Source of the DNA: Clostridiaceae bacterium
GTDB taxonomy: Bacteria; Bacillota; Clostridia; Acetivibrionales; DTU013
Direction: 5' to 3'
Length of the DNA: 64,000 bases
Assembly (NCBI GenBank): GCA_039679375.1
Contig: JBDKVA010000076.1
Location: forward strand, 2,139 to 66,138
In this document: positions 1-64,000 of the stretch, in pieces
How positions within the stretch are numbered: the first letter of the stretch is position 1
Layout: the number at the start of each line of letters is the position of its first letter
Made by a program: the position numbers and the translations under genes
Notes under the pieces: model-generated
The model's database searches: none
Seen by the model: the letters and a program-made list of their open reading frames with translations, nothing else
Told to the model about the DNA's origin: nothing

Positions 1-700
1 TGTTATTTTCATCAAGGATAAAAATTGAACCCTGGTTTATCCATTTGCCCTTTTTGACAACATCCTGAATCATGCCTTTGTTAATTACTACAGAAACGGT
101 TGCCAATGATTCCTTCTGGTTGCCCAAAGGCAATGAAAGCATATAAATAATCACGTCATATTCCAGTCCGTTGGGATTTAGCTTCTTTGCCGGTAAATAT
201 TTGCCGTTGCTTTGCTCTTCGATTAGAGTACGCCACATATTTATCGGGAGGTCATCGCTTTGAAATGTATTTTTATAAAAGCTTTCAATATCGTATTTCC
301 CGTTTGGCGACAAAATGATATTGCTATTTTTCAGATAAATAAAAAAATTGTCAATGAAATCGTTTAGTACATAATATGTACTGAAATCATTTATAATTTG
401 ATATATTTCATATTGATATTCACTTGCATATGAGTACTGTTCATAAAGCTGTTTCTGAATACGCGGATTTAGTGCGATATGAAGGCTTAATTGCTTAACC
501 TCCGATAATTTACCGTCTATACCTTCCTGTAGGTGCTTTAGCGTAGATGCATTGGCAGCGTTGATTTCGTTTTCAATGATATTAGCCGCGGCAAAATAAA
601 TGCCGAATCCGACAAGAACCGGAATTAATAAAATTAGAAAATATGAAATTAGCCATGATACAAAAATTCCCCTTTTTTTAAATAAGCTTTTAATACCCAT
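1..700 (-). CDS. Membrane sensor protein, N-terminal ~233 aa; probably a YesM-type two-component sensor histidine kinase (C-terminus lies beyond the window start)
   Basis: Absent from the ORF track because it runs off the window. Hand translation from ATG (complement 698-700) gives MGIKSLFKKRGIFVSWLISYFLILLIPVLVGFGIYFAAANIIENEINAANASTLKHLQEGIDGKL..., open down to position 1. It has a basic N-terminus, one TM helix and then an extracytoplasmic region, as in YesM-like kinases found beside LplABC-type sugar ABC systems. The kinase core is not visible. Confidence 0.45.
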   Translation of the reverse strand, partial: MGIKSLFKKRGIFVSWLISYFLILLIPVLVGFGIYFAAANIIENEINAANASTLKHLQEGIDGKLSEVKQLSLHIALNPRIQKQLYEQYSYASEYQYEIYQIINDFSTYYVLNDFIDNFFIYLKNSNIILSPNGKYDIESFYKNTFQSDDLPINMWRTLIEEQSNGKYLPAKKLNPNGLEYDVIIYMLSLPLGNQKESLATVSVVINKGMIQDVVKKGKWINQGSIFILDENN

Positions 701-1006
701 TTATGGCCCCCGTTTTGTTTATAGCGAGTTATTGGCTATTAACCGGCTGTTAGCTAAACTATTCTGCATCGATAGTTTATCAAAGTCTATATCATATTTT
801 ATAGCATAATAAAGCTCAGTTGCAATTTTTTCCCCAATAGAACAGAACACAGATAATCTGGTGAAATTATCTGTGCCGGGTATACCGTATAGATGTTAGT
901 TCCGTTTATTACCGGAAAATACTGTTGCAAGTGCTGCGATCATGTGTGTCAAAACAGCGGAAATAACCGGAAACCGGCTGCTTGAAAGGCCCCGCATCAG
1001 CTGTGG

Positions 1007-1885
1007 TTAACTTTTTATTGCTCCTATTAAAGCGCCTTTGACAAAGTACTTCTGTAGGAACGGATATATACACAGAATCGGCACTGTAGCTACTATTATG
1101 GAAGAATAACGTACAGTCTGGGCTATGGCTGTCTTTTCGTTGCTTGCATCAAATATGGACTGGTCCTGCAGATCCAGATCTACAAGAAGCTTTCTAAGTA
1201 CCATCTGCAATGGATATTTTTTTTCGTCGTTTAAATAAATCAATGCGCTGAAATAGGTATTCCAATGTGCAACCGCGCAAAACAGAGATATAACCGCCAG
1301 TATCGGCTTGGATAAAGGAAGTATGATCTTGTAAAAAGCATACCATTCACCCGCTCCGTCTATTTTTGCCGCTTCCTGAATCTCTTCTGGAATAGCTTCT
1401 AAAAACGTGCGCACCAGAATAAGATTGTATGTACTTATGGCCGATGGCAATATAAGCGCCCACATCGAATCTATAAGGCCGAGTCCCCTGACTACCAGAA
1501 AAGTCGGAACCAGACCGCCGTTAAACCACATTGTAAAGGCAAAAAACATCATAATGGTATTTCTGACTTTAAATTGCCTTCTCGAAAGAGGGTATCCGGT
1601 AATAAAGGTCAGAAATAAATTTACCAGCGTACCTACTGTCACATATACGATTGTATTGCGGTAAGATAACCAGATTTCGGCGTCGTTTATAACCCTTCTG
1701 TAAGCTTCAAGGGTAATCTTTTTAGGGAAGAGGAATATGCTTCCCTTTATAACTTCGTCGGGATCGCTTATTGAACAGCTCAATATATACAGCATAGGAT
1801 ATAAGGTTATTATAACAATAAATATAACGAACGCATAAGCTGCCAACTTAAATGCCATATCGCCCTTATTCAATTTTTTTGCCAT
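1007..1885 (-). CDS. Carbohydrate ABC transporter permease (LplC/YtcP-like)
   Basis: 292-aa multi-TM ORF with an EAA-type loop 'EAAKIDGAGEWYAFYKIILPLSKP'. It lies 15 nt downstream of the partner permease. Confidence 0.85.
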   Translation of the reverse strand: MAKKLNKGDMAFKLAAYAFVIFIVIITLYPMLYILSCSISDPDEVIKGSIFLFPKKITLEAYRRVINDAEIWLSYRNTIVYVTVGTLVNLFLTFITGYPLSRRQFKVRNTIMMFFAFTMWFNGGLVPTFLVVRGLGLIDSMWALILPSAISTYNLILVRTFLEAIPEEIQEAAKIDGAGEWYAFYKIILPLSKPILAVISLFCAVAHWNTYFSALIYLNDEKKYPLQMVLRKLLVDLDLQDQSIFDASNEKTAIAQTVRYSSIIVATVPILCIYPFLQKYFVKGALIGAIKS

Positions 1886-1900
1886 TTTTTCTACCTTCCT

Positions 1901-2881
1901 TTACCAAAGACTTACTTCATTTATACGCTTACTGAGACGATTAACAAATAGCAGCAGTATATAGCTTAAAACAGCCTGGAATAATCCTACGGCGGTAGCA
2001 TAGCTGTAACTGCCGTCCGCAAGACCGCGCCGGTACACATATGAACTTATTACGTCGGACGTCTCGTAATTCAACGGGTTATACATAAGAATGATTTTTT
2101 CGTAACCTACACTGAAAAGGTGGCCTAGCTGCAGCAAAAGCATTATTACTATAGTTTCTTTTATGCCGGTAAGTGAAATGTGCCACATCTGACGGAGCTT
2201 GCTTGCGCCGTCCACTGTAGCTGCTTCGTACAAGCCGGGATCTATACTGCTTAACGCGGCTAAATATATAATTGATCCCCAGCCTATGCCCTGCCATATA
2301 CCGGATAAAATGTACATAGGCCGGAACCAGGCCGGATCTGTCATGAACGGAATCGCTTTTAAGCCTATTTTCATAAGCAGAGTATTTACAATACCGGTTG
2401 AGGGCGACATGAAGTTTACAAATATTCCAACTACGACGACTGTCGATATAAAATGCGGCATATAGCTGATAGTTTGCGAAATTTTTTTAAATTTCGCGCT
2501 CTTGATTTCGTTCAGCATTAAAGCCAGTATGATAGGAGCCGGAAATGCAAAAATAATATAAAAAATATTCAGGAGCAGGGTATTTTTTAACGTCCTGAAG
2601 AAATATATGGACTGGCAGTAATCAATAAACCATTTGAAGCCTACCCATGGTCCCGCCAAAAGTCCGCGGAAAGGCGAGTAATTTTCAAACGCAATAACTA
2701 TTCCATATACGGGTAAATAAAGAAAGATTACGTACCAGACTATTCCGGGCAATATCATAAGCCATAATATTTTATTATGCTTAAGCTGCCCCATGGTTCT
2801 TGTAAGAAAAGACTTGGTTTCACAATTTACCTGCCCATTGTCCGCACTGATGTCAGGTAAGTTATTATTTGCTGCATTCAT
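1901..2881 (-). CDS. Carbohydrate ABC transporter permease (LplB/YteP-like)
   Basis: 326-aa multi-TM ORF with an EAA-type loop 'EAATVDGASKLRQMWHISLTGIKETI'. It is in the same operon as the binding protein and the second permease. Confidence 0.85.
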   Translation of the reverse strand: MNAANNNLPDISADNGQVNCETKSFLTRTMGQLKHNKILWLMILPGIVWYVIFLYLPVYGIVIAFENYSPFRGLLAGPWVGFKWFIDYCQSIYFFRTLKNTLLLNIFYIIFAFPAPIILALMLNEIKSAKFKKISQTISYMPHFISTVVVVGIFVNFMSPSTGIVNTLLMKIGLKAIPFMTDPAWFRPMYILSGIWQGIGWGSIIYLAALSSIDPGLYEAATVDGASKLRQMWHISLTGIKETIVIMLLLQLGHLFSVGYEKIILMYNPLNYETSDVISSYVYRRGLADGSYSYATAVGLFQAVLSYILLLFVNRLSKRINEVSLW

Positions 2882-3004
2882 TTGGGGTTGTCTCCTTTGA
2901 CCTTTTAATTATTTAATCCGGACTTTGCTCAGATTATGAACAGAGGCAGGGTAGAAACGCAGACAATCTTGCTGATTGCCTGCGTTTCCTGTATTAAATA
3001 TGAC

Positions 3005-4621
3005 TTATTTGCCGCTGTTTGAGAGGTATTTACGGTAAGCCTCATTATATATAGTAAGAAGCTTATCTACACCTAACTTGCTAAAGCCGCTTACATAACT
3101 GTCATAGCTGGATATGGGCGAAGCTCCGGTAATAAGCTTGCTCAGGTTTTCCTCTATATATGTATCCAGCTGGGTCAGGGTTGACGCTTTTATGCTCTGA
3201 TGCTCTTCACTAAGAGGAAGATTCGGAAATGCGGCTTCTATAACATTTGATTTCGTATATAAGTTGTATGCGTCATAGTAAGTTTGATCCGTTGTCGCTG
3301 CGCTGTCGGAAAGACGGGATATAACCGGTACGGCTATTCCAAACACTCTCTGCGGATTTTGTTTGGGATCATCGTATACTATTCTTTCAGGTTTGCCGTT
3401 TACCATTTTATAGGTAGAATCTTCGATACCGAATAAGTTCAGCAGATTGCCTTCGTCGCTGTAGCAGTAATCTATCCACTTCATTGTAGTTTCAATATTT
3501 TTATTGTCCTTACTGATCAAAAGCTTTTGGATCATCAAAGGCTGTGGATCCTCCTTGAATTGGTCTCCATAAGGTCCCTTAACCGGAAGCATCGGAACGA
3601 ATTTTTTGTTCGGATCCTCCTTTTTGAGTATGTTATTGGCATTAATTGCACCGCTTTGCGACCAGCAGTACATCGCTCCCACTTTATCGCTGCTGGCTTT
3701 CGATTTGAATTGATCGCTTTTTGTCGTTGAGAATTCCGGATCGATTAGTCCTTCATCATATAATTTCTTAATCCAATTAAGAGCTTCCAGCTGCCTGTCT
3801 TTATCATCCACAGGTCCGAATTTTATTGTTTGATCCTTTGCCACATAGAAACCCTTGTGGACTCCGAAAGCGCTCATTAAGGCTCTTAAGTCTGCAACTC
3901 TGTGATGGTCGCAGCAGAACGGTATTTCATCCTTCTGGTTGTTTCCGTTGGGGTCATTTTCTTTAAACGCTTTGAGCATGCCGTAGTACTCATCTGTTGT
4001 CGCCGGTATTTTTAAGTTTAGTTTTTTCAGCCAATCTTCCCTTACATAATAGACTTCACCCATGTAGTCGTCTGAAAACTGCGGAAATGCATAAATATGC
4101 CCGTCTCCTGCCGACAATTCAGCTTTAATGTTCGGAATAGGAAATGGGGGGTTATCCAATATTGCCTGGAAATGCGGAGCATATTGCTTGATAAGGTCTT
4201 CAAGCGGTACGAATGCGCCCTGCATTGCATATTTGTAACAAACGGTCATATCTGTGTAATTTATCAGATCGGGTAAATTTCCCGACAGCATGATGAGATT
4301 GAATTTGTCGGCTGCGCCCGACGCAGGCAGCAGTGTCCACTCAAGATGCACGTTTGTTCTTTTTTCCAACTCTTTAAAGGTCGGAAGATCATTGCTTATA
4401 GTGGTCGATGTCAGCGATGTCGTTAAAATTGTCAATGTCACCGGGGCATCTGCAATCGGCAGCTTGACAGAACCTTCTGCTGTCGTGCTTTCTGCTGCCG
4501 TGCTGACCGTACTTGAGGCGGTGCCTGTATCAATGTCAGCTTGTTTACCGCAGCCGCCCAATGAAAATAACATCATTAGTACAAGCAGAAGCACGGTGAT
4601 TTTGGTAATACTTTTTTTCAT
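3005..4621 (-). CDS. Extracellular solute-binding lipoprotein of the sugar ABC transporter (LplA-like, large family-1 SBP)
   Basis: 538 aa. It has a signal peptide with lipobox 'LFSLGGC', then a Ser/Thr/Ala-rich linker. Its size and position upstream of two permeases are typical of LplA-type binding proteins. Confidence 0.8.
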   Translation of the reverse strand: MKKSITKITVLLLVLMMLFSLGGCGKQADIDTGTASSTVSTAAESTTAEGSVKLPIADAPVTLTILTTSLTSTTISNDLPTFKELEKRTNVHLEWTLLPASGAADKFNLIMLSGNLPDLINYTDMTVCYKYAMQGAFVPLEDLIKQYAPHFQAILDNPPFPIPNIKAELSAGDGHIYAFPQFSDDYMGEVYYVREDWLKKLNLKIPATTDEYYGMLKAFKENDPNGNNQKDEIPFCCDHHRVADLRALMSAFGVHKGFYVAKDQTIKFGPVDDKDRQLEALNWIKKLYDEGLIDPEFSTTKSDQFKSKASSDKVGAMYCWSQSGAINANNILKKEDPNKKFVPMLPVKGPYGDQFKEDPQPLMIQKLLISKDNKNIETTMKWIDYCYSDEGNLLNLFGIEDSTYKMVNGKPERIVYDDPKQNPQRVFGIAVPVISRLSDSAATTDQTYYDAYNLYTKSNVIEAAFPNLPLSEEHQSIKASTLTQLDTYIEENLSKLITGASPISSYDSYVSGFSKLGVDKLLTIYNEAYRKYLSNSGK

Positions 4622-4995
4622 TTTTTATATCCCCCTTTTATATTTTAAGTCTTACGACTTAATTTTCTTGTTGAGGAAAAACGGAGTCCCATAAAAGGTA
4701 AGTCTCATATCATATGAAAGAGCATAATTTATCTTAACTTTTATTTCAATAATCATTATTATTTTTAGTATTCAAATTCTGATAAAGAGCTGGGGAAAAT
4801 ATGGGTTTATGTTGTTGCCATGTGGTTTGTTCAAATGGTTTACAAAGCACTCACTTTATAGTATCTTTTAGTAAGGGTATGGCAAAATGAAAATACACCA
4901 GCACTTTATTTACCTATTCATCACAAAGATATATTAGAAACGTAAAATATGCTGCACGATCTGTAACTTATAATATTAGGAGGTACGGAGAAAAA

Positions 4996-6384
4996 ATGAC
5001 TGAAACGATTGCGGATGAGTTCCTGAAAGTGTTTGACGAGAGCCGTTTCCCTAGAGACTTTTTACAAATGTATGAACCGATGGAATGTATGGCGCATAAT
5101 CAGATGGGCGAAACCCTGCTCGTCAGGGACAGACAAACCGGGTCGTTCTTCGTGGCAAAATGCTATGCCGATCAATCGCTTTTTTCAAGTAGAACTGAAA
5201 GTGAACTGCTCAAAGATCTTCACCATGAAGGATTACCGGCGTTTATTGGAGAATATCAAAACGAAGCGGTGCTGTGCGTTGTACGGGAGTACGCCGAAGG
5301 GCTGCCTCTGGATAAATATGTGCGGAACGGCAGCCTTTCAGAACAACAGATCATATCCATAGGTGTACAACTTTGCGATATTCTTGCACATCTGCATGGA
5401 CACATGCCGCCCATTATTCACAGGGATATTAAACCGCAAAACATTATTATTGACCAAAACGGTAAAGTCAAGCTCATTGATTTTGGCATTTCCCGCGTTT
5501 ATAATAAGGAGGCTAAAGCCGACACCGTATTTTTCGGGACGCAGGAATTTTCGCCGCCGGAGCAATATGGCTTTTCGCAGACCGATTGCCGCTCGGATAT
5601 TTTTTCCCTTGGCGTGGTGCTCTTATGGATGCTTACGGGCGAAACCGGCGTGGAAGCTGCCAGGGACAAGGTACGAAACAAGCGGCTTTACCACGTTGTC
5701 CGCAAGTGCACCGCATTTGCTCCGAAAGATCGTTACGCCGGAGCCGAAGCGGTAAAGAGGGCGCTTTTGCGGTCGCGTCCCGTGGCTCTGAAGAGAGATC
5801 GGATACTGTCGGCCGTTGCGGGAGTACTTGCCGTGGCGCTTTGCGTTACAGGGGGCGTTATGTGGCATAACTATAATTCACGTGAAATTTTTACAGAGGA
5901 CCATATTCCTGCCTATATTACATCTAAAGATTTGGTGGAGGAATCGGTAGAGTACTTAAACGAAAAATATGCGACAGACCTGTTTGCCGCCAGCGATGAA
6001 ATCACAAACATGGGATATGTCCGCAAGCTGCTGGCAGAAGTGTTCGGGTATGATAAAGAATATGCCTATGCTATGCCGCCGGAGGACTCGCCCTATCCCC
6101 ATGAAAGCGAGAGTAATTTCTTCCCATGGGGGCTGCCGGAAACGGAATCCGTACCAAAAGATGTCATGACCTATACCGCCGTCAAAATTTTCTGGCCGGA
6201 TGTGATTACGGATTATTCAAGCCTCAAGGACGACAACGGTGTTTACCCGGGCGTCCGCGTGGCAACGACTTTTGCAGAGGAACACGGTATACTGAACGGC
6301 ATTAACCGTCCGGCTCATCTTACCTACGGCGATATCGCGGCTATTCTGGCAAATGCGGACAAAGAGAAACAATCCGAAAAATAA
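4996..6384 (+). CDS. Hanks-type Ser/Thr protein kinase with one TM helix and an uncharacterised extracytoplasmic C-terminal domain
   Basis: GGAGG RBS upstream. Motifs seen are 'FVAKCY' (catalytic Lys region), 'HRDIKPQNIII', 'DFGIS' and 'GTQEFSPPE'. The TM segment is 'ILSAVAGVLAVALCVTGGVMW'. No PASTA repeats are recognisable in the C-terminal part. Confidence 0.85.
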   Translation: MTETIADEFLKVFDESRFPRDFLQMYEPMECMAHNQMGETLLVRDRQTGSFFVAKCYADQSLFSSRTESELLKDLHHEGLPAFIGEYQNEAVLCVVREYAEGLPLDKYVRNGSLSEQQIISIGVQLCDILAHLHGHMPPIIHRDIKPQNIIIDQNGKVKLIDFGISRVYNKEAKADTVFFGTQEFSPPEQYGFSQTDCRSDIFSLGVVLLWMLTGETGVEAARDKVRNKRLYHVVRKCTAFAPKDRYAGAEAVKRALLRSRPVALKRDRILSAVAGVLAVALCVTGGVMWHNYNSREIFTEDHIPAYITSKDLVEESVEYLNEKYATDLFAASDEITNMGYVRKLLAEVFGYDKEYAYAMPPEDSPYPHESESNFFPWGLPETESVPKDVMTYTAVKIFWPDVITDYSSLKDDNGVYPGVRVATTFAEEHGILNGINRPAHLTYGDIAAILANADKEKQSEK

Positions 6385-6400
6385 ATTTCCAAATATCTTG

Positions 6401-6429
6401 AAAGGTGTGCAGCCAGCACACCTTTTTTT
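6401..6429 (+). terminator. Rho-independent terminator after the kinase gene
   Basis: aaaGGTGTGCagccaGCACACCttttttt is a perfect 7-bp GC-rich stem extended by A/T pairs, followed by a T7 run. It lies 17 nt after the stop codon. Confidence 0.8.
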
Positions 6430-6495
6430 GTTGTATAAATTGTACAATTTATTTGTCAATGACAGATTGGCAAATCATAAAAAGGAGAATGATTT

Positions 6496-7773
6496 ATGAA
6501 GCAAAAAGCGAAGGGCATTATTTCTCTTATCCTGATGCTGGCCTTGGGCCTTACGATGTTTATCCCGGCATACGCTGCAAATAGTGCGGAAGCAGAGATA
6601 AAAGCGGAGGCGCTGAAGCAGCTCGGACTTTTCAAAGGTGTGTCCGACACCGACTTTGATCTAAAAAGGACCCCAACCCGCACGGAAGCGCTGGTCATGC
6701 TGATCCGCGTACTCGGCAGGGAATCGGAGGCTCTAAACGGAACCTTTACGCATCCGTTTACCGATGTACAGCCGTGGGCGGACAAATATGTCGGGTATGC
6801 ATATGAAAAAGGCCTGACCAAAGGAATATCTGCAACAGAATTCGGCGTCGGCAGCGCCAGCTCCGATATGTACCTGACCTTTGTGCTGCGCGCGCTGGGC
6901 TATGACGATTTAAAAGGAGACTTTACCTGGGATGAGCCTGATACGCTTGCCGCGGCTGTTGGCATTCTTCCAGGCGGCGTGGATACGGAGAATTTCCTGC
7001 GCGCGGACGTGGCGCTTGTATCCTGGGAAGCAGTGAAGGCGGATATGAAGGGCGGAAGCCAAACACTGGCGAAGAAACTGATATCGGAAAGCATATTTTC
7101 AAGCGATGATTACGCGGCCGCACAGCAGCTTGTAAACGAGCAGGCGCCGAAGTCCGTTTCCGTCTCTACTGCCGGGGAGCTTCAAGCTGCTTTGACGGAT
7201 TCAACAGTAAAAGCCGTCACAATTGATTCCATAGGAACCCCGGTTGTTGTCACAGGCAAGCTGACCATTTCGGAGGGTGTTACATTAACGGTCAATCGCG
7301 GTAACGATTTCTATATCGAGGGCACACTGACAAACAACGGCACAATCCGCATACTTGGCGCCGATTCCGTTAGCAACGATTTCATTAACTATTCTGTAAT
7401 GTCCGTTAAAAATGGCGGCAAAGTCATCAATAACGGGGCGCTGAGACTGTGCGCGGCGAAGATCGGGGATACCGAAGACCGCGGCCCGGTAGGCGGGCAG
7501 CTCCGGGTTTTCGACGGCACGTTAAACAATGCGGGCTCTGTCTATCTTGAAGCCGGAATAGTTAACACGCACGGCGGCGTGACCGCTGTAGTTGGCGGTA
7601 CGTTTACAAACGATGCAACGGTGGTCGTGGACGGTTTCTTCCTTCGTATCGAAAGCGGATCTTTTATCAACAACACCGGCGCGGTCGTGATCAACAATAC
7701 TAACATTATTACGGAAGGGACCGGGGTATTTACAAATAACGGCACACTTTCAGGAAAAGCTGTCAACGGGTGA
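6496..7773 (+). CDS. Secreted surface protein with SLH-like repeats and a C-terminal N/G/T-rich repeat (beta-helix-like) region
   Basis: Signal peptide 'MKQKAKGIISLILMLALGLTMFIPAYA'. SLH-like segments include 'FTDVQPWADKYVGYAYEKGLTKGISATEFGVGSASSDMYLTFVLRALGY'. Degenerate repeats follow: 'TLTNNGTIRILG', 'KVINNGALRL', 'TLNNAGSVYLE', 'TFTNDATVVVDG', 'SFINNTGAVVINN', 'VFTNNGTLSG'. Confidence 0.65.
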   Translation: MKQKAKGIISLILMLALGLTMFIPAYAANSAEAEIKAEALKQLGLFKGVSDTDFDLKRTPTRTEALVMLIRVLGRESEALNGTFTHPFTDVQPWADKYVGYAYEKGLTKGISATEFGVGSASSDMYLTFVLRALGYDDLKGDFTWDEPDTLAAAVGILPGGVDTENFLRADVALVSWEAVKADMKGGSQTLAKKLISESIFSSDDYAAAQQLVNEQAPKSVSVSTAGELQAALTDSTVKAVTIDSIGTPVVVTGKLTISEGVTLTVNRGNDFYIEGTLTNNGTIRILGADSVSNDFINYSVMSVKNGGKVINNGALRLCAAKIGDTEDRGPVGGQLRVFDGTLNNAGSVYLEAGIVNTHGGVTAVVGGTFTNDATVVVDGFFLRIESGSFINNTGAVVINNTNIITEGTGVFTNNGTLSGKAVNG

Positions 7774-7803
7774 TCCGACGGCAATAATAAAGGGAGGAAA
7801 ATC

Positions 7804-9333
7804 ATGCCGCATGCCGCGCAAAATCTAAAAACCGTGATGGGCTATTTTAGTATCACGAACAGTGAGCTTTCACGTGCGCTGGCGGTTGATCCCTCTCTCA
7901 TCAGCCGTTGGCTGAATGGGCAGCGTAAGCTTAATGCCGCGAGTATCTCCATGGACGCGCTTGCAGAATTCATACTATCGAAAAGCAAGCGCGTTCATGA
8001 CATTGAATGGCTGAAAGCGCAATTCGAAAAGGATGGACTGCCCACCGATCTTTCCACGGTATACCGTATAAAACAGAATCTCATTATGTGGCTGGCCTCT
8101 GACGGCGAGGCGCTGCGGCACAATCTTGGAAAAACGCCATCCATGCCGTGTTTTCAAAAGAACGTAATAAAAACGCCGGCTCATTCTGCTATTTACACAG
8201 AAGGTGCGGTAAAGATCGGTTGCCTGGAGCTTGCCCTGGGGCTTACACCGCTGCTTTCCGTGCTGCCCGGCGGCTCCGGCGTAGATATCTTCCTGTCCAA
8301 TGACGAAGTTATGACAATCGTCGCCGAAGATTTTTCACGTCTGCTTCTGCAAACGATCGGGGAAAAACAACTAAAAGTCAGATTGCTCATTTGCATTTCG
8401 GGCAATACACAGGCAATGTCGCAAATTATTGATACCTATATGCAGCCGCTTGTATCGGGGTATATCCGGCTGTCGCTGGTACATGGCATGACGCAGACCG
8501 TCACAAACCAGATGCACCTTATCATCCCCGGAAAATACTCGGTGCTGGTTACCGAAGCACCTAAGGCAGCCGCGCCGCCGGTGGCTACCATCGTGAGCGA
8601 GGAAACATTCGTAAAAGAAATGCAATCAAGCTTTGAACGCGCCATCCGCTACGCTCAGCCGGTATTGAACATCTACGACGACAATTATTCCCGCAATATC
8701 CTTGAAATTCTGTATGCCGAGTTTGCTGCTCCCGGCAATCTTGATATCGTTAAGGACAATATCAATCCAATGTATATGACTGCCGACGATTATGATCGTT
8801 TTTTGCGTACGCACGGGTACAGCGAAGCGGAATTCGCATGGCGAAGCGCGGAGTTTAAACGCTTTAAGACCGGCATGGATGATACGCTGAAAGGCGGCGC
8901 GGTGTTCCGGGAAATTTTATCCCTTAGGCGGCTGAATCAAATCGCACAGGATGGCTGCTGCCGTATGCCGGGACTGTACTTTATGAAAAAAGGCTTTGTG
9001 AAATTGGATAAAGAGGGCTGCGCCGCAATTTTGAACGGGTACATCCGCTGCCTCGAAACCGTGCCGAATTTTCATGTACTGATACTTGACGACATTACAA
9101 TGATGCATACCGACAACTGCTGGCAGCTGAAACAAAACCACCATTTAGCCATAAATCACTGGAGCGGCGGCGAACCGGTGATGATCCATTGTGATCAGCT
9201 CATGATTTTACGCGAATTTCAGGCATACTTTGATAACCTGTGGGCACAGGGGTCAGGATCACCGGGCAACCGAAACAATGTGATTGACATATTGCGTAAT
9301 CTGTCGGAGCGCATGGAAAATAGCAAGAGGTAG
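7804..9333 (+). CDS. XRE-family helix-turn-helix protein with a ~430-aa uncharacterised C-terminal region
   Basis: N-terminal 'ITNSELSRALAVDPSLISRWLNGQRKL' is a typical XRE/Cro-type HTH. It starts 30 nt after the SLH gene (GGAGG RBS), so the two are probably co-transcribed. Confidence 0.7.
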   Translation: MPHAAQNLKTVMGYFSITNSELSRALAVDPSLISRWLNGQRKLNAASISMDALAEFILSKSKRVHDIEWLKAQFEKDGLPTDLSTVYRIKQNLIMWLASDGEALRHNLGKTPSMPCFQKNVIKTPAHSAIYTEGAVKIGCLELALGLTPLLSVLPGGSGVDIFLSNDEVMTIVAEDFSRLLLQTIGEKQLKVRLLICISGNTQAMSQIIDTYMQPLVSGYIRLSLVHGMTQTVTNQMHLIIPGKYSVLVTEAPKAAAPPVATIVSEETFVKEMQSSFERAIRYAQPVLNIYDDNYSRNILEILYAEFAAPGNLDIVKDNINPMYMTADDYDRFLRTHGYSEAEFAWRSAEFKRFKTGMDDTLKGGAVFREILSLRRLNQIAQDGCCRMPGLYFMKKGFVKLDKEGCAAILNGYIRCLETVPNFHVLILDDITMMHTDNCWQLKQNHHLAINHWSGGEPVMIHCDQLMILREFQAYFDNLWAQGSGSPGNRNNVIDILRNLSERMENSKR

Positions 9334-9354
9334 TGCCTAAAGCCTGGGCTTTTG

Positions 9355-10998
9355 CTAATCATTCGGCTCCTGCCATTCTTTGGGTTCCTGCCATTCCTGC
9401 CACTCCTTCAGCTTATCCGGATCGAGGGACGGTGTGGTCTTTTTGGAAGTGCTGTTGACAGGAAGGGGCTGGGAGACGCCGCCCTGAGCAACATCTGGAG
9501 ATTCCGGCTCCACAGCACCGGAAGCGCCGGGTTTCCCGGCATTATCGTTTTGCAGTCCTGCAGCTTTGGAAGAATCGTCCTCAGCAGTATATCTGTTCTG
9601 TGATTTTACAGCCTTTGCGGATGCCTCGGCAGTATGCGCGGTCTGCGGTTCAGCAGCCTGAGAGGGAGTTTCATTTTGCCGGCTGTTCGGCTTTTTTAAC
9701 TGCCCTAACCGGCCTTCAAGCATATTCAGGCGGATGGCGTACTTTCCCAGCTCTTTGGTCAGCTCACTATAGCTGTTTGACAGCCTGGTCAATTCATCCC
9801 TGGCCGAGGACAGGCCTTCTCTGACCTCGCCGATACCGGTCTGCACCTGTTTATATGAATCCATGATAAGTCGCCTGATATCGCTGCCGGGTGAACCGTC
9901 TCCTTCACGATACCCTATCGGAAGCAGAGCGCCGTCTCCAATATCCGTATCCTGGACGAAGGCTAATCTGAGGCCGTTTGTCAGGCTGCCGGGATAGATG
10001 TCGGGCGAAAGCTGAGCAATGTCCTCTTCTCCGTTGCTCCCGTCCTGACCTCTGGGGATGTTCGCTTTATAACACAGGCACTGAAGCTGGCGTCCTGCGG
10101 AAAAACCTAGCCTTGAAGCCTTTCCCCAGCTGTTCCCGCCCTGCATGCCCATATTGTAGTAGATCGTATCTTCACGGACCCAATAAACCGCAATCGAATT
10201 GTTATTTGTCTGTAATATGGAAGCATTCTCGAAGGAGTGGATCGAGCTATGCACGACCACTTCGGGTGTCCAGAGGTTTTTATCAGGTGATTTTTGCTGG
10301 TATACCATTTCAAAGAGCTTCGGAGCCCGCCTTTGATAACATAAGTGTATAATGCCGCCGCCATCGGTGATGGCATGAGGATATTCACAATTGCCTGCAT
10401 ATTTGGTCACTGGTGTGAAATCACTCCAGTGTTTCTGCGCTGCCGACAGCTTTTTGTAGCCCAGCTGCAGATATTTTCCGTCATAGGACTGATAAAAGGC
10501 ATAAATATTCTGCATCTTATCATACAGGATCGAACACGGCTGGCTGCTGCCGGATACATAGTCGATCACCTTCGGGTTGCTGATCCTGCCGTTGCTAAGT
10601 ACCTGGCAGGCCAGCATGAAGGAGTTTTCATGCTGAAGCACATAAAAGATGTATATGTTGCTTCTGAGCGGCGCCAGATAGAGCTGTTTGTTATATACAG
10701 AGGGCGCCTTGCTGCTCAATACCGGAACTGTTTTTATTGATTGGCCGTCAAGCCTGGAATAATGTATGTTTCCATCATTGTCCTGAAAAAGGAGATGAAA
10801 GGTATTTTCCGCGTCCATCTCTGCATAAAACCAGGGCGATATGTTTTTGTGCAGTACGACGGCATTACTCCATATGCCGCGCTTTGTGAGCGTGTTATAG
10901 CAAAGGTTCTGCCTAGAATCACAGAAAAAATCCCAGATATCTCCACCGGACTGTTTGAATATGTATTGTCTGTTTTGGTAATTAAACATGGTTTCCAC
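9355..10998 (-). CDS. Hypothetical protein: beta-rich N-terminal ~330 aa, coiled-coil segment, low-complexity Pro/Glu/Gln tail
   Basis: 547-aa ORF. The C-terminal part has a heptad-like stretch 'LSSARDELTRLSNSYSELTKELGKYAIRLNMLEGRLGQL' and a tail ending 'KEWQEWQEPKEWQEPND'. No family recognised. Confidence 0.6.
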   Translation of the reverse strand: METMFNYQNRQYIFKQSGGDIWDFFCDSRQNLCYNTLTKRGIWSNAVVLHKNISPWFYAEMDAENTFHLLFQDNDGNIHYSRLDGQSIKTVPVLSSKAPSVYNKQLYLAPLRSNIYIFYVLQHENSFMLACQVLSNGRISNPKVIDYVSGSSQPCSILYDKMQNIYAFYQSYDGKYLQLGYKKLSAAQKHWSDFTPVTKYAGNCEYPHAITDGGGIIHLCYQRRAPKLFEMVYQQKSPDKNLWTPEVVVHSSIHSFENASILQTNNNSIAVYWVREDTIYYNMGMQGGNSWGKASRLGFSAGRQLQCLCYKANIPRGQDGSNGEEDIAQLSPDIYPGSLTNGLRLAFVQDTDIGDGALLPIGYREGDGSPGSDIRRLIMDSYKQVQTGIGEVREGLSSARDELTRLSNSYSELTKELGKYAIRLNMLEGRLGQLKKPNSRQNETPSQAAEPQTAHTAEASAKAVKSQNRYTAEDDSSKAAGLQNDNAGKPGASGAVEPESPDVAQGGVSQPLPVNSTSKKTTPSLDPDKLKEWQEWQEPKEWQEPND

Positions 10999-11194
10999 TC
11001 ACATTTCATATGATCCTCTCTTATATATATATGAGTGCTTACTGTATTTATGGCTGAATTTGAAGTTTGCAGGCTGTTTGATGTAAAAAAACCCAAGCGT
11101 CGGGAGTTATTTATTTTATTATTCTTAAATATCACAAATATTTAAATGCAACATATTATGAAAATGAGAGGGAAATCAAATCATATAGCTTAAA

Positions 11195-12124
11195 ATGAAG
11201 GGGGATTTAGATATGAGCTATAATCACGACAAAGTGCTTCCGGGCCTTATTTGTGAAAAAGATCTGTGCAAGATAAAGGAAGCAGTTTGTATACAGGTAG
11301 AAAAGATTTATGATTCCTGCAAGGAAAAAGATTGTATTGAAGATGCCAGAGTGCTTTTTAGGGACCCCGACAAAATACATTGGTTAACTTGCCATGCAAT
11401 CAACGTAAAAGCCAGACAGGCGGAAGTGATCAAAGTATTCTCCGATGTTGAAGCAGTACCGTTCAAGAGGGGTTTCTACACAGTTGACGTCAAATTCTTC
11501 ATCAAGGTTACGCTCGACTTCTTTGTGCCCAGACAAAATGGTGGTATTAGGATAATTACCGTTCCCGGTATCGTTGTGTTTGACAAAAAAGTCATCCTTT
11601 TCGGTTCCGAAGGCAACGTTAAAATATTCAAATCTCATTTTGTAGAGCATGGCATCGACAGACCTGTAGACTCACCTCTGCAGCAGGATAACCTGCCGAT
11701 TTCCAAGGTAGAGGTTGCCGAGCCGATCACACTGAATGCGAAGATTATCGAAGTGCTTGAGAATGCACACGACGATTGCTGTGACAGACATATTCCGCAA
11801 AATATCAGCGACCTGCTGGAAGACATCGATTTTGATGATGTTGACCTTGGAAGAGGCGGCGATGAAAGAGAGCTTGTAATCGGCAGACGCGTCGTGGCGA
11901 CCATTGGACTCTTCTCCATCATCAAGCTGGCAAGATTTGTGCAGCTTCTGATACCCGCATTCGACTTCTGCATACCGAACAAACAGTGCATCGCAGCGAC
12001 CGAAGAGGATGCCTGCGGATTATTTGACACCATTGACTTCCCGATAGATGAATTCTTCCCGCCTCAAAAAGCTGATTTCCCCGGGGCGCTCGAGGATGAA
12101 CGGTCTATGACAAAGGATGAATAA
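11195..12124 (+). CDS. Hypothetical Cys-rich protein (start may be ATG 11213, 'MSYNHDK')
   Basis: 309-aa ORF with GGGGA RBS-like sequence. The N-terminus is 'CEKDLCKIKEAVCIQVEKIYDSCKEKDCIED'. It is divergent from the 9355-10998 gene. No family recognised. Confidence 0.6.
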   Translation: MKGDLDMSYNHDKVLPGLICEKDLCKIKEAVCIQVEKIYDSCKEKDCIEDARVLFRDPDKIHWLTCHAINVKARQAEVIKVFSDVEAVPFKRGFYTVDVKFFIKVTLDFFVPRQNGGIRIITVPGIVVFDKKVILFGSEGNVKIFKSHFVEHGIDRPVDSPLQQDNLPISKVEVAEPITLNAKIIEVLENAHDDCCDRHIPQNISDLLEDIDFDDVDLGRGGDERELVIGRRVVATIGLFSIIKLARFVQLLIPAFDFCIPNKQCIAATEEDACGLFDTIDFPIDEFFPPQKADFPGALEDERSMTKDE

Positions 12125-12151
12125 AGAGATGATTACTCCATGAAAATACAT

Positions 12152-12176
12152 AAAGGGATGGCATAGCCATCCCTTT
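12152..12176. terminator. Bidirectional hairpin between convergent genes
   Basis: AAAGGGATGGCataGCCATCCCTTT has a perfect 11-bp stem, with A/T runs supplied by the stem ends on both strands. Confidence 0.6.
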
Positions 12177-12285
12177 ATTACTTTTCCGCTGCCGCCTCCC
12201 ATGCAGCTTCCCTGGACTGCATGTCTGCTGAGCAGCCTTACCGGTATGGTCAGAGTCTTACTGCCGCAAGGAATGCGGTTGTGCC

Positions 12286-12657
12286 TTACATGGTCTTGCC
12301 CGGTATCAAAAGATTTATGATGCCATAAACAAGAGCACCAAGCACTGCACCAAGCAATGTAACATTATAACCCGGTACAATAAATTTGACGACGTAGATG
12401 ATCACTGCAGCAACAATAAAACCTGTCAGTCCTCTTCCAAATGGTGTTGCGTCCACGCCAAGCACTCTTTGCACAAGGTAATCAAGCAGAGCGATTACAG
12501 CGGCGGCTATGATCAGCGGCCAAATGCCTGATATGGTGAAGCCCGGAGTCAGGAAGGCTGTTACAGCCAATACTACTGCGCCAACCAGCGCCCTTATTAT
12601 GAAATGTCCTAAACTGAAATGCTGTGTTCTTTCAACATTTTCAGCCAATCTTATCAC
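12286..12657 (-). CDS. Small integral membrane protein (about 4 TM; YvlD/DUF360 holin-like family is a guess)
   Basis: 123 aa, almost entirely hydrophobic helices ('GAVVLAVTAFLTPGF', 'IWPLIIAAAVIALLDYLV', 'LTGFIVAAVIIYVVKFIV', 'LLGAVLGALVYGIINLLI'). Confidence 0.6.
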   Translation of the reverse strand: MIRLAENVERTQHFSLGHFIIRALVGAVVLAVTAFLTPGFTISGIWPLIIAAAVIALLDYLVQRVLGVDATPFGRGLTGFIVAAVIIYVVKFIVPGYNVTLLGAVLGALVYGIINLLIPGKTM

Positions 12658-12770
12658 TTCCTTTCAAAGCATTTAATGAAAATACAATTTGCCGTCAATA
12701 CTATTATTTAATTGCTGCTTTATGTTTATGCAAACTCATTTGCCTTATTTGTTTACTTTTTAAGTAATTT

Positions 12771-12798
12771 TTGATAAGATTGTATTTAAGCATATAAT
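12771..12798 (+). promoter_or_regulatory. Putative sigma-A promoter of the cysE-cysS leader
   Basis: TTGATA, 16-nt spacer, TATAAT. The predicted transcription start falls just before the first conserved T-box leader element. Confidence 0.5.
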
Positions 12799-12807
12799 AA
12801 TGTAAAA

Positions 12808-13145
12808 AACGATGATCTGGAAAGTAATCCTTACGATTGCCTCAGAGAGGAGCCGCCGCCGGCTGAAAGCGGCTTTGGCTGATTTTATGGATGAAGTGCG
12901 CCAAGTGAGTTTGAAGCCTGAATATGGCATGTTGCGCATGTAAGGGCTTCACGGGAAAAGCACCGTTACGCTTTTGAGAGTGGCGGATTTATCATAAGAC
13001 GCAGGATAGCCTGATAAATACGCCGGGCGATTTCATTGAAACGAAATGCGGCATACCGGAAAATTCGTTGAAATGTGATACGCCTTAGAGTGGAACCGCG
13101 AAAAAGCATCGCCTCTAAAACAGAGACGGCGCTTTATTTTTTGCC
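12808..13145 (+). promoter_or_regulatory. T-box leader (tRNA-Cys-responsive) with intrinsic terminator
   Basis: Stem I elements are 'GATGAtctGGAAAGTA', 'CAGAGAGG' (AG box) and 'GCTGAAAG' (distal loop). The specifier region 'GAAG-TGC-G' carries a Cys codon. The T-box sequence 'TTAGAGTGGAACCGCG' is at ~13084-13099. A terminator hairpin (cgcctct...agagacggcg) and T-run lie at ~13107-13142. cysE follows immediately. Confidence 0.85.
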
Positions 13146-13210
13146 TTTGTTTTGCACCGGTTTCCGGGGGAATACTATAATGAATTATTGCAAGGGGTGG
13201 GAATATATTT

Positions 13211-13933
13211 ATGGGATTATTGGAGGATGCCAGATCGATAGCAAAAAGAGATCCGGCTGCAAAGAATATATTGGAAGTAATACTGTTGTATCCCGGTTTT
13301 CATGCTCTTTTTTTCCACCGGATCGCGCACTGGTTTTTTAAAAAGGGATTGTTTTTCCTGGCGCGCTTTACTTCCCAGTTCTCGCGGTTTTTGACCGGCA
13401 TCGAGATCCATCCGGGAGCTGTCATTGGACAGGGGTTATTCATTGATCACGGCATGAGCATTGTGATTGGTGAAACGGCGGAAATCGGCGACAACTGTAC
13501 CATATACCATGAAGTGACGCTTGGCGGCACGGGAAAGGATAAGGGAAAGAGGCATCCTACCATCGGAAGCAATGTTCTGATCGGTGCAGGAGCTAAACTG
13601 CTCGGCCCTATCGTCGTAGGCGACAATTGTATGATAGGGGCCGGATCCGTTGTTCTGGAGGACGTCAAATCGGACACAACGGTAACGGGTACAAAGGCCA
13701 GGCCTGTCAAACGCGCTGGAAGGAAACTTGCGCCTTCCGTTGAACTGGATCAGATACACATAGCGGACCCTGTTTCCCAGGAATTGTGCAGGCTTCAGGT
13801 GCGCATCGAGCATCTTGAGGCGGCACTCGGAGGGTCAACGGTAAAAGCAGAGGACTTCAACCGATGTAACGGGAAGACGGCTGAAACCGGCAGGGATATA
13901 CAGGATGAGCAGGCTGAGCAACAAAATGCGTAA
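13211..13933 (+). CDS. cysE: Serine O-acetyltransferase
   Basis: 240 aa. 'RDPAAKNILEVILLYPGFHALFFHRIAHWF' plus hexapeptide repeats 'GIEIHPGAVIGQGLFIDHGMSIVIGETAEIGDNCTIYHEVTLGG' are typical CysE. Confidence 0.95.
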   Translation: MGLLEDARSIAKRDPAAKNILEVILLYPGFHALFFHRIAHWFFKKGLFFLARFTSQFSRFLTGIEIHPGAVIGQGLFIDHGMSIVIGETAEIGDNCTIYHEVTLGGTGKDKGKRHPTIGSNVLIGAGAKLLGPIVVGDNCMIGAGSVVLEDVKSDTTVTGTKARPVKRAGRKLAPSVELDQIHIADPVSQELCRLQVRIEHLEAALGGSTVKAEDFNRCNGKTAETGRDIQDEQAEQQNA

Positions 13934-13956
13934 AATTAGTATAGGAGGATGTTGGT

Positions 13957-15357
13957 ATGAAGCTTTATAACACACTTACAAGACAGAAGGAAGAATTCAA
14001 GCCCATGGAGGAAGGGAAAGCGAGTATTTATTCATGCGGACCTACGGTTTATCAGTACGCGCATATAGGAAATCTGAGGACCTATGTATTTATGGATATC
14101 CTGAGGCGTGTGCTCAAATATAACGGATATGAGCTCAAGCATGTGATGAATATCACGGACGTAGGCCATCTTGTTGCCGATGCGGACGAAGGCGAGGACA
14201 AGATGATGAAGACGGCCAGGGAGACCCAAAAATCGCCATGGGAGATCGCAGAATATTATACCGGCTTTTTTATGAAGGATATCGCCGCGCTCAATATTGG
14301 CAGGCCTGAGATCATTTGCAAGGCAACCGGCCATATAAAGGAAATGATCGAGTTTGTGGAAGGGCTTGTAGAAAAAGGCTATGGCTATGAAACAAGTGAC
14401 GGGATCTATTTTGACATCATGAAATTCAAAGGGTACGGAAAGCTGTCGGGGCTGGATCTGGAAGGCCAGATAGCCGGTGCGAGGGTGGATGTGAACGATG
14501 AAAAGAGGCATCCCGCAGACTTCGCACTCTGGAAAAAAGCGCCTAAAGAGCATATTATGCAATGGCCTAGCCCATGGGGCATGGGGTATCCCGGATGGCA
14601 CATCGAATGCTCGGCCATGAGCAGGAAGTACCTTGGCGATGAGTTTGACATACACACCGGTGGCGTGGATCACATCCCGGTACACCATGAAAATGAAATC
14701 GCCCAGAGCGAGGCGCTCCTTGGAAAACCGGCAGTACATTACTGGCTCCATGGAGAGTTTCTGCTTGTCGATAATGGCAAAATGTCAAAGAGCCTTGGCA
14801 ATACCTATACCGTTGCCGACCTTGAAAAAAAAGGCTATAGCCCGCTGGCTTACCGTTACATGTGTTTGAACGCAAATTACAGGAGCAAGCTGAATTTCAC
14901 ATGGGACGGGATAAAAGCGGCACAGGTTTCATTGGACAGATTGCTCGAAGGCGTACTTTCCCATAAGAATTCCGGAGAGCAAGCTGAGGTGGATGCAGGC
15001 CTTATCGCTGCATTTGAGAAGGACTTCGACGAGGCGGTCAATGATGACCTGAACATACCAAGGGCGCTTGGCGTAGCATGGAATATCGCAAGATATGGGA
15101 CCAAATCTGTGAAGCTCTATAATTTGCTTCTTAAAATGGATGAAGTTTTGGGGCTCGATTTTGCCAATGCCGTTGAGAAGCCCGCTGCCGAAGCATCGTC
15201 TCTTGACCCTGAAATCGAAGAGCTTGTAAATCAAAGGCAGCAGGCAAGGAAGGACAAGAACTGGAAGCTGGCCGACGAGATACGGAACAGACTGAACGGA
15301 ATGGGCATCCAGCTTGAGGATACGCCCCAGGGAGTGAAATGGTCGGTGCAAAAATAA
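13957..15357 (+). CDS. cysS: Cysteine--tRNA ligase
   Basis: 466 aa. Class I signatures are 'HIGN' (HIGH) and 'KMSKS'; 'CGPTVY' is at the N-terminus. GGAGG RBS. Confidence 0.97.
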   Translation: MKLYNTLTRQKEEFKPMEEGKASIYSCGPTVYQYAHIGNLRTYVFMDILRRVLKYNGYELKHVMNITDVGHLVADADEGEDKMMKTARETQKSPWEIAEYYTGFFMKDIAALNIGRPEIICKATGHIKEMIEFVEGLVEKGYGYETSDGIYFDIMKFKGYGKLSGLDLEGQIAGARVDVNDEKRHPADFALWKKAPKEHIMQWPSPWGMGYPGWHIECSAMSRKYLGDEFDIHTGGVDHIPVHHENEIAQSEALLGKPAVHYWLHGEFLLVDNGKMSKSLGNTYTVADLEKKGYSPLAYRYMCLNANYRSKLNFTWDGIKAAQVSLDRLLEGVLSHKNSGEQAEVDAGLIAAFEKDFDEAVNDDLNIPRALGVAWNIARYGTKSVKLYNLLLKMDEVLGLDFANAVEKPAAEASSLDPEIEELVNQRQQARKDKNWKLADEIRNRLNGMGIQLEDTPQGVKWSVQK

Positions 15358-15447
15358 AGCGTATGGCCGGTTTTAATATTATGTAATGTATAATGCAACT
15401 TTTGAAGCACATTTTAATATACTGATTATGTATAATAACAAATTAGT

Positions 15448-15690
15448 TTGTTAGGATGTGTATTTATGAAAACAAATATCATTAAATGGGATGAAAGTAT
15501 GGCAGTCAGATGCCTGGCGAGATGTCAGGACAAATTTGCCAAAAAGTATCTTCCCTATGGAACGAATATCAAAAAGCCGGTGCAGAAAAAAGCTTCTGCA
15601 GAAAAGGACTATTCGGTCGATATCGCCAAAGGGGAGTGGGATGATTTCCAATATGCCGTAAGCAATACGTTAAAGAAAAAAAACCAGTGA
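15448..15690 (+). CDS. Small hypothetical protein (80 aa; start may be ATG 15466)
   Basis: The only ORF in a 550-nt gap. Lys-rich, with no recognisable family and a weak RBS. Coding status uncertain. Confidence 0.3.
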   Translation: MLGCVFMKTNIIKWDESMAVRCLARCQDKFAKKYLPYGTNIKKPVQKKASAEKDYSVDIAKGEWDDFQYAVSNTLKKKNQ

Positions 15691-15907
15691 AATGCGGATC
15701 GGCTACATGTAATGCACGGCATCTAATGTGGGCTACCGCCCACAACCCAATGAATGTACTTATTGCCGCGAATGTGTAACTATTTTCTTGTTTTTTATTG
15801 CAATTTCGCGGCAATAAGTTACTAAAATGACATAATGCCCAGCGGACGGCTCTTCCGGTACAAATACGCAGGAAGGGCCGTCCCCCTGTGTTCCCCGGAA
15901 GGTTGAT

Positions 15908-17056
15908 GTGAACGTCTTGAAAATTGCTTTGATATGTACTGAGAAGCTACCTGTGCCCGCTATTTTGGGCGGCGCTATACAAACCTATATCGACGGGATC
16001 CTTCCCTATCTTGCCCAATACCATCATATAACAGTATTCAGCACAGCATTTCAAGGCCTGCCTTCCTATGAAAGGAAGGGTAATGTCCGGTACGTAAGGA
16101 TTTCCCACACATGCACCAGGGATTACATCCATTCGGTAAATTCACGGCTCGATAAAAGCTTTGACCTCGTATACATTTTCAACAGGCCTCTTTGGGTACT
16201 GTCAATATGCGAAAGCCATCCAAAACTGAATTACAGCCTGAGTCTCCATAATGAAATGTTCCATCCTGACAGGATCACCAAAAGTGAAGCACTTGAATGC
16301 ATAGACAGGTTAGAATTCATTACGGCAGTAAGCCGGTACATAGCAAATATGGTATCGGATTTCGTTCCGCAGGCAAAGGAAAAAATCAGCGTCGTTTACT
16401 CAGGTGCAGAAGAGCAGCCATTCTGCCGGCCTGACAGCGAAGGATACCGGCTTGAAAAAAAGAGGCTTAAGGAAAGCATTGGCCTTGGTGATAAAAAAAT
16501 CGTACTGTTTGTGGGAAGATTGATCCCGGACAAGGGAATCCATGTACTTATCGAAGCAATGAAACAGGTAATGGAGGAAAGAAATGACGCCGCCCTTGTG
16601 GTCGTCGGCAGCAGTTCATGGAGCATAGCATCTGACGCATATGTAAAATCGATCGTGCGCCTTTCAGGGAAATTAAGCGAGAATGCTCTATTCACCGGTT
16701 TTTTGCCCCCGTCTGAAATCACAGCTTATTATCATATGGCTGATCTTTTTGTTTGCCCATCCCAATGGGCAGAACCTTTGGCAAGAGTCCTGTACGAGGC
16801 GATGGCCGCAGGTCTTCCGGTCATAACGACAAACAGGGGCGGGAATCCGGAAGTAGTCAGGAATGATATAAACGGTATTGTTGTTGATGATTATAAAAGC
16901 GCGCAGTGCCTGGCCAAGGCGATCTGCTTTTTGCTCGATAACGCGTCAATAGCGCTTGAAATGGGCAAAACAGGCCATTCACAGGTGGCTGACATATATA
17001 ATTGGAGAAGGGTGGCTAAAGACATACAGAACCTTATTATCAGCTCTCATCTATAA
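15908..17056 (+). CDS. GT4-family glycosyltransferase, CotSA-like (spore-coat-associated)
   Basis: 382 aa with a GTG start after GGAAGG. The N-terminus 'LKIALICTEKLPVPAILGGAIQTYIDGILPYL' and C-terminal 'EPLARVLYEAMAAGLPVITTNRGGNPEVV' (E-x7-E region) are typical GT4. It is a paralogue of 21596-22759. Confidence 0.8.
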   Translation: MNVLKIALICTEKLPVPAILGGAIQTYIDGILPYLAQYHHITVFSTAFQGLPSYERKGNVRYVRISHTCTRDYIHSVNSRLDKSFDLVYIFNRPLWVLSICESHPKLNYSLSLHNEMFHPDRITKSEALECIDRLEFITAVSRYIANMVSDFVPQAKEKISVVYSGAEEQPFCRPDSEGYRLEKKRLKESIGLGDKKIVLFVGRLIPDKGIHVLIEAMKQVMEERNDAALVVVGSSSWSIASDAYVKSIVRLSGKLSENALFTGFLPPSEITAYYHMADLFVCPSQWAEPLARVLYEAMAAGLPVITTNRGGNPEVVRNDINGIVVDDYKSAQCLAKAICFLLDNASIALEMGKTGHSQVADIYNWRRVAKDIQNLIISSHL

Positions 17057-17064
17057 TTGATTTT

Positions 17065-17097
17065 ACTGCAACAAGTCCCAAAGCGACTTGTTGCAGT
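17065..17097. terminator. Bidirectional hairpin between convergent genes
   Basis: ACTGCAACAAGTCccaaagcGACTTGTTGCAGT has a perfect 13-bp stem, 9 nt after the GT stop and 5 nt after the stop of the minus-strand gene. Confidence 0.65.
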
Positions 17098-17101
17098 GCA
17101 A

Positions 17102-17413
17102 TCATAATTGCCTGGCAGTGCATTTCATGAATTTGAGAAGACTGCGAAGTATTTTTAGTCTGTCGCGCATGTAGAGGTAACCTTCGAATGATTCATCGGA
17201 GGATTTGAAAATTTTTGCCGGTACGGCCAGACTAAATATTCTGGATTCAATAAGTTTCTGAAATTTGCCTGCCAACTTTTCGTTCTGTTCTATTTCTTCC
17301 AAAAGATACTTAACTGCCTCCTGTCTTGTTAACGGGCTGACTGCCGGTTGTTTTGCTTCTTCCGGGCCTTCGGCCACCTGCCCTGCACAGGTATCCACAT
17401 CGTTAACTTCCAT
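17102..17413 (-). CDS. Small hypothetical protein (104 aa from the ATG with the best RBS; the ORF track extends to 17473)
   Basis: GGGGAGG lies 7 nt upstream of ATG (complement 17411-17413, 'MEVNDVDTC...'). The longer ORF would overlap the upstream gene by 20 nt. Confidence 0.55.
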   Translation of the reverse strand: MEVNDVDTCAGQVAEGPEEAKQPAVSPLTRQEAVKYLLEEIEQNEKLAGKFQKLIESRIFSLAVPAKIFKSSDESFEGYLYMRDRLKILRSLLKFMKCTARQL

Positions 17414-17453
17414 AAAACTGCCTCCCCGCATGTGTTTCTGTGAACCATCCGCG

Positions 17454-17726
17454 CTAGTAATCACTGTCGTCAATCATGCCGCTCACCTCTTCAAGCTTAA
17501 ATTCCAACAATATTTGAAGCTTGATTATGTTTTTAAGGCAGTGGCATACGGAATTATTAATTCCGATTAAATCCGATTTGTCAGGGCATATACAGTCTAT
17601 TACTTTTTGGATCTTTTTGGCTTCGACCTTTAATATAGCGGCAATGCCCTTCTCCTCCATTGCAATGGATTCAATCACATCGGTTATAGCCTGCCTCCTG
17701 CTGATCTGTTCATTCTCCTCACACAT
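17454..17726 (-). CDS. Small protein consisting of one copy of a ~65-aa helical domain (divergent paralogue of 17939-18202)
   Basis: GGAGG lies 9 nt upstream of ATG (complement 17724-17726, 'MCEENEQ...'). 'VIESIAMEEKGIAAILKVEAKKIQKVI...LIGINNSVCHCLKNIIKLQILLEFKLEEV' aligns with the domain in the two upstream genes. Confidence 0.65.
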   Translation of the reverse strand: MCEENEQISRRQAITDVIESIAMEEKGIAAILKVEAKKIQKVIDCICPDKSDLIGINNSVCHCLKNIIKLQILLEFKLEEVSGMIDDSDY

Positions 17727-17758
17727 GATCCTATACCTCCGAAGATGCTTCATAATAA

Positions 17759-17789
17759 TAGAGTATGAAGATATTACATAATAGGTTAC
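17759..17789 (-). promoter_or_regulatory. Putative sigma-K-type (late mother-cell) promoter
   Basis: Minus strand reads GTAAC, 17-nt spacer, CATACTCTA. This matches the B. subtilis sigma-K consensus AC-17-CATAnnnTA and lies ~30 nt upstream of the 17726 start. Confidence 0.3.
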
Positions 17790-17810
17790 TTTGAGCTTTA
17801 CAAACAGTAT

Positions 17811-17840
17811 ATAAGGCAGGATTGTGCAATCCTGCCTTAT
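17811..17840. terminator. Perfect 11-bp hairpin between two minus-strand genes
   Basis: ATAAGGCAGGAttgtgcaaTCCTGCCTTAT. There is no strong U-tract in the minus orientation, so a terminator function is uncertain. Confidence 0.35.
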
Positions 17841-17842
17841 AC

Positions 17843-17903
17843 TTAGGGAACATGCTAAAAGGCATGTGTCCCAAAATCAAGTGGAGCTCGATGCTCCCGA
17901 GAT
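17843..17903 (+). repeat. Copy A of a ~61-nt two-hairpin intergenic element (second copy at 61333-61393)
   Basis: TTAGGGAACATGctaAAAGGCATGtGTCCCaAAATCaAGtGGaGCtCGAtGCtCCCGaGA. By hand count about 48 of 61 positions are identical to copy B. See findings. Confidence 0.6.
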
Positions 17904-17938
17904 TTTTTTTCGAACCAATTCAGGCAGATATGCGGATA

Positions 17939-18202
17939 TCAGCCGCCGGAGGAATTATCCGCTGCATTTGTGCCTGCCTCCAGTGCTTCATCCAGAAGCA
18001 ATTCCAGGACAATCTCTTTTTTGATCAGAAGCCTTAAAAATCTTAAAATACTGTCATTGATTGCATTCAGGCTATCAATATCGCCGACAAGTGCAAGAAG
18101 CTTGGTGAGTTTATTGACCTCTACCTGTGTCAGGCTTGCAAGTCCTGCCTCCTGGTTTGCAATAGCCGTAATAAGAGCATTCACATTAGCTGGCAGTGAC
18201 AT
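17939..18202 (-). CDS. Small protein (88 aa) consisting of one copy of the ~65-aa helical domain
   Basis: GAAGGAGG lies 7 nt upstream of ATG (complement 18200-18202, 'MSLPANVNALITAIANQEAGLASLTQVEVNKLTKLL...'). The track ORF start at 18271 would overlap the upstream gene. Confidence 0.7.
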   Translation of the reverse strand: MSLPANVNALITAIANQEAGLASLTQVEVNKLTKLLALVGDIDSLNAINDSILRFLRLLIKKEIVLELLLDEALEAGTNAADNSSGG

Positions 18203-18264
18203 AATATTACCTCCTTCAATTTTGGATTCCAAATGCGACTGCAAATTGAAACGCAACTTGCAGA

Positions 18265-19212
18265 TCAACATTCGCTTCGGCCTTCGAGTGCTTCATCCAG
18301 CAGTAATTCGAGTGTGATTTCCTTTTTGATCAGGAGCTTCAGGAAAGCTTCTATACTATCATTTATTCTGTTCAGGCCTTGAATGTCATTTACAAGTGCG
18401 AGCAATTTTACAAGCTTATTGACCTCCAGCTGTGTCAGGCTTGCAAGCCCTGCTTCCTGGTTGGCTATTGCCTCGATCAGCTTATCAAAGGGGCATGGGC
18501 ATGTGATCTCCCAGGCGCGGATGCGGTTACCGGCAAAGGTAGCTTCATTGGTCCATAATGCGCATTTGGGAGCAAAGGTGACCGGATCATATTCGATATC
18601 TTCGGCATCATAATTTGTTGTAGGGAAGCGTACCAGTACGTTTCCATTCAAATCCGTCTGAACAATTTCCCTGTCGGAACCACTCAGCAGAACAAATGCA
18701 AGCCAAAGATTATTGCTATCGGATGCCAGGCCTGAGTTGGCGCCATTTTGTGCCGTACCACTTGGCGGTGTGCTGAATTTTCTTATAAACTGGCCGGTCT
18801 TTGTTGTGTTGTAAACCGTAAAACCGGCATCGGTACTGAAAAACAAGGTATCTGTTGTCTGATCTACGGTTACGCCGTCAATAAAGCCGGGGAATGGATC
18901 GGCAGGATCTACAAAGGATTGATAATTGAATGAGGAAAGTACGTTGCCGTTAAGGTCTATCTTGTGTATTTCGAAATTTCCGATATAATTGCCCGCCCAA
19001 AAGGCATTTTCCTTACTGTCGAACTGCAAGGCACCGTAGACAATGGTAGTGGGTATTGTCTGCAGGAATACGCCGGTTGTTGTAACCTTGTAAATCTCTG
19101 CCCTGTCCGAGACGGTAAGATAGAGATTTGTACCGTCAAAGGCAACAGCTCTCCCATTGCCCTGAGCTTCCTGCGGAGCGTTGAACTCGCGGAGAATATC
19201 TCCAACTGCCAT
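18265..19212 (-). CDS. Two-domain protein: beta-propeller-like N-terminal region plus a C-terminal copy of the ~65-aa helical domain
   Basis: 315 aa with GGAGG RBS. The N-terminal ~240 aa has repeated 'G..Y/F...D..G' strands ('FDGTNLYLTV', 'NAFWAGNY', 'DTLFFSTDAG', 'NNLWLAFV'). The C-terminus 'LIEAIANQEAGLASLTQLEVNKLVKLLALVNDIQGLNRINDSIEAFLKLLIKKEITLELLLDEALEG' is close to the 88-aa protein. Confidence 0.75.
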   Translation of the reverse strand: MAVGDILREFNAPQEAQGNGRAVAFDGTNLYLTVSDRAEIYKVTTTGVFLQTIPTTIVYGALQFDSKENAFWAGNYIGNFEIHKIDLNGNVLSSFNYQSFVDPADPFPGFIDGVTVDQTTDTLFFSTDAGFTVYNTTKTGQFIRKFSTPPSGTAQNGANSGLASDSNNLWLAFVLLSGSDREIVQTDLNGNVLVRFPTTNYDAEDIEYDPVTFAPKCALWTNEATFAGNRIRAWEITCPCPFDKLIEAIANQEAGLASLTQLEVNKLVKLLALVNDIQGLNRINDSIEAFLKLLIKKEITLELLLDEALEGRSEC

Positions 19213-19268
19213 ATTACGACCTCCTTATTCATAAAAGTGCAGATGGTGCGATCGTTCACCACCTATCC

Positions 19269-19299
19269 TATATTATGAATATCAAATAAATAAGGTTAC
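19269..19299 (-). promoter_or_regulatory. Putative sigma-K-type promoter
   Basis: Minus strand reads GTAAC, 17-nt spacer, CATAATATA. It shares the GTAACCT -35 context with the site at 17759-17789 and lies ~55 nt upstream of the 19212 start. Confidence 0.3.
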
Positions 19300-19317
19300 A
19301 TAATATGTTGCCATTTA

Positions 19318-20274
19318 TTATCTTTCATCAGAATAATTCATGTACCAGCCGACGAACCTTTCTATTCCCTCTTCCAGCTTCACCTTCGGGCTGTAGCCGA
19401 GCAGACCGGCAGCCTTGCCAATATCGGCGCAGGTAGCGGGCACGTCGCCCTGCTGCTCCGGCAGAAAGCAAATGTGCACTTCCTTTTTCAGTTTGTTTCC
19501 GAGAATTTCAACAAGGTTCATTATGTTAACTGTATTGGAATTTCCAAGGTTAAATATTTCAAACTCGCGGTCCAGATCCAATGCAGCAATGATGCCATCG
19601 ACAATATCGTCCACATAGGTATAGTCTCTGGAACTGCTCCCGTCGCCGTATATGAAGATATCGCGGCCTTCGGATATGGCTTTGGTAAATGTGCGTATCG
19701 CCATGTCGGGCCTCTGCCTTGGGCCATAGACTGTAAAGAACCTAAGGCATGAGGCTTTAATACCGTAAAGAAGGCTGTATGTCCTGCAGTACAGTTCGCC
19801 GCAATGCTTGGCAGCCGCATATGGCGAGGTCTGCGCCCCCGGCGCCGCATCCTCCCTGAAGGGCGGTCGGCATGTACCGTACACAGATGATGAGGAGGCA
19901 AATATAAATTTTTTTACATTATTCTTCTGGCATGCTTCCAGAAGAGAAACAGTGCCTTTTATGTCCACATCGACATAGTCGAGCGGCGTCAGGATGGACC
20001 TTCTGACGCCGGCGAGCGCTGCAAGATGGACGACGGCATCCGTCCCTGAGCTTTTCAAAAGGCCCCTGACCAGGCTTTCATCCAGTATGTCGTCTTCTAC
20101 AAGCCTGTAATGGGAGTGGCGCAATGCTTTTGCCACATTGCACCTCTTTATGGCGGGATCATAACTGTTGTTGAAATTGTCCAGGCATAATACCTCATGA
20201 CCCAGCAATAAAAGCCTCTCGCAAAGATGCGATCCAATGAAGCCTGCTCCTCCGGTAACAAGTATGCTGCTCAT
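19318..20274 (-). CDS. NAD-dependent nucleotide-sugar epimerase (UDP-glucuronate/UDP-glucose 4-epimerase-like; YtcB-like)
   Basis: 318 aa. Rossmann motif 'VTGGAGFIGSHL' and catalytic 'SPYAAAK' (YxxxK). It overlaps the upstream dehydrogenase gene by 4 nt. Confidence 0.85.
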   Translation of the reverse strand: MSSILVTGGAGFIGSHLCERLLLLGHEVLCLDNFNNSYDPAIKRCNVAKALRHSHYRLVEDDILDESLVRGLLKSSGTDAVVHLAALAGVRRSILTPLDYVDVDIKGTVSLLEACQKNNVKKFIFASSSSVYGTCRPPFREDAAPGAQTSPYAAAKHCGELYCRTYSLLYGIKASCLRFFTVYGPRQRPDMAIRTFTKAISEGRDIFIYGDGSSSRDYTYVDDIVDGIIAALDLDREFEIFNLGNSNTVNIMNLVEILGNKLKKEVHICFLPEQQGDVPATCADIGKAAGLLGYSPKVKLEEGIERFVGWYMNYSDER

Positions 20275-21599
20275 TTCCTGCCCACTCCTTCATATTGGAA
20301 TCCAAAGCCTTTTACGGTATCCGGATCATAGACGTTCCGCAAATCCATGAATATGGGCTTTGCTACAATAGATTTCAATTTTTTGAGGTCCAGATGGCAA
20401 AACTCCTTCCACTCGGTGACAAGTACGATGCAATCGCTGTGGGCGCAGGCTGAATAAACATCCCTGCAATATTTTAAATCCCAATCGGGATATTCCTTTT
20501 TCATGTTTTGCATAGCCTGTGGGTCATAAACCTTTAAAACTGCTTTTTTTTCCAGCAGCGAGGAGATGATCGCCAGGGAAGGCGATTCACGGATATCGTC
20601 CGTTTCAGGTTTGAAAGAAAGCCCTAATATGGCGATTTTCCTGCCTTCCAGCCCGCCAAGTGCACGCTCTATTTTTTCTACCATATGTTCTCTCTGATGG
20701 CTGTTCACATTCAGGATGCTGTATAACAGTTCGGGTGTATAACCGTGTTCCCTGCTTATTCCTGCCAATGCCCTGACATCCTTGGGGAAACAGCTGCCTC
20801 CAAATCCGGGACCCGGACTTAAGAATTTTGATCCGATCCTGCTGTCCAGCCCCATCCCTTTTACGACCTGCAGAATATCCGCGCCGCATAGCTCGCATAT
20901 ATTGGCTATTTCATTGATAAAACTGATTTTTGACGCCAGAAATGCATTGGAGGCATACTTGATCATTTCTGCCGTTTCGATGCTTGTTACAAGCACGGGA
21001 ATGTTGTACAGGATCTGGTCTTCATATATTTTTTTGACTGCTTCGGCAGCGCTTTCATTCTCCGCACCGATGACGATCCTTTCCGGATTGATGAAGTCAT
21101 AGACTGCCGAGCCCTCCTTGAGAAATTCGGGATTGGAGACTACATCGAATCCGAGCTGTTTGTTTTGCTCCTTCAGTGCCTGTGCTATTTCCTTTTTTAC
21201 CCTCTGGCCGGTACCGACCGGGACGGTGCTTTTATCCACGATTATTTTATAACCGTTCATGTGCCTTGCGATTTCCCGGGCGACTTCAAAAACGTGGGTC
21301 AAATCACATGTATCGTCAGACCGTGTTGGCGTATTGACTGTAATAAATATGATATCCGCATGATTGACGGCTTTCCCCATATCTGTTGTAAATTCGAGCC
21401 TTTTTACGATTCTGATGCAATTATTCACAAGGCTTTCAAGGCAGGGCTCAAAAATCGTCAATATACCCTTTTTCAAATTTTCGATTTTATCCTCATCAGC
21501 ATCACAGCATACCACATTCATTCCCATGGATGCCAGGCATGCACCTGTAACCAGTCCGACATAGCCCGTGCCAATGATTGAAATATTCATTACCTTCAC
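20271..21599 (-). CDS. ugd: UDP-glucose 6-dehydrogenase
   Basis: 442 aa. 'IIGTGYVGLVTGACLA' and 'GFGGSCFPKD' (catalytic Cys) are typical of the UDP-glucose/GDP-mannose dehydrogenase family. 4-nt overlaps on both sides. Confidence 0.9.
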   Translation of the reverse strand: MKVMNISIIGTGYVGLVTGACLASMGMNVVCCDADEDKIENLKKGILTIFEPCLESLVNNCIRIVKRLEFTTDMGKAVNHADIIFITVNTPTRSDDTCDLTHVFEVAREIARHMNGYKIIVDKSTVPVGTGQRVKKEIAQALKEQNKQLGFDVVSNPEFLKEGSAVYDFINPERIVIGAENESAAEAVKKIYEDQILYNIPVLVTSIETAEMIKYASNAFLASKISFINEIANICELCGADILQVVKGMGLDSRIGSKFLSPGPGFGGSCFPKDVRALAGISREHGYTPELLYSILNVNSHQREHMVEKIERALGGLEGRKIAILGLSFKPETDDIRESPSLAIISSLLEKKAVLKVYDPQAMQNMKKEYPDWDLKYCRDVYSACAHSDCIVLVTEWKEFCHLDLKKLKSIVAKPIFMDLRNVYDPDTVKGFGFQYEGVGRK

Positions 21600-22759
21600 C
21601 CCTCTATGCTTTGTATTGCCTCTGCGGCAACCCTTTTCCAGTTGTATTTTTCTTCAGCAAGCTTTCTTCCCTTCATACCCATTTCAAGTGCTTTGTCCGG
21701 ATTGTCCAACAGGTAGGAAATATGCCCGGCTATTACATCCGGATTTCTATAATCGCCAATTACAATGCCGTTTCCATAGCCGTCTACAACTTCACGGTTT
21801 CCGCCCCGGTCTGTTGTGATGATCGGAAGCCCTGCAGCCATAGCCTCATAGTGGACTCTGGCCAGCGGCTCATTCCATTGGGAGGCGCAAATAAAAACAT
21901 CGCCCATGCAAAAATACCTAGGAATTTTTGAAGGAGGGACAAAGCCGGTGAACAGGATAGGACCGGTGAGAGCTTTGGAAAGCTCATGGAGGGATGCGGT
22001 ATACTCATCCGATTCATTTCTGCCGTACCACTTGCTTCCTACGATCACCAGCGCAACCTTCTTATGGCGGTCCATGACCTTTTTCATTGCTTTAAGAAGC
22101 ACATGCACTCCCTTTTTTACACTTAATCTGCCGACAAAAAGGACAACTTTGCAGTCCTCAAGGCCGAACTTCTTTTTCATATCCAGCTTGATTTGCATAC
22201 CTTCCCGGGTCCATGGCGGCGCGTATTTTTGAGTGTCTACCCCGGAGTAAACAACATGCAGTTTCTGTGCGGCATTGGGCAGGCGCTGTTTAACGGTATT
22301 GGCGATATATTGGCTTACTGTATTGATGAATTCAGCTTTCTCAACGCATAAGGCCGCAGCACCGTCCGATATTTTCTTGGTGTCGAGCATTTCATTATGG
22401 AGGCTCAGGCTGAATTTTGAATCCGGAAGGTGTTCGGCAAACGAAAGCAGAAAACGGGGCCGGTTGAATACATGGATCAGGTCATATGAAGAATCCAGCC
22501 TGTCCTTAACGCTATTTATATAAATGGTATCGGTTTTACCGGGCACCCGGATATAATGAACATTTCCTTTTTCCTCTTCATCCGGCAAATCGGGATGTTG
22601 TACGCTAAAAACAGTGATATCATGCTGCTTTGATAAAAATGGAACGATGCCGTCGATATATAATTGAACTGCGCCTCCTGCTATAGGCGGCACAGGTAGT
22701 TTCTCGGTACAGATGAGGGCGATCTTCAAGCTGTTCACTCCTTTTCGTCGTTGATCCAT
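21596..22759 (-). CDS. GT4-family glycosyltransferase, CotSA-like
   Basis: 387 aa with 'LKIALICTEKLPVPPIAGGAVQLYIDGIVPFL' and 'EPLARVHYEAMAAGLPIITTDRGGNREVV'. It is a paralogue of 15908-17056 and lies directly downstream of the CotS-like genes. Confidence 0.85.
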   Translation of the reverse strand: MDQRRKGVNSLKIALICTEKLPVPPIAGGAVQLYIDGIVPFLSKQHDITVFSVQHPDLPDEEEKGNVHYIRVPGKTDTIYINSVKDRLDSSYDLIHVFNRPRFLLSFAEHLPDSKFSLSLHNEMLDTKKISDGAAALCVEKAEFINTVSQYIANTVKQRLPNAAQKLHVVYSGVDTQKYAPPWTREGMQIKLDMKKKFGLEDCKVVLFVGRLSVKKGVHVLLKAMKKVMDRHKKVALVIVGSKWYGRNESDEYTASLHELSKALTGPILFTGFVPPSKIPRYFCMGDVFICASQWNEPLARVHYEAMAAGLPIITTDRGGNREVVDGYGNGIVIGDYRNPDVIAGHISYLLDNPDKALEMGMKGRKLAEEKYNWKRVAAEAIQSIEG

Positions 22760-23769
22760 CAGCGGCCTTGCTGGTCTATCAGCGCCCTTATGAGGGGCGC
22801 CTTGGCCTCTTCAAGCCGTGCAATCTTTTCGATTGCGGAAGCCTTTACAGGCTTATCATTTTTAAACTGGTTTTTCACCAAACCGAAAAACCAGTGCGGG
22901 AATAAAAGGTCTGCGTACAGGACCTCAATTTCAGCCTCATTCATGGGATTTATTTCCGCATACCAGCCAAGTATCTGTCTGATGGCGCCAGCTTGCCATT
23001 GTCCTGCATTTTCAGCATTTTTACCGATGATTTTCCTCAAATCGCGGGCAGGCAGATCAAAAGTCACTCCGTCCAGATCAAGCACATATACTCCGTCAGG
23101 GGCTGCAAGTACATTGCCCCGTCCAAAATCCTGATGACACAGCACAATAGACCTGGAACCTGCTTCGGTAAGAGTGCTGTAAGCTGATTTGCCGATGCGC
23201 TCCAAGGCCTGGTCAGCTATGGCGGCCATTGAATCCGCATAGGTGGAATATGCTTTGTAATGTGGTTGTGAACTGTTACTGTCTGCGATTTTCTTCCATG
23301 CGAGCAGTTTGTTTTTCATAGATTCATACTGTTCCGGCCATTTCCCAAGCTTTGAAGAAATCCTCGACTGCTCTGCCGGACTGTAGCCTTTTGAAGCAAT
23401 ATGAAAGTGCGCCAGGCCTTGCAAAGCTTTATGCAGATCGGCAGGAACGCTGAAGTCAAGATCATTTCCGTCGATCCATTCATAGAGGACGAAAAGCTGT
23501 TCATTTTGCTGAACGATAGGCTCTTTGGATTTATTTAAAATAACTCCGGGAACTTTGCCGCCGGAGTTCTTTATATGGATCTGGGCATGGACTGAAAATA
23601 AAGCTTTGTCAAGTGTTTGTTTCAGGCGCTTCAGACAGAGCAGCCTGCCTCGCGAGCTTAGCTTCCATACCGTTTTCACTGTTCCGCCCTGCACCAGTGA
23701 CAAATTTTCCGGCACGATGCCATATTCCTTTAAGACGCTAAGCGCAATGTTTTGGGTATCGTCCAACAT
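22759..23769 (-). CDS. CotS-family spore coat protein (kinase-like, aminoglycoside-phosphotransferase fold)
   Basis: 336 aa. 'CHQDFGRGNVL' (Brenner-type catalytic loop) and 'VLDLDGVTFDLPARDLRKII' are typical of CotS/CotI/YtaA. Confidence 0.8.
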   Translation of the reverse strand: MLDDTQNIALSVLKEYGIVPENLSLVQGGTVKTVWKLSSRGRLLCLKRLKQTLDKALFSVHAQIHIKNSGGKVPGVILNKSKEPIVQQNEQLFVLYEWIDGNDLDFSVPADLHKALQGLAHFHIASKGYSPAEQSRISSKLGKWPEQYESMKNKLLAWKKIADSNSSQPHYKAYSTYADSMAAIADQALERIGKSAYSTLTEAGSRSIVLCHQDFGRGNVLAAPDGVYVLDLDGVTFDLPARDLRKIIGKNAENAGQWQAGAIRQILGWYAEINPMNEAEIEVLYADLLFPHWFFGLVKNQFKNDKPVKASAIEKIARLEEAKAPLIRALIDQQGR

Positions 23770-23787
23770 ACTCAGTCCTTTCTGCTT

Positions 23788-24837
23788 TTAAATTGGAATG
23801 ACGGAGTTGAAATTCTTTAATACAGGCTCGATCGTTTTTTCAAAAGACGACATTTCAACAATCCGCTGAAGATATTTGTCAGCCGACCATTCCTTATCAC
23901 GCTTATAGTAGAATTTATTGACAGCTCCCAGGAAAAGGTGGGGGAACATCAGGTCCAGCATGACGACCTTCCACTGAGGACGTGTGAGCGGATTATTCTT
24001 CTGATAAATCTTAAGGATCTTTTTAGTCAGCTCCATATCCCATTTGCCGGCCTTTTTCATAATCTTGTTCAGAAGCTTTCGGATATCTCTGGCTGGTATA
24101 TCTACTGTCAGGGAATCCGTATCTAGGACATATATGGTATCCGAGGGAGTCAAAATAAGGTTGCCTGCCGCAAAATCCTGATGACACAGGCATCCTTTTC
24201 CCTGACTTTCCCTGACCCAATCCGGGTATTCTGTTCCCTTTAAGCCTTCAATCGCCCTTGTGGCGCGTTCGTAAAAGTATGGGAACTCCTTGATGACGGC
24301 TGCATTCACTAAATCATGTTCACTTTTTGAAAGCTCATTTTTATAAAATGAATTCACGTCCTCCAATTGATCCGTATAATCCTCGACCCATAAACCAAGG
24401 TGATACTTTGGCTTGGTCCCTGCCTGAGGCTGAAAGCCGGAGGATGCCTTGTGGAATTTCGCCAGTTCACCTACAAGCAAAGTCAGTTCGCTTGAGGAAG
24501 AATAAGAAGGGTTCCTGCCCTCTATGGCATCTGTGAGTACATAGCAAATACCGTTAATCATGGCATAATCTTTGCCGTTACTGGTTTGTTGCACTTTCGG
24601 AAGGCGGATGCCATTATTTGTAAGGTGGCGGACCGCATCAAGTATAAAGCGGAGGGTTTCTTCCGAATTGGATATTTTTTTAAGTATTTTCATCCCCTTA
24701 TCGGTCTGAATCCACCATACTCCCTTTTTATCTTTATAGGATTCATTTTTGGTATCCAGCACTTTTATGGGGTAATTACCCAATACGGCATTCAACGGTT
24801 CATCTGCAGCGGACGACATGCCTGTCACCTCTTTCAT
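23788..24837 (-). CDS. CotS-family spore coat protein (kinase-like); likely true start at ATG complement 24817-24819
   Basis: 349-aa ORF with 'CHQDFAAGNLIL' and 'VLDTDSLTVDIPARDIRKLL'. AGAGGTG lies 5 nt before the second ATG ('MSSAADEP'); the first ATG has no RBS. Confidence 0.8.
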   Translation of the reverse strand: MKEVTGMSSAADEPLNAVLGNYPIKVLDTKNESYKDKKGVWWIQTDKGMKILKKISNSEETLRFILDAVRHLTNNGIRLPKVQQTSNGKDYAMINGICYVLTDAIEGRNPSYSSSSELTLLVGELAKFHKASSGFQPQAGTKPKYHLGLWVEDYTDQLEDVNSFYKNELSKSEHDLVNAAVIKEFPYFYERATRAIEGLKGTEYPDWVRESQGKGCLCHQDFAAGNLILTPSDTIYVLDTDSLTVDIPARDIRKLLNKIMKKAGKWDMELTKKILKIYQKNNPLTRPQWKVVMLDLMFPHLFLGAVNKFYYKRDKEWSADKYLQRIVEMSSFEKTIEPVLKNFNSVIPI

Positions 24838-24920
24838 GCGGAGATATTAAGTCGGGGAAACAGTACCAGGGGGATGGACTCCCCCTTTGGTAACTGCAGT
24901 GCTTCGGGGAAGCAAGCGGA

Positions 24921-25154
24921 TCATTCCTCCAGCTCTACTTCAACATCTTCATTTTTCCATGCGACTTTGATGGTAAATGATCCACTCTGTTCGTCTTCAT
25001 CAAACTTGACTTTATAGTCAAGATCTTTATCTGTCGGCAATGTAACGGTCTTACCCTCGATTGCCAGTCTGCCTGCAAATAAATCGGGGACAGTCTTTTT
25101 TACGTAATCTCCGAAATCTGCTTTGGAACCGACATATGTGTCCTGATACTTCAT
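24921..25154 (-). CDS. Amphi-Trp domain protein (small acidic protein)
   Basis: 77 aa. The layout 'LAIEGKTVTLPTDKDLDYKVKFDEDEQSGSFTIKVAWKNEDVEVELEE' fits the amphi-Trp family as I recall it. GGAG RBS. Confidence 0.55.
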   Translation of the reverse strand: MKYQDTYVGSKADFGDYVKKTVPDLFAGRLAIEGKTVTLPTDKDLDYKVKFDEDEQSGSFTIKVAWKNEDVEVELEE

Positions 25155-25300
25155 GAATCTACACTCCTTATATATAATTGATCCTTTTACATAATATTTA
25201 TTTCATGAATTATGTGTTACAGTAATATGCTGAAATATATACATTGAAAAAAAAAGTTCCTGTGGAGCGTGTAAAATGTCGGGGCCGGCAAATGGAAGAA

Positions 25301-25329
25301 TTGAAATTTACAGGAAGGCCGGATATAAT
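25301..25329 (+). promoter_or_regulatory. Putative sigma-A promoter of the lipoate ligase gene
   Basis: TTGAAA, 17-nt spacer, TATAAT. Its position argues against the track ORF start at 25336 and for the ATG at 25399. Confidence 0.45.
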
Positions 25330-25398
25330 TAGAGCATGCTGAAGATGCAAAAGGTTGGAAGTCCGGTATTAAATCAAACCGGATACAGGAGGATGGAG

Positions 25399-26472
25399 AT
25401 GGAACGTAATATACGGATCATACGAACACATACACATGACCCATGGCGGAATCTGGCCGTTGAAGAGTATATGCTCGACCGTGTGGAGAGAGGCCAATGC
25501 ATTTTATACCTCTGGCAAAACGAAAATACCATAGTAATAGGAAGAAATCAGAATCCATGGAAGGAATGCAAGACAGAACTCTTTGAAAACGAAGGCGGCA
25601 AGCTTGCAAGACGGCTTTCGGGCGGCGGAGCGGTCTATCATGACCTTGGCAACCTGAACTTCACTTTTATTGCCAGCCGTGAGCGATACGACCTTGAAAA
25701 GCAGTTGAGCGTCATACTTGGCGCCGTCAACAGCCTTGGCATAAAAGCTGAGATGAGCGGGAGAAACGATCTGACTGCAGACGGCCGGAAATTCTCCGGC
25801 AATGCGTTCTGTTTCCGGAAAAACGGAGCTTACCACCACGGGACAGTGCTGGTTTCGGCCGACTTTGGAAAGCTCTCGAAATATCTGCAGGTATCGGAAG
25901 AAAAGATGCGTTCAAAGGGAGTACAGTCCGTTCGGTCGAGGGTGGTCAACCTGAAGGAATTGCTGCCGTCGCTTACGATCGATAAAGTGGCTCAGGCGCT
26001 GATTGAATCTTTTATGTCGGTCTATGGCGGTACGGCGCGTGTCGAAGATGCGTTCAATGACGGGCAGGCAGGAAAGCCGGCATTAGAGGAGCTTTACAGC
26101 AAGTACGCTTCCTGGGACTGGAGATATGGAGAAGCGCCGAAGTTTGACGTGGATATGGAGACGAGATTCCCGTGGGGCGGCGTTGAAATAGGCTTTAAGC
26201 TGGAAAATGGGCAGGTCAGGGAGGCCTCCGTCTACTCGGATGCGATGGATGAAGCGTATATTGCTGCGCTGCCCGGTATTTTCAAGGGCTGTATCTTCAG
26301 CTCAAAGCAACTGGCTGAGCGGCTCCGGCTTGCGGTAGCGCCGGATAACGCCGAAGCAGCCCGGATGCCGGACTTTGCGGGCACTGCCGGAGCAATGATG
26401 CAGGACATGGCGGGGATCACAAGGACAATGACGCTTGATCTGGCGGAATGGCTTGAGGGCAAGGGATTCTAA
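25399..26472 (+). CDS. lplA: Lipoate--protein ligase
   Basis: 'NPWRNLAVEEYML', 'LYLWQNENTIVIGRNQN', 'RRLSGGGAVYHDLGNLNF' and 'GRKFSGNA' are typical LplA/LplJ motifs. GGAGG lies 6 nt before ATG 25399. The ORF track begins at 25336. Confidence 0.9.
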   Translation: MERNIRIIRTHTHDPWRNLAVEEYMLDRVERGQCILYLWQNENTIVIGRNQNPWKECKTELFENEGGKLARRLSGGGAVYHDLGNLNFTFIASRERYDLEKQLSVILGAVNSLGIKAEMSGRNDLTADGRKFSGNAFCFRKNGAYHHGTVLVSADFGKLSKYLQVSEEKMRSKGVQSVRSRVVNLKELLPSLTIDKVAQALIESFMSVYGGTARVEDAFNDGQAGKPALEELYSKYASWDWRYGEAPKFDVDMETRFPWGGVEIGFKLENGQVREASVYSDAMDEAYIAALPGIFKGCIFSSKQLAERLRLAVAPDNAEAARMPDFAGTAGAMMQDMAGITRTMTLDLAEWLEGKGF

Positions 26473-26527
26473 GATTAATAATGATATATGATCTTATACA
26501 TAGTTTTTCAAGAGGTGTCAGTTTTAT

Positions 26528-28129
26528 ATGAGCATAGACGTTAAACCAATTAATGTAGGTGCTATGGATTGCTTTGAAAGTATTTTTGCATCCGTACTGG
26601 AATGGAAGAAAATCCATCATGAAATCCTATGGATCAATTCCATAGGATTTGATTTTATAAGGGACGATAATGCTGCAACAGACAAAATTGGCAAGAGAGT
26701 AACTGCAGGTAAAGACATTTTTGAATTCAACAGCTTTGCAAAAGAGTTTTTAAACATATATTGCACGGAGCATTTAAAAAAAGATCCTGATGAGGATTTG
26801 ATCGCAATCACGGGCGAAATATCGGAAGGCCGTCCCGTTATGCTTTTGATCGATCCATTCTGGCTCCCGTGGAAAAAGGAAGCATACGGAGTGCACCATT
26901 TATTGCCGGGACATTCATGTCTTGCTGTCGGAATGGATAATGAAATAATTCATTGCATAGATACTGTACCAAAGATATTGGATGACGCCATTTTACCAAT
27001 AAGTGATTTTAAGCAGGGCTGCAATGCATATATTACGTTTTGCTTTGACAATAGCATACCGTTGCGGTTGTTGCGTGACGATCTATTAGACATGATGATT
27101 GGCAACCTGAAATATTCTTCGTATTATACGGACTCTTTTCGTGCTATGAGGGAATTTGGCAGATGTGTGAATGAATTGCCCGATTATTCATTAGAGACGG
27201 CAGGCTATACGGAACATACCTTCTGGCTGGCTCCTATAATAAATAGCAGCGACAGGATTTTTAGATCATATGGCAAATTTTCAATGCTGGTAGAATTTCT
27301 TAATACACAATATCATATGGATATACCATCAACGGTGCCGGAGCTTATTGAACGTGGAGAACTGATATGGAATACGGTTTTGGGTCTTTTCACAAAAGCA
27401 TTTTTTTCTCCCGGGAAAGCGAAAGCAATTTTAACCAGGACGTCAGCAAAAATTATCGAAGCAGCAGACACTGCGGAAGAGATATGCAATGAATTACAGA
27501 AATTTAGAAATAATGATTATACCTCCATGTCAGCAGCGCATGAAAAAAACAGTCCCCAAAAGGGCAGGAGTATAAAAGATGTAACCTTCATCAATTTAAC
27601 GGACCATTTTAATAATAAAGGCTTCGGCAGAGGAATTTCACCGGATAACAGAGCGGACCTGAACGGGTTCGGATATTACCTTCTATCAGACGGCATCCCT
27701 GATGATATATGGGCGGTACAGGAAATAAAATATCAGCTTCCTGATTTATTTACTGATGATAATGACAATATATCCTGCGACAATCAAGTCGTTGATATCC
27801 GGCCGGGACGCTACAATGGCATTTCTATACTTGGATGCGCAGAGGCAAGAAATCAAGGGGGCTTTTTGAATATATTTTATTCAGACGGGAGCAGTGATGA
27901 AATAATTGTAAAATTCACAGATTGGTGCGCCAAACCGCTTTTTGGAGAAACGGTAGCATGGACTGGTTTACGGGTATGCAAATACGAAGGGAAAGCAACA
28001 GTCTGCGAAGAAAAAGCTAATTTATTGATTCAGCAGTATGAGATCAATCACAACAAAACAGTTGTAAAAATAGTATTGCCGGACTGCTGGAATCTTCATA
28101 TTTTTGCAATATCGCTGTTCAGATATTGA
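26528..28129 (+). CDS. Free-standing BtrH-like (papain-fold Cys/His) protein with an additional ~190-aa beta-rich C-terminal domain
   Basis: 533 aa. The N-terminal 'GAMDCFESIFASVL' (Cys15), 'EGRPVMLLIDPFWLPW' and 'GHSCLAVGMD' align in order and spacing with the C-terminal domain of the last megasynthase (59690-60720). The C-terminal domain is not recognised. Confidence 0.55.
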   Translation: MSIDVKPINVGAMDCFESIFASVLEWKKIHHEILWINSIGFDFIRDDNAATDKIGKRVTAGKDIFEFNSFAKEFLNIYCTEHLKKDPDEDLIAITGEISEGRPVMLLIDPFWLPWKKEAYGVHHLLPGHSCLAVGMDNEIIHCIDTVPKILDDAILPISDFKQGCNAYITFCFDNSIPLRLLRDDLLDMMIGNLKYSSYYTDSFRAMREFGRCVNELPDYSLETAGYTEHTFWLAPIINSSDRIFRSYGKFSMLVEFLNTQYHMDIPSTVPELIERGELIWNTVLGLFTKAFFSPGKAKAILTRTSAKIIEAADTAEEICNELQKFRNNDYTSMSAAHEKNSPQKGRSIKDVTFINLTDHFNNKGFGRGISPDNRADLNGFGYYLLSDGIPDDIWAVQEIKYQLPDLFTDDNDNISCDNQVVDIRPGRYNGISILGCAEARNQGGFLNIFYSDGSSDEIIVKFTDWCAKPLFGETVAWTGLRVCKYEGKATVCEEKANLLIQQYEINHNKTVVKIVLPDCWNLHIFAISLFRY

Positions 28130-28241
28130 TTCGAGATCTATACTTATGGTTCTTTACATATGTCTTTATGCCAATAAATAAAAATGTATCTATGATGAAT
28201 TATGTCGAAATATACAAAATTTATATATAGAATGTTAACTA

Positions 28242-28270
28242 TTGACTTTTTTAAAGATTATAAATATAAT
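28242..28270 (+). promoter_or_regulatory. Near-consensus sigma-A promoter in front of the PKS/NRPS operon
   Basis: TTGACT, 17-nt spacer, TATAAT, 46 nt upstream of the thioesterase start. It sits in an A+T-rich 186-nt gap. Confidence 0.55.
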
Positions 28271-28315
28271 ATTTAAAACGACATTAATGTAATTAATGGG
28301 AAATGGTGTATATTT

Positions 28316-29056
28316 ATGAGGGGATCCGAACATTTGTCAAGTATAATAAAGTTATTCTGTTTCCCCTATGCAGGCGGTTCAGCATCCGTATACGGTAAAC
28401 TGAAACAGTATTTGGATAAAAATATTGAAATCGTACCTATTGAGTATACCGGAAGAGGAAAAAGGATAAATGAGAAGTTCTATACCGATATTTCCGGTGC
28501 AATCGACGATATTTATGAAGTGATCCGCAAACATATTAATGGTCATGAGTTTGCATTTTTAGGTCACAGCATGGGATGCGTCATTGCTTATGAAATTTGC
28601 AAAAGAGTAAGGGAGGATTGCGGAAGGGAACCGGCGCACATTTTTGTATCGGGAAGATATCCGCCGCACGTCAGGAAGAAGAGTACCATTTTACATACTC
28701 TCCCAAACGACAGGTTTAAAAATGAAATTATGAAAATAGGAGGTACTCCGAAAGAAATATTTGAAAATGAAGAATTGTCACAAATTTTTATTCCCATACT
28801 GAAGGCTGATTATAGGTTGGTAGAGCTTTATGAATTTCAGGATGAGAATGTAAGATTCAACTCCGGGATCACCGTATTAAGCGGTAAGGATGACAAAATA
28901 GTTGAAAAGGATGAATTATATGAATGGCAAAAGTATTCATTCTATGCAATAGATTTATATGAATTTGACGGCGGACATTTTTTTATCAACAACTATGTTA
29001 AGGAAATAGCGGAGATCATTAATCATTCACTAGACGTTCGTTCTATACCGGTATAA
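28316..29056 (+). CDS. Type II (editing) thioesterase
   Basis: 246 aa with 'FCFPYAGGSASVY', nucleophile elbow 'GHSMG', and 'GKDD' / 'GGHFF' at the C-terminus. Confidence 0.9.
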   Translation: MRGSEHLSSIIKLFCFPYAGGSASVYGKLKQYLDKNIEIVPIEYTGRGKRINEKFYTDISGAIDDIYEVIRKHINGHEFAFLGHSMGCVIAYEICKRVREDCGREPAHIFVSGRYPPHVRKKSTILHTLPNDRFKNEIMKIGGTPKEIFENEELSQIFIPILKADYRLVELYEFQDENVRFNSGITVLSGKDDKIVEKDELYEWQKYSFYAIDLYEFDGGHFFINNYVKEIAEIINHSLDVRSIPV

Positions 29057-29082
29057 TCTAAAACGCCTGTTTATGGAAGGAA

Positions 29083-31059
29083 ATGAACATGCTCGATAGT
29101 GGAATGTCGACGACCGTTTTTTTAGTTTCGGGTGCATTTATACTTGTAACAATATTTCATCTCTTCATACTTCTTAAAGAGATCGTGACGAAGCAGCGCA
29201 GTTTTCGAACGAAAGGGATAAAAGATGCTGGTACTGTTCTATTTTCTTTCGCACTTATCGGCGCGATTTTTTATTGCCTCTACAAGGCTCCGTTTGCGTT
29301 GTTTTACGGAACAACATGGGAAATGATTGATGAATTCGGACCTTCACTACTTATTAAAGTAGCTGTTTGCATGGTTTTTGTCATCCCATTATTTTATCTG
29401 TATTTTATTCTTTCACACTTCTTTGTTAAGAAAAATGGCAAGCCCTATTTTTTGATTATTATACTCAGCATATTGAGTGCGTTAGGGAACTCGATGATTA
29501 TTGTAATAATAAATCAGGCGCTAAACAGGGTAATGGGAGATGAAAGCCGCAGGGCCGGGATAGAAAGCGGATTATACCTATACTTCCTGCTGGGTATTGC
29601 GCTTTTTACAGTAAGCGCAATGATCGTCAGAAAAAAGTTAATTGTCATTACAAGCCAGATGGTTTACGAAAAGCGGGTAGAGATTATCGACAGGTTAATG
29701 AACGCTCCCTATGAAAAATTTGAAGCGATGGAAGACGGCAAGATACATGCCGCCCTTAATAATGACACCGAAGCAGTCAGCGGGTTTGTTAATGCATTAG
29801 TCAATGGATTGACCGGAGTTATTACATTAATTACATGCTTCATCTATTTGGGAACAATCAACCTGTTAGGAATGCTTTTCTCAATTTTAATGATATGCGT
29901 TGCCGTAGGACTATTCCTTTCTGTCAGTGACAAAGCGGAAAAGAAGTTTGAAGAGAACAGAGATATACAAAATCATTTTTTCAGGTTTATTAATGATATG
30001 GTAAAAGGCTTTAAAGAGCTGTACATAAATAAAAAGAAGTGCCGTGAATTCACGGATGATATTCAAAAAAGCTGCCTGGATTACCGGGATTCACGCGTCG
30101 AAGGGGAGTTCAGCTTTGTCGGAGTCTCAATATTGGGGGAAATACTTTATATCCTGGTAGTCGGTATTGTCGTGTTTATTTTCCCGTTGATATTTCCGAA
30201 TCTGGAGAACACCAGACTAAACAACTATGTTCTTGTATATTTATACATGGGCGGGATCGTAAATCAGGAAATTTACCTGGTGCCGGGAATCATGCGGGTG
30301 CTGGTCAGCTGGAGAAGGATAAATCAATTTATAAATGAGCTTTCATCCCAGAATCCTGCAAACCGCCATACTTCTGCTCCTTTAAACAACAAGGCTGCTT
30401 TGGATATAAGCTTGAAAGACGTCAGGTTCCAATACAAAAATGAAACCGGAGAAAACTTCTCTGTAGGTCCTCTCAATTGCAACTTCAAATCAGGAGAAAT
30501 TGTTTTCATATCCGGTGGAAACGGGAGCGGCAAATCAACTCTGGTCAAGCTGCTGACAGGTCTTTACAGACCTGATGAAGGCAATATTACCATAAATGGA
30601 CTTCCTGTTGATACAGAAACTCTCGGGAGCTGCTTCTCAACTGTTTTCAGTGATTTTTTTCTTTTTGACAAAATGTATGGCATCGACTATGAAAGGAAAA
30701 CTGCGGAAATCAGTCACTACCTGGATGTGCTGCGTATCCGGGATAAAGTCCGGATATGCGACGGAGTATTCAGCACAGTTAAGCTTTCTACCGGACAGAG
30801 GAAAAGGCTGGCTCTTTTGATCAGTTATCTGGAGGACCGCCCTGCTTATGTTTTTGATGAATGGGCGGCAGATCAGGATCCGGAATACAGGAACTTCTTT
30901 TACAGGGCATTGCTGCCCGAACTGAAGGCAAGAGGCAAGGCGGTTGTTGCCATAACGCATGACGACCGCTATTTCAGTGAAGCGGATATACATATAAAGA
31001 TGGAAACAGGTCAGATCATCAGCTGTGTAAGGAATCACGCACAAGCTGTGACTGCATGA
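29083..31059 (+). CDS. Cyclic-peptide-type ABC exporter (SyrD/YojI-like fused TMD-NBD) with an N-terminal extension
   Basis: 658 aa. Walker A 'GGNGSGKST', signature 'LSTGQRKRL', Walker B 'YVFDEWAADQD'. About 110 extra N-terminal residues carry about 3 additional hydrophobic helices. Confidence 0.85.
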   Translation: MNMLDSGMSTTVFLVSGAFILVTIFHLFILLKEIVTKQRSFRTKGIKDAGTVLFSFALIGAIFYCLYKAPFALFYGTTWEMIDEFGPSLLIKVAVCMVFVIPLFYLYFILSHFFVKKNGKPYFLIIILSILSALGNSMIIVIINQALNRVMGDESRRAGIESGLYLYFLLGIALFTVSAMIVRKKLIVITSQMVYEKRVEIIDRLMNAPYEKFEAMEDGKIHAALNNDTEAVSGFVNALVNGLTGVITLITCFIYLGTINLLGMLFSILMICVAVGLFLSVSDKAEKKFEENRDIQNHFFRFINDMVKGFKELYINKKKCREFTDDIQKSCLDYRDSRVEGEFSFVGVSILGEILYILVVGIVVFIFPLIFPNLENTRLNNYVLVYLYMGGIVNQEIYLVPGIMRVLVSWRRINQFINELSSQNPANRHTSAPLNNKAALDISLKDVRFQYKNETGENFSVGPLNCNFKSGEIVFISGGNGSGKSTLVKLLTGLYRPDEGNITINGLPVDTETLGSCFSTVFSDFFLFDKMYGIDYERKTAEISHYLDVLRIRDKVRICDGVFSTVKLSTGQRKRLALLISYLEDRPAYVFDEWAADQDPEYRNFFYRALLPELKARGKAVVAITHDDRYFSEADIHIKMETGQIISCVRNHAQAVTA

Positions 31060-32414
31060 ATAAAAAGACGGGAAAGCAGCTTAGATCAATAAAAAGTGGG
31101 GTTCATGGAATGATAAAGAGGTTTTTTACAGTTTGCCTGCTATCCATATTTCTGCTCCAATCAGGATGCAGCAGTGTGATATCCGTTCCTTCCGCACCGG
31201 TCGGCAGCTACAGCGTCGATGGGGTAAGCATTACGGATAAAGGTAATTACTTTAGTGTTGTACTTGATTTTACCACCGGTCTGACACACAGGCAGGTCGG
31301 AGAAGCTTATGCAAAGGGAATACTGCAGTTGGTGCCCGACTATGAAGCACTTGTTGATTCATACATTGCTGAAAATATTATTCATTCCGATTACAAACCC
31401 GCTTTTAACCGTATAGAGGACATTAAACCCGGTATAAATGATGATTTTATAGAAGAGATCGATGCAATGGCGTCAGTTTTGTCCGGTGGCGGGAATGATT
31501 TGAGAAGAGATGGAAAAGTGTCGCGAAATGAATTTTATCTCTTTAACCTGTTCACAGATGTAGTTCGTGGTACCCAATGCAGTTATATCTCGGTTTTCGG
31601 AACGCGTTCCGCAACGAAAAAAACGATCACGGGAAGGAACCTGGATTGGTACGGAGGCAGCAGGAACCAGCTTCCAAGGCTCCAGGCAGTAATTACCCAC
31701 CTTTATCCTGACAAAAAGGTATGTTCTATCGGTTACATGGGTTTTATGGGAGTTATTACAGGTTTTAATGACAGCAGGATTTTCGCGGGTATCCTTGATT
31801 CAGGTACAAATGCGGCATATACATCCGAAGGAAGGCGCTCCTATGTTTTTGATCTGAGATATGCGCTGGAGAATATGAGAACGATGGATGATGCGGCGGA
31901 ATTTATGAGAGATCCCTCAAAGCTTTATACATATAACCATATCATCGGGTTTTCCGATCCGGACAGGAGCATTATTCTGGAAAATAATTTCAGCGGGAGC
32001 GGATCGGACGGGAACAGAGTAAAACGCGCAATAAGAGAGAGCGATTCCGGGCTGAACAAAAATATAACCTGGGGGATCAGTAATGCCGCAGCTGCAGTAA
32101 ATTCCTTTGTGCTTTACGGTAATCATGATAATCATACACCCAATAAATATAATACGAAAAGGTGGTCAAATATTAAAACACAATTGCAGAATGAAGGCTC
32201 AGAGGTATCCTCCGAGAAAATGAAGAGGATCATTTCCTATAACCGCGGCAAACCGGGCAACTTTTCCGAGAGCGGCGATATTTATAATAAAATGACTTTG
32301 CAAATGATCGTATTTCAGCCGGATACCCTGTCGCTTGAGATTTATTTTCGTCCGAAGGGTAACAGGATCAACCCGGTTCAACCTGTTTTTGAAAAGATTG
32401 AGGTTTTTGAGTAA
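31056..32414 (+). CDS. Secreted or lipid-anchored Ntn-hydrolase-like protein (peptidase C45 / acyl-CoA:6-APA acyltransferase-like)
   Basis: 452 aa; 4-nt overlap with the exporter gene. Signal/lipobox-like 'FTVCLLSIFLLQSGCSS'. 'GTQCSYISVFG...ITGRNLDWYGG' resembles the self-processing Gly/x-Cys nucleophile and the 'GxNxDW' motif of C45/C59 Ntn hydrolases. An alternative start is ATG 31110. Confidence 0.5.
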   Translation: MNKKTGKQLRSIKSGVHGMIKRFFTVCLLSIFLLQSGCSSVISVPSAPVGSYSVDGVSITDKGNYFSVVLDFTTGLTHRQVGEAYAKGILQLVPDYEALVDSYIAENIIHSDYKPAFNRIEDIKPGINDDFIEEIDAMASVLSGGGNDLRRDGKVSRNEFYLFNLFTDVVRGTQCSYISVFGTRSATKKTITGRNLDWYGGSRNQLPRLQAVITHLYPDKKVCSIGYMGFMGVITGFNDSRIFAGILDSGTNAAYTSEGRRSYVFDLRYALENMRTMDDAAEFMRDPSKLYTYNHIIGFSDPDRSIILENNFSGSGSDGNRVKRAIRESDSGLNKNITWGISNAAAAVNSFVLYGNHDNHTPNKYNTKRWSNIKTQLQNEGSEVSSEKMKRIISYNRGKPGNFSESGDIYNKMTLQMIVFQPDTLSLEIYFRPKGNRINPVQPVFEKIEVFE

Positions 32415-32446
32415 TAAACGATGAGATAGAATGGGGGAAGCGAAAA

Positions 32447-35400
32447 ATGTCCCAATATGCTACTCTTGTTGATTTGATCAAGGCGAGAAAAGAAGAGGAA
32501 CAAAAAGGAATAACATTCATTCTCGGCGATAAGGAAGAGCGCTATGTATCATATAAGCAGCTGTACCTGACGTCTTTACGGCTTCTGTATACTCTCCGGC
32601 AATCAGGCTACAGGCAGGGAGACGAGGTCCTGTTTCAAATCGAGGATAACGAGCGCTTTGTTTATTCCTTCTGGGCATGCATTCTTGGCGGTATGATACC
32701 TGTACCCGTATCTACAGGCAATAACGATGAACACAAGCTGAAGCTGTTTAAAATATGGGGTAAACTGAAGAATCCAAGAGTGATCATATCAGCCGAGTTC
32801 CTGAACAAAATGGAAGCATTCGCCGAAAAAAACGGATTAAGCGCTCAAATGGAGGCTGTCAGGAACAGCGCGACGTTTATTGAGGATGCCATTCAGACAG
32901 AGATGTATGGGGATATTTGCCGCCCCGACCCGGAAGATATTGTACTGATCCAATTTTCATCGGGCTCCACAGGCGACCCGAAAGGTGTGATCATTACACA
33001 TGGAAATGTTCTGACAGATTTGAACGCAGTGATCCGGTGGGAGCATATCGGCATGAACGACGCCGGACTTAACTGGATGCCTCTTACGCATGACATGGGG
33101 TTGATCGGCACGCACATAAAAGGGATCATGGCATGCATAAACCAATTCAATATCCAGACACAGCTGTTTATAAGGCATCCCTCCCTATGGATCGAAAAAG
33201 CCAGCGAGCATAAGGCTACCTTGCTGTACTCGCCTAATTTCGGATATAAACATTTTCTGAAGTTCTATAATCCTGAAGCAATGAAGGAATGGGATTTGTC
33301 AAGCGTACGTCTGATTTTCAACGGGGCTGAGCCGATATCTCTCGACCTCTGCAATGAATTTCTGGACAAGATGGCTGTCTATGGTCTAAAGAGGAATGCC
33401 ATGCATCCCGTATACGGCCTGGCGGAAGGTACCATTGCCGTTGCCTTCCCGAATGACGGCGAAGAATTATTGTTCCACACGCTTGACAGAAACCATCTTA
33501 GGATCGGAGAAACAGTAGTCGACTTATCGAATGAAAATAAGAATTCCATTGTTTTTTTGGACGAGGGTTATCCGATTTACAATAGCTTTGTCCGCATCTG
33601 TGATGAAGAAAATCATGATATAGGCGAAAACAGGGTGGGCTGCATTCAGATATCGGGAGGAAATGTCACTTCGGGATACTATAATGACATTCAGGCTACA
33701 AAAGAGGCTATAACACCCGATGGATGGCTGAAAACCGGCGACCTTGGCTTCATGAGGAACAGAAGGCTTACCATCACCGGGCGTTCAAAGGATGTTATTT
33801 TTGCAGCCGGGCAGAATTTTTATTCCCATGATATCGAGCGCGTCTGTGAATCGGTTGATGGCATGGAACTTGGCAAAATAGCGGCAGCGGGAGTATTCAA
33901 TGACCGCCTGGGATGTGATGAACTGATTCTTTTCGTCATGTACAGGCAAAAGCTTGAATCCTTTATTCCTGTTGCAGCAAGCCTGCGGAATGCGATCAGC
34001 CGGAAAATGGGTATTGAGGCCACGGAGATCATACCGGTAAAAAATATCCCCAAAACAACGAGTGGAAAGCTTCAACGGTATAAATTGCGTGAGGAATACA
34101 TAAATGGGGAGTATGACTTCATCAAGCAGCAAATGCATGCTTTACTGGAAGAAGATTTTAAAAGAAGGGAAATTGTTCCGCCTGCTAATCCCATCCAGGA
34201 AGAGCTGGTTAAAATATGGTCGGAGGTTCTGAACATTGAGCGGATAGGTATCCGGGACAATTTCTTTGATTTGGGAGGGGATTCCTTACGGATTACCCAA
34301 ATCGCTTCCAGAATTAGAGATCGTTTTCAAGTCGATTTGAATCAGGCAGCGCTTTTTGAAAATACTGATATACAAAAGCTTGCAGAGGTGGTGGAAAATG
34401 CGGCTTGCAAGCGGAAAGACACGTCTGGTGAGATCCGTACGGCAGCGTGTTTAAGTGAAAGGGCTCCCCTTTCCTTTGCGCAGCAAAGGCTATGGTTTCT
34501 TGACCGCCTGCATTTGCAAAGCCCCCAGTATAATCTGTATACGGGGTTTATTTTGAAAGGCATCCTGAATAGGGAGGTACTGCAAAAGAGCCTTAATAGT
34601 ATCATGAAGCGGCATAAAATATTGCAGTCCTATTTTATTGAAGAAAACGGTAAACCTGTGCAGATGCTGGACCAGGAAGCTATAATGCCACTGAAGTATG
34701 TCGACTTGAGGAACATACCGGAAGCGGACAGGAGGACAAAAGCCGAGGATCTGGCAAAAATGGAAGCGGGAAAGTCCTTTGACCTTGAAAAGCCTCCGCT
34801 TATCAGAGGCAGGCTGATCTGCACCGGTGATGCGGAGCATATGCTGATTTTAGCGGTACATCACATCGTTTTTGACGGATGGTCTTTCGGAATACTCCTG
34901 CATGATCTGAATCTATTTTATGAAGCGCTTCTGAATGGAGAGGAGCAAACGCTGTCTGAGCCGGATATACAATATGCTGATTTTTCCAGGTGGCAGAATG
35001 AAAATGAATGGCCAGGATATTTGAACGGGCAGCTTGCATATTGGAGGAAGCAGCTTGAAGGCCGCTTGCCCGTATTGGATTTGCCGCTCGACAATCCAAG
35101 GCCTCCGGTCCAAACCTACAATGGAGCAAGGTTTACATGCGGCATTCCGGCGGAACTGGTGAATAAGCTGCAGAAATATGCAAGGAAAGAGAATGCAACA
35201 TTGTTCATGGTGCTGCTGGCGGCATTTAAAACTCTTCTATGCAGGTATTCAGGCCAATCGGACATCATTGTAGGCTCGCCCATAGCTAATAGAAACCGGA
35301 AAGATATTGAGGGCTTGATTGGATTTTTCACCAACAATATTATCCTGCGCACCCGCTTTTCAAATAAGATCGTGTTTAGCGAGCTTTTAGCAAAGGTGAG

Positions 35401-38400
35401 GCAGGTAACCGTCGAAGCCTATACGAATCAGGATGTTCCGTTTGAAAAGCTTGTCGGGGAGCTGCATGCGGAACGGGATATGAGCAGGAATCCATTGTTT
35501 CAGGTACTGTTCGGAATGCAGAATGCGCCTGTACCGAAAATGGAATTTTCCGAACTGAATGTCTCAATACTGGAACTGGATGCAGGATATTCAAGGTTTG
35601 ACCTGTCTGTTGATATCCGTGATGCCGGAGATAGATTATTCGCTGATTTCGAGTACAATACTGATCTCTTTAGTGAAGACACAATTTCAAGAATGGCAGG
35701 CCATTACCGGCAGTTGCTTTCGTGTATTGCATATAATCCTAATTTGCCGTTGGACAGCTATGAAATAATGACGGCGGGGGAAAAGAAAACTATACTTTAT
35801 AAATGGAATGATACAAAGAAAGATATAAATGCCTGTTCCAACTGGACCGAGCTTTTTGAAAGGCAAGCGGCGGCATCGCCGGATGCTGTTGCAGCGGTTT
35901 GCGGGAAACAGCAGGTAACTTACTCCGAGCTGGATGAACGCTCCAATCGCCTGGCTCATTACCTGCATTCGGCCGGGGTGGGACCGGAGACCGTTGTAGG
36001 AGTTTATACCGACCGTTCTATTGATATGCTTGCAGTGCTTATTGGGATACATAAAACAGGAGCTGCCTATTTGCCGATGGATCCCATTTTCCCAAAGGAG
36101 CGCCTTGCCTATATCATTGAAGATGCAAATGTTGGTTTGATCTTATCGGAAAAGAAGCTGTCCGGTACTCTTCCCCGCCATAATGCCAGGGTTGTCAGCC
36201 TGGATTCCGAGTGGGACATTATTTCCGGATATAGCGCCGCCAGAATTGATGTTAATAAAAATTCCCGCGATCTTGCCTATGTGATATATACCTCGGGTTC
36301 TACAGGCAAGCCGAAGGGTGTTCTGATCGAGCAGCATTCATTGATAAATTTTCTGTTATCTATGGCTGAAAAGACCGGCGTAAAAAAGAAGGATTCTTTG
36401 CTGGCTGTTACGACATTATCCTTTGATATTGCAGGTCTGGAGCTTTATATGCCTCTGATTTGCGGCGCCCGGGTCGTGATCGCCCAAAGGGATGATGTTT
36501 CTGACGGCAGCAGACTGGAACGGCTGCTGCATGAGCAGGGTATTTCCATAATGCAGGCGACGCCTGCAACATGGAGGCTTCTCATAGAGTCGGGATGGAC
36601 CGGCTGCAGCGGCCTGAAGGTATTATGCGGCGGTGAAGCACTGTCCCAGGATCTTGCCGGTCAGCTTTTGGACAGATGTTCTGCTCTGTTTAACGTATAC
36701 GGTCCGACGGAAACTACAATATGGTCGACGATAGAACGCGTAGAATCCGGGAGCGGAATGGTATCCATCGGCAGGCCGATTGCAAATACGCAGGTGTATG
36801 TGGTGGATGATTCCATGAACCCCGTCCCCGCAGGAGTACCCGGTGAACTGCTTATTGGCGGTGACGGGCTGGCGCGGGGATATATGAACCTGCCCGATCT
36901 GACCGGCGAGAAATTTATTCCTGACCGGTTTGGTAAAAAACACGGTGCGCTGCTCTACAGAACGGGGGACACCGTCAGGTTCATACAGGATGGAAAGCTT
37001 GAATTTATGGGCCGTAAGGACAATCAGGTAAAAATCAGGGGATATAGGATCGAGCTTGGGGAAATCGAAAATTTGATAAATCAGGAGCCGTCCGTAAAGG
37101 AAAGCGTTGTTGCCGCAAGGGAGCTTATTCCGGGAGAAAAGGCCCTGGTAGCGTATATCATACCCTCTAGGGAAAAAGGTGGGGATATCAGCATCGAACA
37201 CATGCGTAAAAACCTGGCGGACAAGCTGCCGGCTTATATGATACCATCCTCCTATATGGTAATGGATTTCTTCCCAATGACGCCAAATGGCAAAATTGAC
37301 AGAAAAGCTTTACCTTTACCTCAAAGCGCAAGTATAAAGCTGGGTGTAAATTATATAGCACCGTCAAGTGAAATAGAAAAGCAGCTTGTTTCAATTTGGA
37401 AGGAAGTCTTGAAAACAGATGCAGTCGGCTTGAACCAAAATTTCTTTGATTCGGGAGGGCATTCGCTGTTGTTGGCCCAGGTGAGGAGCAGGATCGGGAG
37501 TGCCTTAAAAAAGGATGTCTCTATGATGGACCTGTTCAAATACCCCACAATAGCTGCGTTATCAGGTTTTCTCTCGGAGGACGGCAAGCTTGCGGCAGGG
37601 ACGGGATCCGCTGCAATGACTGGGGCTGGACACGCTGATACGCAAGAAGGTGGGAAAATGTGCGAAAAAGTAGCAGTGATAGGGCTCAGCGGCAGATTCC
37701 CGGGTGCGGATGATATAGAGCAATTCTGGAATAATCTTTGCAGCGGAGTTGAGTCCATATCACGGTTTTCAGATGAGCAGGTATCAGGAGAAGGCATTGA
37801 TGCGGATATGCTGAGGAAACCCGGCTATGTAAAGGCGTGGGGAGCACTTGACGGTATAGACAGATTTGATGCCGGATTCTTTGAGTACAACCCAAGGGAG
37901 GCGGAAATCCTTGATCCGCAGCAAAGGGTATTTCTGGAGGAATCATGGAAGGCTCTGGAGAATGCAGGTTATGATGTGGAGAAATTTAACGGCCTGGTGG
38001 GAGTATTTGCAAGCGTAGGCATGAATACCTACGCACAAAGGCTGAAGGACAGTTATGCTTCAAATGGCCTGGCAAGCGATTATCAGATCATGGTCGGCAA
38101 TGATAAGGATTTTCTTGCGACACGCATTGCCTATAAGCTAAACCTTGAAGGTCCCGGCATTACTGTTCAGACAGCATGCTCTTCATCACTGGTAGCCGTT
38201 CATCTGGCATGCCGGAGCCTGATCAGCAGGGAATGCGATATGGCACTGGCAGGCGGCGTTAGCATCAGACTGCCGCAACAAGCCGGATATCTGTATCAGG
38301 AAGGAATGATCCTGTCCCCTGACGGCCATTGCAGAGCTTTTGACGAGCAGGCGCAGGGTACTGTGGGAGGCAACGGCGCAGGCGTTGTAGTATTAAAACG

Positions 38401-41400
38401 CCTTGACGACGCCATTTCGGACGGAGATGATATAAGCGCCGTCATTCTCGGAACAGCGGTCAATAATGACGGAGCAATGAAAGTGGGATATACGGCGCCG
38501 CGTATCGGCGGGCAGGCAAAGGCGGTCGCGAAAGCGCAGGCAAAGGCAGGAGTTGAGCCCGAATCAATAACATACATTGAAGCGCATGGGACAGGAACTC
38601 CTCTTGGTGATCCGATAGAGATAGAGGCGCTGACGCAAGTCTTCAGGGAAAAGACAGAGAAAAAGGAGTACTGTGCGATCGGTTCGGTGAAAACGAATAT
38701 AGGGCATCTGGATGCGGCGGCGGGCGTAACGGGGCTGATCAAAACCGTGTTATCGCTGCGTAACAGGATGATACCTCCGAGCTTGAATTTTACAAAACCC
38801 AATCCAAAAATAAAATTCAGTGAAAGCCCGTTTTACGTAAACCGCTCGCTGACCGGCTGGAGTAATGCATCAGGTCCGCTCAGAGCAGGGGTGAGTTCCT
38901 TCGGGATCGGAGGGACAAACGCACATGCCGTACTGGAAGAAGGACCGGCAATAAAAAGTGATGAAAATACAGGCAGGCCTTTATTATTCATATTATCAGC
39001 CAAAAGCAAAAAAGCCCTGGAGAGCATGACGGCAAATTTCATCCGCTTTTTGGAAAACAACAGCGCCGTTAACCTTGCGGACGTTGCATATACGCTGCAG
39101 CTCGGGCGCAAGGAGTTTGAATACAGGAGGTTCTTCGTAAGCGCGACCGTTCAGGAAGCTTTGGAGGCACTGAGAAATAACGCCGGTCAGCAAAAATATG
39201 ACGGTCGGCAAAATAACAAAGGGGGGTCCGGGGATTATCCATTGGAGCAGATCGGACAAATGTGGCTGAACGGCGACAGCATAGATTGGGTAAAGCTTTA
39301 TAAAGGACAGAAGAGAAAACGTATTCCCCTTCCGGTATATCCCTTTGAAGGTCAATCCTATTGGGCAAAAAAAGCCATGCCTGTAAAGATGGAGCAGCCT
39401 GCGGCAATGATAACCGGAAGGGCTGACATTTCCGGGTGGTTTTATACGCCGGTATGGAAGCAGTCAGTTGAGAGCAGCGGCAGTCCCGACCCGGGAAGCT
39501 TCAGAAAAGGAGTCATTCTTATTTTGATGGATCGCTGCGGTTTTTCTGAGGCTTTTTCCGTCCATTTGAAGCAAAGGTACATAAATACGGTTGTAGCTAC
39601 AACATATGAAGAATATAGACAGGCAGATCAGCATCGCTATCTTTTTAATCCGGCGGATCCTGCGCATTATGACCGGTTAATCGGCGATCTGGCGAAAAAA
39701 GGGGAAACGCCTGAGATGATTGTAAATATGCTTGGAATAGATACAGATACACATGAAGTGAGTGCACAAGATGGTTTATATTTTGGAGAGAGGTTGTTTT
39801 TCAGTATGATGTATCTGGCGCAAGCCGCAGGCAGGAATGCCATGAATACGCCGATACAGCTTAAAGTGCTGGCAAACCGCTCTCAAAAGATATTGAGCGG
39901 CGAGACGATCTCTCCTGAAAAAGCGCTTCATCTCGGGGCTTGCAGAGTTATACCCAGAGAGTATCCGAATATCAGGTGCTGCAGCATTGATTGCGTATTG
40001 CCGGAAACAGGAGGCATACAGGAGCAGGAACTGTATGATCTGCTTGCGGACGAAATTTGCTTCATGCCCTGTGAAGGGCTGATCGCATATCGAGGAATGG
40101 AAAGGTGGAAACAGGAGTACGAAAGATTTAGTCCCAATGAGAAAAACCGCCGGACCGTCAAGCTTAAGAATAACGGCGTGTATATCATAACAGGGGGTTT
40201 GGGCGGGATCGGGCTTGAAACGGCCGGTTACATTGCAAATAAAACGCATACAGCGATAATTCTGCTGGGGCGGTCCTGGTTTCCTGACGCCTCGCAGTGG
40301 GAACAATGGCTGGAAACGCACAGCAAAAAGGATGTGATATCGCGCAGGATAAAGCGGCTGAAAGAGATACAGAAAACCGGTGCTGAGCTGTTTATATGCC
40401 GTGCGGATGTTTCCGACCGCGATCAGCTGAGGAATATCCGTGACGAAGTGATAAAGAGGTATGGGAAAATAGATGGGATCATACATGCCGCAGGCATTCC
40501 CGGAGGCGGTATGATTCAGCTTAAAAAGAAGGAAGATGCAAAGAAGGTCCTGACGCCAAAAGTAAAGGGGACACTGGCCTTATTTGATACATTCGTGGAT
40601 TGCCGCCTTGATTTCATGGTATTTTACTCATCGCTTAACGCCGTTACAGGCGGCTTCGGGCAGATTGATTACAGCGCTGCGAATGCATTTCTTGATGCTT
40701 TTGCCCTAGTACACGACAGCCATAAAGGCACCAGGTTCATATCGATTGATTGGGACAGATGGGCGGGAATCGGTATGGCATCCGGGATACTGCCGGGCAT
40801 GGACGATAAAACAGAGGATGTGCATCCGCTTTTAGGCAGATGTTTGAATGAACGTGAGGATACCGTCATTTTCTTAATAGAAATAAGCCCCGAAAAGAAC
40901 TGGGTGTTATCAGAGCATCTGGTGCTCGGCATACCTACGGTTGCCGGTACGACTTATCTTGAAATGGCCAGAGCTGCTTTGGAGGAGTTGACCGGAAGCA
41001 GTAAAGCTGAAATTACCGATGTGTTGTTTTTATATCCGCTGGCGGTTAAACCGGGAGAAAAACGGAATGTCTTCACCTTCATGATGAAAAATGGGAACGC
41101 CTACGATTTCAGGATTATCAGCAAGGCCGGCGGCGAAGATAATGAAAATGCAAACTGGCTGGAGCATATACGAGGGAAGATTGCGCCATTTGATAATGAA
41201 AGAGGCGGTGTCTTCACTCTCCAGGATCTAAAAGAGAAGTATGGCGCTGAAACGATATATTCTGACGGCGGACAGTATAAGCTTTCCGAAGAATTTATCA
41301 GCTTCGGCGGCAGGTGGAGGTCGCTCAGAAGCTTTACATGCAGTAATGACGGCGGATTGGTTGTAGTCCGGCTGGAGGATGAATTCATAAAAGATCTTGA

Positions 41401-42337
41401 AAGCTGCCCTCTCCATCCGGCGCTGCTGGATATCGCTACCGGCGCTGTCAGGTTTGCGGCGGGAGGCAATTATCTGCCGTTCTCATACGGAAATTTAAAA
41501 ATATATGAGCTGCTGCCGGGCACGATTTACTGTCATATAAAATTTGCGGACAGAAGCGGTTTATCCGGGGAGATCATAACATGCGACATCGATATCATAG
41601 GAGAAAACGGAGCGCGGTTGCTGGAGATTAAAGATTTCTCCATGAAACTGGTTAGTGAGGCGTCTGCAGATAATTTCAGAAGACGGACCCGTTCCGATTC
41701 AAAACAGGTTGAGGCTGACTCCGTAATGAAGCTTGCCGAGCAGATTCCGCAAGGAATGAAGAGATCAGTGCAGGAAGGCATTAGCGCATCAGAAGGAACG
41801 GAAGCTTTGCACCGCATCATCAACGGATGCTTCAGGCCTCAGATCATCGTCTCTGCCAGAGACATGCGTGATGCCATGGAGAATGCGGATTACATAAGCC
41901 GGTCCGGTCTGAAGGATGCGTTTATCGAGGCTGCAGTTTCAAATGACAGGCATCCGAGACCTGAATTGGAAAATGATTATGCGCCTCCCAGGAATGAGAC
42001 GGAAAAGAAACTGGCTGAACTATGGCAGGATGTTCTTGGTATAGATAAGGTTGGCATTCATGATGAGTTTTTTGCTCTCGGCGGAGATTCATTATTGCTG
42101 ATACAGTTCCATACGAAGCTAAAAGAAGCCGTTACAAGTGAAATTGCGGTCGTGGACCTGTATAAATACAACACGATCGCACTGCTTGCAAAACGGATCA
42201 AAAATGAATGTGAGGAAGAAGAACAGCCGGCCTTTGAGAAAGTAAACAGCAGGGTCAACAGGCAGCTGGAGCTGATGAAAAAAAGAAGACGGCAGATGTC
42301 AGGAGATAAAGGAGCGGGTTCAGATGAATCATATTGA
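32447..42337 (+). CDS. Hybrid NRPS/PKS, 3296 aa: FAAL-ACP-C-A(Gly)-T-KS-[linker]-KR-DH-ACP
   Basis: FAAL/AMP-ligase core 'FSSGSTGDPKGV' (32954-32989). ACP 'GGDSL' (Ser 34283-85). C 'HHIVFDG' (34859-79). A 'YTSGSTGKPKGV'. T 'GGHSL' (Ser 37463-65). KS 'TACSSS' (Cys 38177-79), 'EAHGTGT', 'NIGHL'. No AT domain. KR 'GGLGGIG' (~40190). DH 'HPLLG', 'EHLVLGIPTVAG' (His 40916-18), 'HPALLD'. ACP 'GGDSL' (Ser 42089-91). Confidence 0.9.
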   Translation: MSQYATLVDLIKARKEEEQKGITFILGDKEERYVSYKQLYLTSLRLLYTLRQSGYRQGDEVLFQIEDNERFVYSFWACILGGMIPVPVSTGNNDEHKLKLFKIWGKLKNPRVIISAEFLNKMEAFAEKNGLSAQMEAVRNSATFIEDAIQTEMYGDICRPDPEDIVLIQFSSGSTGDPKGVIITHGNVLTDLNAVIRWEHIGMNDAGLNWMPLTHDMGLIGTHIKGIMACINQFNIQTQLFIRHPSLWIEKASEHKATLLYSPNFGYKHFLKFYNPEAMKEWDLSSVRLIFNGAEPISLDLCNEFLDKMAVYGLKRNAMHPVYGLAEGTIAVAFPNDGEELLFHTLDRNHLRIGETVVDLSNENKNSIVFLDEGYPIYNSFVRICDEENHDIGENRVGCIQISGGNVTSGYYNDIQATKEAITPDGWLKTGDLGFMRNRRLTITGRSKDVIFAAGQNFYSHDIERVCESVDGMELGKIAAAGVFNDRLGCDELILFVMYRQKLESFIPVAASLRNAISRKMGIEATEIIPVKNIPKTTSGKLQRYKLREEYINGEYDFIKQQMHALLEEDFKRREIVPPANPIQEELVKIWSEVLNIERIGIRDNFFDLGGDSLRITQIASRIRDRFQVDLNQAALFENTDIQKLAEVVENAACKRKDTSGEIRTAACLSERAPLSFAQQRLWFLDRLHLQSPQYNLYTGFILKGILNREVLQKSLNSIMKRHKILQSYFIEENGKPVQMLDQEAIMPLKYVDLRNIPEADRRTKAEDLAKMEAGKSFDLEKPPLIRGRLICTGDAEHMLILAVHHIVFDGWSFGILLHDLNLFYEALLNGEEQTLSEPDIQYADFSRWQNENEWPGYLNGQLAYWRKQLEGRLPVLDLPLDNPRPPVQTYNGARFTCGIPAELVNKLQKYARKENATLFMVLLAAFKTLLCRYSGQSDIIVGSPIANRNRKDIEGLIGFFTNNIILRTRFSNKIVFSELLAKVRQVTVEAYTNQDVPFEKLVGELHAERDMSRNPLFQVLFGMQNAPVPKMEFSELNVSILELDAGYSRFDLSVDIRDAGDRLFADFEYNTDLFSEDTISRMAGHYRQLLSCIAYNPNLPLDSYEIMTAGEKKTILYKWNDTKKDINACSNWTELFERQAAASPDAVAAVCGKQQVTYSELDERSNRLAHYLHSAGVGPETVVGVYTDRSIDMLAVLIGIHKTGAAYLPMDPIFPKERLAYIIEDANVGLILSEKKLSGTLPRHNARVVSLDSEWDIISGYSAARIDVNKNSRDLAYVIYTSGSTGKPKGVLIEQHSLINFLLSMAEKTGVKKKDSLLAVTTLSFDIAGLELYMPLICGARVVIAQRDDVSDGSRLERLLHEQGISIMQATPATWRLLIESGWTGCSGLKVLCGGEALSQDLAGQLLDRCSALFNVYGPTETTIWSTIERVESGSGMVSIGRPIANTQVYVVDDSMNPVPAGVPGELLIGGDGLARGYMNLPDLTGEKFIPDRFGKKHGALLYRTGDTVRFIQDGKLEFMGRKDNQVKIRGYRIELGEIENLINQEPSVKESVVAARELIPGEKALVAYIIPSREKGGDISIEHMRKNLADKLPAYMIPSSYMVMDFFPMTPNGKIDRKALPLPQSASIKLGVNYIAPSSEIEKQLVSIWKEVLKTDAVGLNQNFFDSGGHSLLLAQVRSRIGSALKKDVSMMDLFKYPTIAALSGFLSEDGKLAAGTGSAAMTGAGHADTQEGGKMCEKVAVIGLSGRFPGADDIEQFWNNLCSGVESISRFSDEQVSGEGIDADMLRKPGYVKAWGALDGIDRFDAGFFEYNPREAEILDPQQRVFLEESWKALENAGYDVEKFNGLVGVFASVGMNTYAQRLKDSYASNGLASDYQIMVGNDKDFLATRIAYKLNLEGPGITVQTACSSSLVAVHLACRSLISRECDMALAGGVSIRLPQQAGYLYQEGMILSPDGHCRAFDEQAQGTVGGNGAGVVVLKRLDDAISDGDDISAVILGTAVNNDGAMKVGYTAPRIGGQAKAVAKAQAKAGVEPESITYIEAHGTGTPLGDPIEIEALTQVFREKTEKKEYCAIGSVKTNIGHLDAAAGVTGLIKTVLSLRNRMIPPSLNFTKPNPKIKFSESPFYVNRSLTGWSNASGPLRAGVSSFGIGGTNAHAVLEEGPAIKSDENTGRPLLFILSAKSKKALESMTANFIRFLENNSAVNLADVAYTLQLGRKEFEYRRFFVSATVQEALEALRNNAGQQKYDGRQNNKGGSGDYPLEQIGQMWLNGDSIDWVKLYKGQKRKRIPLPVYPFEGQSYWAKKAMPVKMEQPAAMITGRADISGWFYTPVWKQSVESSGSPDPGSFRKGVILILMDRCGFSEAFSVHLKQRYINTVVATTYEEYRQADQHRYLFNPADPAHYDRLIGDLAKKGETPEMIVNMLGIDTDTHEVSAQDGLYFGERLFFSMMYLAQAAGRNAMNTPIQLKVLANRSQKILSGETISPEKALHLGACRVIPREYPNIRCCSIDCVLPETGGIQEQELYDLLADEICFMPCEGLIAYRGMERWKQEYERFSPNEKNRRTVKLKNNGVYIITGGLGGIGLETAGYIANKTHTAIILLGRSWFPDASQWEQWLETHSKKDVISRRIKRLKEIQKTGAELFICRADVSDRDQLRNIRDEVIKRYGKIDGIIHAAGIPGGGMIQLKKKEDAKKVLTPKVKGTLALFDTFVDCRLDFMVFYSSLNAVTGGFGQIDYSAANAFLDAFALVHDSHKGTRFISIDWDRWAGIGMASGILPGMDDKTEDVHPLLGRCLNEREDTVIFLIEISPEKNWVLSEHLVLGIPTVAGTTYLEMARAALEELTGSSKAEITDVLFLYPLAVKPGEKRNVFTFMMKNGNAYDFRIISKAGGEDNENANWLEHIRGKIAPFDNERGGVFTLQDLKEKYGAETIYSDGGQYKLSEEFISFGGRWRSLRSFTCSNDGGLVVVRLEDEFIKDLESCPLHPALLDIATGAVRFAAGGNYLPFSYGNLKIYELLPGTIYCHIKFADRSGLSGEIITCDIDIIGENGARLLEIKDFSMKLVSEASADNFRRRTRSDSKQVEADSVMKLAEQIPQGMKRSVQEGISASEGTEALHRIINGCFRPQIIVSARDMRDAMENADYISRSGLKDAFIEAAVSNDRHPRPELENDYAPPRNETEKKLAELWQDVLGIDKVGIHDEFFALGGDSLLLIQFHTKLKEAVTSEIAVVDLYKYNTIALLAKRIKNECEEEEQPAFEKVNSRVNRQLELMKKRRRQMSGDKGAGSDESY

Positions 42338-45300
42338 CGAAAACAATCCGGTTGGCTCGATTGCCATTATAGGAATGACTGGCAGATTCCCCGGCGCAAA
42401 GGACATGGAAGGCTTCTGGGAGAATCTGTGCAACGGCGTCGAATCAGTGAGGTTCTTCGGGAGGGAAGAGCTTGTAAGGATGGGGATAAGCGAGCAATTG
42501 CTAGACAACCCGCGGTTTGTACCAGCCGATGCCATCCTTGATGGAATGGATGAGTTTGACGCATCATTTTTCGACTACTCGGCAAGAGAGGCTGAGATCA
42601 TGGATCCCCAGCACAGATTATTCCTGGAAAGCGCGTGGGAGGTGCTTGAAAGCGCCGGATACAATTCGGAGCTTTATGATGGCAGAGTTGCTGTTTACGG
42701 GAGCGCGAATCTAAGCGGATATATGATACGCAATCTATACTCTAATCCCGGTCTGGTGGATACCGTAGGTTCTTTTAAGATTATGCTTGCGAACGGCCAG
42801 GACTTTTTAGCGACCAAGGTGTCTTACAAAATGAACCTGATGGGGCCGAGCGTCAATGTAAATACACTGTGTTCATCCTCTGTCGTTGCCGTGCATTATG
42901 CCTGCCAGAACCTGATGAGCTATGGGTGTGATCTGGCTCTTGCCGGAGGGGTGAGCTTCCAGGTATCAAGAAGCGATGCCTTCTTCTATCAGGAAGGTGG
43001 GATAGGCTCTTCCGACGGGCATTGCCACGCCTTTGATTCAAAAGCGAGCGGAACAGTCAGCGGAAGCGGCCTTGCCGTTGTTGTGCTGAAGCGGCTGGAG
43101 GATGCCGTAGCAGATGGCGATCATATTCTTGCTGTTATCCGCGGAATCGGGATCAACAACGACGGGTCGTCCAAAAACAGCTATACCGCTCCAAACGCAG
43201 ACGGGCAGGCAGAGTGCATCGCAGAGGCGATTGCGATGTCGGGTGTTAATCCGGAAACGATTACATATATCGATGCGCACGGAACGGGAACAGACCTTGG
43301 CGATCCTATTGAAATAGCGGCTCTGACAAAAGCGTTCCGCGCGTATACAAGAAAAAGACAGTTCTGTGCGATCGGATCCGTTAAAACGAATATAGGGCAT
43401 CTCGTAAACGCGGGAGGCCTTGCAAGCCTTGTAAAGACAGTCTTGTCGCTTCAGCATGGAGTTTTGCCTTCAAGCCTCAATTTCGCGGAACCAAATCCAA
43501 AAATCGATTTCGAAAACAGTCCATTCTATGTAAATACAAGGCTGACAAAATGGGAAGCGGACGGATACCCACGGAGGGCGGGCGTCAGTTCTTTCGGGAT
43601 CGGCGGAACGAACACGCATGTCATACTTGAGGAAGCCCCTGAACAGGATGCGCCGGAAGCTTCAAAACGTCCGTTCCACCTGATAATGCTGTCTGCAAAG
43701 ACTGGTACCGCACTTGAGAAGATGACGGGAAACCTTTTGGAATTTGTCAGGATGAATCCTCAAATGAACATTGCCGATCTGGCGTTTACGCTTCAAGTAG
43801 GAAGAAGAAATTTCAACCACCGGAGATTTCTTGTTTGCAGCGATGCAAATGATCTTCGGGAGAAATTGGAAAGCATGTCCGGACAATATGTATTCTCACG
43901 CTTTCAGAAACCCAAAGAGCTGAGTGTTGCTTTCATTTTTCCGGCAAACGCCTGTCATGTCAATATGGGGCCAGAGCTGTACAGGACGGAAAGCGGGTTC
44001 AGGAGCGCTGTGGACAAATGCGCCAATATTCTCCGGAATCTGACCGGCCTGGATATCCGCAAGGTGCTTTATCCTGCCGAAGAGGATAAGGAGCAGGCAG
44101 TTAAGCAGCTGCAAAACAGGAATGTCGGAAGGGGCGTCCTGTTTACTGTGGAGTATGCCCTGGCAAGGCTTTGGATGAGCTGGGGCATAGAACCGCAAAA
44201 TATGCTGGGCGGGGATGCGGGCGAATACGTAGCGGCCTGTCTGGCAGGAGTTTTAGATATTGAAGATGCGCTGAAATTAGCTGTTTCAAAAGACGGGGAA
44301 CTGCCTGAATGTGTATCGGGCCTGAATTTCGGGAGAATGAAGCTTCCCTTTGTCTCATCGGTTACCGGCAGACCGGTTTCGGACCCTGAGGCCGGGAACG
44401 CACAATATTGGATACGCCAGAGAATAGCTGCACGCTTTATGGATGGCATGCAGGAATTACTGAAGGCTCCGGATCAGATTATTATTGAAATGGGCCCAGG
44501 GATCAAATTTACGGCGGATACACCGGGATATTGGCGAACAGATGATGATAATGCTATGTTAAGCTGCATGCCGGGAAGCGGAGAAGATACCTCTGAAGCC
44601 GAAACGATACTGAACTGTGCCGGCAAGCTGTGGCTGGCAGGCGGGAAACCGGACTGGCGGAGGCTTTATCCGGATGAGAAGCGCCGCCGCATACCATTGC
44701 CTACATATCCGTTTGAAAGGCAGCGTTACTGGATCGAACCGGGCACAAGGGGAGATCAGAAGCCGGGCATGATCATTGAGAGGAAAGAAGAAATAACGAA
44801 TGAAATTATCCATTCCGGGATAAAGGAAGGCACAATTACCTTAACGGTCGATCTGGATGCAGACCATTCGGGAGAAGATCCAGGCAATCGTAAAAATCAG
44901 CTTGATGAACTGCTTGCATTCCGGAGGCGTCTTGAGGAGCTGGGCAGGGAGTTTCCGGGCATTTATCCGGGGTTGAAGGTATCCGGGATAGGGTTGAAGA
45001 CCGGCAGCCAATATGGGTCTCATGAATCGGCAGATAATGGTAAGCTGAAAAAGAGGCCGCGGCCGGATTTGGAAACAGCCTATGCCGCACCGCGAAATGA
45101 ACTGGAACGTGCAATTATTGAGAAATGGCAAGAAGTGCTTGGCTTTGATACCATCGGCGTAAATGACGACTTTTTTGAACTGGGAGGTCATTCTCTGATT
45201 GCAGCAGCGGTGGCTACCGAGCTAAGTAAAAAATTTCAGGTACAGATACCGATGAGAACACTTTTTGAGACAACCACCGCAGCAGGGATCGCCAAACTGA

Positions 45301-45398
45301 TTGAGACATGGAAGTGGGCTGCGGAAAGCCTCGGTGAATCGGCGGCAAGCCATAATGGATCGGCTGCCGGCCAGGATTACGATGGAGGGACGATTTAA
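42324..45398 (+). CDS. PKS module, 1024 aa: KS - degenerate AT remnant - ACP
   Basis: 14-nt overlap with the upstream gene. KS 'LCSSSVVAVHYA' (Cys 42870-72), 'DAHGTGT', 'NIGHL'. The AT-like region (~43900-44520) has 'GGDAGE' (44208-44225) where GHSxGE is expected. 'YPFERQRYW' follows. ACP 'GGHSL' (Ser 45192-94). Confidence 0.9.
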   Translation: MNHIDENNPVGSIAIIGMTGRFPGAKDMEGFWENLCNGVESVRFFGREELVRMGISEQLLDNPRFVPADAILDGMDEFDASFFDYSAREAEIMDPQHRLFLESAWEVLESAGYNSELYDGRVAVYGSANLSGYMIRNLYSNPGLVDTVGSFKIMLANGQDFLATKVSYKMNLMGPSVNVNTLCSSSVVAVHYACQNLMSYGCDLALAGGVSFQVSRSDAFFYQEGGIGSSDGHCHAFDSKASGTVSGSGLAVVVLKRLEDAVADGDHILAVIRGIGINNDGSSKNSYTAPNADGQAECIAEAIAMSGVNPETITYIDAHGTGTDLGDPIEIAALTKAFRAYTRKRQFCAIGSVKTNIGHLVNAGGLASLVKTVLSLQHGVLPSSLNFAEPNPKIDFENSPFYVNTRLTKWEADGYPRRAGVSSFGIGGTNTHVILEEAPEQDAPEASKRPFHLIMLSAKTGTALEKMTGNLLEFVRMNPQMNIADLAFTLQVGRRNFNHRRFLVCSDANDLREKLESMSGQYVFSRFQKPKELSVAFIFPANACHVNMGPELYRTESGFRSAVDKCANILRNLTGLDIRKVLYPAEEDKEQAVKQLQNRNVGRGVLFTVEYALARLWMSWGIEPQNMLGGDAGEYVAACLAGVLDIEDALKLAVSKDGELPECVSGLNFGRMKLPFVSSVTGRPVSDPEAGNAQYWIRQRIAARFMDGMQELLKAPDQIIIEMGPGIKFTADTPGYWRTDDDNAMLSCMPGSGEDTSEAETILNCAGKLWLAGGKPDWRRLYPDEKRRRIPLPTYPFERQRYWIEPGTRGDQKPGMIIERKEEITNEIIHSGIKEGTITLTVDLDADHSGEDPGNRKNQLDELLAFRRRLEELGREFPGIYPGLKVSGIGLKTGSQYGSHESADNGKLKKRPRPDLETAYAAPRNELERAIIEKWQEVLGFDTIGVNDDFFELGGHSLIAAAVATELSKKFQVQIPMRTLFETTTAAGIAKLIETWKWAAESLGESAASHNGSAAGQDYDGGTI

Positions 45399-45474
45399 AC
45401 ATCCGGTATTTGCATAAACAATCGGGCCTGTTTCAGAAATCCGGCTCAGAAGGGCCGGGGCCGTAAAGGTATGT

Positions 45475-48400
45475 ATGGGAAATGGTGAGGTGATGCATTT
45501 GTCGACGATCAATTTTTTATCACGTCTGAGAGAATTGGGCGTTAAGCTCCGGCTGGAAAACGGCGCACTCAGATATCAGGCTCCAAAGGGCGCTGTTTCC
45601 TCTGAGTTGCTCGGTGAAATCGCAGATAGAAAGAACGAACTGATTACTTTTTTAAAACAGATAAATATGGGGATGAATGCCGATAAGGAGCCTATACCCA
45701 GGATCCCCGGCGATTGCAGGAATGATTTGCCGCTTTCGTTTTCGCAGCAATCCATGTGGTTTTTTGACAGGCTGACCGGTGGCAATCCGGTGTTCAATAT
45801 TTGCAACGCAGTACGGATGCGCGGCAGCCTGAAGAAGGATATGCTTGAAAAAGCGTTGAGTGAACTTGCAGCCCGGCACGAATCCTTGAGGACGACCTTT
45901 AAAAGCGTGGAAGGAAAACCTGTGCAGGTGATCCATGCGGCTTCCGGAATCGTGCTTCCGGAAATTGATCTGAGGTCCGTCCCTGAAAATGAATTGGAAA
46001 ATTATTTGTCGCTTGCCGTAAAAGAAGAGGCAAGACGTATTTTTAACCTTGAAAAAGGCCCATTGTACCGGTTTTGCCTTTTCATAACGGGTGGAAGCGA
46101 ATATGTGCTTTGTATGACGATACACCACATTATTTCGGATGCTTGGTCGAATGCAATTTTTACAGCGGAATTATTCAAGCTTTATGAGTCTTATATCAAG
46201 GGTGTAAATGCAAACCTGCCTGAGCTGCAGGTACAATATGCAGACTATGCCATGTGGGAAAGAGAAAGGCTTAAGGGGGAAGAGCTGGAAAACCTGTCGG
46301 GTTATTGGAGAAAACAGCTTGCAAATGCTGCAACATTGCAGCTTCCCACCGATTTTCCAAGGCCCAGGAGCCAGAATTATGAAGGGGGCTTTCAGGAATT
46401 CACCGTACCTTCCTGCATATGCGAAAGGTTAAAAGCGATCTGTAAAAAGGAAGGCACAACAATGTTTATGATCATCCTTTCTGCATTTCAGACGCTTCTG
46501 CAACGCTATTCGGGACAGACAGACATACTGACCGGAACGGTGGTTGCAAACCGGAACAGGAAGGAAGCTGAGAACCTCGTCGGTTATTTTATGAATACTC
46601 TTGTGCTGCGCACGAGCTTTGAAGGCGACCTCTCCTTTATTGACGTATTGCGCCGGGTGAAGCAAATGACGCTGGATGCCTATACATACCAGGAATTGCC
46701 TTTCGATAAGCTGCTTGAGGAGCTGAAGCCGGAAAGGGACGTCAGCAGGACACCTTTGTTTCAGGTGATGTTCATACTGCATAATACACAGAAGACAGAG
46801 CTTGAGCTTCCGGGCCTGAAAATGGACCGGATGGATACGCAAAGCGGAATGGCGCCATTTGACCTGAGGCTTCAGCTGACTGAAACCGATGAAGGTCTTA
46901 AAGGGGGCTTTGACTACAGCGCGGTGCTTTTCAAACCTTCTACCATAAAAAGAACGGGCGATCACCTGCTGAATATTCTTGAGTATGTGTCGGCTGCGCC
47001 GGAAGGGAAGATCTCGACTGTTCCCATGCTGACGGAGCGTGAAGAGAAGCAGATACGATATGAATTCAATAACACCGATGCATATTATCCGAAGGAGAAG
47101 ACGGTATACCAATTCTTCGAGGAACAGGCAGACCGGGTTCCCGATTATACTGCGGCGGTGTTTGGGGATAAAATGATATCCTACAGGGAGCTGAATGAAA
47201 AGTCCAATCAACTCGCGAGGATCCTGCGTGAAAAGGGTGTGAAGCAGGGAAGCATTGCTGCTGTTATGCTGGAGCGCTCCCTGGAGATGATCATAGGGAT
47301 TATGGCCGCGGAAAAGGCCGGAGGGGCTTATTTGCCTATCGACCCGCACTACCCCGAAGACAGGATAAATTATATGCTTAAGGACAGCAACGCAGCGCTT
47401 CTTTTATTGAATGAACGTTCAAGTATGGTAAAAACGGAAGGTAATATCCATAAAATTTTATTGGATGATGAAGGCCTATATCAGGGCGACTGCTCAAATC
47501 TGCCGGATAAAGCCGACCCCGACAGCATCGCCTACCTGATCTATACCTCCGGTTCCACCGGCAGGCCGAAGGGGACGATGATCAGGCATCATTCACTTGT
47601 AAACCGGTTGAACTGGATGCAGAAGAAGTACCCTATAGACTGCAGCGATACTATTCTGCAAAAAACCCCCTTTACATTTGATGTTTCGGTATGGGAGATG
47701 TTCTGGTGGGCCATGCAGGGAGCCAAGGTCTGCTTCCTGGAGCCAGGAGGTGAGAAGGATCCCGGAAGGATCGCAAATGCTGTTGAAGAACATGCAATCA
47801 CTGTCATGCATTTTGTTCCTTCCATGCTGACTGCATTTCTCGAATATTTAAAGGATACGGGCAACATTGAAAAAGTAGCCTGCCTGAAACAGGTCTTTTC
47901 CAGCGGCGAAGCATTGTCGGCAACGCAGGTCGGCCTTTTCAGGAGCCTCCTTAAAAAGAACGGCGCCAGATTGGCAAATTTGTATGGTCCGACTGAAGCA
48001 ACGATAGATGTTTCGTACTTTGACTGCGACATGGAAGACGACCCGGCAAGCATACCAATTGGCAAGCCGGTCGATAATACCAGACTGTACGTCATGGACG
48101 GCAAAATGCAATTGCAGCCGATCGGCGTACCTGGAGAATTATGCATTGCAGGCGTATGCCTGGCAAGCGGGTACCTGAACCGTCCGGATCTGACCGGGGA
48201 GAAGTTTGTCAGAGATCCGTTTCACCGTGAGGAAAAATTATACCGTACAGGCGACCTTGCCAGGTGGAGGGATGACGGCAACATCGAATACCTTGGCAGG
48301 CTGGACTTCCAGGTAAAAATACGAGGGCTGAGGATCGAACCTGGCGAAATTGAAAAAGTTATCCTCTCGCATCCCTCCGTCAGGGAATGCATTGTTTCCG

Positions 48401-48942
48401 TATGGGAAAAAAGGCCGGGAGATTTGCACCTGGTTGCATATATAGTGTGTGAAAAAGAGAAAAATGCGGAGCCTTCGGAGCTTCAGAGCTTTCTGGAGAA
48501 AACGCTGCCAGAGTACATGGTCCCGAGGATTTTTGTTTTTCTGGAAGCCATACCTCTTTCGGCAAATGGAAAGGCGGACAGGAAAGCGCTGCCCAAACCC
48601 GTATTGGAGAAGAAAGAGGATTATGTGGCTCCGCGCAATGATGTGGAAAACCTGATTGCAAATATCTGGAAGGAAGAACTTGGACTTGACGGCATAGGTA
48701 TAAACGAGAACTTTTTTGAGGCGGGAGGGCATTCTCTTCTTCTGGCACGCGTTCATAGCCGTTTAAACAAGCATTTTGGAAAAGAGTTCCCCCTTGTAGA
48801 CCTGTTTACACATTCTACGATCCGCTCACTTGCCGGTTATATAACGGGTGACAGCGCCGGACCCGCGTTTTTGAAAAATGTGGAGAGGTTGCAAAAACAA
48901 AAGGAAGCCAGGCTTTTGAGGAGAGAAATGCACAGGAGATGA
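45475..48942 (+). CDS. NRPS module, 1155 aa: TubC-type N-terminal docking domain - C - A(Ser) - T
   Basis: Docking 'INFLSRLRELGVKLRLENGALRYQAPKGAVSSELLGEIADRKNELITFLK'. C 'HHIISDAWS' (46123-). A 'YTSGSTGRPKG'. T 'GGHSL' (Ser 48733-35). The start codon choice (45475 vs 45493) is uncertain. Confidence 0.9.
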   Translation: MGNGEVMHLSTINFLSRLRELGVKLRLENGALRYQAPKGAVSSELLGEIADRKNELITFLKQINMGMNADKEPIPRIPGDCRNDLPLSFSQQSMWFFDRLTGGNPVFNICNAVRMRGSLKKDMLEKALSELAARHESLRTTFKSVEGKPVQVIHAASGIVLPEIDLRSVPENELENYLSLAVKEEARRIFNLEKGPLYRFCLFITGGSEYVLCMTIHHIISDAWSNAIFTAELFKLYESYIKGVNANLPELQVQYADYAMWERERLKGEELENLSGYWRKQLANAATLQLPTDFPRPRSQNYEGGFQEFTVPSCICERLKAICKKEGTTMFMIILSAFQTLLQRYSGQTDILTGTVVANRNRKEAENLVGYFMNTLVLRTSFEGDLSFIDVLRRVKQMTLDAYTYQELPFDKLLEELKPERDVSRTPLFQVMFILHNTQKTELELPGLKMDRMDTQSGMAPFDLRLQLTETDEGLKGGFDYSAVLFKPSTIKRTGDHLLNILEYVSAAPEGKISTVPMLTEREEKQIRYEFNNTDAYYPKEKTVYQFFEEQADRVPDYTAAVFGDKMISYRELNEKSNQLARILREKGVKQGSIAAVMLERSLEMIIGIMAAEKAGGAYLPIDPHYPEDRINYMLKDSNAALLLLNERSSMVKTEGNIHKILLDDEGLYQGDCSNLPDKADPDSIAYLIYTSGSTGRPKGTMIRHHSLVNRLNWMQKKYPIDCSDTILQKTPFTFDVSVWEMFWWAMQGAKVCFLEPGGEKDPGRIANAVEEHAITVMHFVPSMLTAFLEYLKDTGNIEKVACLKQVFSSGEALSATQVGLFRSLLKKNGARLANLYGPTEATIDVSYFDCDMEDDPASIPIGKPVDNTRLYVMDGKMQLQPIGVPGELCIAGVCLASGYLNRPDLTGEKFVRDPFHREEKLYRTGDLARWRDDGNIEYLGRLDFQVKIRGLRIEPGEIEKVILSHPSVRECIVSVWEKRPGDLHLVAYIVCEKEKNAEPSELQSFLEKTLPEYMVPRIFVFLEAIPLSANGKADRKALPKPVLEKKEDYVAPRNDVENLIANIWKEELGLDGIGINENFFEAGGHSLLLARVHSRLNKHFGKEFPLVDLFTHSTIRSLAGYITGDSAGPAFLKNVERLQKQKEARLLRREMHRR

Positions 48943-51900
48943 TGTCGATGGATGGTTTATATGCAAAGGAAGCACTGGACGGTGTTGCCGTAATAGGTAT
49001 GGCAGGACGTTTTCCGGGCGCCCGGAATGTGCATGAGTTTTGGGAAAATATCAAGAACGGTGTGGAATCCGTCACATATTTTACTAAAGAAGAGGCTCTG
49101 GCATGCGGAGCGGATGAACAGCTCGTCAATGATCCGGATTATGTATTCGCAGGCGGCATAGTGGATAATATCGAAATGTTTGACGCCGGCTTTTTCGGCT
49201 TTAATCCGAGAGAGGCTGAGAATATGGATCCGCAGCAAAGACTCTTTCTGGAGTGCTGTTATGAAGCCCTGGAGGATGCGGGCTATGCCCGCAATGATTA
49301 TGAGTACCCGGTAGGCGTATACGCAGGAAGCAACATGAGCTATTACTTTTTGTATCACCTTATGAATAAAATCGGCGTAAAGGACGATCTGGCGATAGCT
49401 GTCGGAAATGACAAGGATTATCTGGCAACGCGGGCGTCGTATGAGTTCAACCTGAAGGGGCCCGGTGTTAACGTACAGACAGCCTGTTCCACATCAGCGA
49501 CTGCTGTAGCGATGGCATTTGAAGGCTTGCTGAACTATCACTGCGACATGGCTCTTGCAGGAGGTTCGGGGCTTAAGCTTCCGCAAAAGCTCGGGTACCT
49601 GTATCAAACCGGATTTATAGGCTCTCCCGACGGCCATACAAGGCCGTTTGACGAAAAAGCATGCGGCACTGTCTTTACAAGCGCCGCGGGGGTCATATTG
49701 CTGAAGCGCCTTGAGGATGCGGTGAGGGACGGCGACCATGTTTACGCGGTCATAAAGGGTATGGCCGTAAATAATGACGGTTCCGATAAAGTAGGTTTTA
49801 CGGCGCCAAGCAGGGAAGGGCAGGCAGAGGTGATCGCGGCGGCTCAAAATCTGGCCGGTGTAAATCCTGAGGATATAGGCTATATTGAAACCCATGGTAC
49901 GGGAACATCCCTGGGGGATCCTATTGAAATATCGGCGCTTACGAATGTTTTCGGGCAAAGTACCCGAAAGAAATCCTTTTGCGCCATCGGCTCGGTGAAA
50001 GGCAATATAGGACATGCCATATCGGGAGCGGGCATTTCCGGAATCATCAAAACCGTATTGGCACTGAAAAACAGGCAGTTGCCTCCTAATATCCATTTTG
50101 AAGTTCCAAATTCAAAAATCGATTTTGAGAATAGCCCCTTCTATGTAAACACACGGCTGTGTGACTGGAAAAGTGAAGGAAAGCCAAGGATTGCGGGAGT
50201 AAGCTCTTTTGGCTTCGGAGGGACGAATGTCCATATGGTGATTGAGGAAGCGCCTAAAGCAGAATCGCTGCCTGAAACTGGATCACTGCCTGACAAAAAA
50301 CGATGGAGGCTGATGACGATCTCCGCAAGGACGCCCGGCGCGCTGGAGAATATGGAGAAAAACCTCGCTGCATATTTCAGGAACAACCCGGGAATCCATT
50401 TTGGAGACGCGGTATACACGCTTAATGTCGGAAGAAGGGAGTTTGAATACCGGCGTGCGATCGTATGCTCCGGCCTGGAAGAGGCGGCAGATCTTCTTGA
50501 AATGGGCAATGGCAAAGGGCTTAATGACTTTTCCGGCGTCGCGCAAAGCGGAGAGATTGATAATAACTGCGCCAGCGGGATCATTAAGTCGGGTGATACG
50601 GATACAAAGGTAACACTGATAGGGCTTGCAAAGCTTTGGGTGAACGGTGCGCCGATCGATTGGCAGTCCTTCTATGAAAATGAAAGGAGAAGGCGCATTC
50701 CGCTGCCCACCTATCCCTTCGAAAGGAAACGGTACTGGGTGGAGCAATACAATATAAAAGGCAAATCTTCCGAAAGCGGCAAGACGGCCAATACAAGTGC
50801 ACGTGCAGATTTCAGCGATTGGGCTTATTTTCCGTCCTGGAAAAGGGCCGTATCCATATCGCCTGACAGTAAAAGGCTTGTCAGCGGCGATACCTGGTTG
50901 TTATTTACCGATGAAACAGGTCTGGGAGATAAAATAAAGATCTATTTGGAGAATAAGGGCATTGAGGTAATGGAGGTCTCAAAAGGGGGCACATTTGGTA
51001 AAATCAATGAAATGTCATACCGGATCCATGCTCCGGATAAGCAGGATTATAACCTTTTGATAAAGGATATCATGGATTCGGGAAGAAAGCCCAGGGTCAT
51101 ACTACATTTATGGGGTGTAACCGGGAGTCCTGAATGTACTTCCAGGGTTGAATTGCCGGAATACTGCCTGAAAAACGGATTTTACAGTATCCTGTATCTT
51201 GCACAGGCACTTGGTGTAAATGGGCCGGAGGATAAAATCAGAATTGCGGCTATTACGGATAATATGCATTACATATCAGGCGAAAGAGAGCCGCAGCCGG
51301 AAAAATCAACAGTCATAGGTCCGTGTAAAGTGATACCGAGAGAGTATACGGGCATTTCATGCCAGAGCATCGACATCATCTTGCCTGAATCAGGAAGCTC
51401 GACAGAGAAGAAGCTGATTGAAGCAATAATTTCGGAAGTCACTGCAAAGGCGCCTGAATTCATAGTAGCTCTTCGGGACGGGCACAGATGGCTGCAGGCT
51501 TATGAAAGCTTCAGATTGGAAGAAGTTGAGGGCGCAAGCATGGCCAGGGACGGGGGCACCTATCTCATAACGGGCGGCCTTGGCGGTCTGGGACTGGCTA
51601 TTGCCAGGTACATGTCAAAAAAAGCAAGGATTAATTTAATTCTGACAAGAAGGTCGGCTTTCCCTGAAAGGGAGAAGTGGATGGATTGGCTTGCAGCGCA
51701 TGGCGAAAGTGATAAAACCTCAATTAAAATAAAGCAACTGATGGAAGTGGAAAAGAACGGATCCCGGGTGATGATCGCCAATATCAACGCCTCGGACCGG
51801 GAGCGGATGAAGCAGTGCGTATCTCAGGCAGAATCGGTATTCGGAGCGGTCAACGGTGTGATACATGCTGCAGGCATAGCGGACAACGGGCTTATCGCAG

Positions 51901-52670
51901 GCAAAAAAACGGAAACGGCTGCAAAAGTCCTGGAGCCAAAAGTGAAAGGCACACTGGTGCTTGATGAAATATTCAGGGACCGGGACCTGGATTACTTTGT
52001 TTTGTTCTCCTCAAGCAGTGCGGTTCTGGGAAATGCAGGTTTCATTGATTATTGCGCCGCAAATTCATTTCTTGATGCTTACGCACAATTTAAAAGCAGC
52101 AGCGCAAAGAATTATACCGTGGCAATCAATTGGGATGAGTGGGATGAAGTGGGCATGGCCGCCGAAAACAAGACAATTGACCGTGTGCGAAGCAAGGTAA
52201 CTTTAAAGGAGGGTCTGGTACTGTTGGAAAGGATCGTCACAGCAAAGCCTTCTCCACAGGTTATTGTGTCTCCGGGTGATTTTATCGGAATGCTTAAAAA
52301 TATCAATGACTTCATGCTGGCTTCAATTGAAGGCACTGTATTTAAAGAGAAAAGCCTGCAGACCGAAAACAACAGGCCTGACCTGCGGACAGCTTATAAA
52401 GCGCCCTGCGGCAAGACAGAAGAGTGTATTGCCGAAATCTGGCAGGAGCTTCTGGGGATCTGTCCGGTTGGCATTAATGATGACTTTTTTGATCTGGGCG
52501 GAGATTCCCTTCTTGCTACGACGCTGGTTTCGGAACTCGCGAAAAAATTCCATAAAACCGTTACACTGCAGAACCTTTTTGAAAGGTCTACGGTTGCGCA
52601 ATTGGCAGAAATTTTCAAGCCGGAGGATGAAACCGGAACAGAGGATAATTATGAGGAAGGACAGCTTTAA
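48939..52670 (+). CDS. trans-AT PKS module, 1243 aa: KS-[linker]-KR-ACP
   Basis: 4-nt overlap (ATGA) with the upstream gene. KS 'TACSTS' (Cys 49485-87), 'ETHGTGT', 'NIGHA'. 'YPFERKRYW'. KR 'GGLGGLG' (~51575) and 'YCAANSF'. ACP 'GGDSL' (Ser 52506-08). Acidic C-terminal tail 'EDETGTEDNYEEGQL'. Confidence 0.9.
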   Translation: MMSMDGLYAKEALDGVAVIGMAGRFPGARNVHEFWENIKNGVESVTYFTKEEALACGADEQLVNDPDYVFAGGIVDNIEMFDAGFFGFNPREAENMDPQQRLFLECCYEALEDAGYARNDYEYPVGVYAGSNMSYYFLYHLMNKIGVKDDLAIAVGNDKDYLATRASYEFNLKGPGVNVQTACSTSATAVAMAFEGLLNYHCDMALAGGSGLKLPQKLGYLYQTGFIGSPDGHTRPFDEKACGTVFTSAAGVILLKRLEDAVRDGDHVYAVIKGMAVNNDGSDKVGFTAPSREGQAEVIAAAQNLAGVNPEDIGYIETHGTGTSLGDPIEISALTNVFGQSTRKKSFCAIGSVKGNIGHAISGAGISGIIKTVLALKNRQLPPNIHFEVPNSKIDFENSPFYVNTRLCDWKSEGKPRIAGVSSFGFGGTNVHMVIEEAPKAESLPETGSLPDKKRWRLMTISARTPGALENMEKNLAAYFRNNPGIHFGDAVYTLNVGRREFEYRRAIVCSGLEEAADLLEMGNGKGLNDFSGVAQSGEIDNNCASGIIKSGDTDTKVTLIGLAKLWVNGAPIDWQSFYENERRRRIPLPTYPFERKRYWVEQYNIKGKSSESGKTANTSARADFSDWAYFPSWKRAVSISPDSKRLVSGDTWLLFTDETGLGDKIKIYLENKGIEVMEVSKGGTFGKINEMSYRIHAPDKQDYNLLIKDIMDSGRKPRVILHLWGVTGSPECTSRVELPEYCLKNGFYSILYLAQALGVNGPEDKIRIAAITDNMHYISGEREPQPEKSTVIGPCKVIPREYTGISCQSIDIILPESGSSTEKKLIEAIISEVTAKAPEFIVALRDGHRWLQAYESFRLEEVEGASMARDGGTYLITGGLGGLGLAIARYMSKKARINLILTRRSAFPEREKWMDWLAAHGESDKTSIKIKQLMEVEKNGSRVMIANINASDRERMKQCVSQAESVFGAVNGVIHAAGIADNGLIAGKKTETAAKVLEPKVKGTLVLDEIFRDRDLDYFVLFSSSSAVLGNAGFIDYCAANSFLDAYAQFKSSSAKNYTVAINWDEWDEVGMAAENKTIDRVRSKVTLKEGLVLLERIVTAKPSPQVIVSPGDFIGMLKNINDFMLASIEGTVFKEKSLQTENNRPDLRTAYKAPCGKTEECIAEIWQELLGICPVGINDDFFDLGGDSLLATTLVSELAKKFHKTVTLQNLFERSTVAQLAEIFKPEDETGTEDNYEEGQL

Positions 52671-52699
52671 TAATAAATTAACACAAGTTTACGGGAGGT

Positions 52700-53965
52700 T
52701 TGTTTATGAAAAGGGTAGTTCTGATTTTTCCAGGCCAGGGCTCACAATATGTGGGAATGGCAAAAAGCCTTTGCGGGTCATTCAGGGAAGCAAAGGAAGC
52801 ATTTCAAGAGGCGGGCGATACGCTGGGCTTTGATATCGAAAAGCTTTGCAATGAAGGCAGTATGGAGGAACTGACACGGACGGAAAACACCCAGCCTGCT
52901 GTTTTAACGGCAAGCGTGGCAGCTTACAGAGTATATATGAAGGAAATAGGCATTGAGCCGGTGTATGCTGCAGGGCACAGTTTAGGTGAAATTTCAGCTC
53001 TATGCTGCGCAGGAGGCATACGATTTGCCGATGCGGTCAGCATAGTAAGGCAACGCGGGATATTTATGCAGGAGGCCGTTCCCGCCGGGGTTGGAGGTAT
53101 GGCGGCCATAAGCGGCGCAGGTCAGGATGCCATTGAGGCGGAATGCAGAAAAGCATCTGTTAATGGGAAGCTGGCAGCGATCTCAAACTATAATTCTCCG
53201 GAGCAGATTGTTATTTCAGGGAATATCGAAGCGGTAAACGAAGCCGCTGACAGGCTGAAAGCAGCAGGCGCCAGAGTAATCCCGCTGAAGGTGAGCGCGC
53301 CGTTCCATACGCCGCTTATGAGGCCGGCGGCGGACAAACTTGGGAAAGTACTGGAGCAATACAGCTATGGAGAGCTGCGGTATAAAGTAATATCAAATGT
53401 AACGGCACAGCCATATCCGGGTAGGGAAAGCATCATTGAATACCTGACCGGGCAAATGATCCGGCCTGTCAGATGGCAATCTTCCATGGAGTTTGTCTGG
53501 AAGCATGGAGTGGATTTGGCTGTTGAACTTGGACCGCAGACTGTTCTGAAAAATCTGATGAAGAAAAATGTTCCGGAACTGATGACTTGTTCTATTGGCC
53601 AGGAGCCTGACATACAAGCTTTAAAAAGTCAACTGGCTTTAAGCGGGCAGGAAGCAGGCAACGGCATTGATTTTATTACACGGTGCATCGCGATTGCGGT
53701 GTGCACTAAAAACAGCAATTGGGACGAACAGGAATATCAGAGGGGCGTTGTAGAGCCATACAGGGAAGTAAAAAGCATGAAGGAAAAAATCATGAAAGAG
53801 GGCAGGAATCCTTCTCCGGAGGAAATCAAAAAATCGCTCGACATGCTGAAGAGCGTGTTTATTACTAAGAAATCACCTGTAGAGGAGCAGGCGGAAAGAT
53901 TTAATGAATTATTCGAAAAGACAGGCACAAGGCATCTGTTTCCGGACTTTAAAATGCCTTTATAA
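52700..53965 (+). CDS. Discrete (trans-acting) malonyl-CoA:ACP acyltransferase with a ~110-aa C-terminal extension; likely start ATG 52706
   Basis: 'FPGQGSQYVGM', 'GHSLGE', 'SAPFHT'. GGGAGG lies 7 nt before ATG 52706; the track start at 52700 is a TTG. Confidence 0.9.
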   Translation: MFMKRVVLIFPGQGSQYVGMAKSLCGSFREAKEAFQEAGDTLGFDIEKLCNEGSMEELTRTENTQPAVLTASVAAYRVYMKEIGIEPVYAAGHSLGEISALCCAGGIRFADAVSIVRQRGIFMQEAVPAGVGGMAAISGAGQDAIEAECRKASVNGKLAAISNYNSPEQIVISGNIEAVNEAADRLKAAGARVIPLKVSAPFHTPLMRPAADKLGKVLEQYSYGELRYKVISNVTAQPYPGRESIIEYLTGQMIRPVRWQSSMEFVWKHGVDLAVELGPQTVLKNLMKKNVPELMTCSIGQEPDIQALKSQLALSGQEAGNGIDFITRCIAIAVCTKNSNWDEQEYQRGVVEPYREVKSMKEKIMKEGRNPSPEEIKKSLDMLKSVFITKKSPVEEQAERFNELFEKTGTRHLFPDFKMPL

Positions 53966-53982
53966 AAACTGTGCCTTAACTT

Positions 53983-56900
53983 TTGCAGCCGCAGTATTCA
54001 GGGGGAAGCCATATGTTTGGAAATCAAGAGGTTAAACCTGTGGAACAGTCTATTGATGAATTTGTAGCCGGGCTGGAAGATAAAAAAATTAAATTATGGG
54101 CAGAAGGTGATTCACTTCGGTATAAAGCACCGGCAGGAGTAATAACAAAAGAGGTGTTAAAAAGCCTGAGTGACAAAAAGGCTGCAATATTGGACTACTT
54201 AAAGTATAAAGACGCCGGCGGGATCTTTTCTATTCCGATCAGCAAGGCGGGAGAAAAGGAATGCTACCCTTTGTCTGCCGCCCAGATGAGGATGTTTTTG
54301 CTCAATCGGCTTGATGACAGCAGTACCGCTTACAACCTGACGCAGGTCCTTAAAATAAAGGGAGAGATTGATAAGGAACGTCTTCATGCAGTTTTAAGAC
54401 AGCTTGCAGCCAGACATGAAGCCCTCAGGACCTCTTTTGAAATGGCGGATGGGAGGCCTGTACAGAGGATACATGATGATGTGGATTTTGAAGTGGATTA
54501 TCAGGAGGCTGATGCTGCAGATGAGAATATTGCAGGAATAATAAAGGACTTTATAAAACCGTATGACCTGTCAAAAGCGCCTTTGTTCAGGTTTAAGCTG
54601 GTAAAGCTTATTGGTACCGACGGTAAGCCGTCATACATCCTGATCCAGGATATGCATCATATTATATCCGATGGTGTTTCAGAAGGTTTATTGGTCCGGG
54701 AGGTAAATGGATTATTTTCAGGAAAACGCTTGCCTGATCAGAGGATACAATACAAGGATTATGCAGAGTGGCACGAAAAGCTCTTAAAAAGCAGCGGGAT
54801 TCAACGTCAGAAGCAGTACTGGCTTGAAAGGCTGAAGCCCGAAATCCCTCTGCTCAATTTGCCGACTGATCACGCCAGGCCGCCTATATTCAGCTTTGAG
54901 GGGAGCTCTTTAAAATTCCGTATTGGAAGAGGCATGGTTTGCAAGCTGCATAACCTTGCGCGTGAAAACAGGGTGACGCTATTTACTCTGCTGCTTGCGG
55001 CATATGCCATTTTGCTTGAGCGTTATACCGGCCAGGATGATATCATGATCGGGACGCCTGTTGCGGGAAGAAGACATGCCGATATTCTCAATACCATCGG
55101 CGTTTTTATCAATACGCTGGCACTGAGGATTTCATACGCACCTGAAAGCAGTTTTGCAGAATTCCTGAAAAGTCTTGGACAGGATGTTTTGCAGGCCTTC
55201 GACAATCAGGATTATCCTTTTGCAAATCTTGTTGATGATATTGTTGTAAAGCGGGATATGAGCAGGAATCCGGTTTTTGATACCATGTTTATACTGCAGA
55301 ATATGGATGTTGACGAAATCAAGGTCGAAGGTCTGGAGATATCCGGCTATGAATTTGATAAGGGTATGGCGCAGTTCGATATTACACTTATAGCAACTGA
55401 GATAAAAGATGAAATAGAAATCGAATTGAATTATTGCACGAGCCTGTTCTCAGAGGACACCATCCGCAGATTCGGCGCGCACTATATCAACATATTGGCT
55501 TATATGTCGGAGCACCCCGAAGTAAGGCTCCGGGAAATTGATATGTTATCGGATGCGGAGAAGCATCAGCTTTTATATGAGTTTAACAACACGACTGTTC
55601 CTTATCCTAAAGAAAAATTGGTCCACAGTCTTTTCGAAGAACAGGTCAGGAGGACGCCCGGAAATGTGGCGCTTGTATTAAGAGACAGACAGGTTACTTA
55701 TAAGAAATTGAACGATATGGCAAATTGCATAGCAAACAAATTACGTGAAAAAGGTGCTGACAGAAATAGCATTGTAGGGATACTGGCAAACCGTTCGTTT
55801 GAAATGCTGGCAGGCATAATTGGCATACTGAAGTCAGGCGGCGCATATTTGCCGATCGATCCCGGATATCCTGAGGACAGGATCAATTATATGATAGAAG
55901 ACAGCGAGACCCGTGTATTGCTGACGATGAGCCATTTAAAGTGCAAGATCGGATTTGACGGAGAAACCGTTTTTCTTGATGAGCTGGATTACGCCGATTC
56001 TCCGGCAGTTGACCCGGAAATCATAAACAGACCGGAAGATCTTGCGTATATGATCTATACGTCGGGTTCTACAGGAAAGCCTAAAGCAGTTATGATAAGC
56101 CACCGGGCGCTGAATAATTTTATCAGGGGCATGACGGATAAAATTGAGTTCAGGCAGGAGAAGTCCATCCTGGCACTAACAACGGTTTGCTTTGATATAT
56201 TTGCACTGGAGACACACCTGCCGTTAACATGCGGAATGAAAGTCGTTATTGCGGATGAGAATCAGCAGATGGATTCAAAACTTCTTTATGATCTTATTAC
56301 CGAGCATAATATTGATATGCTTCAGATGACGCCTTCCAGGATGAAGCTGCTTTTAAGCAATAAAAACAGTGCAAATTGTTTAAACAAGGTAACCGATATC
56401 ATCGTCGGGGGAGAGATGCTGTCCGACAACCTGCTCAAGGAGATAAGCAGCATAACGAAGGCCAGGATATTCAATGCCTACGGGCCTACGGAAACGACTG
56501 TGTGGTCCGCATTAAAAGAATTGTCGGGATCAGAACAGGTCAATATAGGAAGACCGATAGCAAATACGCAGATATATATATTGGGCAGCACAAACAGGCT
56601 GCAGCCGGTCAATGTAACCGGCGAGCTGTGCATAGGAGGAGATGGCCTTGCCAGGGGGTATTGGAAAAGAGAAGATCTGACAAAAGAAAAATTTATCACC
56701 AACCCCCATACGAACAGCCGAATTTATAAGACCGGCGACCTGGCGTGCTGGACGGCGGATGGAGAGCTGAAGCTAGCGGGCAGGATGGATCATCAGGTAA
56801 AAATAAGAGGCTACAGGGTGGAGCTTGAGGAAATCGAAAAACAGCTGATGGGTTATACCGGCATGGAGGATTGTGTCGTAACTGCCCGTGAGGACAGCTT

Positions 56901-59900
56901 GGGGAATAAATATATCGCGGCGTATTATGTTTCTGCCGGGGAGCAAAATGTAGGGCAGATGCGTGCATTCCTTTCCGGAACGCTGCCCGAATATATGGTG
57001 CCGGGGACGTATACCAGGCTTGAACAGTTTCCGAGAACAGCAAACGGTAAAATAGACAGAAAGTCATTGCCGGAGCCTGTGTTGGTGCGCCAGTCTCTAG
57101 GTAACGAATTTATTGAGGCAAAAACAAGAAGTGAAAAAGTGTTGGAGGATATCTGGAAATCACTTTTGGGCACAGATCAGATCGGCATCCATGATAATTT
57201 TTTTGATGCAGGCGGCAATTCGCTTTTACTGGTACAAATGCATGCAAAAATCGAAGAAAAGTTTCCGGGGAAAATATCCGTTGCCAGAATCTTTGCTTAC
57301 CCGACCATTTCAAAATTAGCCGGCTTTCTGGATGAAGATTGTACCTTATCCATGGATGAGCGGAAAGCAGCTTCAACTGCTTTACAGGATGCGATGGAAT
57401 CAGGTGCTTGCGGGAAAGCACCCGTGAAGGATATTGCAATCATAGGCATGCACGGAGTATTTGCCGGAGCCGAAGACTTTGATGAATATTGGGAAGCTTT
57501 GAGGACCGGAAAGGATTGCACCAGAGAAATACCTGCAAATAGAAGGACGGATCTGGAAAATATTCTAGCATCGGCCGGAGCTGCGGATCAAAAAAGGAAT
57601 CCGGAATACATGCGGTGTGGGTATATGAAGGAAATCGACAAATTTGATTACAGCTTTTTTAATATATCTCCGCGGGAAGCAAGCTTTATGGATCCCAATC
57701 AGCGGCTTTTTCTGCAAACAGCGTGGAAAGCGGCGGAGGACTCCGGATATGGGGGAGGACTGCTAAGAGGGAGTAAAACAGGCGTATATGTCGGATATAG
57801 CAGTGATTTCGGAAAAGAATACAAGGATATCATCCGGCTGACCGGAGAGGATCCTGCAGCTCAGCTGGTACCCGGAAATATCAAATCAATTATCGCAGGC
57901 AGGATCGCATATCTGATGGATCTGAAAGGCCCGTGCATTACGGTCGATACAGCCTGCTCATCCGCCCTTGCCGCCGTTCATCTGGCCTGCAGCGGAATCA
58001 GAAACGGAGAATGCACAATGGCGCTGGCCGGGAGTGTAAAAATAAGCCTTACGCCGTTTGACACGGACAGGGAAAGCAGAACAGGCGCAGGGCTTTCGAA
58101 CGGAAAGGCAAGGGTATTTGATGAAGCTTCGGACGGCACAGGCTTTGGAGAAGGTGTTGCGGCGGTTTTACTCAAGCCGCTTGACGAAGCTGTTCACGAT
58201 CGCGATCATATATATGCGGTCATAAAAGGTAGCGCAATGAATCAGGACGGCGCCTCCGTCGGGTTAACGGCGCCGAACTCCGCCGCCCAGGAAGAGCTTA
58301 TATTGCAGGCATGGGATAATGCAGGGGTGGATCCCCTTACCATTTCCTATATTGAGGCAAACGGAACGGGAACTAAATTAGGGGATTCTATCGAAATCGA
58401 AGCTATTACCGGAGCATTCAGAAAATATACAAACAGAAAACAATTTTGTGCGATCGGTTCAGTGAAAGGCAATATGGGGCATCTGGATCATACGGCAGGT
58501 ATGGCCAGGCTTATTAAAGCGGTGCTGTCATTGAAAAACAGCATGATACCGCCCACTCTGCATTTTGAAAATCCAAATACGATGATTGATTTTACAGGTT
58601 CACCGGTATATGTAAACGACAAACCGGAAAAATGGGAGACGGCGGGATTCCCGAAGAGGTGCGGAGTCAGCGCTTTCGGCTTAAGCGGGACGAACTGCCA
58701 TATTATACTGGAAGAGCCGCCATTGGGAATGCCTGCGCGGGAAGATAAAGCAAGCCCGGAAGTCAATATTCTGTCGATGTCTGCAAAAAGTAAAGCGACG
58801 CTTAAGGAAATCGTCCGGCAGTATAAAGCATTTCTCGGGAAGAATGAAAAGATTGATTTAAGGGATGTTTGCCATACGGCTAACACCGGAAGGGGACATT
58901 ACAATTTCAGGTTGGCTGTTATGTTTAAAAGAAGGGACGACCTTACGGACAAAATTGAAACGCTTATCAGCTCCGATCTGGATATTCGCAATCATAACAG
59001 CATACATACCGGAGAATTTAAGATAATATCAGGACAGCATTGCATGGGTAAAATGGGAGAACTGACACAGGAGGATGTAAAAAAGCTAAATCAGGAAGTG
59101 AATATTATTTTAAAAAGGATGGAAGAAGAGCCGGACAATGAAGTTTTACATGGAGCTTTGTGCGGTTTGTATGTAAAGGGAGCGGATATTGACTGGAATA
59201 AGCTCTATACCGGTAAAGGATCAAAACGGGTAAGTCTGCCGACCTACCCGTTTGAAAGAAAAAGATGCTGGATTGAGCCTGTAATAGATGAAAGCGGATA
59301 CCGGCCAAACGAATTGAACTGCTCTGCAAATCGCTCCCGCATAATGAATGTAAGGCTTGAGGGGAGAGATGACGGACGCTACACGGTAACGGAAATGAAA
59401 ATAAGCTCAATATGGGGAGAATTATTGGGGCTTGATGTAATCAATATACGGGATGACTTTTTCATGCTAGGCGGCAACTCACTCATAGCGCTTAGGTTTG
59501 AAGCGGAAATGGAAAAGAAACAGCTTAAGGTTGATCATTCTATGGTTTATACTTATCCGACAATTATAGGATTGGCGGAATACCTGGATAAAAATGATAA
59601 ACATCCTGATACAGATAGCGGACAAATGATTAACAGCACTGCTGCAATGATTGCGGGAGCAAATATGGATTGCCGCGAGAAAGGGATTGAACTTGAAAAT
59701 ATCGAGCCATTCAACGATATTATCTATAAAGGATGCTTTTACAGCGCTTACCTTCCGGTAGTAAACCTGTATGGAATACCGGTGCTTGCTGTTTTAGTAA
59801 ATGAAGTCAGTACGTATAAATTACTGGATGATGGAAAAACCAAAATACTTAATATTGATTATCTGCCAGGCAAGCCTTTCTATGCCTTGTCCGAAAGTAT

Positions 59901-60723
59901 GGGCATCAAGGCATACGTCAGGCATAAGTCCGGCGATATCATCAATGATACATTAACAGCGCTTCGAGGTAACAGGCCGGTTATAGTATGTGTCGATCTG
60001 TATCATGTATCAATTAGACCGGATATGTATAACAAGACGCATGAACCGCATTGTTTATTGATTTATGGTTTTGAAGAAACCGGGCAAGTATTCCGTATTC
60101 TTGAACACCGCCATTCAGGAAGCCTGGTGTATGAAAAGCGTACGTTAAGATATGCGGATCTGGAAAAGTCATATGCAGGATACCTTGATCATTTCAATAA
60201 ATTGGATATAATAAAAAGCAACCTTTATAATCTGGAATATATAAATGATAAGGAAGCCCCGTCATTCTTTGAGTTTGACAGGATCGGACAGAATAATACC
60301 GTTACCGACATGGATGTTTTAGGGGTTTTCTCTGTGAACCTTAAGTGTCAGGAGAAAAAAGTCCAGGAAGGATTGGAATGCTTGAAAGCCTTTTCACCGG
60401 AGTTTGCAAAAGTAATTTTGGATGAGCAAAAGGCCGTTAAAAATGCAGAAAATATCATCGTCTTTCTTAGCGAGGTGATACTTTCAAAACAGGCCGAGTA
60501 CTATAGAAATTCAAAGCTGTTGGAGCACCGGCCTGAATTGCATGAAGCACTTAATCAAAGTCTTGTATATTGGAATTTCATCAGGGCGAATATTGGTAAA
60601 ATGCACTATACATCGAAGTATAGAAGGGGAAATATGGAGGATTGTGCTGAAAAGTTGAATTCGATATATCAGCTTGAAAAAAGTTACTATGAAAATCTGT
60701 ATTCTATATTGAATAGTAAATGA
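53983..60723 (+). CDS. Hybrid NRPS/PKS terminal protein: docking - C - A(Gly-like) - T - KS0 - [linker] - ACP - BtrH-like papain-fold domain; likely start ATG 54013
   Basis: Docking 'IDEFVAGLEDKKIKLWAEGDSLRYKAPAGVITKEVLKSLSDKKAAILDYLK'. C 'HHIISDG'. A 'YTSGSTGKPKA'. T 'GGNSL' (Ser 57220-22). KS 'TACSSA' (Cys 57955-57) but 'EANGTGT' (Asn 58360-62 where His is expected). 'YPFERKRCW'. ACP 'GGNSL' (Ser 59479-81). The C-terminal ~340 aa carry Cys (59734-36) and His motifs. No TE, R or terminal C domain. Confidence 0.9.
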   Translation: MQPQYSGGSHMFGNQEVKPVEQSIDEFVAGLEDKKIKLWAEGDSLRYKAPAGVITKEVLKSLSDKKAAILDYLKYKDAGGIFSIPISKAGEKECYPLSAAQMRMFLLNRLDDSSTAYNLTQVLKIKGEIDKERLHAVLRQLAARHEALRTSFEMADGRPVQRIHDDVDFEVDYQEADAADENIAGIIKDFIKPYDLSKAPLFRFKLVKLIGTDGKPSYILIQDMHHIISDGVSEGLLVREVNGLFSGKRLPDQRIQYKDYAEWHEKLLKSSGIQRQKQYWLERLKPEIPLLNLPTDHARPPIFSFEGSSLKFRIGRGMVCKLHNLARENRVTLFTLLLAAYAILLERYTGQDDIMIGTPVAGRRHADILNTIGVFINTLALRISYAPESSFAEFLKSLGQDVLQAFDNQDYPFANLVDDIVVKRDMSRNPVFDTMFILQNMDVDEIKVEGLEISGYEFDKGMAQFDITLIATEIKDEIEIELNYCTSLFSEDTIRRFGAHYINILAYMSEHPEVRLREIDMLSDAEKHQLLYEFNNTTVPYPKEKLVHSLFEEQVRRTPGNVALVLRDRQVTYKKLNDMANCIANKLREKGADRNSIVGILANRSFEMLAGIIGILKSGGAYLPIDPGYPEDRINYMIEDSETRVLLTMSHLKCKIGFDGETVFLDELDYADSPAVDPEIINRPEDLAYMIYTSGSTGKPKAVMISHRALNNFIRGMTDKIEFRQEKSILALTTVCFDIFALETHLPLTCGMKVVIADENQQMDSKLLYDLITEHNIDMLQMTPSRMKLLLSNKNSANCLNKVTDIIVGGEMLSDNLLKEISSITKARIFNAYGPTETTVWSALKELSGSEQVNIGRPIANTQIYILGSTNRLQPVNVTGELCIGGDGLARGYWKREDLTKEKFITNPHTNSRIYKTGDLACWTADGELKLAGRMDHQVKIRGYRVELEEIEKQLMGYTGMEDCVVTAREDSLGNKYIAAYYVSAGEQNVGQMRAFLSGTLPEYMVPGTYTRLEQFPRTANGKIDRKSLPEPVLVRQSLGNEFIEAKTRSEKVLEDIWKSLLGTDQIGIHDNFFDAGGNSLLLVQMHAKIEEKFPGKISVARIFAYPTISKLAGFLDEDCTLSMDERKAASTALQDAMESGACGKAPVKDIAIIGMHGVFAGAEDFDEYWEALRTGKDCTREIPANRRTDLENILASAGAADQKRNPEYMRCGYMKEIDKFDYSFFNISPREASFMDPNQRLFLQTAWKAAEDSGYGGGLLRGSKTGVYVGYSSDFGKEYKDIIRLTGEDPAAQLVPGNIKSIIAGRIAYLMDLKGPCITVDTACSSALAAVHLACSGIRNGECTMALAGSVKISLTPFDTDRESRTGAGLSNGKARVFDEASDGTGFGEGVAAVLLKPLDEAVHDRDHIYAVIKGSAMNQDGASVGLTAPNSAAQEELILQAWDNAGVDPLTISYIEANGTGTKLGDSIEIEAITGAFRKYTNRKQFCAIGSVKGNMGHLDHTAGMARLIKAVLSLKNSMIPPTLHFENPNTMIDFTGSPVYVNDKPEKWETAGFPKRCGVSAFGLSGTNCHIILEEPPLGMPAREDKASPEVNILSMSAKSKATLKEIVRQYKAFLGKNEKIDLRDVCHTANTGRGHYNFRLAVMFKRRDDLTDKIETLISSDLDIRNHNSIHTGEFKIISGQHCMGKMGELTQEDVKKLNQEVNIILKRMEEEPDNEVLHGALCGLYVKGADIDWNKLYTGKGSKRVSLPTYPFERKRCWIEPVIDESGYRPNELNCSANRSRIMNVRLEGRDDGRYTVTEMKISSIWGELLGLDVINIRDDFFMLGGNSLIALRFEAEMEKKQLKVDHSMVYTYPTIIGLAEYLDKNDKHPDTDSGQMINSTAAMIAGANMDCREKGIELENIEPFNDIIYKGCFYSAYLPVVNLYGIPVLAVLVNEVSTYKLLDDGKTKILNIDYLPGKPFYALSESMGIKAYVRHKSGDIINDTLTALRGNRPVIVCVDLYHVSIRPDMYNKTHEPHCLLIYGFEETGQVFRILEHRHSGSLVYEKRTLRYADLEKSYAGYLDHFNKLDIIKSNLYNLEYINDKEAPSFFEFDRIGQNNTVTDMDVLGVFSVNLKCQEKKVQEGLECLKAFSPEFAKVILDEQKAVKNAENIIVFLSEVILSKQAEYYRNSKLLEHRPELHEALNQSLVYWNFIRANIGKMHYTSKYRRGNMEDCAEKLNSIYQLEKSYYENLYSILNSK

Positions 60724-60741
60724 CAAATTATAGGGGATGAT

Positions 60742-60999
60742 GTGTTGAGCAGCGTATATGAAAAAATAGTGGAAATAGTAAAAAGGCATCTGTATGAAAT
60801 AGCGCCGGAAATGGAAGTGACACTTGAAAGCAGGTTAATAGACTTAGGAATTAATTCAATAGGGTTTATAAAAATAATCGTTGAAGTTGAAAATGAATAT
60901 GATTTTGAATTCAATGACCTGGATTTGGATTTTAAAAAGTATGTTACGATCAAAGATTTTTGTGATTATATATTAAAAAAATACATTCAATTAATATAG
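60742..60999 (+). CDS. Stand-alone acyl/peptidyl carrier protein
   Basis: 85 aa with a GTG start after AGGGGA. 'LIDLGINSIGFIKIIVEVENEY' has the D-x-G-x-x-S phosphopantetheine-attachment motif (Ser 60856-58). It starts 18 nt after the terminal megasynthase gene. Confidence 0.7.
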   Translation: MLSSVYEKIVEIVKRHLYEIAPEMEVTLESRLIDLGINSIGFIKIIVEVENEYDFEFNDLDLDFKKYVTIKDFCDYILKKYIQLI

Positions 61000-61079
61000 G
61001 TCAAAATAAAAAATAAACTGTAGCAAATATATCGATCCTAGGATATAATGTAAGTGGTGTTTATAAATAATGTTGAATG

Positions 61080-61330
61080 ATGGCTGCAGGAGAGTTCCGC
61101 AAGTAGCGGGAGCCGAAGAAGTAAGCTGTACGGGATAGTCAGCCCGGCGGTGAAACTTTCAGGAAAAAGGGCTGCAGTCGGACAATACTCTGAAAAGCTG
61201 ATCAACAGCACCGAAGGAGCAAGATTGCCGGAGTGATTTGCAGGAAAGCGAATACTTCGGCCATGGAATCTCTCAGGTTCATAAACAGAGGAAGATGACA
61301 AGTGTTATTTGTCGTTTTCCTCTGTTTTTT
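61080..61330 (+). promoter_or_regulatory. Tandem glycine riboswitch with terminator-type expression platform
   Basis: Aptamer 1 is 'GGCTGCAGGAGAG...GGGAGCCGAAGAAGTAAGC...CTGCAG'. Aptamer 2 is 'CTCTGAAAAG...CACCGAAGGAGCAAG...CTCTCAGG'. The terminator AACAGAGGAA...TTCCTCTGTT plus a T6 run lies at ~61284-61332. gcvT follows. Confidence 0.85.
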
Positions 61331-61332
61331 AT

Positions 61333-61393
61333 TTAGGGAACATGTCCAAAGGCATGCGTCCCGAAATCGAGCGGGGCCCGACGCCCCCGGGAC
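61333..61393 (+). repeat. Copy B of the ~61-nt two-hairpin element (copy A at 17843-17903)
   Basis: TTAGGGAACATGtccAAAGGCATGcGTCCCgAAATCgAGcGGgGCcCGAcGCcCCCGgGA. It lies between the riboswitch terminator and the gcvT RBS. Confidence 0.6.
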
Positions 61394-61455
61394 TTCAATC
61401 AGATGATTTATGCTATATTGCTGCAATATATTTTTGATAAAGGAAGGATGTTGAG

Positions 61456-62565
61456 ATGATGGATATGGATAATCATGGTCAGGTCAAAAAAACCCCTCTT
61501 TATGAAGCACATGTAGCTGCGGGAGGAAAGCTTATTGATTTTCATGGCTGGATGCTGCCTGTACAGTACAGCGGCGGTATACTGCAGGAGCATGAAAGCG
61601 TGCGGACAAAAGCAGGGCTGTTTGATGTATCACACATGGGAGAAATTGAGGTCAGCGGTCCTGATTCTTTTAGTTTTCTCCAATCACTGCTGGTAAACGA
61701 TATCGTCGCCAAGCCAGGGAAGGCAGTATATTCGCCCATGTGCTACCCGGATGGGGGAACGGTGGACGACCTTATTGTCTATAAGCTATCGGACGAGAAT
61801 TATTTGCTGGTGGTAAATGCTTCGAATTCGGATAAGGATTTCCAGTGGATCAAGGATAATAAAAAAGGAAAGGTATCCGTTATCAATCATTCCGATGAGT
61901 ACTCCCAGCTGGCTCTTCAGGGTCCCAAGGCAAAGGATATACTCCAGCGGCTTGTTTCGATGGACCTTGATAACCTGCGCACCTTCCAGTTTGTTAACAA
62001 TGCTGCGGCAGGGGGAATCAGTATGATCCTTTCAAGGACCGGCTATACAGGGGAAGACGGGTTTGAACTGTATTGCCGTCCCGACGAGGTAAATAAACTT
62101 TGGGATTTGCTGCTGGAAAAGGGCAGACCATACGGCCTGGTCCCGGTAGGACTTGGAGCAAGAGATACGCTGCGGCTTGAAGCAGATTTGCCTCTATACG
62201 GGCAGGAACTGTCGGAAACCATCTCACCTGTTATGGCTGGACTAAAACGTTTCATTAAGCCTGACAAAGGCGATTTTATCGGGAAAGGGCCGATCGTTGA
62301 TCAATTAAATGGAAATATAAAGCAAAAGCTGGCGGGATTTGAAATGACAGACCGGGCTTTACCAAGAACGGGCTACGAAGTCTATTGCGGTACGGAGAAG
62401 GCAGGCTATGTCACAAGCGGAGGCTTTTTCCCGACATTAAAGAAAAATATGGGGCTGGCGTTGCTGGATGTGGACTGTGCGAATGAGGGCAATATGATCA
62501 AAGTGAAAGTGAGAGAAGGTCTGTATGCTGCAAAAATAGTCAAGCTTCCTTTTTATAAAAGGTAG
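61456..62565 (+). CDS. gcvT: Glycine cleavage system aminomethyltransferase (T protein)
   Basis: 369 aa with 'TPLYEAHVAAGGKLIDFHGWMLPVQY' and 'GLFDVSHMGEIEVSG'. AAGGAAGG RBS. Confidence 0.95.
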   Translation: MMDMDNHGQVKKTPLYEAHVAAGGKLIDFHGWMLPVQYSGGILQEHESVRTKAGLFDVSHMGEIEVSGPDSFSFLQSLLVNDIVAKPGKAVYSPMCYPDGGTVDDLIVYKLSDENYLLVVNASNSDKDFQWIKDNKKGKVSVINHSDEYSQLALQGPKAKDILQRLVSMDLDNLRTFQFVNNAAAGGISMILSRTGYTGEDGFELYCRPDEVNKLWDLLLEKGRPYGLVPVGLGARDTLRLEADLPLYGQELSETISPVMAGLKRFIKPDKGDFIGKGPIVDQLNGNIKQKLAGFEMTDRALPRTGYEVYCGTEKAGYVTSGGFFPTLKKNMGLALLDVDCANEGNMIKVKVREGLYAAKIVKLPFYKR

Positions 62566-62661
62566 TTTGAAAGCAGGGGGTTTAGCCAGGTGACTTAAAG
62601 TGAGCAGGCAGGTAACAATATTATAAATTGAAATATGAATTAATAAAAATAGGAGGTTTTT

Positions 62662-63045
62662 ATGAAGACTTATCAGGGAATGAAGTATTCGAAGGAACAC
62701 GAATGGGTCAGGGAGGAAAAGGGTCTGTTGTATATAGGGATCACAAATTATGCCCAGCTTGCGCTGGGAGATATCGTATTTGTTGAGCTCCCCAAAGAAG
62801 GCAAGAAGCTTCAGGCCGGGAATGTACTGGGTGTTGTGGAGTCTGTCAAGGCTGCATCCGACGTTTACTCGCCGGTATCGGGAACGGTAGCAAAAATAAA
62901 TAAAGCTTTGATCGATTCTCCCGAATTGCTGAACGCTGAACCTTACGAGAACTGGATGGCTGCTGTCCAGCCTAATGACCTTTCTGAACTGGAAAAACTG
63001 ATGGACGAGGTACAGTATGGGGAATTCTGTACAAAGGGGGCATAA
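62662..63045 (+). CDS. gcvH: Glycine cleavage system H protein (lipoyl carrier)
   Basis: 127 aa with 'YSKEHEWV' and the lipoyl-lysine motif 'VESVKAASDVYSPVSG'. AGGAGG RBS. Confidence 0.95.
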   Translation: MKTYQGMKYSKEHEWVREEKGLLYIGITNYAQLALGDIVFVELPKEGKKLQAGNVLGVVESVKAASDVYSPVSGTVAKINKALIDSPELLNAEPYENWMAAVQPNDLSELEKLMDEVQYGEFCTKGA

Positions 63046-63049
63046 GATT

Positions 63050-64000
63050 ATGAGCACGTCCCGATATATACCCAACACGGATGAGGATCGGGGGCAAATG
63101 CTATCGTCGCTGGGGATGAAAAGCATCGATGAGCTTTTTGCCGATGTGCCCTCTGATCTTAAGCTTAAAAGAATGCTGAACCTGCCGGAAAGCATGTCCG
63201 AAATGGAGCTGACTGCCCATATGAAAGCAATTGCGGGCAAAAATGATGACACATCCGAATGTACATGCTTTTTGGGAGCAGGTGCGTATGATCATTTCAT
63301 CCCTTCCATTGTGAAACATATTATTTCGCGGTCTGAATTTTATACATCCTACACGCCTTATCAGCCTGAAATCAGCCAGGGTATGCTGCAAGCCATTTTC
63401 GAGTATCAGACGATGATATGCCAGATGACCGGTATGGACGTATCCAATGCTTCCATGTACGATGGGGCAACCGCGCTTGCTGAGGCCGCTTTTATGGCGG
63501 TACGTTCAACCGGAAGGAATATGGTGGCGGTCTCCGCCGCAGTTCATCCGGAATACAGAGAGGTCCTCAAAACATACTCCGGATTTTATGGAGTAGAGGT
63601 AGTAGAAGTAGGGCTTTCAGGCGGAAAAACGGATATTGTAAAAATGGAAGAAAATGCAGATGACCGCTGTGCTGCCGTTATTGTCCAGAGCCCCAACTTT
63701 TTCGGCGCAATTGAAGACTTGAACGGTGCGGCAGGACTGGCTGCAAAAGCCGGAGCCCTATCCATCGCCTGTGTAGACCCCATTTCGCTTGCATTACTGC
63801 AAACACCCGGCGAATGCGGTATTGATATTGCAATTGGCGACGGGCAGTCGCTCGGTAACCCTCTGAGCTTCGGCGGACCGTATCTCGGTTTTCTGACAGC
63901 AAAGAAAGATCTGGTCAGAAAAATGCCGGGCAGGATCGTTGGACAGACGACGGATCATGAAGGCAGAAGAGGCTTTGTGCTCACACTGCAAGCCAGGGAA
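63050..64000 (+). CDS. gcvPA: Glycine dehydrogenase (decarboxylating) subunit 1, N-terminal 317 aa (runs off the window end)
   Basis: Absent from the ORF track (no stop in the window). Hand translation from ATG 63050 gives MSTSRYIPNTDEDRGQMLSSLGMKSIDELFADVP...FLGAGAYDHFIPSIVKHIISRSEFYTSYTPYQPEISQGMLQAIFEYQTMICQMTGMDVSNASMYDGATALAEA, which is typical GcvPA. Confidence 0.9.
   Translation, partial: MSTSRYIPNTDEDRGQMLSSLGMKSIDELFADVPSDLKLKRMLNLPESMSEMELTAHMKAIAGKNDDTSECTCFLGAGAYDHFIPSIVKHIISRSEFYTSYTPYQPEISQGMLQAIFEYQTMICQMTGMDVSNASMYDGATALAEAAFMAVRSTGRNMVAVSAAVHPEYREVLKTYSGFYGVEVVEVGLSGGKTDIVKMEENADDRCAAVIVQSPNFFGAIEDLNGAAGLAAKAGALSIACVDPISLALLQTPGECGIDIAIGDGQSLGNPLSFGGPYLGFLTAKKDLVRKMPGRIVGQTTDHEGRRGFVLTLQARE

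Follow-up and report, generated by a model that had tools for sequence, protein, structure and literature searches.

The release step determines which shape a polyketide or nonribosomal peptide finally takes, and to our knowledge few chemistries are known to accomplish it: thioesterase (TE), reductase (R) and terminal condensation (C) domains and a small number of further types. Thiotemplated ligases of the papain-like kind (CtaG, CcbD, BtrH) are a recent recognition and have been described as stand-alone enzymes; BtrH, the ACP:aminoglycoside acyltransferase of butirosin biosynthesis, moves an acyl group from a carrier protein onto a free amine. CtaG, the closthioamide thiotemplated ligase (PDB 9QUZ and others), carries the triad C11/H128/D144 and has been shown experimentally to follow a ping-pong acyl-Cys mechanism with free-standing carrier proteins (PMC7183216, PMC12865890). 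CcbD, the lincosamide synthetase condensation enzyme (CcbD/LmbD; PDB 7YN1, 7YN2, 9DKR), draws its donor from a carrier protein and makes an amide via an acyl-Cys, using a Cys-His-Glu triad as CtaG uses its own (PMC12945683). MllDE of the methylolanthanin pathway is described, on the basis of an AlphaFold3 analysis, as a CtaG-like transacylase fused to a carrier protein (PMC12865890). AziU3/AziU2 (Azi29/Azi28; PDB 7WUW, 7WUX, 8GS1; homologue Vzb10/11), the aziridine synthase of azinomycin B from Streptomyces sahachiroi, acts on free O7-sulfo-DADH (PMC11168924, PMC12559475).

Here we describe a gene that joins counterparts of these systems in one polypeptide, at the left border of a biosynthetic gene cluster in a 64,000-nucleotide stretch of clostridial DNA (the window). 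Its product is probably a cytoplasmic, carrier-protein-dependent, papain-like acyltransferase of the CtaG/CcbD/BtrH class, fused to an AziU2-like domain and accessory to the adjacent trans-AT PKS-NRPS.

Domain architecture and catalytic residues

The gene and its parts are as follows.

26528-28129, forward strand: target gene (AziU3-like plus AziU2-like, "U3U2"), an open reading frame of 533 aa with an ATG start
26528-27517, forward strand: papain-like alpha/beta domain (residues ~1-175) and helical domain (~183-327), from BtrH_N, AF2 and Foldseek
27557-28126, forward strand: AziU2-like beta-sandwich domain (residues ~344-533), from phmmer, family profile and Foldseek
26570-26572, forward strand: codon of Cys15, the predicted nucleophile, from the family alignment; pairs with C1918 of the last synthase and takes the position of CtaG Cys11
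26912-26914, forward strand: codon of His129, the predicted general base, from the family alignment; pairs with H2023
26960-26962, forward strand: codon of Asp145, the predicted third triad residue, from the family alignment; pairs with E2041

The preliminary description of this DNA had recognised a BtrH-like N-terminal part, and BtrH_N (PF14399) is indeed the sole Pfam family that matches the protein, covering residues 15-145 at a marginal 30.5 bits against a gathering score of 29.7; the relatives of the protein score 23-35 bits. Its AF2 model (pLDDT 93.7, pTM 0.92) packs the chain with confidence into a particle of two domains; AF2 fed a 3-sequence alignment gave a pLDDT of 39, and that output was not used. 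Residues 1 to ~330 adopt the fold shared by BtrH, CtaG, CcbD and AziU3 (AF2 secondary structure, Foldseek), and Foldseek matched this part to AziU3 (E 1.6e-11, TM 0.65), CtaG (E 3e-10, TM 0.69 over ~340 columns) and CcbD (E 3e-6, TM ~0.56). When the family profile was run against PDB sequences, AziU3 was the only solved relative of the N-terminal domain within reach (E 9e-4); sequence searches of the PDB from the target family did not recover CtaG or CcbD, which were linked by Foldseek alone. The helical domain drew spurious matches to designed coiled coils in the PDB sequence searches.

The C-terminal ~190 aa had been taken for an unknown beta-rich domain. AF2 confidently models a discrete all-beta domain there, but it is not an unknown one: with no match in Pfam or NCBIfam, it finds AziU2/Azi28 in a phmmer search of the PDB (E 9e-8), the family profile covers the whole AziU2 chain (E 2.6e-20, 76 bits), and Foldseek aligns it with AziU2 (7wuw_A) at E 3.7e-14 (TM 0.84, rmsd 2.0 Å, 23% identity). 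Two motifs in this domain are conserved across the family alignment (D413-N414-x-x-C417-x-x-Q420 and L517-P518-x-C-x-x-x-H524-I-F-A). Since the C-terminal part is homologous to AziU2 and the N-terminal part matches AziU3, CtaG and CcbD, the protein has a single-chain AziU3-AziU2 architecture. Pfam found in it none of the canonical release-domain folds (alpha/beta-hydrolase TE, SDR-type R or C-domain); a papain-like domain and a beta-sandwich are present instead.

Among 134 aligned family members, Cys occupies position 15 in 132 and His position 129 in 116, and position 145 is Asp in 131 and Glu in the other 3. The family profile aligns His129 with the His of the AziU3 stretch HAAHLLVV. From this alignment, a Cys-His-Asp triad is predicted at canonical CtaG-like positions. 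At two further, nearly invariant positions the target departs from the family, with Tyr at 248 (Arg in 126 of 134) and Ala at 316 (Glu in 130 of 134), which counts against the acyltransferase reading.

The gene cluster and its borders

The surroundings of the gene in the window comprise the following features.

25336-26472, forward strand: lplA, the housekeeping left flank, by Pfam (GC 0.522)
28242-28270, forward strand: promoter-like site TTGACT-17-TATAAT, an 11/12 consensus match only
28316-53965, forward strand: type II thioesterase, ABC exporter, C45-family acyltransferase/hydrolase, four megasynthase genes and trans-AT
52700-53965, forward strand: trans-acting acyltransferase (Pfam Acyl_transf_1; 54% identity in locus L024, tblastn)
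59392-59601, forward strand: last ACP of the terminal NRPS-PKS (residues 1804-1873), directly 5' of the terminal papain-like domain, by carrier-protein HMM
59698-60723, forward strand: terminal papain-like plus helical domain (residues 1906-2246, C1918/H2023/E2041), "U3-only", by hhalign and a profile of the N-terminal 340 residues
60742-60999, forward strand: free-standing carrier protein, 85 aa, GTG start (Pfam PP-binding, 40.4 bits)
61077-61184, forward strand: glycine riboswitch (Rfam RF00504, 54.2 bits) heading gcvT-gcvH-gcvPA, the right cluster border

As first described, the target starts only 55 nt past the lplA stop (26472). No terminator was predicted in this gap, and the target may be co-transcribed with lplA. 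It lies outside the putative operon promoter, the promoter-like site, which falls in the 186-nt, 20% GC interval that separates it from the thioesterase gene. Composition changes sharply at the lplA border, GC falling from 0.522 in lplA to 0.393 in the target and GC3 from 0.594 to 0.382, values like those of the low-GC accessory genes of the cluster and unlike those of lplA. Cluster membership, initially offered with reserve, is backed by this shift, by the position of an orthologous gene inside an operon at the L024 locus, and by the finding that no other family member adjoins lplA, so that the conserved lplA linkage named at the outset as refuting was not observed; for these reasons the target probably belongs to the cluster. 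Exact-sequence look-ups of LplA and GcvT for strains without the cluster returned no match.

At the other end, the last ACP was detected by the carrier-protein HMM at 42 bits and by Pfam PP-binding in 2 stretches, and a domain scan of the megasynthases of the window found no integrated TE or reductase (R) release domain. The 85-aa carrier protein is 35-40% identical to free-standing carrier proteins beside U3U2 genes at two other loci (L024, L008), and it is a candidate partner of the papain-like enzymes.

Relation to the terminal domain of the last synthase

The target had been proposed as a free-standing paralogue of this terminal domain on the strength of a motif-for-motif likeness. All of the quoted motifs are present, the best BLASTP alignment of the two regions runs in the same register (E 0.87, 19% identity; not significant alone), and the Cys-to-Arg and Arg-to-His spacings are as originally counted (C15-R102-H129, 87/27; C1918-R1998-H2023, 80/25). 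In Pfam, the terminal domain matches BtrH_N (27.4 bits) and Peptidase_C39_2 (25 bits). When an N-terminal sub-profile, covering 340 residues of the target and made from 136 sequences, was run with --max, the synthase scored 42.4 bits over two collinear segments; at default hmmsearch filters the domain had escaped the full-length family profile. Profile-profile comparison places the homology over the whole length of the N-terminal part: in hhalign, the family profile matched the last 386 aa of the synthase with a probability of 95.8% (E 7.6e-9, 295 columns), with target residues 4-329 in register with 1906-2245 and the pairs C15/C1918, H129/H2023 and D145/E2041.

Collinear homology thus holds, but recent kinship does not: identity between the target and the terminal domain is only 14-19%, so that the relation is one of superfamily-level homology and not of recent paralogy. 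The terminal domain matches its L024 counterpart at E 9e-49 (30% identity over 345 aa), compared with E 3.7 for the target. Judged by sequence, it belongs to a "U3-only" subgroup apart from the target and is far closer to counterparts in other loci. The C-domain profile found no AziU2-like part in it.

Family distribution and carrier-protein context

Word-indexed homologue searches gave two homologues only, and an exhaustive search of representatives was needed; it returned 1822 family representatives, forming at least 419 clusters of 50% identity at E<=1e-30. No characterised member of the two-domain family, and no biochemical data for it, was found in the literature. Twelve of the 150 best representatives are NRPS/PKS proteins that carry the entire two-domain module at their very C-terminus; it directly follows a T/ACP domain in 11 of these 12, and all 12 fused forms keep the C-H-D triad. 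Because these fused relatives occupy the position of a TE, R or C domain, the target could work like a release domain without being one.

Related loci were located with a 20-sequence subset of the family, and carrier proteins occur in 8 of ~11 informative free-standing contexts. Family members lie between PKS/NRPS genes (L007), directly 3' of an aaRS-like ligase and a carrier protein (L019), near an A domain and a carrier protein (L018), close to carrier proteins or to an A-T didomain (L008, L009; the former with two small carrier-protein ORFs, by carrier-protein HMM, and a partial A domain), and after a PKS ending in an ACP and a papain-like domain (L020). Three or four members have housekeeping neighbourhoods in which no carrier protein lies within range (L001, L022/L023 and L004, the last for its upstream side only). 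None of the family members lies beside lplA, and the called genes of L021-L024 include no lipoate-ligase Pfam family.

A homologous cluster is present at L024, which keeps a PKS ending in an ACP and a U3-only domain (30% identity), the trans-AT (54%), the free carrier protein (35%) and the U3U2 protein (30%). There the two-domain gene is inside the operon, adjoining the free-standing carrier protein and the trans-AT, downstream of the PKS with the orthologous terminal papain-like domain. Conservation of this same set supports both the cluster membership of the target and a partnership of the two Cys/His enzymes; that they act together, as the preliminary description had suggested, is also in line with the recurrence of the pair in L020.

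Proposed mechanism

The chemistry that we favour for the target is carrier-protein-dependent transacylation or release via an acyl-Cys15 intermediate. A phosphopantetheine-bound acyl or aminoacyl thioester would enter the cavity that separates the papain-like domain from the helical one, the likeliest donor being the free-standing carrier protein (60742-60999) or the last ACP. The acyl group would pass to Cys15, with His129 and Asp145 completing the triad, and then presumably to an amine, a hydroxyl or an internal nucleophile, resulting in condensation or chain release; the AziU2-like domain would shape or close the acceptor side of the pocket. The terminal synthase domain (C1918/H2023/E2041) would take the finished chain off the last ACP and act together with the target. 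What the analysis shows is the fold, the domain homologies, the conservation of the triad, the fusion of relatives to carrier domains and the conserved co-occurrence of the parts; donor, acceptor, product and the sequence in which the two enzymes act are inferred.

Members of this large family stand beside antibiotic-type assembly lines or form their C-terminal end, and they may represent an undescribed way of finishing products. A more specific proposal, which we put forward tentatively and with some doubt, is that the U3-U2 module constitutes an undescribed class of termination catalyst, performing acyl-Cys release or capping of NRPS/PKS chains in an AziU2-closed cavity, possibly with cyclisation or capture of a specific amine. 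In a conserved subset of clusters (the window, L024 and L020) the module would itself be the second step of a relay that also involves the U3-only domain and a dedicated free-standing carrier, a hand-over through two carriers and two cysteines in place of the thioesterase.

Alternative explanations

The strongest sequence and structure matches of the target are to AziU2 (the 76-bit profile match and TM 0.84 above), AziU3 is the one solved relative of the N-domain that sequence comparison reaches, an obligatory pair of U3-like and U2-like parts is the AziU3/U2 architecture, and the AziU2 motifs DNIxCxGQ and LPxxxxxH[IV]FA are conserved in the family; moreover, the sole characterised enzyme with both parts, AziU3/U2, makes an aziridine with no acyl transfer (PMC12559475, PMC11168924), which speaks against an acyltransferase. 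The target might accordingly be a cyclase of that type, displacing a leaving group by intramolecular substitution or elimination (to an aziridine or other small ring) without an acyl-enzyme, on an assembly-line intermediate or a free precursor bound in the cavity of the two fused domains. We regard this as unlikely, given that the Cys-His-Asp triad is near-invariant in the family, that the module repeatedly stands directly after carrier domains at the NRPS/PKS end, a thioester-cleaving release position, and that neither sulfotransferase nor LysW-type amino-group-carrier-protein genes were found among all genes from 26528 to 60999. Slightly less probable still is a hydrolytic enzyme, either for editing or release in the manner of type II thioesterase proofreading or a C39-like peptidase cleaving a leader or protecting peptide before ABC export. 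The papain-like fold is related to C39 domains (weak matches to ComA and PCAT1, at E 0.007 with the PDB profile and Foldseek TM ~0.2 on the query), the ABC exporter gene identified by Pfam lies ~1 kb downstream, and an acyl-Cys with water as acceptor would hydrolyse by default. However, a dedicated type II thioesterase is already encoded in the cluster, the characterised members of the BtrH/CtaG/CcbD branch are all transferases (PMC7183216, PMC12945683), and the conserved extra domain on the substrate side argues for a specific acceptor; a C39 leader peptidase in particular was rejected, there being no Peptidase_C39 Pfam match in the target at E<=0.01 and no C39 domain fused to the ABC protein.

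It is also conceivable that the adjacency to the cluster is coincidental and that the target, as a co-transcribed neighbour of lplA, acts as a peptidase or on a thioester outside the assembly line (acyl-CoA, a primary-metabolism ACP, lipoyl or acyl proteins). The terminator-free 55-nt gap, the location of the strong promoter-like site only downstream of the target and the several family members in housekeeping neighbourhoods fit such a role, but the abrupt change in GC and GC3 towards values like those of the accessory genes, the orthologous gene within the L024 operon, the lack of any other family member adjoining lplA and the carrier proteins in most informative contexts oppose it, and we rank it as the least probable of these readings. 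Two roles raised in the preliminary description were dropped: protection and deprotection following BtrH/BtrG logic, as no BtrG-like gene was found among the cluster genes scanned, and self-protection, for which no supporting feature was seen.

Significance

The "novel-fold" AziU3/U2 pair thus turns out to have a large sister family in which the two parts are fused and a Cys is present. Its U3U2 module repeatedly holds the thioesterase position at NRPS/PKS ends, and some clusters combine it with another papain-like terminal domain and with a carrier protein of its own. If confirmed, this would supply a new release/condensation domain for genome-mining rules, of value because current Pfam and NCBIfam models barely detect the module; it would also provide a rationale for the TE-less cluster of the window and tie the evolution of aziridine synthases to thiotemplated acyl transfer.

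Comparison with known systems

BtrH corresponds to residues 15-145 of the target only and, unlike the target, has no AziU2-like domain; the window also differs from the butirosin system in having no BtrG-type partner. MllDE offers a precedent for the ACP plus papain-like arrangement of the last synthase in the window and of the fused family members; unlike the target, it is not reported to have an AziU2-like domain, nor does it end a multimodular assembly line. CcbD/LmbD share the papain-like plus helical organisation of the target, and the Cys-His-Glu triad of CcbD is that of the terminal synthase domain (PMC12945683); they differ from the target in lacking an AziU2-like domain and in using an amino sugar as acceptor, and their structural match is more distant. 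CtaG has the same bipartite papain-like plus helical fold, and its C11/H128/D144 triad nearly coincides with C15/H129/D145 of the target, but it is a protein of 309 aa without an AziU2-like domain, from an NRPS-independent pathway.

Only AziU3/AziU2 has homologues of both parts of the target, and it shares with the target family the motifs DNIxCxGQ and H[IV]FA together with the papain-like core His and Asp. In AziU3/AziU2 these parts are two bound subunits, whereas the target is one polypeptide, U3 then U2; the former belongs to a sulfotransferase/amino-group-carrier-protein pathway and the latter to a PKS-NRPS context with carrier proteins. The target family has a near-invariant Cys nucleophile, and it is this residue, together with the fusion to T/ACP domains, that points to thioester chemistry for the family.

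The target protein is a one-chain AziU3/AziU2 pair

The 533-aa target adjoining the trans-AT PKS-NRPS cluster is encoded by an intact ORF that carries an AGAGGTG-type ribosome-binding site upstream of its start, begins 55 nt after the lplA stop codon and contains no competing antisense ORF of ≥80 aa. Its sole Pfam domain is BtrH_N (residues 15-145, 30.5 bits, gathering score 29.7); no NCBIfam model matched the target, and no Pfam model matched residues 341-533. A phmmer search against PDB sequences retrieved AziU2/Azi28 (7WUW_A, 8GS1_A; E 9e-8), one subunit of the aziridine synthase AziU3/AziU2 (Azi29/Azi28) of azinomycin B, and the family profile covered essentially the whole AziU2 chain (profile 344-527 to chain 28-208; E 2.6e-20, 76 bits) and matched the papain-like core of AziU3/Azi29 (E 9e-4). 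The AlphaFold2 model (134-sequence alignment; pLDDT 93.7, pTM 0.92) gave AziU2 as the first Foldseek match in the PDB (E 3.7e-14, TM 0.84, rmsd 2.0 Å, 23% identity), followed by AziU3 (E 1.6e-11) and the papain-like acyl-transfer enzymes CtaG (E 3e-10, TM 0.69) and CcbD (E 3e-6). Given these profile and structural matches, the target is the AziU3/AziU2 pair in one-chain form, with the U3 part preceding the U2 part (U3U2). The C-terminal domain that the preliminary description had called unknown is thus indeed a separate domain, now recognized as AziU2-like.

Inside the coding sequence (codons ~32-41) lies an inverted repeat whose 12-bp arms match perfectly around a 5-nt loop, followed by a T-rich tail (26622-26650, + strand); it scored as terminator-like in a scan, and such sites are no commoner in the region than in shuffled sequence.

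At E≤1e-3 an exhaustive HMMER search recovered 1822 representatives, each standing for a 50%-identity cluster; 419 of them reach E≤1e-30, and the AziU2-like domain is present in all of the best 150. Across the 134-sequence alignment the triad is widely kept (C15, 132/134; H129, 116/134; D145, 131/134), and nearly invariant positions extend through the helical domain (E223, W281, K290) and the beta domain (D413, N414, C417, Q420, P518, H524, F526), whose motifs are also common to AziU2. Where the family has Arg248 (126/134) and Glu316 (130/134), Tyr and Ala stand in the target (codons 27269-27271 and 27473-27475) and in P0001, a relative 98% identical to it; the loss of both residues together would be consistent with a missing salt bridge or a changed surface for carrier-protein docking. 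The whole module forms the extreme C-terminus of an NRPS/PKS protein in 12 of the best 150 representatives (for example C-A-T-[U3U2], KS-KR-ACP-[U3U2] and KS-AT-ACP-[U3U2]), with a T or ACP domain immediately before it in 11 and the C-H-D triad kept in all 12; this is the place of a chain-release domain. The open-access literature yielded no paper on the fused U3U2 family or on a papain-like NRPS/PKS termination domain, which is weak evidence.

ORFs of 130-171 aa matching the AziU2-like profile only (L012, 9974-10366; L013, 3773-4162; L016, 4374-4886) indicate that stand-alone AziU2-like proteins or fragments also exist in metagenomes. A 319-aa protein beside a folK-like gene in a Bacillota MAG (L005, 529-1488) reached 305 bits against the family's N-terminal profile and has no AziU2-like domain; it is a U3-only member (papain-like plus helical domain) of the subfamily to which the N-part of the target belongs.

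Relationship to the terminal domain of the last synthase

The C-terminal region of the last synthase matches BtrH_N (27.4 bits) and Peptidase_C39_2 (25 bits). The motifs quoted in the preliminary description occur in both proteins, and its spacings were reproduced on recounting (C15-R102-H129, 87/27; C1918-R1998-H2023, 80/25). Pairwise BLASTP was not significant (E 0.87, 19% identity), its top alignment falling in the register proposed earlier. A profile built from 136 members over their N-terminal 340 residues gave the synthase 42.4 bits, spread over two collinear stretches (roughly 1966-2075 and 2172-2245), and the suggested HMM-HMM comparison, run with hhalign against the last 386 synthase residues, was significant (95.8% probability, E 7.6e-9, 295 columns), aligning target 4-329 with synthase 1906-2245, pairing C15/C1918, H129/H2023 and D145/E2041, and also matching the helical-domain signature W281, K290 and E316. 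These profile methods establish homology over the whole length, as had been claimed, but the label of paralogue does not hold: judged by sequence (14-19% identity), the relationship is superfamily-level homology, not recent duplication.

The target probably lies inside the cluster

Gene order in the window
25336-26472, lplA (lipoate-protein ligase)
26528..28129 (+), target, 533 aa, ATG start
186-nt gap, 20% GC, with a promoter-like site
Type II thioesterase, then ABC exporter
31056-32414 (+), C45-family autoproteolytic acyltransferase/hydrolase (NCBIfam NF040521, 193 bits)
Four megasynthases: A-T-C-A-T-KS-KR-DH-ACP; KS-ACP; C-A-T; KS-KR-ACP
trans-AT
53983..60723, last synthase, 2246 aa, C-A-T-KS-ACP-[U3-only]
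60742-60999 (+), free-standing carrier protein, 85 aa, GTG start (PP-binding 40 bits; unannotated), 19 nt after the last synthase
61077-61184, glycine riboswitch (one aptamer only above gathering score), then gcvT-gcvH-gcvPA (riboswitch and operon together 61077-63997)

Composition breaks between lplA (GC/GC3 0.522/0.594) and the target (0.393/0.382). GC close to the target's is found in the thioesterase (0.367), ABC gene (0.411), terminal domain (0.382) and carrier protein (0.279); core synthases (0.455-0.505) and gcvT (0.471) lie elsewhere. Composition is mosaic: GC is 0.28-0.43 in the terminal domain and in the accessory genes on either side of the core (26528-32414, 59563-60999), a hint that the core megasynthases on the one hand, and the papain-like parts and carrier protein on the other, arrived separately. 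Since composition and the homologous cluster L024 agree, the target, whose membership had been flagged as an inference, is placed inside the cluster, though outside the putative operon promoter. Conservation beside lplA in genomes lacking the cluster, as raised earlier, was not found: among family members only the target and P0001 have lplA as neighbour, and no lipoate-ligase family occurs among called genes at L021-L024. Because lplA and gcv functions are linked through lipoylated GcvH, the flanks suggest insertion of the cluster at a lipoate/glycine-cleavage locus.

No window megasynthase contains a TE or R domain. The C45-family protein, whose gene separates that of the ABC exporter from the first megasynthase gene, may be a tailoring enzyme of the acyl-transfer or prodrug type.

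Neighbourhoods of free-standing relatives

Loci of other family members
L007: U3U2 gene between [C-A-T][KS-AT-KR-ACP] and [KS-KR-DH-ACP-C][C-A-T]
L008 and L009: carrier-protein ORFs or A-T didomain; second stand-alone papain-like protein, 361 aa
L018: A domain, carrier protein, radical-SAM enzymes, S8 peptidase, ABC transporter
L019: class-II aaRS-like ligase and 80-aa carrier protein immediately upstream of the U3U2 gene
L020: PKS KS-DH-KR-ACP then U3-only terminal domain (36 bits); U3U2 start ~180 nt downstream
L024: NRPS A-T (49% identical to the window's last synthase); KS (49%); ACP and U3-only terminal domain (30% over 345 aa, E 9e-49); trans-AT (54%); free-standing carrier protein (35%), directly followed by the U3U2 gene (30% to the target); extra papain-like protein, 361 aa

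Contexts were thiotemplated in about 8 of 11 informative cases; no carrier protein was in range at L001 or L022/L023, nor, on the upstream side only, at L004. The window's carrier protein is 35-40% identical to the free-standing ones beside U3U2 genes in L024 and L008. The ~361-aa papain-like proteins just downstream of U3U2 genes (L008/L009, 13012-14094; L024, 11864-12982) share 28% identity between loci (E 4e-28), and that of L008 apparently has another residue at the nucleophile-Cys position.

Proposed chemistry

The set of ACP-U3-only terminal domain, free-standing carrier protein and U3U2 occurs in the window and L024; its first and last elements recur in L020, and L019 holds a minimal set of ligase, carrier protein and U3U2. 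These recurring sets suggest that the carrier protein may present the donor of the U3U2 enzyme and that the two papain-like enzymes may act in sequence. The partnership of two Cys/His enzymes proposed earlier is therefore retained, the pair recurring in L024 and L020; its BtrH/BtrG-style logic and the self-protection reading were not upheld. A thioester would be captured on Cys15 of the target and handed to a nucleophile, the AziU2-like domain forming the acceptor side of the pocket.

Among known systems, CtaG unloads the acyl group of a carrier protein onto Cys11 and delivers it to an amine borne by another carrier protein (PMC7183216, PMC12865890), and CcbD performs the same transfer with a Cys-His-Glu triad onto a free amino sugar (PMC12945683). 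AziU3/U2 works on free O7-sulfo-DADH, displacing the sulfate to form an aziridine (PMC12559475, PMC11168924). For the target, thioester chemistry is favoured over AziU-type chemistry because the triad is nearly invariant, fused modules follow carrier domains, and the scanned genes of the window's cluster include no sulfotransferase or amino-group-carrier gene.

What the first reader, a model, noticed from the sequence alone, without database searches (positions are those of the whole stretch)
28242..60999. Orphan FAAL-primed trans-AT PKS/NRPS assembly line (about 33 kb, one promoter, tightly coupled genes)
All genes run in one direction behind a near-consensus promoter. In order they are: type II TE, SyrD-like exporter, Ntn-hydrolase-like lipoprotein, five megasynthase genes, one discrete AT and one orphan carrier protein. 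The gene junctions at 31056, 42324 and 48939 overlap by 4, 14 and 4 nt. The line has three NRPS and four KS-containing modules. It has no functional cis-AT, no TE/R/terminal-C release domain and no epimerisation, methylation or cyclisation domains. I do not recognise this domain string (FAAL-ACP-C-A-T-KS-KR-DH-ACP / KS-AT*-ACP / C-A-T / KS-KR-ACP / C-A-T-KS0-ACP-X) as any characterised pathway. Natural-product clusters from anaerobic or spore-forming Clostridia are still sparsely characterised.
Basis: partly seen in the sequence, partly recalled or inferred. Interest (0 to 1): 0.8.

Follow-up and report, generated by a model that had tools for sequence, protein, structure and literature searches.

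The report
Clostridial lipopeptide-polyketide cluster, protease-like terminus
This is an intact gene cluster, probably from a Clostridia bacterium, for an unknown fatty-acid-primed peptide-polyketide; it matters because it seems to finish its product with a cysteine-protease-like transfer domain plus a small carrier protein rather than a standard release enzyme, and relatives are common in cellulose-degrading Clostridia.

Summary
Ten co-directional, tightly packed genes (28316-60999) encode type II TE, a SyrD/PvdE-type ABC exporter, a C45 Cys-Ntn-hydrolase lipoprotein, five megasynthases, one malonyl-type trans-AT and a small ACP.

The interpretation needs three corrections.
1. Domain "X" is not unknown. 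It has the papain-like, carrier-protein-dependent transacylase fold (BtrH/CtaG/CcbD/AziU3) with a conserved Cys and two conserved His. It is the terminal domain of at least 81 other megasynthases. A g10-like ACP lay downstream of it in all five related loci checked, directly adjacent in four. X is therefore the likely off-loading catalyst.
2. The cluster has relatives. Homologous clusters occur in Ruminiclostridium cellulolyticum (52-56% identity, same gene order) and in many Clostridia MAGs. They share the front end and differ in the back end. Their products are unknown.
3. The upstream gene 26528-28129 (BtrH-like domain fused to an AziU2-like domain) probably belongs to the cluster.

Predicted chain: acyl-Gly-(enoyl C2)-(beta-keto C2)-Ser-(beta-hydroxy C2)-Gly.

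Inferred maturation: export, then extracellular N-deacylation by the C45 enzyme, as PvdE/PvdQ do for pyoverdine.

dN/dS of 0.06-0.43 for g0-g4 against a 98% relative (0.06-0.20 for all but the small TE gene) argues that the genes are functional.

Verdict: new variant of a known kind, moderately interesting.

The parts
26528..28129 (+). g0: 533-aa protein. An N-terminal BtrH-like papain-fold domain (Cys15, His129) is fused to a C-terminal AziU2-like domain. Probably an accessory transacylase of the cluster.
   Evidence: Pfam BtrH_N over residues 15-145. PDB AziU2/Azi28 matches residues 412-483 at E 9e-8. hhalign places its Cys15 and His129 on the Cys14 and His119 of X. A docking-domain version lies inside related cluster L011 (28% identity, E 9e-20). 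Split AziU2-like and BtrH-like genes lie next to an X-terminated PKS in L004. dN/dS 0.20.
28242..28270 (+). Sigma-70-type promoter-like site TTGACT-17-TATAAT in front of g1.
   Evidence: Matches 11 of 12 positions. Consensus match only; not tested.
28316..29056 (+). g1: type II thioesterase (GHSMG). Probably an editing enzyme.
   Evidence: Pfam Thioesterase E 5e-45. Motif found.
29083..31059 (+). g2: fused TMD-NBD ABC exporter of the SyrD/PvdE 'cyclic peptide export' family.
   Evidence: NCBIfam TIGR01194 at 356 bits, cutoff 286. Pfam ABC_membrane plus ABC_tran. dN/dS 0.11.
31110..32414 (+). g3: lipoprotein, a C45-family autoproteolytic Cys-Ntn acyltransferase/hydrolase. The alternative start is 31056. 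The proposed nucleophile is Cys175 (numbering from 31056).
   Evidence: NCBIfam NF040521 at 193 bits, cutoff 85. Cys175 is invariant in 121 homologues. The LLQxGC lipobox is conserved. AF2 model pLDDT 93. Foldseek top hits are the isopenicillin N acyltransferase precursor, acid ceramidase and NAAA. dN/dS 0.06.
32447..42337 (+). g4 (3296 aa): FAAL-ACP-C-A(Gly-like)-T-KS-KR(A-type)-DH-ACP.
   Evidence: Pfam. The FAAL HDMGL motif and insertion align without gaps to E. coli FAAL 3pbk. A-domain code DILALGVIWK. KS motifs. KR and DH motifs.
42324..45398 (+). g5 (1024 aa): KS-AT0-ACP. The AT remnant covers about nt 43965-44603.
   Evidence: Pfam. GGDAG replaces GHSLG, FPANACH replaces FPGQGSQ, and the domain is truncated.
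45475..48942 (+). g6 (1155 aa): TubC_N-type docking domain-C-A(Ser)-T.
   Evidence: Pfam. A-domain code DVWHFSLIDK. C motif HHIISDA.
48939..52670 (+). g7 (1243 aa): KS-KR(B-type)-ACP.
   Evidence: Pfam. KS motifs. HAAGIADN in the KR.
52706..53965 (+). g8 (419 aa): discrete malonyl-type acyltransferase (GHSLG, Arg, PFHT) with a C-terminal extension of about 120 aa.
   Evidence: NCBIfam fabD TIGR00128 at 307 bits. Alignment to FabD. More than 100 homologues of 53-72% identity and about 420 aa, the named ones all from Clostridia/Bacillota.
54013..60723 (+). g9 (2236 aa from ATG 54013): dock-C-A(Gly-like)-T-KS0-ACP-X.
   Evidence: Pfam. A-domain code DILQIGAVWK. KS0 motif ANGTGT. 59% identical to P0001, which has an active KS plus a KR at this position.
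57427..58953 (+). KS0 of g9: non-elongating KS with His changed to Asn in HGTGT.
   Evidence: Alignment of the four KS domains. Comparison with P0001.
59689..60720 (+). Domain X: papain-like, carrier-protein-dependent transacylase fold (BtrH/CtaG/CcbD/AziU3 type). Proposed off-loading catalyst.
   Evidence: Weak Pfam BtrH_N and Peptidase_C39_2 hits. 808 family representatives at E up to 1e-3. Invariant Cys14, Asp101, His116 and His119, and the matching Cys, Asp and two His conserved in at least 149 of 151 sequences, with Glu-His in at least 144. AF2 model pLDDT 92.7. Foldseek hits AziU3 E 1e-9, CcbD E 3e-7, CtaG E 8e-7.
60742..60999 (+). g10: discrete AcpP-like ACP of 85 aa (DLGINS). Conserved partner of X.
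   Evidence: Pfam PP-binding. Weak NCBIfam acyl carrier protein hits. A homologue lies downstream of X in L009, L003, L002, L004 and L005, directly adjacent in the first four.

Best explanation
The window carries an intact biosynthetic gene cluster of about 34.5 kb (26528-60999) that is under purifying selection. It is probably from a spore-forming Clostridia bacterium, and it lies between lplA and the glycine-riboswitch-controlled gcvT-gcvH genes.

Shown from the sequence:
- The assembly line is collinear, in the order g4 -> g5 -> g6 -> g7 -> g9. One discrete malonyl-type AT (g8) serves it.
- TubC_N-type docking domains sit at the N-termini of g6 and g9.

Inferred from domain logic:
1. The FAAL loads a fatty acid (or similar acid) on ACP0, and C1 joins it to Gly.
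2. KS1, KR and DH add a C2 unit and make an enoyl group (a vinylogous glycine).
3. KS2 adds a C2 unit that stays as a beta-keto group.
4. C2/A2 add Ser.
5. KS3 and KR add a beta-hydroxy C2 unit.
6. C3/A3 add a second Gly.
7. KS0 passes the chain to the last ACP.

Inferred from fold, conserved Cys/His, position and conserved neighbours:
8. The fused papain-like transacylase X takes the chain onto its Cys. It then transfers it to a nucleophile, working together with the discrete ACP g10 and possibly the BtrH/AziU2-like protein g0. In this model X replaces a TE, R or terminal C domain as the release or condensation catalyst.

Inferred by analogy with PvdE/PvdQ and other lipopeptide deacylases:
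9. The SyrD/PvdE-type ABC transporter exports the acylated product.
10. The cell-surface C45 Cys-Ntn hydrolase lipoprotein removes or exchanges the N-acyl group.

The type II TE is an editing enzyme. The cluster belongs to a family that is widespread in cellulolytic Clostridia. Members share the front end and differ in the back end.
For: Gene and domain map.

Active-site checks:
- KS1-3 are intact and KS4 is His->Asn.
- The AT remnant is dead, and g8 looks like FabD.
- The C motifs are present.
- KR and DH motifs are present.
- A-domain codes are Gly-like, Ser, Gly-like.
- FAAL signatures are present.

Domain X:
- The family has 808 representatives.
- Of the top 150, 81 sit at the extreme C-terminus of a megasynthase, and 75 have a carrier-protein Ser motif within 170 aa upstream.
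- The Cys, both His and the Asp are conserved in at least 149 of 151 sequences.
- A confident model matches AziU3, CcbD (including a CcbD-PCP complex) and CtaG over its full length.
- CtaG, BtrH and AsbE are reported to be carrier-protein-dependent amide-forming transacylases, and MllDE is a carrier-transacylase fusion (PMC12865890, PMC7183216).

Partners of X:
- A g10-like ACP lies downstream of X in 5 of 5 related loci, directly adjacent in four.
- Extra BtrH-like or AziU2-like genes accompany X in L002 and L004.
- A docking-domain g0 homologue sits inside the assembly-line operon in L011.

Export and deacylation:
- g2 scores above the TIGR01194 cutoff and g3 above the C45 cutoff.
- g3 has a conserved lipobox and an invariant Cys.
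- Its fold matches IAT, acid ceramidase and NAAA, which are N-acyl amide enzymes.
- The ABC-C45-FAAL megasynthase order is conserved in R. cellulolyticum.

Function of the genes:
- dN/dS is 0.06-0.43 for g0-g4 against a 98% identical relative.
- Copies at least 97% identical at the protein level occur in two independent datasets.
Against: - No product, transcript or enzyme activity is known. Behnken & Hertweck reported that the clostridial PKS clusters they tested were silent in standard culture (PMC3250452).
- The nucleophile used by X is unknown. Nothing in the operon obviously loads an amine on g10, which looks like a fatty-acid-type ACP.
- AziU3, the best structural hit, is not a transacylase, so the fold does not prove the chemistry.
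- The C45 enzyme could equally serve immunity, recycling or acyl exchange. Known lipopeptide deacylases such as PvdQ belong to a different Ntn family.
- g0 lies upstream of the proposed promoter and is absent from the R. cellulolyticum locus.
- The A-domain codes deviate from textbook Gly codes (DILALGVIWK; DILQIGAVWK). Trans-AT collinearity is often broken.
Confidence: 0.6

Rival explanations
1. The assembly line is the same, but X acts like a thioesterase. It hydrolyses the acyl-S-Cys intermediate or cyclises it with an internal Ser or beta-OH group. The product stays a lipopeptide. The C45 lipoprotein is a self-protection or turnover enzyme, and g10 and g0 are only accessory.
For: Papain-fold enzymes are hydrolases by default. 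No amine-supplying gene is present in the operon. Deacylases such as GdnD and Tem25 have been proposed to act in detoxification (PMC10587159). g0 is not conserved in R. cellulolyticum.
Against: A dedicated small ACP is kept downstream of X in 5 of 5 loci. That is hard to explain for a plain hydrolase. The characterised full-length structural relatives CcbD and CtaG form amides from carrier-bound donors. In L011 a g0-type domain carries an assembly-line docking domain and is followed by further modules.
Confidence: 0.25
2. The line has no release domain, X is an unknown add-on and g10 is an orphan. The chain is released by the type II TE or spontaneously. The cluster is a one-off orphan.
For: No TE, R or terminal C domain is found in the megasynthases. 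A TEII is encoded at the start of the operon.
Against: X has a defined catalytic fold with conserved Cys and His residues, and it recurs at the ends of megasynthases. g10 is conserved with X. The R. cellulolyticum relative shows no TEII in the 10 kb upstream of its C45 gene. Homologous clusters are numerous.
Confidence: 0.08
3. The cluster is a decaying, non-productive relic, as suggested by the dead AT, the KS0, the deleted KR and the reported silence of such clusters.
For: The AT remnant. The KS His->Asn change and the roughly 540-aa KR deletion relative to P0001. Related clusters were reported silent in culture. The R. josui copy is fragmented in its assembly.
Against: All ORFs are intact, up to 3296 codons. 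All other catalytic motifs are present. dN/dS is 0.06-0.20 for g0, g2, g3 and g4, comparable to or lower than the flanking lplA at 0.29. AT remnants and KS0 domains are normal features of working trans-AT lines (established knowledge).
Confidence: 0.07

Closest known systems
Cryptic trans-AT PKS/NRPS cluster of Ruminiclostridium (Clostridium) cellulolyticum H10 around ACL76668.1 (one of the CcelA-D clusters of Behnken & Hertweck 2012, probably CcelD by KS count; this assignment is not verified), and its relatives in R. papyrosolvens, R. josui and Clostridia MAGs
   Same: The gene order ABC exporter - C45 lipoprotein - FAAL-ACP-C-A-T-KS... megasynthase - KS-AT0-ACP is the same. Amino-acid identity is 52-56%. 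Metagenomic relatives are 72-73% identical over g5-g8 (L009). The product is unknown in all of them.
   Different: The R. cellulolyticum locus has no g0 and no TEII upstream. The back ends differ between relatives: C-A-T-X in L009, extra NRPS modules in L012, and a docking-domain g0-like protein followed by more modules in L011. The window has C-A-T-KS0-ACP-X.
Papain-like carrier-protein-dependent transacylases: CtaG (closthioamide), BtrH (butirosin), AsbE (petrobactin), CcbD/LmbD (lincosamides), MllDE (carrier-transacylase fusion)
   Same: [quoted passage not shown] The Cys and His residues are conserved. The donor is presented on a carrier protein. A second carrier protein is encoded next door, as with CtaH/CtaE.
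   Different: Sequence identity is only 12-16%. X is fused to the C-terminus of a modular PKS/NRPS after the final ACP. I found no description of this arrangement in the searchable literature. Its acceptor is unknown.
AziU3/AziU2 aziridine-forming complex (azinomycin)
   Same: AziU3 is the best structural hit for X. g0 combines a BtrH/AziU3-like domain with an AziU2-like domain in one chain.
   Different: AziU3/U2 is reported to be functionally unrelated to transacylation (PMC12865890). X and g0 keep the Cys and His residues typical of transacylases. I saw no sulfotransferase or amino-group carrier protein genes in the window.
Pyoverdine maturation (PvdL acyl starter, PvdE exporter, PvdQ Ntn-hydrolase) and other lipopeptide deacylations (GdnD, Tem25)
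   Same: An acyl-primed assembly line, a TIGR01194-family ABC exporter and an extracytoplasmic Ntn-hydrolase (PMC10587159).
   Different: From general knowledge, PvdQ-type acylases are Ser-Ntn penicillin-acylase-family enzymes. g3 is a Cys-Ntn C45 enzyme related to IAT, acid ceramidase and NAAA. Deacylation is not shown here.
Colibactin/xenocoumacin-type prodrug activation (N-acyl-D-Asn, ClbP-type S12 peptidase)
   Same: The logic is the same: an N-acylated precursor, export, then cleavage outside the cytoplasm.
   Different: Here there is no Asn-type A domain, no E domain and no S12 peptidase. The first residue is Gly-like.
Bacillaene PksJ/BaeJ front end and barnesin-type vinylogous amino acid modules
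   Same: An acyl-ligase-type loading domain, then C-A(Gly)-T, then a reducing trans-AT PKS module that makes an unsaturated unit next to the amino acid. The PksJ comparison rests on my own knowledge. Barnesin is described in PMC13096860.
   Different: The downstream modules differ, the domain order here is KS-KR-DH, and the termination differs.

Membership tests
trans-AT PKS/NRPS hybrid assembly line | KS-containing modules lack a functional in-line AT | tested here: met
   Four KS modules. The only in-line AT-like segment (in g5) has GGDAG in place of GHSLG and is truncated.
trans-AT PKS/NRPS hybrid assembly line | A discrete AT with intact catalytic motifs is encoded in the cluster | tested here: met
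   g8 has GHSLG, the conserved Arg and PFHT. NCBIfam fabD at 307 bits.
trans-AT PKS/NRPS hybrid assembly line | NRPS C-A-T modules are interleaved with PKS modules and have intact motifs | tested here: met
   Three C-A-T modules. C motifs are HHIVFDG, HHIISDA and HHIISDG. Every carrier domain has its Ser.
trans-AT PKS/NRPS hybrid assembly line | KS clades match the predicted incoming intermediates (transATor-type test) | not testable with these tools
   No KS reference phylogeny is available here.
FAAL-primed lipoinitiation | The loading domain is a fatty acyl-AMP ligase (HDMGL motif, FAAL insertion) followed by an ACP and a C domain | tested here: met
   The motif NWMPLTHDMGLIG is present. 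The insertion region aligns without gaps to E. coli FAAL 3pbk, whereas McyG has a deletion there. The best NCBIfam hit is 'fatty acyl-AMP ligase', but below its cutoff. ACP and C follow. Substrate chain length was not tested.
Papain-like carrier-protein-dependent transacylases (BtrH/CtaG/CcbD class) | Two-part fold: a papain-like N-terminal half plus a helical C-terminal half | tested here: met
   AF2 model with pLDDT 92.7. Full-length Foldseek matches to AziU3, CcbD and CtaG with probability 1.0 and TM 0.53-0.62.
Papain-like carrier-protein-dependent transacylases (BtrH/CtaG/CcbD class) | Conserved catalytic Cys-His(-Asp) residues | tested here: inconclusive
   The Cys (CFY motif), two His and an Asp are conserved in at least 149 of 151 family members. 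The Cys and one His align with the Cys and His of g0. I did not measure the 3D geometry of the triad or superpose it on CtaG or CcbD residue by residue.
Papain-like carrier-protein-dependent transacylases (BtrH/CtaG/CcbD class) | Acts on a carrier-protein-bound acyl donor and forms an amide | not testable with these tools
   Context supports it: X directly follows the last ACP, and a second ACP is conserved downstream. The activity itself needs an enzyme assay.
Papain-like carrier-protein-dependent transacylases (BtrH/CtaG/CcbD class) | Pfam BtrH_N match above the gathering score | tested here: not met
   X scores 23.9 bits against a cutoff of 29.7. Relatives P0002, P0005 and P0012 do pass it. 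g0 passes at 30.5 bits.
C45 autoproteolytic Cys-Ntn acyltransferase/hydrolase | Family profile match above the curated cutoff | tested here: met
   NF040521 at 193.4 bits against a cutoff of 85.
C45 autoproteolytic Cys-Ntn acyltransferase/hydrolase | Internal nucleophile Cys and the Ntn fold | tested here: met
   Cys175 is invariant in 121 sequences. The model matches the IAT precursor 2x1c (E 1.5e-13, TM 0.74 normalised to the target), acid ceramidase and NAAA precursors.
C45 autoproteolytic Cys-Ntn acyltransferase/hydrolase | Autoproteolytic activation and N-acyl amide cleavage of the cluster product | not testable with these tools
   Needs protein biochemistry.
SyrD/PvdE cyclic-peptide export ABC transporters | TIGR01194 match above the cutoff, with fused TMD-NBD | tested here: met
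   356.4 bits against a cutoff of 286.2. ABC_membrane plus ABC_tran.
ClbP-type N-acyl-D-Asn prodrug systems | First module incorporates D-Asn (Asn-type A domain plus E domain), and an S12 peptidase is present | tested here: not met
   The first A-domain code is Gly-like. There is no E domain and no S12 or beta-lactamase-fold protein in the operon.

The most novel reading that the evidence does not exclude
X together with its discrete ACP (and g0-type proteins) is a widespread, so far undescribed chain-termination module for PKS/NRPS assembly lines. In this reading a fused papain-like transacylase off-loads the finished chain by a ping-pong Cys-thioester mechanism onto a second carrier-bound or free nucleophile. 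That would make it a further release or coupling logic beside TE, R and terminal C domains.

In this cluster the exported N-acyl product would then be deacylated by the C45 lipoprotein. That would unmask a gamma-amino enone (H2N-CH2-CH=CH-CO-) able to cyclise to a pyrrole-type or otherwise reactive head group. This would be a prodrug mechanism of a new enzymatic type.
Probability: 0.3. Interest if true: 0.8.

Novelty: new variant of a known kind. Interest (0 to 1): 0.58.

Why it matters
Anaerobic cellulolytic Clostridia carry many silent trans-AT clusters, and almost no products are known. This cluster family is common in them.

It has two features that can be tested directly:
- A protease-fold transacylase domain is fused to the end of the assembly line, with a dedicated partner ACP. 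If X really off-loads chains, it would extend the recently defined CtaG/BtrH ligase class to modular megasynthases. It would also provide a portable termination or coupling part for engineering, and explain hundreds of 'release-domain-less' clusters. The family has 808 representatives, and about half of the top 150 are fused.
- A cell-surface Cys-Ntn hydrolase is paired with a PvdE-like exporter and a FAAL starter. This suggests cryptic acylation with extracellular activation in Gram-positive anaerobes.

R. cellulolyticum carries a homologous cluster and is genetically tractable, so the questions are experimentally accessible.

Tried and rejected
1. The search for homologous proteins with X alone returned nothing. 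The word index is too coarse for this family. The full HMMER scan was needed.
The 4-sequence version found only four loci, all with other architectures, and none was the source genome. The organism therefore could not be named.
3. The exact-sequence look-up of the AT with the TTG start failed. The ATG start gave only a 12-kb Logan contig.
4. PDB sequence searches for X and g3 were uninformative: E 0.2 and E 0.45. Structure prediction followed by Foldseek was needed.
5. I tested whether the R. cellulolyticum homologue is cluster CcelA, using the published KS1 RT-PCR primers. There was no match in L007. This is consistent with it not being CcelA KS1. A positive assignment to CcelD remains unverified.
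6. Literature searches for a characterised product, or for a described PKS-fused BtrH-like domain, found none. The library covers only open-access papers and bioRxiv, so this is not proof of absence.
7. The ClbP-type prodrug motif was considered and rejected: no Asn code, no E domain and no S12 peptidase.
8. The hairpin at 61283-61327 as the cluster's terminator was considered and judged unlikely. It lies downstream of the glycine riboswitch aptamer in front of gcvT and is more likely that riboswitch's terminator.
9. antiSMASH, transATor, MIBiG and BiG-SCAPE comparisons could not be run.

Full report

Yes. The ORF scan shows ten co-directional ORFs on the + strand between 28316 and 60999. Gaps are 76 nt or less, and the overlaps at 31056, 42324 and 48939 are 4, 14 and 4 nt.

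| Gene | Domains |
|---|---|
| g1 | Thioesterase |
| g2 | ABC_membrane + ABC_tran |
| g3 | no Pfam hit |
| g4 | AMP-binding-PP-C-A-PP-KS-KR-DH-PP |
| g5 | KS-(partial Acyl_transf_1)-PP |
| g6 | TubC_N-C-A-PP |
| g7 | KS-KR-PP |
| g8 | Acyl_transf_1 |
| g9 | TubC_N-C-A-PP-KS-PP plus a weak BtrH_N/Peptidase_C39_2 tail |
| g10 | PP |

A TTGACT-17-TATAAT site lies at 28242-28270 and matches 11 of 12 positions. It is only a consensus match.

Three start codons need correction.
- g8 starts at ATG 52706. That form is on record and the TTG form is not.
- g9 most likely starts at ATG 54013 (gene called as 2236 aa in L001).
- g3 most likely starts at ATG 31110. That start gives the lipoprotein signal MIKRF...LLQSGC, which its homologues conserve. 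With it, the 4-nt overlap at 31056 is doubtful.

**2. Active sites**

- KS1-3 have the Cys, HGTGT and NIGH motifs. KS4 reads ANGTGT and is a non-elongating KS0.
- The AT-like piece in g5 has FPANACH and GGDAG in place of FPGQGSQ and GHSLG. It stops after about 200 residues, so it is dead.
- g8 has GHSLG, the malonyl-type Arg and PFHT. It scores 307 bits on the NCBIfam fabD model.
- The C domains carry HHIVFDG, HHIISDA and HHIISDG.
- All carrier domains have their Ser.
- KR1 lacks the diagnostic Asp (HAAGIPGG, A-type). KR2 has it (HAAGIADN, B-type). The DH has the HPLLG His and the HPALLD Asp.
- Specificity codes were read by alignment to GrsA-PheA. I supplied that sequence from memory, and the control returned the expected DAWTIAAICK. 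The codes are DILALGVIWK (Gly-like), DVWHFSLIDK (Ser) and DILQIGAVWK (Gly-like).
- The loading domain carries the FAAL-type NWMPLTHDMGLIG motif. Its insertion region aligns without gaps to E. coli FAAL 3pbk, where McyG has a deletion. Its best NCBIfam match is 'fatty acyl-AMP ligase', below that model's cutoff.

**3. Predicted chain**

This is inferred from collinearity. The order g4-g5-g6-g7-g9 is supported by TubC_N docking domains on g6 and g9.

R-CO-NH-CH2-CH=CH-CO-CH2-CO-NH-CH(CH2OH)-CH(OH)-CH2-CO-NH-CH2-CO-S-ACP

**4. Domain X**

- The PDB sequence search gave only E 0.2 to AziU3. The word-indexed protein search found nothing.
- A full HMMER scan of 1.84 billion cluster representatives found 808 relatives at E up to 1e-3.
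- Of the best 150, 82 are fused to megasynthases. In 81 of those, X is at the extreme C-terminus. In 75, a carrier-protein Ser motif lies within 170 residues upstream. The other 68 are stand-alone proteins of about 335 aa.
- Fused examples include KS-DH-KR-ACP-X and dock-C-A-T-KS-KR-ACP-X.
- A Cys (CFY motif), two His and an Asp are conserved in at least 149 of 151 sequences, and a Glu-His pair in at least 144.
- The AlphaFold model is confident: pLDDT 92.7, pTM 0.90.
- Foldseek against the PDB returns only three families with significant scores, all with probability 1.0:
  - AziU3 (E 1e-9);
  - CcbD, including its complex with the CcbZ PCP and a C19S mutant (E 3e-7, TM about 0.6);
  - CtaG of closthioamide (E 8e-7).
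- The literature defines CtaG, BtrH and AsbE as papain-like, carrier-protein-dependent amide-forming transacylases. MllDE is a carrier-transacylase fusion. CtaG uses a ping-pong acyl-enzyme mechanism between two carrier proteins (PMC7183216; PMC12865890).

X is therefore a fused member of this fold class, placed where a release domain would sit.

**5. Partners of X**

- A homologue of the 85-aa ACP g10 lies downstream of X in all five related loci available: L009, L003, L002, L004 and L005. It is within about 200 nt of X in the first four and about 2 kb away in L005.
- L002 also encodes a stand-alone BtrH-like protein next to that ACP. L004 encodes two BtrH-like proteins, an AziU2-like protein, a GT2 and a radical SAM enzyme.
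- In the window, the gene just upstream of the proposed promoter is g0 (26528-28129). It has a BtrH_N domain whose Cys15 and His129 align with the Cys and His of X. It also has a C-terminal segment matching AziU2 at E 9e-8.
- In the related cluster L011, a 396-aa protein with a TubC_N docking domain and a g0-like BtrH domain sits inside the assembly-line operon, straight after the AT (28% identity, E 9e-20).

I therefore extend the cluster to 26528. I regard X, g10 and g0 as one off-loading set. The acceptor nucleophile remains unknown.

**6. Exporter and hydrolase**

- g2 passes the curated cutoff of TIGR01194, 'cyclic peptide export ABC transporter' (356 bits against 286). From general knowledge, this family includes SyrD and PvdE.
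- g3 passes NF040521, C45_proenzyme (193 bits against 85).
- g3 has a conserved lipobox and a Cys175 that is invariant in 121 homologues.
- Its model (pLDDT 93) matches the isopenicillin N acyltransferase precursor (E 1.5e-13), acid ceramidase and NAAA precursors. All of these are Cys-Ntn enzymes that act on N-acyl amides.
- A FAAL starter, a PvdE-type exporter and an extracytoplasmic Ntn hydrolase together mirror the pyoverdine PvdL/PvdE/PvdQ logic. They also mirror other lipopeptide deacylations (PMC10587159).
- The enzyme family differs from PvdQ, and the reaction is inferred, not shown.

**7. Relatives and novelty**

- A 97-98% identical copy of g0-g4 lies on a JGI metagenome contig with the same lplA flank (L006).
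- A 99-100% identical copy of g7-g10 lies on a Logan contig (L001).
- Between the window and L006, dN/dS is 0.20 (g0), 0.43 (g1, based on only 11 substitutions), 0.11 (g2), 0.06 (g3) and 0.19 (g4). The flanking lplA gives 0.29. The genes are under purifying selection.
- The C45 protein has 271 homologues. Those named by their sources are from Ruminiclostridium cellulolyticum, R. papyrosolvens, R. josui, Anaerobacterium chartisolvens and Clostridia MAGs.
- The AT has many homologues of about 420 aa in the same taxa and in Acetivibrio and Pseudobacteroides.
- In R. cellulolyticum H10 (C45 = ACL76668.1) the order is ABC, C45, a 3235-aa FAAL megasynthase, then KS-AT0-ACP. Identity to the window is 52-56%.
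- The back end varies between relatives:

| Locus or protein | Back end |
|---|---|
| L009 | C-A-T-X + ACP + a second Ntn hydrolase + a PPTase |
| L012 | two or more extra NRPS modules |
| L011 | dock-g0-like protein, then more modules |
| P0001 | an active KS plus KR where the window has KS0 and a deletion of about 540 aa |

- Behnken & Hertweck (2012) listed four cryptic PKS/NRPS clusters in C. cellulolyticum and reported that the PKS genes they tested were silent in standard culture (PMC3250452). The published CcelA KS1 primers do not match the homologous locus. By KS count it is probably CcelD, but I could not verify this.
- I found no characterised product and no description of a PKS/NRPS-fused BtrH-like terminal domain. 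The library holds only open-access papers and bioRxiv, and MIBiG could not be queried.

**8. Context**

- The cluster sits in ordinary chromosomal DNA.
- Upstream lie cysE-like and cysS genes, glycosyltransferase, YutH-type spore-coat kinase-like and sugar-nucleotide genes, and lplA.
- Downstream lie a glycine riboswitch with a terminator-like hairpin, then gcvT and gcvH.
- lplA and the gcv genes are functionally linked, because GcvH is lipoylated. This placement hints that the cluster was inserted between them. In L009 the homologous cluster has different neighbours.

**9. Verdict**

The finding is real and the domain reading is accurate. Three parts of the interpretation do not hold.
- The cluster is not without relatives.
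- It is not without a plausible release catalyst.
- g10 is not an orphan.

It is a new variant within the trans-AT PKS/NRPS class. Its most interesting feature is the fused papain-like transacylase with its partner ACP. The second is the paired exporter and C45 hydrolase.

Confidence in the overall model is 0.6. Domain composition and family assignments are solid. Building blocks, the off-loading chemistry and deacylation are inferred. Interest is 0.58.

Noticed in passing
window 61073-61235 (aptamer), 61283-61327 (hairpin plus T-run), gcvT 61456-62565, gcvH 62662-63045: A single-aptamer glycine riboswitch (RF00504 at 54 bits; it also resembles the glycine-GGAnGA variant, below that family's cutoff) is followed by a 20-bp terminator-like stem. 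It precedes gcvT-gcvH. No separate terminator is evident between the last cluster gene (ends 60999) and the aptamer, so read-through from the cluster into the riboswitch is possible.
   Followed up: partly
window 25336-26472 (lplA) versus 61456-63045 (gcvT, gcvH): The lipoate-protein ligase gene and the glycine-cleavage genes it serves are separated by the 34.5-kb cluster. This suggests the cluster was inserted between them. The homologous cluster in L009 has different neighbours.
   Followed up: partly
window 57427-59400 (g9 KS0 and linker) compared with protein P0001: g9 is 59% identical to a 2754-aa relative that has an active KS (HGTGT) and a KR before ACP-X. The window's version has lost about 540 aa (the KR) and carries a His->Asn change in the KS. 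This is module decay caught between three termination variants: C-A-T-X, C-A-T-KS0-ACP-X and C-A-T-KS-KR-ACP-X.
   Followed up: yes
window 53600-53965 (g8 residues about 300-419): The discrete AT carries a C-terminal extension of about 120 aa beyond the FabD fold. Its more than 100 homologues in Clostridia clusters have the same length (about 417-425 aa). Its function is unknown; it may dock the AT to the megasynthases.
   Followed up: no
window 28001-30000: The stretch covering the TEII gene and the first half of the ABC exporter gene has a much lower G+C content (0.357) than the rest of the cluster (0.44-0.50) and the flanks.
   Followed up: no
window 4996-10998: A Ser/Thr protein kinase gene (4996-6384) is followed by three large ORFs with no Pfam match (6496-7773 +, 7804-9333 +, 9355-10998 -). 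They lie in the most G+C-rich part of the left flank (0.50).
   Followed up: no
window 15908-24837: A block on both strands holds two GT4 glycosyltransferases, an NAD-dependent epimerase, a UDP-glucose dehydrogenase and two APH/YutH-type spore-coat kinase-like genes. It looks like a spore-coat or envelope glycan locus and supports a spore-forming host.
   Followed up: partly
window 12286-12657 (- strand): A small ORF matches the Phage_holin_4_2 family (E 2e-19). It stands alone between unannotated ORFs and the cysE-like/cysS genes.
   Followed up: no
L004 12040-16925 (- strand): Next to another X-terminated trans-AT PKS lie two stand-alone BtrH-like genes, an AziU2-like gene, a GT2 and a radical SAM/SPASM gene. 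This hints that X-type termination is often followed by further tailoring on the small ACP.
   Followed up: partly

Follow-up and report, generated by a model that had tools for sequence, protein, structure and literature searches.

The window, that is, the whole stretch of 64,000 nucleotides analysed here, carries an NRPS/trans-AT-PKS cluster in which a gene for a C45-family protein lies between an ABC exporter gene and the first megasynthase gene. The features of the cluster are as follows.

26528..28129, + strand: free-standing BtrH_N-domain protein at the upstream cluster edge (Pfam BtrH_N, 30.5 bits)
28242..28270, + strand: best sigma-70-like promoter match ahead of TEII-ABC-C45-megasynthase (TTGACT-17-TATAAT; a consensus match only)
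28316..29056, + strand: type II thioesterase (TEII), first gene of the putative operon (Pfam Thioesterase, 154.9 bits)
29083..31059, + strand: ABC exporter, fused permease and ATPase (TIGR01194, 356.4 bits against a cut-off of 286.2)
31056..32414, + strand: longest ORF of the C45 gene, 452 aa
31110..32414, + strand: likeliest C45 CDS, 434 aa, start at M19 (comparative start-codon analysis of 30 loci)
32447..42337, + strand: megasynthase 1, FAAL-ACP-C-A(Gly)-T-KS-KR-DH-ACP (Pfam domains), beginning 32 nt past the C45 stop
42324..60723, + strand: rest of the assembly line, with KS-ACP; C-A(Ser-type)-T; KS-KR-ACP; trans-AT; and C-A(Gly-type)-T-KS-ACP with a BtrH_N-like end domain

The exporter ORF also matched Pfam ABC_membrane and ABC_tran, and TIGR01194 represents the cyclic-peptide exporter family of the PvdE/SyrD type. 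The best NCBIfam match of the first 660 residues of megasynthase 1 was fatty acyl-AMP ligase (E = 3.1e-97), and the first A-domain code, DIL(Q/A)LGVIWK, is a Gly code; the line indeed opens with FAAL-ACP-C-A, in keeping with the FAAL-ACP didomain and the first residue Gly that a first-pass annotation of this DNA had proposed. No + strand terminator-like match could be observed in the intergenic gaps from TEII to the megasynthase start, and the sole such match between the TEII start and the megasynthase start lies within the C45 gene and is a weak stem of 5 pairs (31461-31474). The free-standing BtrH_N gene is also present in a 99% relative and was not found within 10 kb upstream at other loci, and its product is barely similar to the terminal BtrH_N-like domain. 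Because it is missing from other loci, it was not considered part of the conserved exporter-C45-FAAL unit.

The C45 gene is clearly coding, with homologues down to E = 3.5e-288 and 216 homologue clusters (at 50% identity) with E <= 1e-30. The start of its longest ORF (ATG, 31056-31058) overlaps the TGA (31057-31059) of the exporter ORF in an ATGA arrangement, on which a translational coupling of the two genes had been proposed. Comparative start-codon analysis revealed that the Met equivalent to M19 is the gene start in 30 related loci, with a Shine-Dalgarno-like GGGG/GGAG(G) 5-10 nt upstream. In the window this codon (ATG 31110) has GGGG 8 nt upstream and follows the exporter stop by 50 nt. 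In one related locus (L006) an in-frame stop lies directly ahead of the conserved Met, and in a 99%-identical relative (P0001) the called gene begins at the same Met. It appears that the ATGA overlap in the window is probably a longest-ORF artefact, that the real start is M19 and that 50 nt is probably the true distance between the exporter stop and the C45 start. On the 30-locus comparison and the P0001 gene call, the overlap was dropped as a sign of translational coupling. Among the orthologues with the exporter immediately ahead of C45, the gap was between -4 and +66 nt, and three loci (L012, L014 and L034) have a genuine 4-nt overlap at the conserved Met; the gap was 104 nt in L008, and TEII lies between the exporter and C45 genes in loci of the cis-AT type. 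Since the orthologue gaps are short and three overlaps are real, the operonic linkage of C45 and exporter is conserved even with the overlap doubtful in the window. Thus, the tight linkage behind the coupling claim stood, whereas the overlapping start is probably wrong for the window, orthologues using M19.

The predicted features of the protein itself are given below.

31110..31166, + strand: signal peptide MIKRFFTVCLLSIFLLQSG, a positive n-region followed by a hydrophobic h-region in the sequence
31167..31169, + strand: Cys38, putative lipidated +1 Cys in an atypical lipobox [F/L]-Q-x-[G/A]-C
31167..31577, + strand: predicted alpha-subunit/pro-region C38-Q174, mostly helical with a small sheet (secondary structure of the model)
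31569..31601, + strand: GTQCSYISVFG, residues 172-182, processing site and first beta-strand
31578..31580, + strand: Cys175, predicted N-terminal nucleophile, with autoproteolysis predicted at Gln174/Cys175
31632..31649, + strand: GRNLDW, residues 193-198, with R194 and D197 matching GQNWDF (D121) of isopenicillin-N acyltransferase (IAT)
31983..31988, + strand: Asn310-Asn311 (ENN), candidate oxyanion-hole region, in 121/121 homologues, role by analogy
32034..32036, + strand: Arg327, invariant in 121/121 homologues, role inferred

N-terminal signal sequences occur throughout the secreted C45 family, some Bacteroidota relatives having a T9SS tail instead, and this family-wide pattern bears out the extracytoplasmic location claimed earlier. 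In the AlphaFold2 model, residues 14-38 form a helix. Cys38 is conserved in 100 of the 121 homologues, and 98-100 of them have a hydrophobic signal sequence with [G/A/S]-Cys after it. Position -1 is G, A or S; position -3, canonically Leu, is Gln in 67 of the 100, which common lipobox patterns (reference L-[A/S/T]-[G/A]-C) exclude. The earlier description of a signal-peptide/lipobox protein is therefore right as to the signal peptide and the conserved Cys, but the lipobox is non-canonical. On these sequence features, lipidation at Cys38 is likely. It should be noted that, being exported, the protein cannot have an on-line, carrier-protein-bound or CoA-dependent role.

Classification was based on profile searches and a structure model. 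The protein matched NCBIfam NF040521 (C45_proenzyme, named 'acyltransferase/hydrolase' by NCBIfam) with 193.3 bits (E = 6.5e-57, cut-off 85) over residues 77-426, spanning profile positions 3-312 of 313. Pfam AAT (PF03417) was below its gathering threshold (18.1 vs 23.2 bits) in a partial match to residues 189-298, and several homologues have a precomputed PF03417 match. In the Pfam search neither CBAH nor NAAA came up at E <= 1, neither Pfam nor NCBIfam gave a match to the penicillin-amidase (PvdQ-type) family, and searches of PDB sequences, whether started from the protein alone or from a profile of 24 sequences, returned nothing but a spurious match to Legionella Lem4. The AlphaFold2 model (pLDDT 88.4, pTM 0.86) was compared with the PDB by Foldseek. 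The best match was the IAT precursor 2x1c (E = 3.7e-13, TM 0.72), and the top four were all IAT chains (E = 3.7e-13 to 7e-12, TM(target) 0.72-0.73), followed by NAAA (6dxw) and acid ceramidase (5u84) with E about 1e-11 and TM 0.67-0.76. Cephalosporin acylases (TM(target) 0.32-0.35), and then bile-salt hydrolase (BSH) and penicillin V acylase (PVA; both TM 0.44-0.48), ranked lower. The hhalign alignment of the family with a single IAT sequence, used together with the fold match for the register alone as its overall probability was only 2.2%, placed Cys175 on IAT Cys103 and GRNLDW on GQNWDF, a register supported by four shared motifs. By hhalign and Foldseek, the pro-region C38-Q174 corresponds to IAT residues 1-102. 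Kinship to IAT thus appears to be visible only by predicted fold and profile alignment.

In the model Cys175 stands at the start of a strand (174-180). C175, W198, N310, N311 and R327 are invariant in all 121 aligned homologues and R194 is present in 120 of them, so the motifs do not occur by chance. Judged by sequence and predicted fold, the gene product is a bona fide C45 Cys-Ntn proenzyme. The likeness to C45 Ntn hydrolases that the first-pass annotation had noticed in two motifs is confirmed by the NF040521 score, by an Ntn fold closest to IAT and by a conserved Cys at the IAT nucleophile position and processing site, with Pfam AAT under threshold and CBAH absent. The likeness to C59 noticed at the same time did not hold as membership, given the missing CBAH match, an alpha-region of 136 residues ahead of the Cys and the weaker fold matches.

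The distribution of the gene was analysed across genomes. In 28 of 69 genome loci, all from Clostridia and nearly all with at least 50% identity, the exporter lies upstream of C45 and FAAL-ACP-C-A downstream, the exporter being directly or closely upstream in 25 of these 28. The cluster-linked C45 copies form one clade. C45 is kept in a second, cis-AT type of assembly line, in which the FAAL is only 28% identical. Two clusters with the exporter-C45-FAAL arrangement are present in R. cellobioparum subsp. termitidis, and either one (L013 and L030) contains a C45 gene of its own. Tandem C45 duplicates with an exporter remnant between the copies were found at L007 and L018. Every readable linked line opens with the same Gly-type A-domain code, although a loading region inherited from a common ancestor, and not the specificity of the enzyme, could explain this. 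At L032 the gene lies beside two ABC exporters and a T-TE end and not beside a FAAL start, and L020 is a copy without a cluster. Among anaerobes that degrade cellulose, the cluster family is widely distributed (Ruminiclostridium, Acetivibrio, Anaerobacterium and many MAGs). In a set of 1.84 billion representatives, the secreted C45 family as a whole accounts for 516 clusters (50% identity). Relatives at a greater distance, with <= 52% identity and mostly from other phyla, are secreted proteins whose genes lie outside biosynthetic clusters; they occur in Bacteroidota, Ignavibacteriota, Paenibacillus, Obscuribacterales and Spirochaetota. The 'ABC' gene beside the Bacteroidota relatives encodes an ABC-F ATPase and no exporter, and was not counted as linkage. 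The possibility raised earlier, that homologues lie consistently outside clusters with a housekeeping role, does not describe the close clade, whose members always lie within biosynthetic clusters, only distant relatives being found outside; from this genomic distribution, the C45 gene is not a housekeeping gene. Members without a cluster are found in many phyla, so that the ancestral substrate of the family was something else.

What the enzyme acts on is a matter of interpretation. Most FAAL-primed lipopeptides retain their lipid, so a FAAL start alone does not imply deacylation. The best reading, which we hold at somewhat less than an even chance, is that the C45 enzyme removes an N-acyl group after export, by a logic like that of pyoverdine and PvdQ. 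The proenzyme would be exported by Sec, probably lipidated at Cys38, and would cleave itself at Gln174/Cys175 into a membrane-anchored alpha-chain, which would carry the lipid anchor, and a catalytic beta-chain with Cys175 as its new N-terminal nucleophile. It would then sit on the outer face of the membrane beside the PvdE/SyrD-type exporter encoded just upstream, and would act there on what the neighbouring FAAL-primed NRPS/trans-AT-PKS line makes, once this has been exported. Most likely it would hydrolyse the amide that joins the fatty acyl group installed by FAAL to the N-terminal unit derived from glycine, and a delipidated mature metabolite would be released (lipidated precursor, export, Ntn-hydrolase deacylation). 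The C45 family, the fold, the conserved nucleophile, the signal peptide and the dedicated, conserved cluster linkage support deacylation; lipidation, autoprocessing, substrate and the bond cleaved we infer, and the prodrug-like logic is drawn from gene context and the analogy with PvdQ/PvdE. In the pyoverdine precedent, acylation by PvdL is followed by export by PvdE and deacylation by PvdQ (PMC6206403). Delipidation has a further precedent in PdnM (PMC13592322), and the C45 peptidase AzsT takes off an N-succinyl group in azaserine biosynthesis (PMC10445470).

Three other explanations were considered. Since the non-cluster relatives in several phyla must use other substrates, the enzyme might attack the exported product at another bond, such as an amide or ester within it, or take off the acyl-Gly unit whole; or it might act on an environmental N-acyl compound, its gene being merely co-inherited with that of the exporter. 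L032, with its two exporters and T-TE end, and the cluster-less L020 would fit, but the strict monophyletic linkage of the close clade to thiotemplate clusters, which survives a change of assembly-line type, makes this unlikely. Hydrolysis is also not the only possible chemistry, because IAT and BSH of the same superfamily transfer acyl groups as well; bile-salt hydrolases also act as amine N-acyltransferases. An extracytoplasmic transacylase would resolve the Cys175 thioester with an amine or hydroxyl acceptor rather than water, as in IAT, so that acyl groups are exchanged or the acyl or peptide-polyketide part is joined to another molecule, for example one of the cell envelope or a second metabolite. 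In structure the nearest relative, IAT, is an acyltransferase and the NCBIfam name allows for one, but CoA thioesters are lacking in the extracellular space, the cluster showed no candidate gene for making an acceptor and the other top fold matches (NAAA, acid ceramidase, BSH and PVA) are chiefly hydrolases; we consider such a role improbable, though a serious rival. A similarly low probability is given to a further serious rival, self-protection or turnover, in which a surface-anchored hydrolase inactivates the producer's own membrane-active lipopeptide-polyketide at its membrane and takes no part in biosynthesis, on the model of cluster-encoded secreted resistance peptidases and immunity lipoproteins. 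Gene context speaks for it as much as for deacylation, a hydrolase that is fixed to the cell and not freely secreted would suit local defence, and tandem duplications such as those at L007 and L018 are common for resistance functions. However, destroying one's own exported product is costly, and the position of C45 within the operon, between exporter and first megasynthase and kept in every variant, fits what a biosynthetic step would lead one to expect.

If the preferred reading, removal of the acyl group after export, is true, the final product differs from the lipidated structure that is predicted, both a precursor with its lipid and a mature form of lower mass are to be expected in metabolomics, and heterologous expression needs both exporter and hydrolase. 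Post-export delipidation would extend from Gram-negative PvdQ-/ClbP-type enzymes to another Ntn family in Gram-positives, with a functional lead for a small, uncharacterised secreted C45 family. Such lipopeptide deacylases are also of practical interest for semisynthesis. Our literature search found no experiment on the exporter-C45-FAAL cluster family, no metabolite from it and no paper on its product, and for hybrid-cluster products of R. cellulolyticum and R. papyrosolvens, or an exported C45 in an NRPS cluster, only a 2012 listing, in which these hybrid clusters are cryptic and silent. The flavoaffinins, yellow cellulose-binding pigments of C. thermocellum (PMC11839114), were considered as a product; they are aryl-polyene lactones with indole and have no apparent fit to acyl-Gly, Ser and Gly modules, so this identity is unlikely.

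Among known systems, NAAA and acid ceramidase (C89) and BSH/PVA (C59) are Cys-Ntn amidases, as the window protein is predicted to be, and have fatty-acyl or steroid-acyl amides as their substrates. BSH acts on the amide of an acyl-glycine and shares the Cys...R-x-x-D arrangement, but BSH/PVA lack the long alpha-region, and the window protein belongs to neither the CBAH nor the NAAA HMM family. IAT (PenDE, MEROPS C45; PDB 2X1C/2X1D) is the best fold match, and its precursor is laid out in the same way, the Cys after the alpha-region becoming the N-terminal nucleophile; it is cluster-encoded and acts on an acyl-amide, as is proposed here for the C45 protein. On the other hand, identity is about 12%, the window protein is about 95 residues longer, its predicted cleavage is at Gln-Cys rather than Gly-Cys, and IAT is intracellular (peroxisomal) and uses acyl-CoA, whereas the window protein carries a signal peptide and probably a lipid anchor. 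AzsT (azaserine) and Tri14 (triacsin), compared by description, are likewise bacterial C45 enzymes of biosynthetic clusters, and AzsT hydrolyses an N-succinyl protecting group in vitro (PMC10445470), but both are cytoplasmic and act on carrier-protein-bound intermediates. The S12 enzymes ClbP, XcnG and ZmaM are cluster-encoded, extracytoplasmic and membrane-associated and cut an N-acyl-amino-acid prodrug motif after export; they differ in having an unrelated fold with a Ser nucleophile and a starter, N-acyl-D-Asn, made by C-A(Asn)-T, where the window has an Ntn fold and FAAL-ACP-C-A(Gly). PvdQ and PdnM (pyoverdine and pandorachelin) share with the window an acyl-primed NRPS, a TIGR01194-type exporter and an extracytoplasmic Ntn hydrolase, autoproteolytic in their case and predicted to be so in the window, a resemblance of system logic and not of family membership. 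PvdQ belongs to another Ntn family (penicillin-acylase-type), whose cephalosporin acylases match the model of the window protein only weakly (TM 0.35), with a Ser nucleophile, an excised spacer and an 18 + 60 kDa heterodimer, and is periplasmic in Gram-negatives, whereas the window protein would be surface-anchored in a Gram-positive anaerobe. As a still more tentative proposal that we regard as possible but doubtful, cellulolytic clostridia may have a Gram-positive counterpart of the pyoverdine/colibactin strategy. In that case exported C45 enzymes would be a new class of deacylases of lipopeptides, and a new marker by which cryptic 'pro-metabolite' pathways could be mined from genomes. A fatty-acyl-glycyl 'handle' put on by FAAL-ACP-C-A(Gly) would hold the intermediate at the membrane for the ABC exporter, the surface-anchored C45 lipoprotein would remove it, and the freed amine may trigger cyclisation or activation of the real product.

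The protein encoded by the C45 gene (residues are numbered from the ATG at 31056) is a member of the C45 family: it matched NCBIfam NF040521 (C45_proenzyme) with 193.3 bits over residues 77-426 (cut-off 85), and its orthologues are named 'C45 family autoproteolytic acyltransferase/hydrolase' by NCBI. The Pfam AAT model scored 18.1 bits, under the gathering threshold, and sequence and profile searches of the PDB gave no match to the protein. An AlphaFold2 model built on a 24-sequence alignment (pLDDT 88.4, pTM 0.86) had as its top Foldseek matches in the PDB the precursor and the mature enzyme of isopenicillin-N acyltransferase (IAT; E down to 3.7e-13, TM 0.72), followed by NAAA, acid ceramidase, PLBD2, cephalosporin acylase, bile-salt hydrolase (BSH) and penicillin V acylase. 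For the most part, these are Ntn hydrolases splitting acyl amides, lipid amides in several cases. When the IAT sequence (identical to PDB 2X1D chain A) was aligned with the family profile by hhalign, Cys175 fell on the IAT nucleophile Cys103, and further pairs were aligned (C45 protein and IAT, respectively: EEIDAMAS/EEIRGIAK, GRNLDW/GQNWDF, GFN/GFN and LRYALE/LRIALE); the hhalign probability was low because the template was one sequence, and the register was consistent with the fold match. C175, W198, N310, N311 and R327 were invariant in 121 homologues, R194 was found in 120 of them, and position 197 was D in 116 and E in 5. In the model, Cys175 lies at the start of strand 174-180, behind a mostly helical region (39-173), which fits a precursor that would cleave itself into an anchored alpha-chain and a catalytic beta-chain. 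Thus, profile score, modelled fold and invariant cysteine all bear out the proposal of a C45-like Ntn hydrolase in the first-pass annotation.

From M19 the protein begins MIKRFFTVCLLSIFLLQSG, followed by Cys. This Cys after the signal sequence was kept in 100 of the 121 homologues, with G, A or S at -1; the homologues without it had ordinary signal peptides, and members from Bacteroidota and Ignavibacteriota carried a T9SS sorting domain at the C-terminus. On the basis of these signals, the family is predicted to be located outside the cytoplasm, and proteins of the window's clade are likely lipidated. It should be noted that position -3 was Gln in 67 of the 100 Cys-bearing homologues, a residue excluded by standard lipobox patterns; of the signal-peptide/lipobox originally described, the export signal and the putative lipobox Cys were retained, whereas the -3 residue is non-standard.

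The C45 gene and the two genes preceding it are as follows:

28316..29056: type II thioesterase (TEII), preceding the exporter
29083..31059: ABC exporter, permease fused to ATPase (TIGR01194 'cyclic peptide export ABC transporter', 356 bits, cut-off 286)
31056..32414, + strand: C45 gene, longest ORF, 452 aa

The TIGR01194 family includes SyrD and PvdE. At its N-terminus the exporter carries an additional hydrophobic stretch of ~120 aa (29083-29450), and the TIGR01194 match begins at residue 122.

The first ATG of the longest C45 ORF and the exporter stop overlap as ATGA, which had been read as translational coupling. Comparison of 30 related loci placed the C45 start at the equivalent of M19 (ATG 31110); a GGGG/GGAG(G) element precedes this conserved Met by 5-10 nt. 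A stop codon lies in frame directly 5' of the Met in one related locus (L006), and the gene call of a 99%-identical metagenomic relative begins at the same residue. The ATGA overlap is therefore probably unused as a start in the window, and only the tight operonic linkage to the exporter survives from the coupling claim. This linkage is real and conserved, since the exporter stop and the C45 start lie -4 to +66 nt apart where the exporter directly precedes the C45 gene, and in three loci (L012, L014 and L034) the two genes overlap by 4 nt at this Met. A distance of 104 nt was found in L008, and in cis-AT type loci a TEII sits between the two genes. In the window, the gaps among TEII, exporter, C45 gene and megasynthase were at most 50 nt; consensus matching found no convincing terminator between them, and the best promoter-like match (by consensus only) lies just upstream of the TEII gene.

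The megasynthase (3296 aa) starts 32 nt past the C45 stop and has the order FAAL-ACP-C-A-T-KS-KR-DH-ACP; in NCBIfam, its first 660 aa matched 'fatty acyl-AMP ligase' best (E = 3.1e-97, under the whole-protein cut-off). The rest of the assembly line comprises, in order, KS-ACP; C-A-T; KS-KR-ACP; a free trans-AT; and C-A-T-KS-ACP-BtrH_N / C39-like. A-domain codes were read at GrsA reference positions, and a control returned the canonical Phe code:

A1: DILQLGVIWK, Gly
A2: DVWHFSLIDK, Ser-type
A3: DILQIGAVWK, Gly-type

Together with the FAAL-ACP-C-A order, the Gly reading of A1 supports the acyl-Gly start predicted earlier. The C-terminus of the last megasynthase (59590-60720 of ORF 53983-60723) consists of an ACP and a papain-like BtrH_N / Peptidase_C39_2-like domain, with no thioesterase or reductase, and a free-standing BtrH_N protein (533 aa, 26528..28129) opens the cluster, preceding the exporter; this may point to off-loading by an unusual, papain-like transacylase. 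On either side of the cluster (~26.5-60.7 kb) lie genes of the glycine-cleavage system, one for a lipoate-protein ligase and gcvT (25336-26472 and 61456-62565), which suggests insertion into that locus. A mostly minus-strand block at 15908-24837 (two GT4 glycosyltransferases, UDP-glucose dehydrogenase, NAD-dependent epimerase, two APH-like kinases and an SdiA-regulated-domain protein) is probably an unrelated surface-polysaccharide locus.

A genome scan with one genome per species gave 69 loci with C45 relatives, and the exporter, FAAL, C, A and KS of the window were mapped onto these. FAAL-ACP-C-A-T-KS was found downstream of C45 in 28 loci, all from Clostridia (Ruminiclostridium cellulolyticum, papyrosolvens and cellobioparum, Acetivibrio, Anaerobacterium and MAGs), 25 of which also had a full-length exporter upstream. 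The same gene arrangement occurred in R. cellulolyticum and two metagenome contigs. The linked loci were nearly all those at ≥50% identity, and their C45 copies formed one clade in a neighbour-joining tree. This clade contains a second, cis-AT architecture (L029, L030 and L045) with a FAAL only 28% identical, in which exporter-TEII-C45 is followed by FAAL-ACP-C-A(Gly)-T-KS-AT-KR-DH (for example, L030:7195-21296); a gene for a secreted flavodoxin-like lipoprotein lies just upstream in this cluster type. R. cellobioparum subsp. termitidis has both architectures, with a separate C45 gene per cluster (L013 and L030). The first A domain had the same Gly-type code in 28 of 28 readable cases (24 genome loci plus L001-L005), and no feature other than the FAAL-ACP-C-A(Gly) start was shared by every linked assembly line. 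On the sister branch (L032), C45 has a T-TE terminus on one side and two ABC exporters on the other.

Exporter and C45 look as if they duplicate as one unit: tandem C45 paralogues in L007 (10013-13059) and L018 (10001-13020) are separated by a ~125-aa ORF that is a remnant of the exporter C-terminus, a copy without cluster (L020, 9558-11314) keeps an exporter remnant, and L040 (3473-4951) has a remnant and C45 with no full exporter. In R. cellulolyticum-type clusters (L001:2418-7803; L040), large secreted copper-amine-oxidase N-terminal (stalk) and TPR proteins upstream of the exporter replace TEII/BtrH_N, and one C45 homologue (P0100) has the stalk domain fused at its N-terminus.

Taken as a whole, this is a small family (516 clusters at 50% identity, E ≤ 1e-3). 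Distant relatives (≤52% identity), from Bacteroidota, Ignavibacteriota, Paenibacillus, Obscuribacterales, Spirochaetota and others, had no thiotemplate genes within 10 kb and no neighbours conserved across phyla. In Bacteroidota loci L061-L069 (for example, L061:9257-11215), a metallo-beta-lactamase-fold domain precedes C45 in a single ORF of ~640-680 aa, beside rubrerythrin and ABC-F ATPase genes; with two amide/lactone-hydrolase folds in one protein, there is a hint of a role in degrading signals or antibiotics. The close clade, with 28 linked clostridial loci, is not consistently found outside clusters, in agreement with the cluster membership first assumed, and was recruited once from a broader family of secreted C45 enzymes. 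Comparative support for dedication of C45 to the pathway is strong.

Being exported, the C45 enzyme would be barred from carrier-protein-bound intermediates and CoA thioesters, and what it could meet is the exported product of the assembly line. We tentatively favour hydrolysis of the product's N-acyl-glycyl amide after export, because of this location, the shared FAAL-ACP-C-A(Gly) start, acyl-amide cleavage by the fold relatives and the parallel with pyoverdine and PdnM. The substrates of the fold relatives are amides of fatty or steroid acyl groups, an acyl-glycine amide in the case of BSH. The enzyme might instead act on another bond, or on a substrate unrelated to the cluster; we consider this unlikely. 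Self-protection, in which the same exported product would be inactivated locally, seems rather improbable, and a similarly low probability is given to transacylation, the reaction for which the top fold match is named. Post-export deacylation is a clear, testable hypothesis for the chemistry.

IAT, AzsT and Tri14 are C45 enzymes with known cluster roles. The window enzyme is set apart from them by its export, which would preclude carrier-bound intermediates and CoA thioesters as substrates. AzsT takes off an N-succinyl group (PMC10445470). A 2012 listing gives clusters of the C45-linked kind as cryptic (PMC3250452), and no published description of an exported C45 enzyme associated with an exporter and a lipid-loading module turned up in our literature search. 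ClbP-type S12 peptidases are unrelated to the C45 protein. In pyoverdine maturation, PvdL acylates, PvdE exports and the Ntn hydrolase PvdQ deacylates (PMC6206403); PvdQ would work alike but belongs to another family, as the C45 protein uses Cys as its nucleophile, falls in a different fold subclass and matched no HMM of the PvdQ family. The whole pyoverdine arrangement of acyl-primed line, exporter and exported Ntn hydrolase nevertheless parallels the window cluster, as does the recently described PdnM delipidation (PMC13592322).
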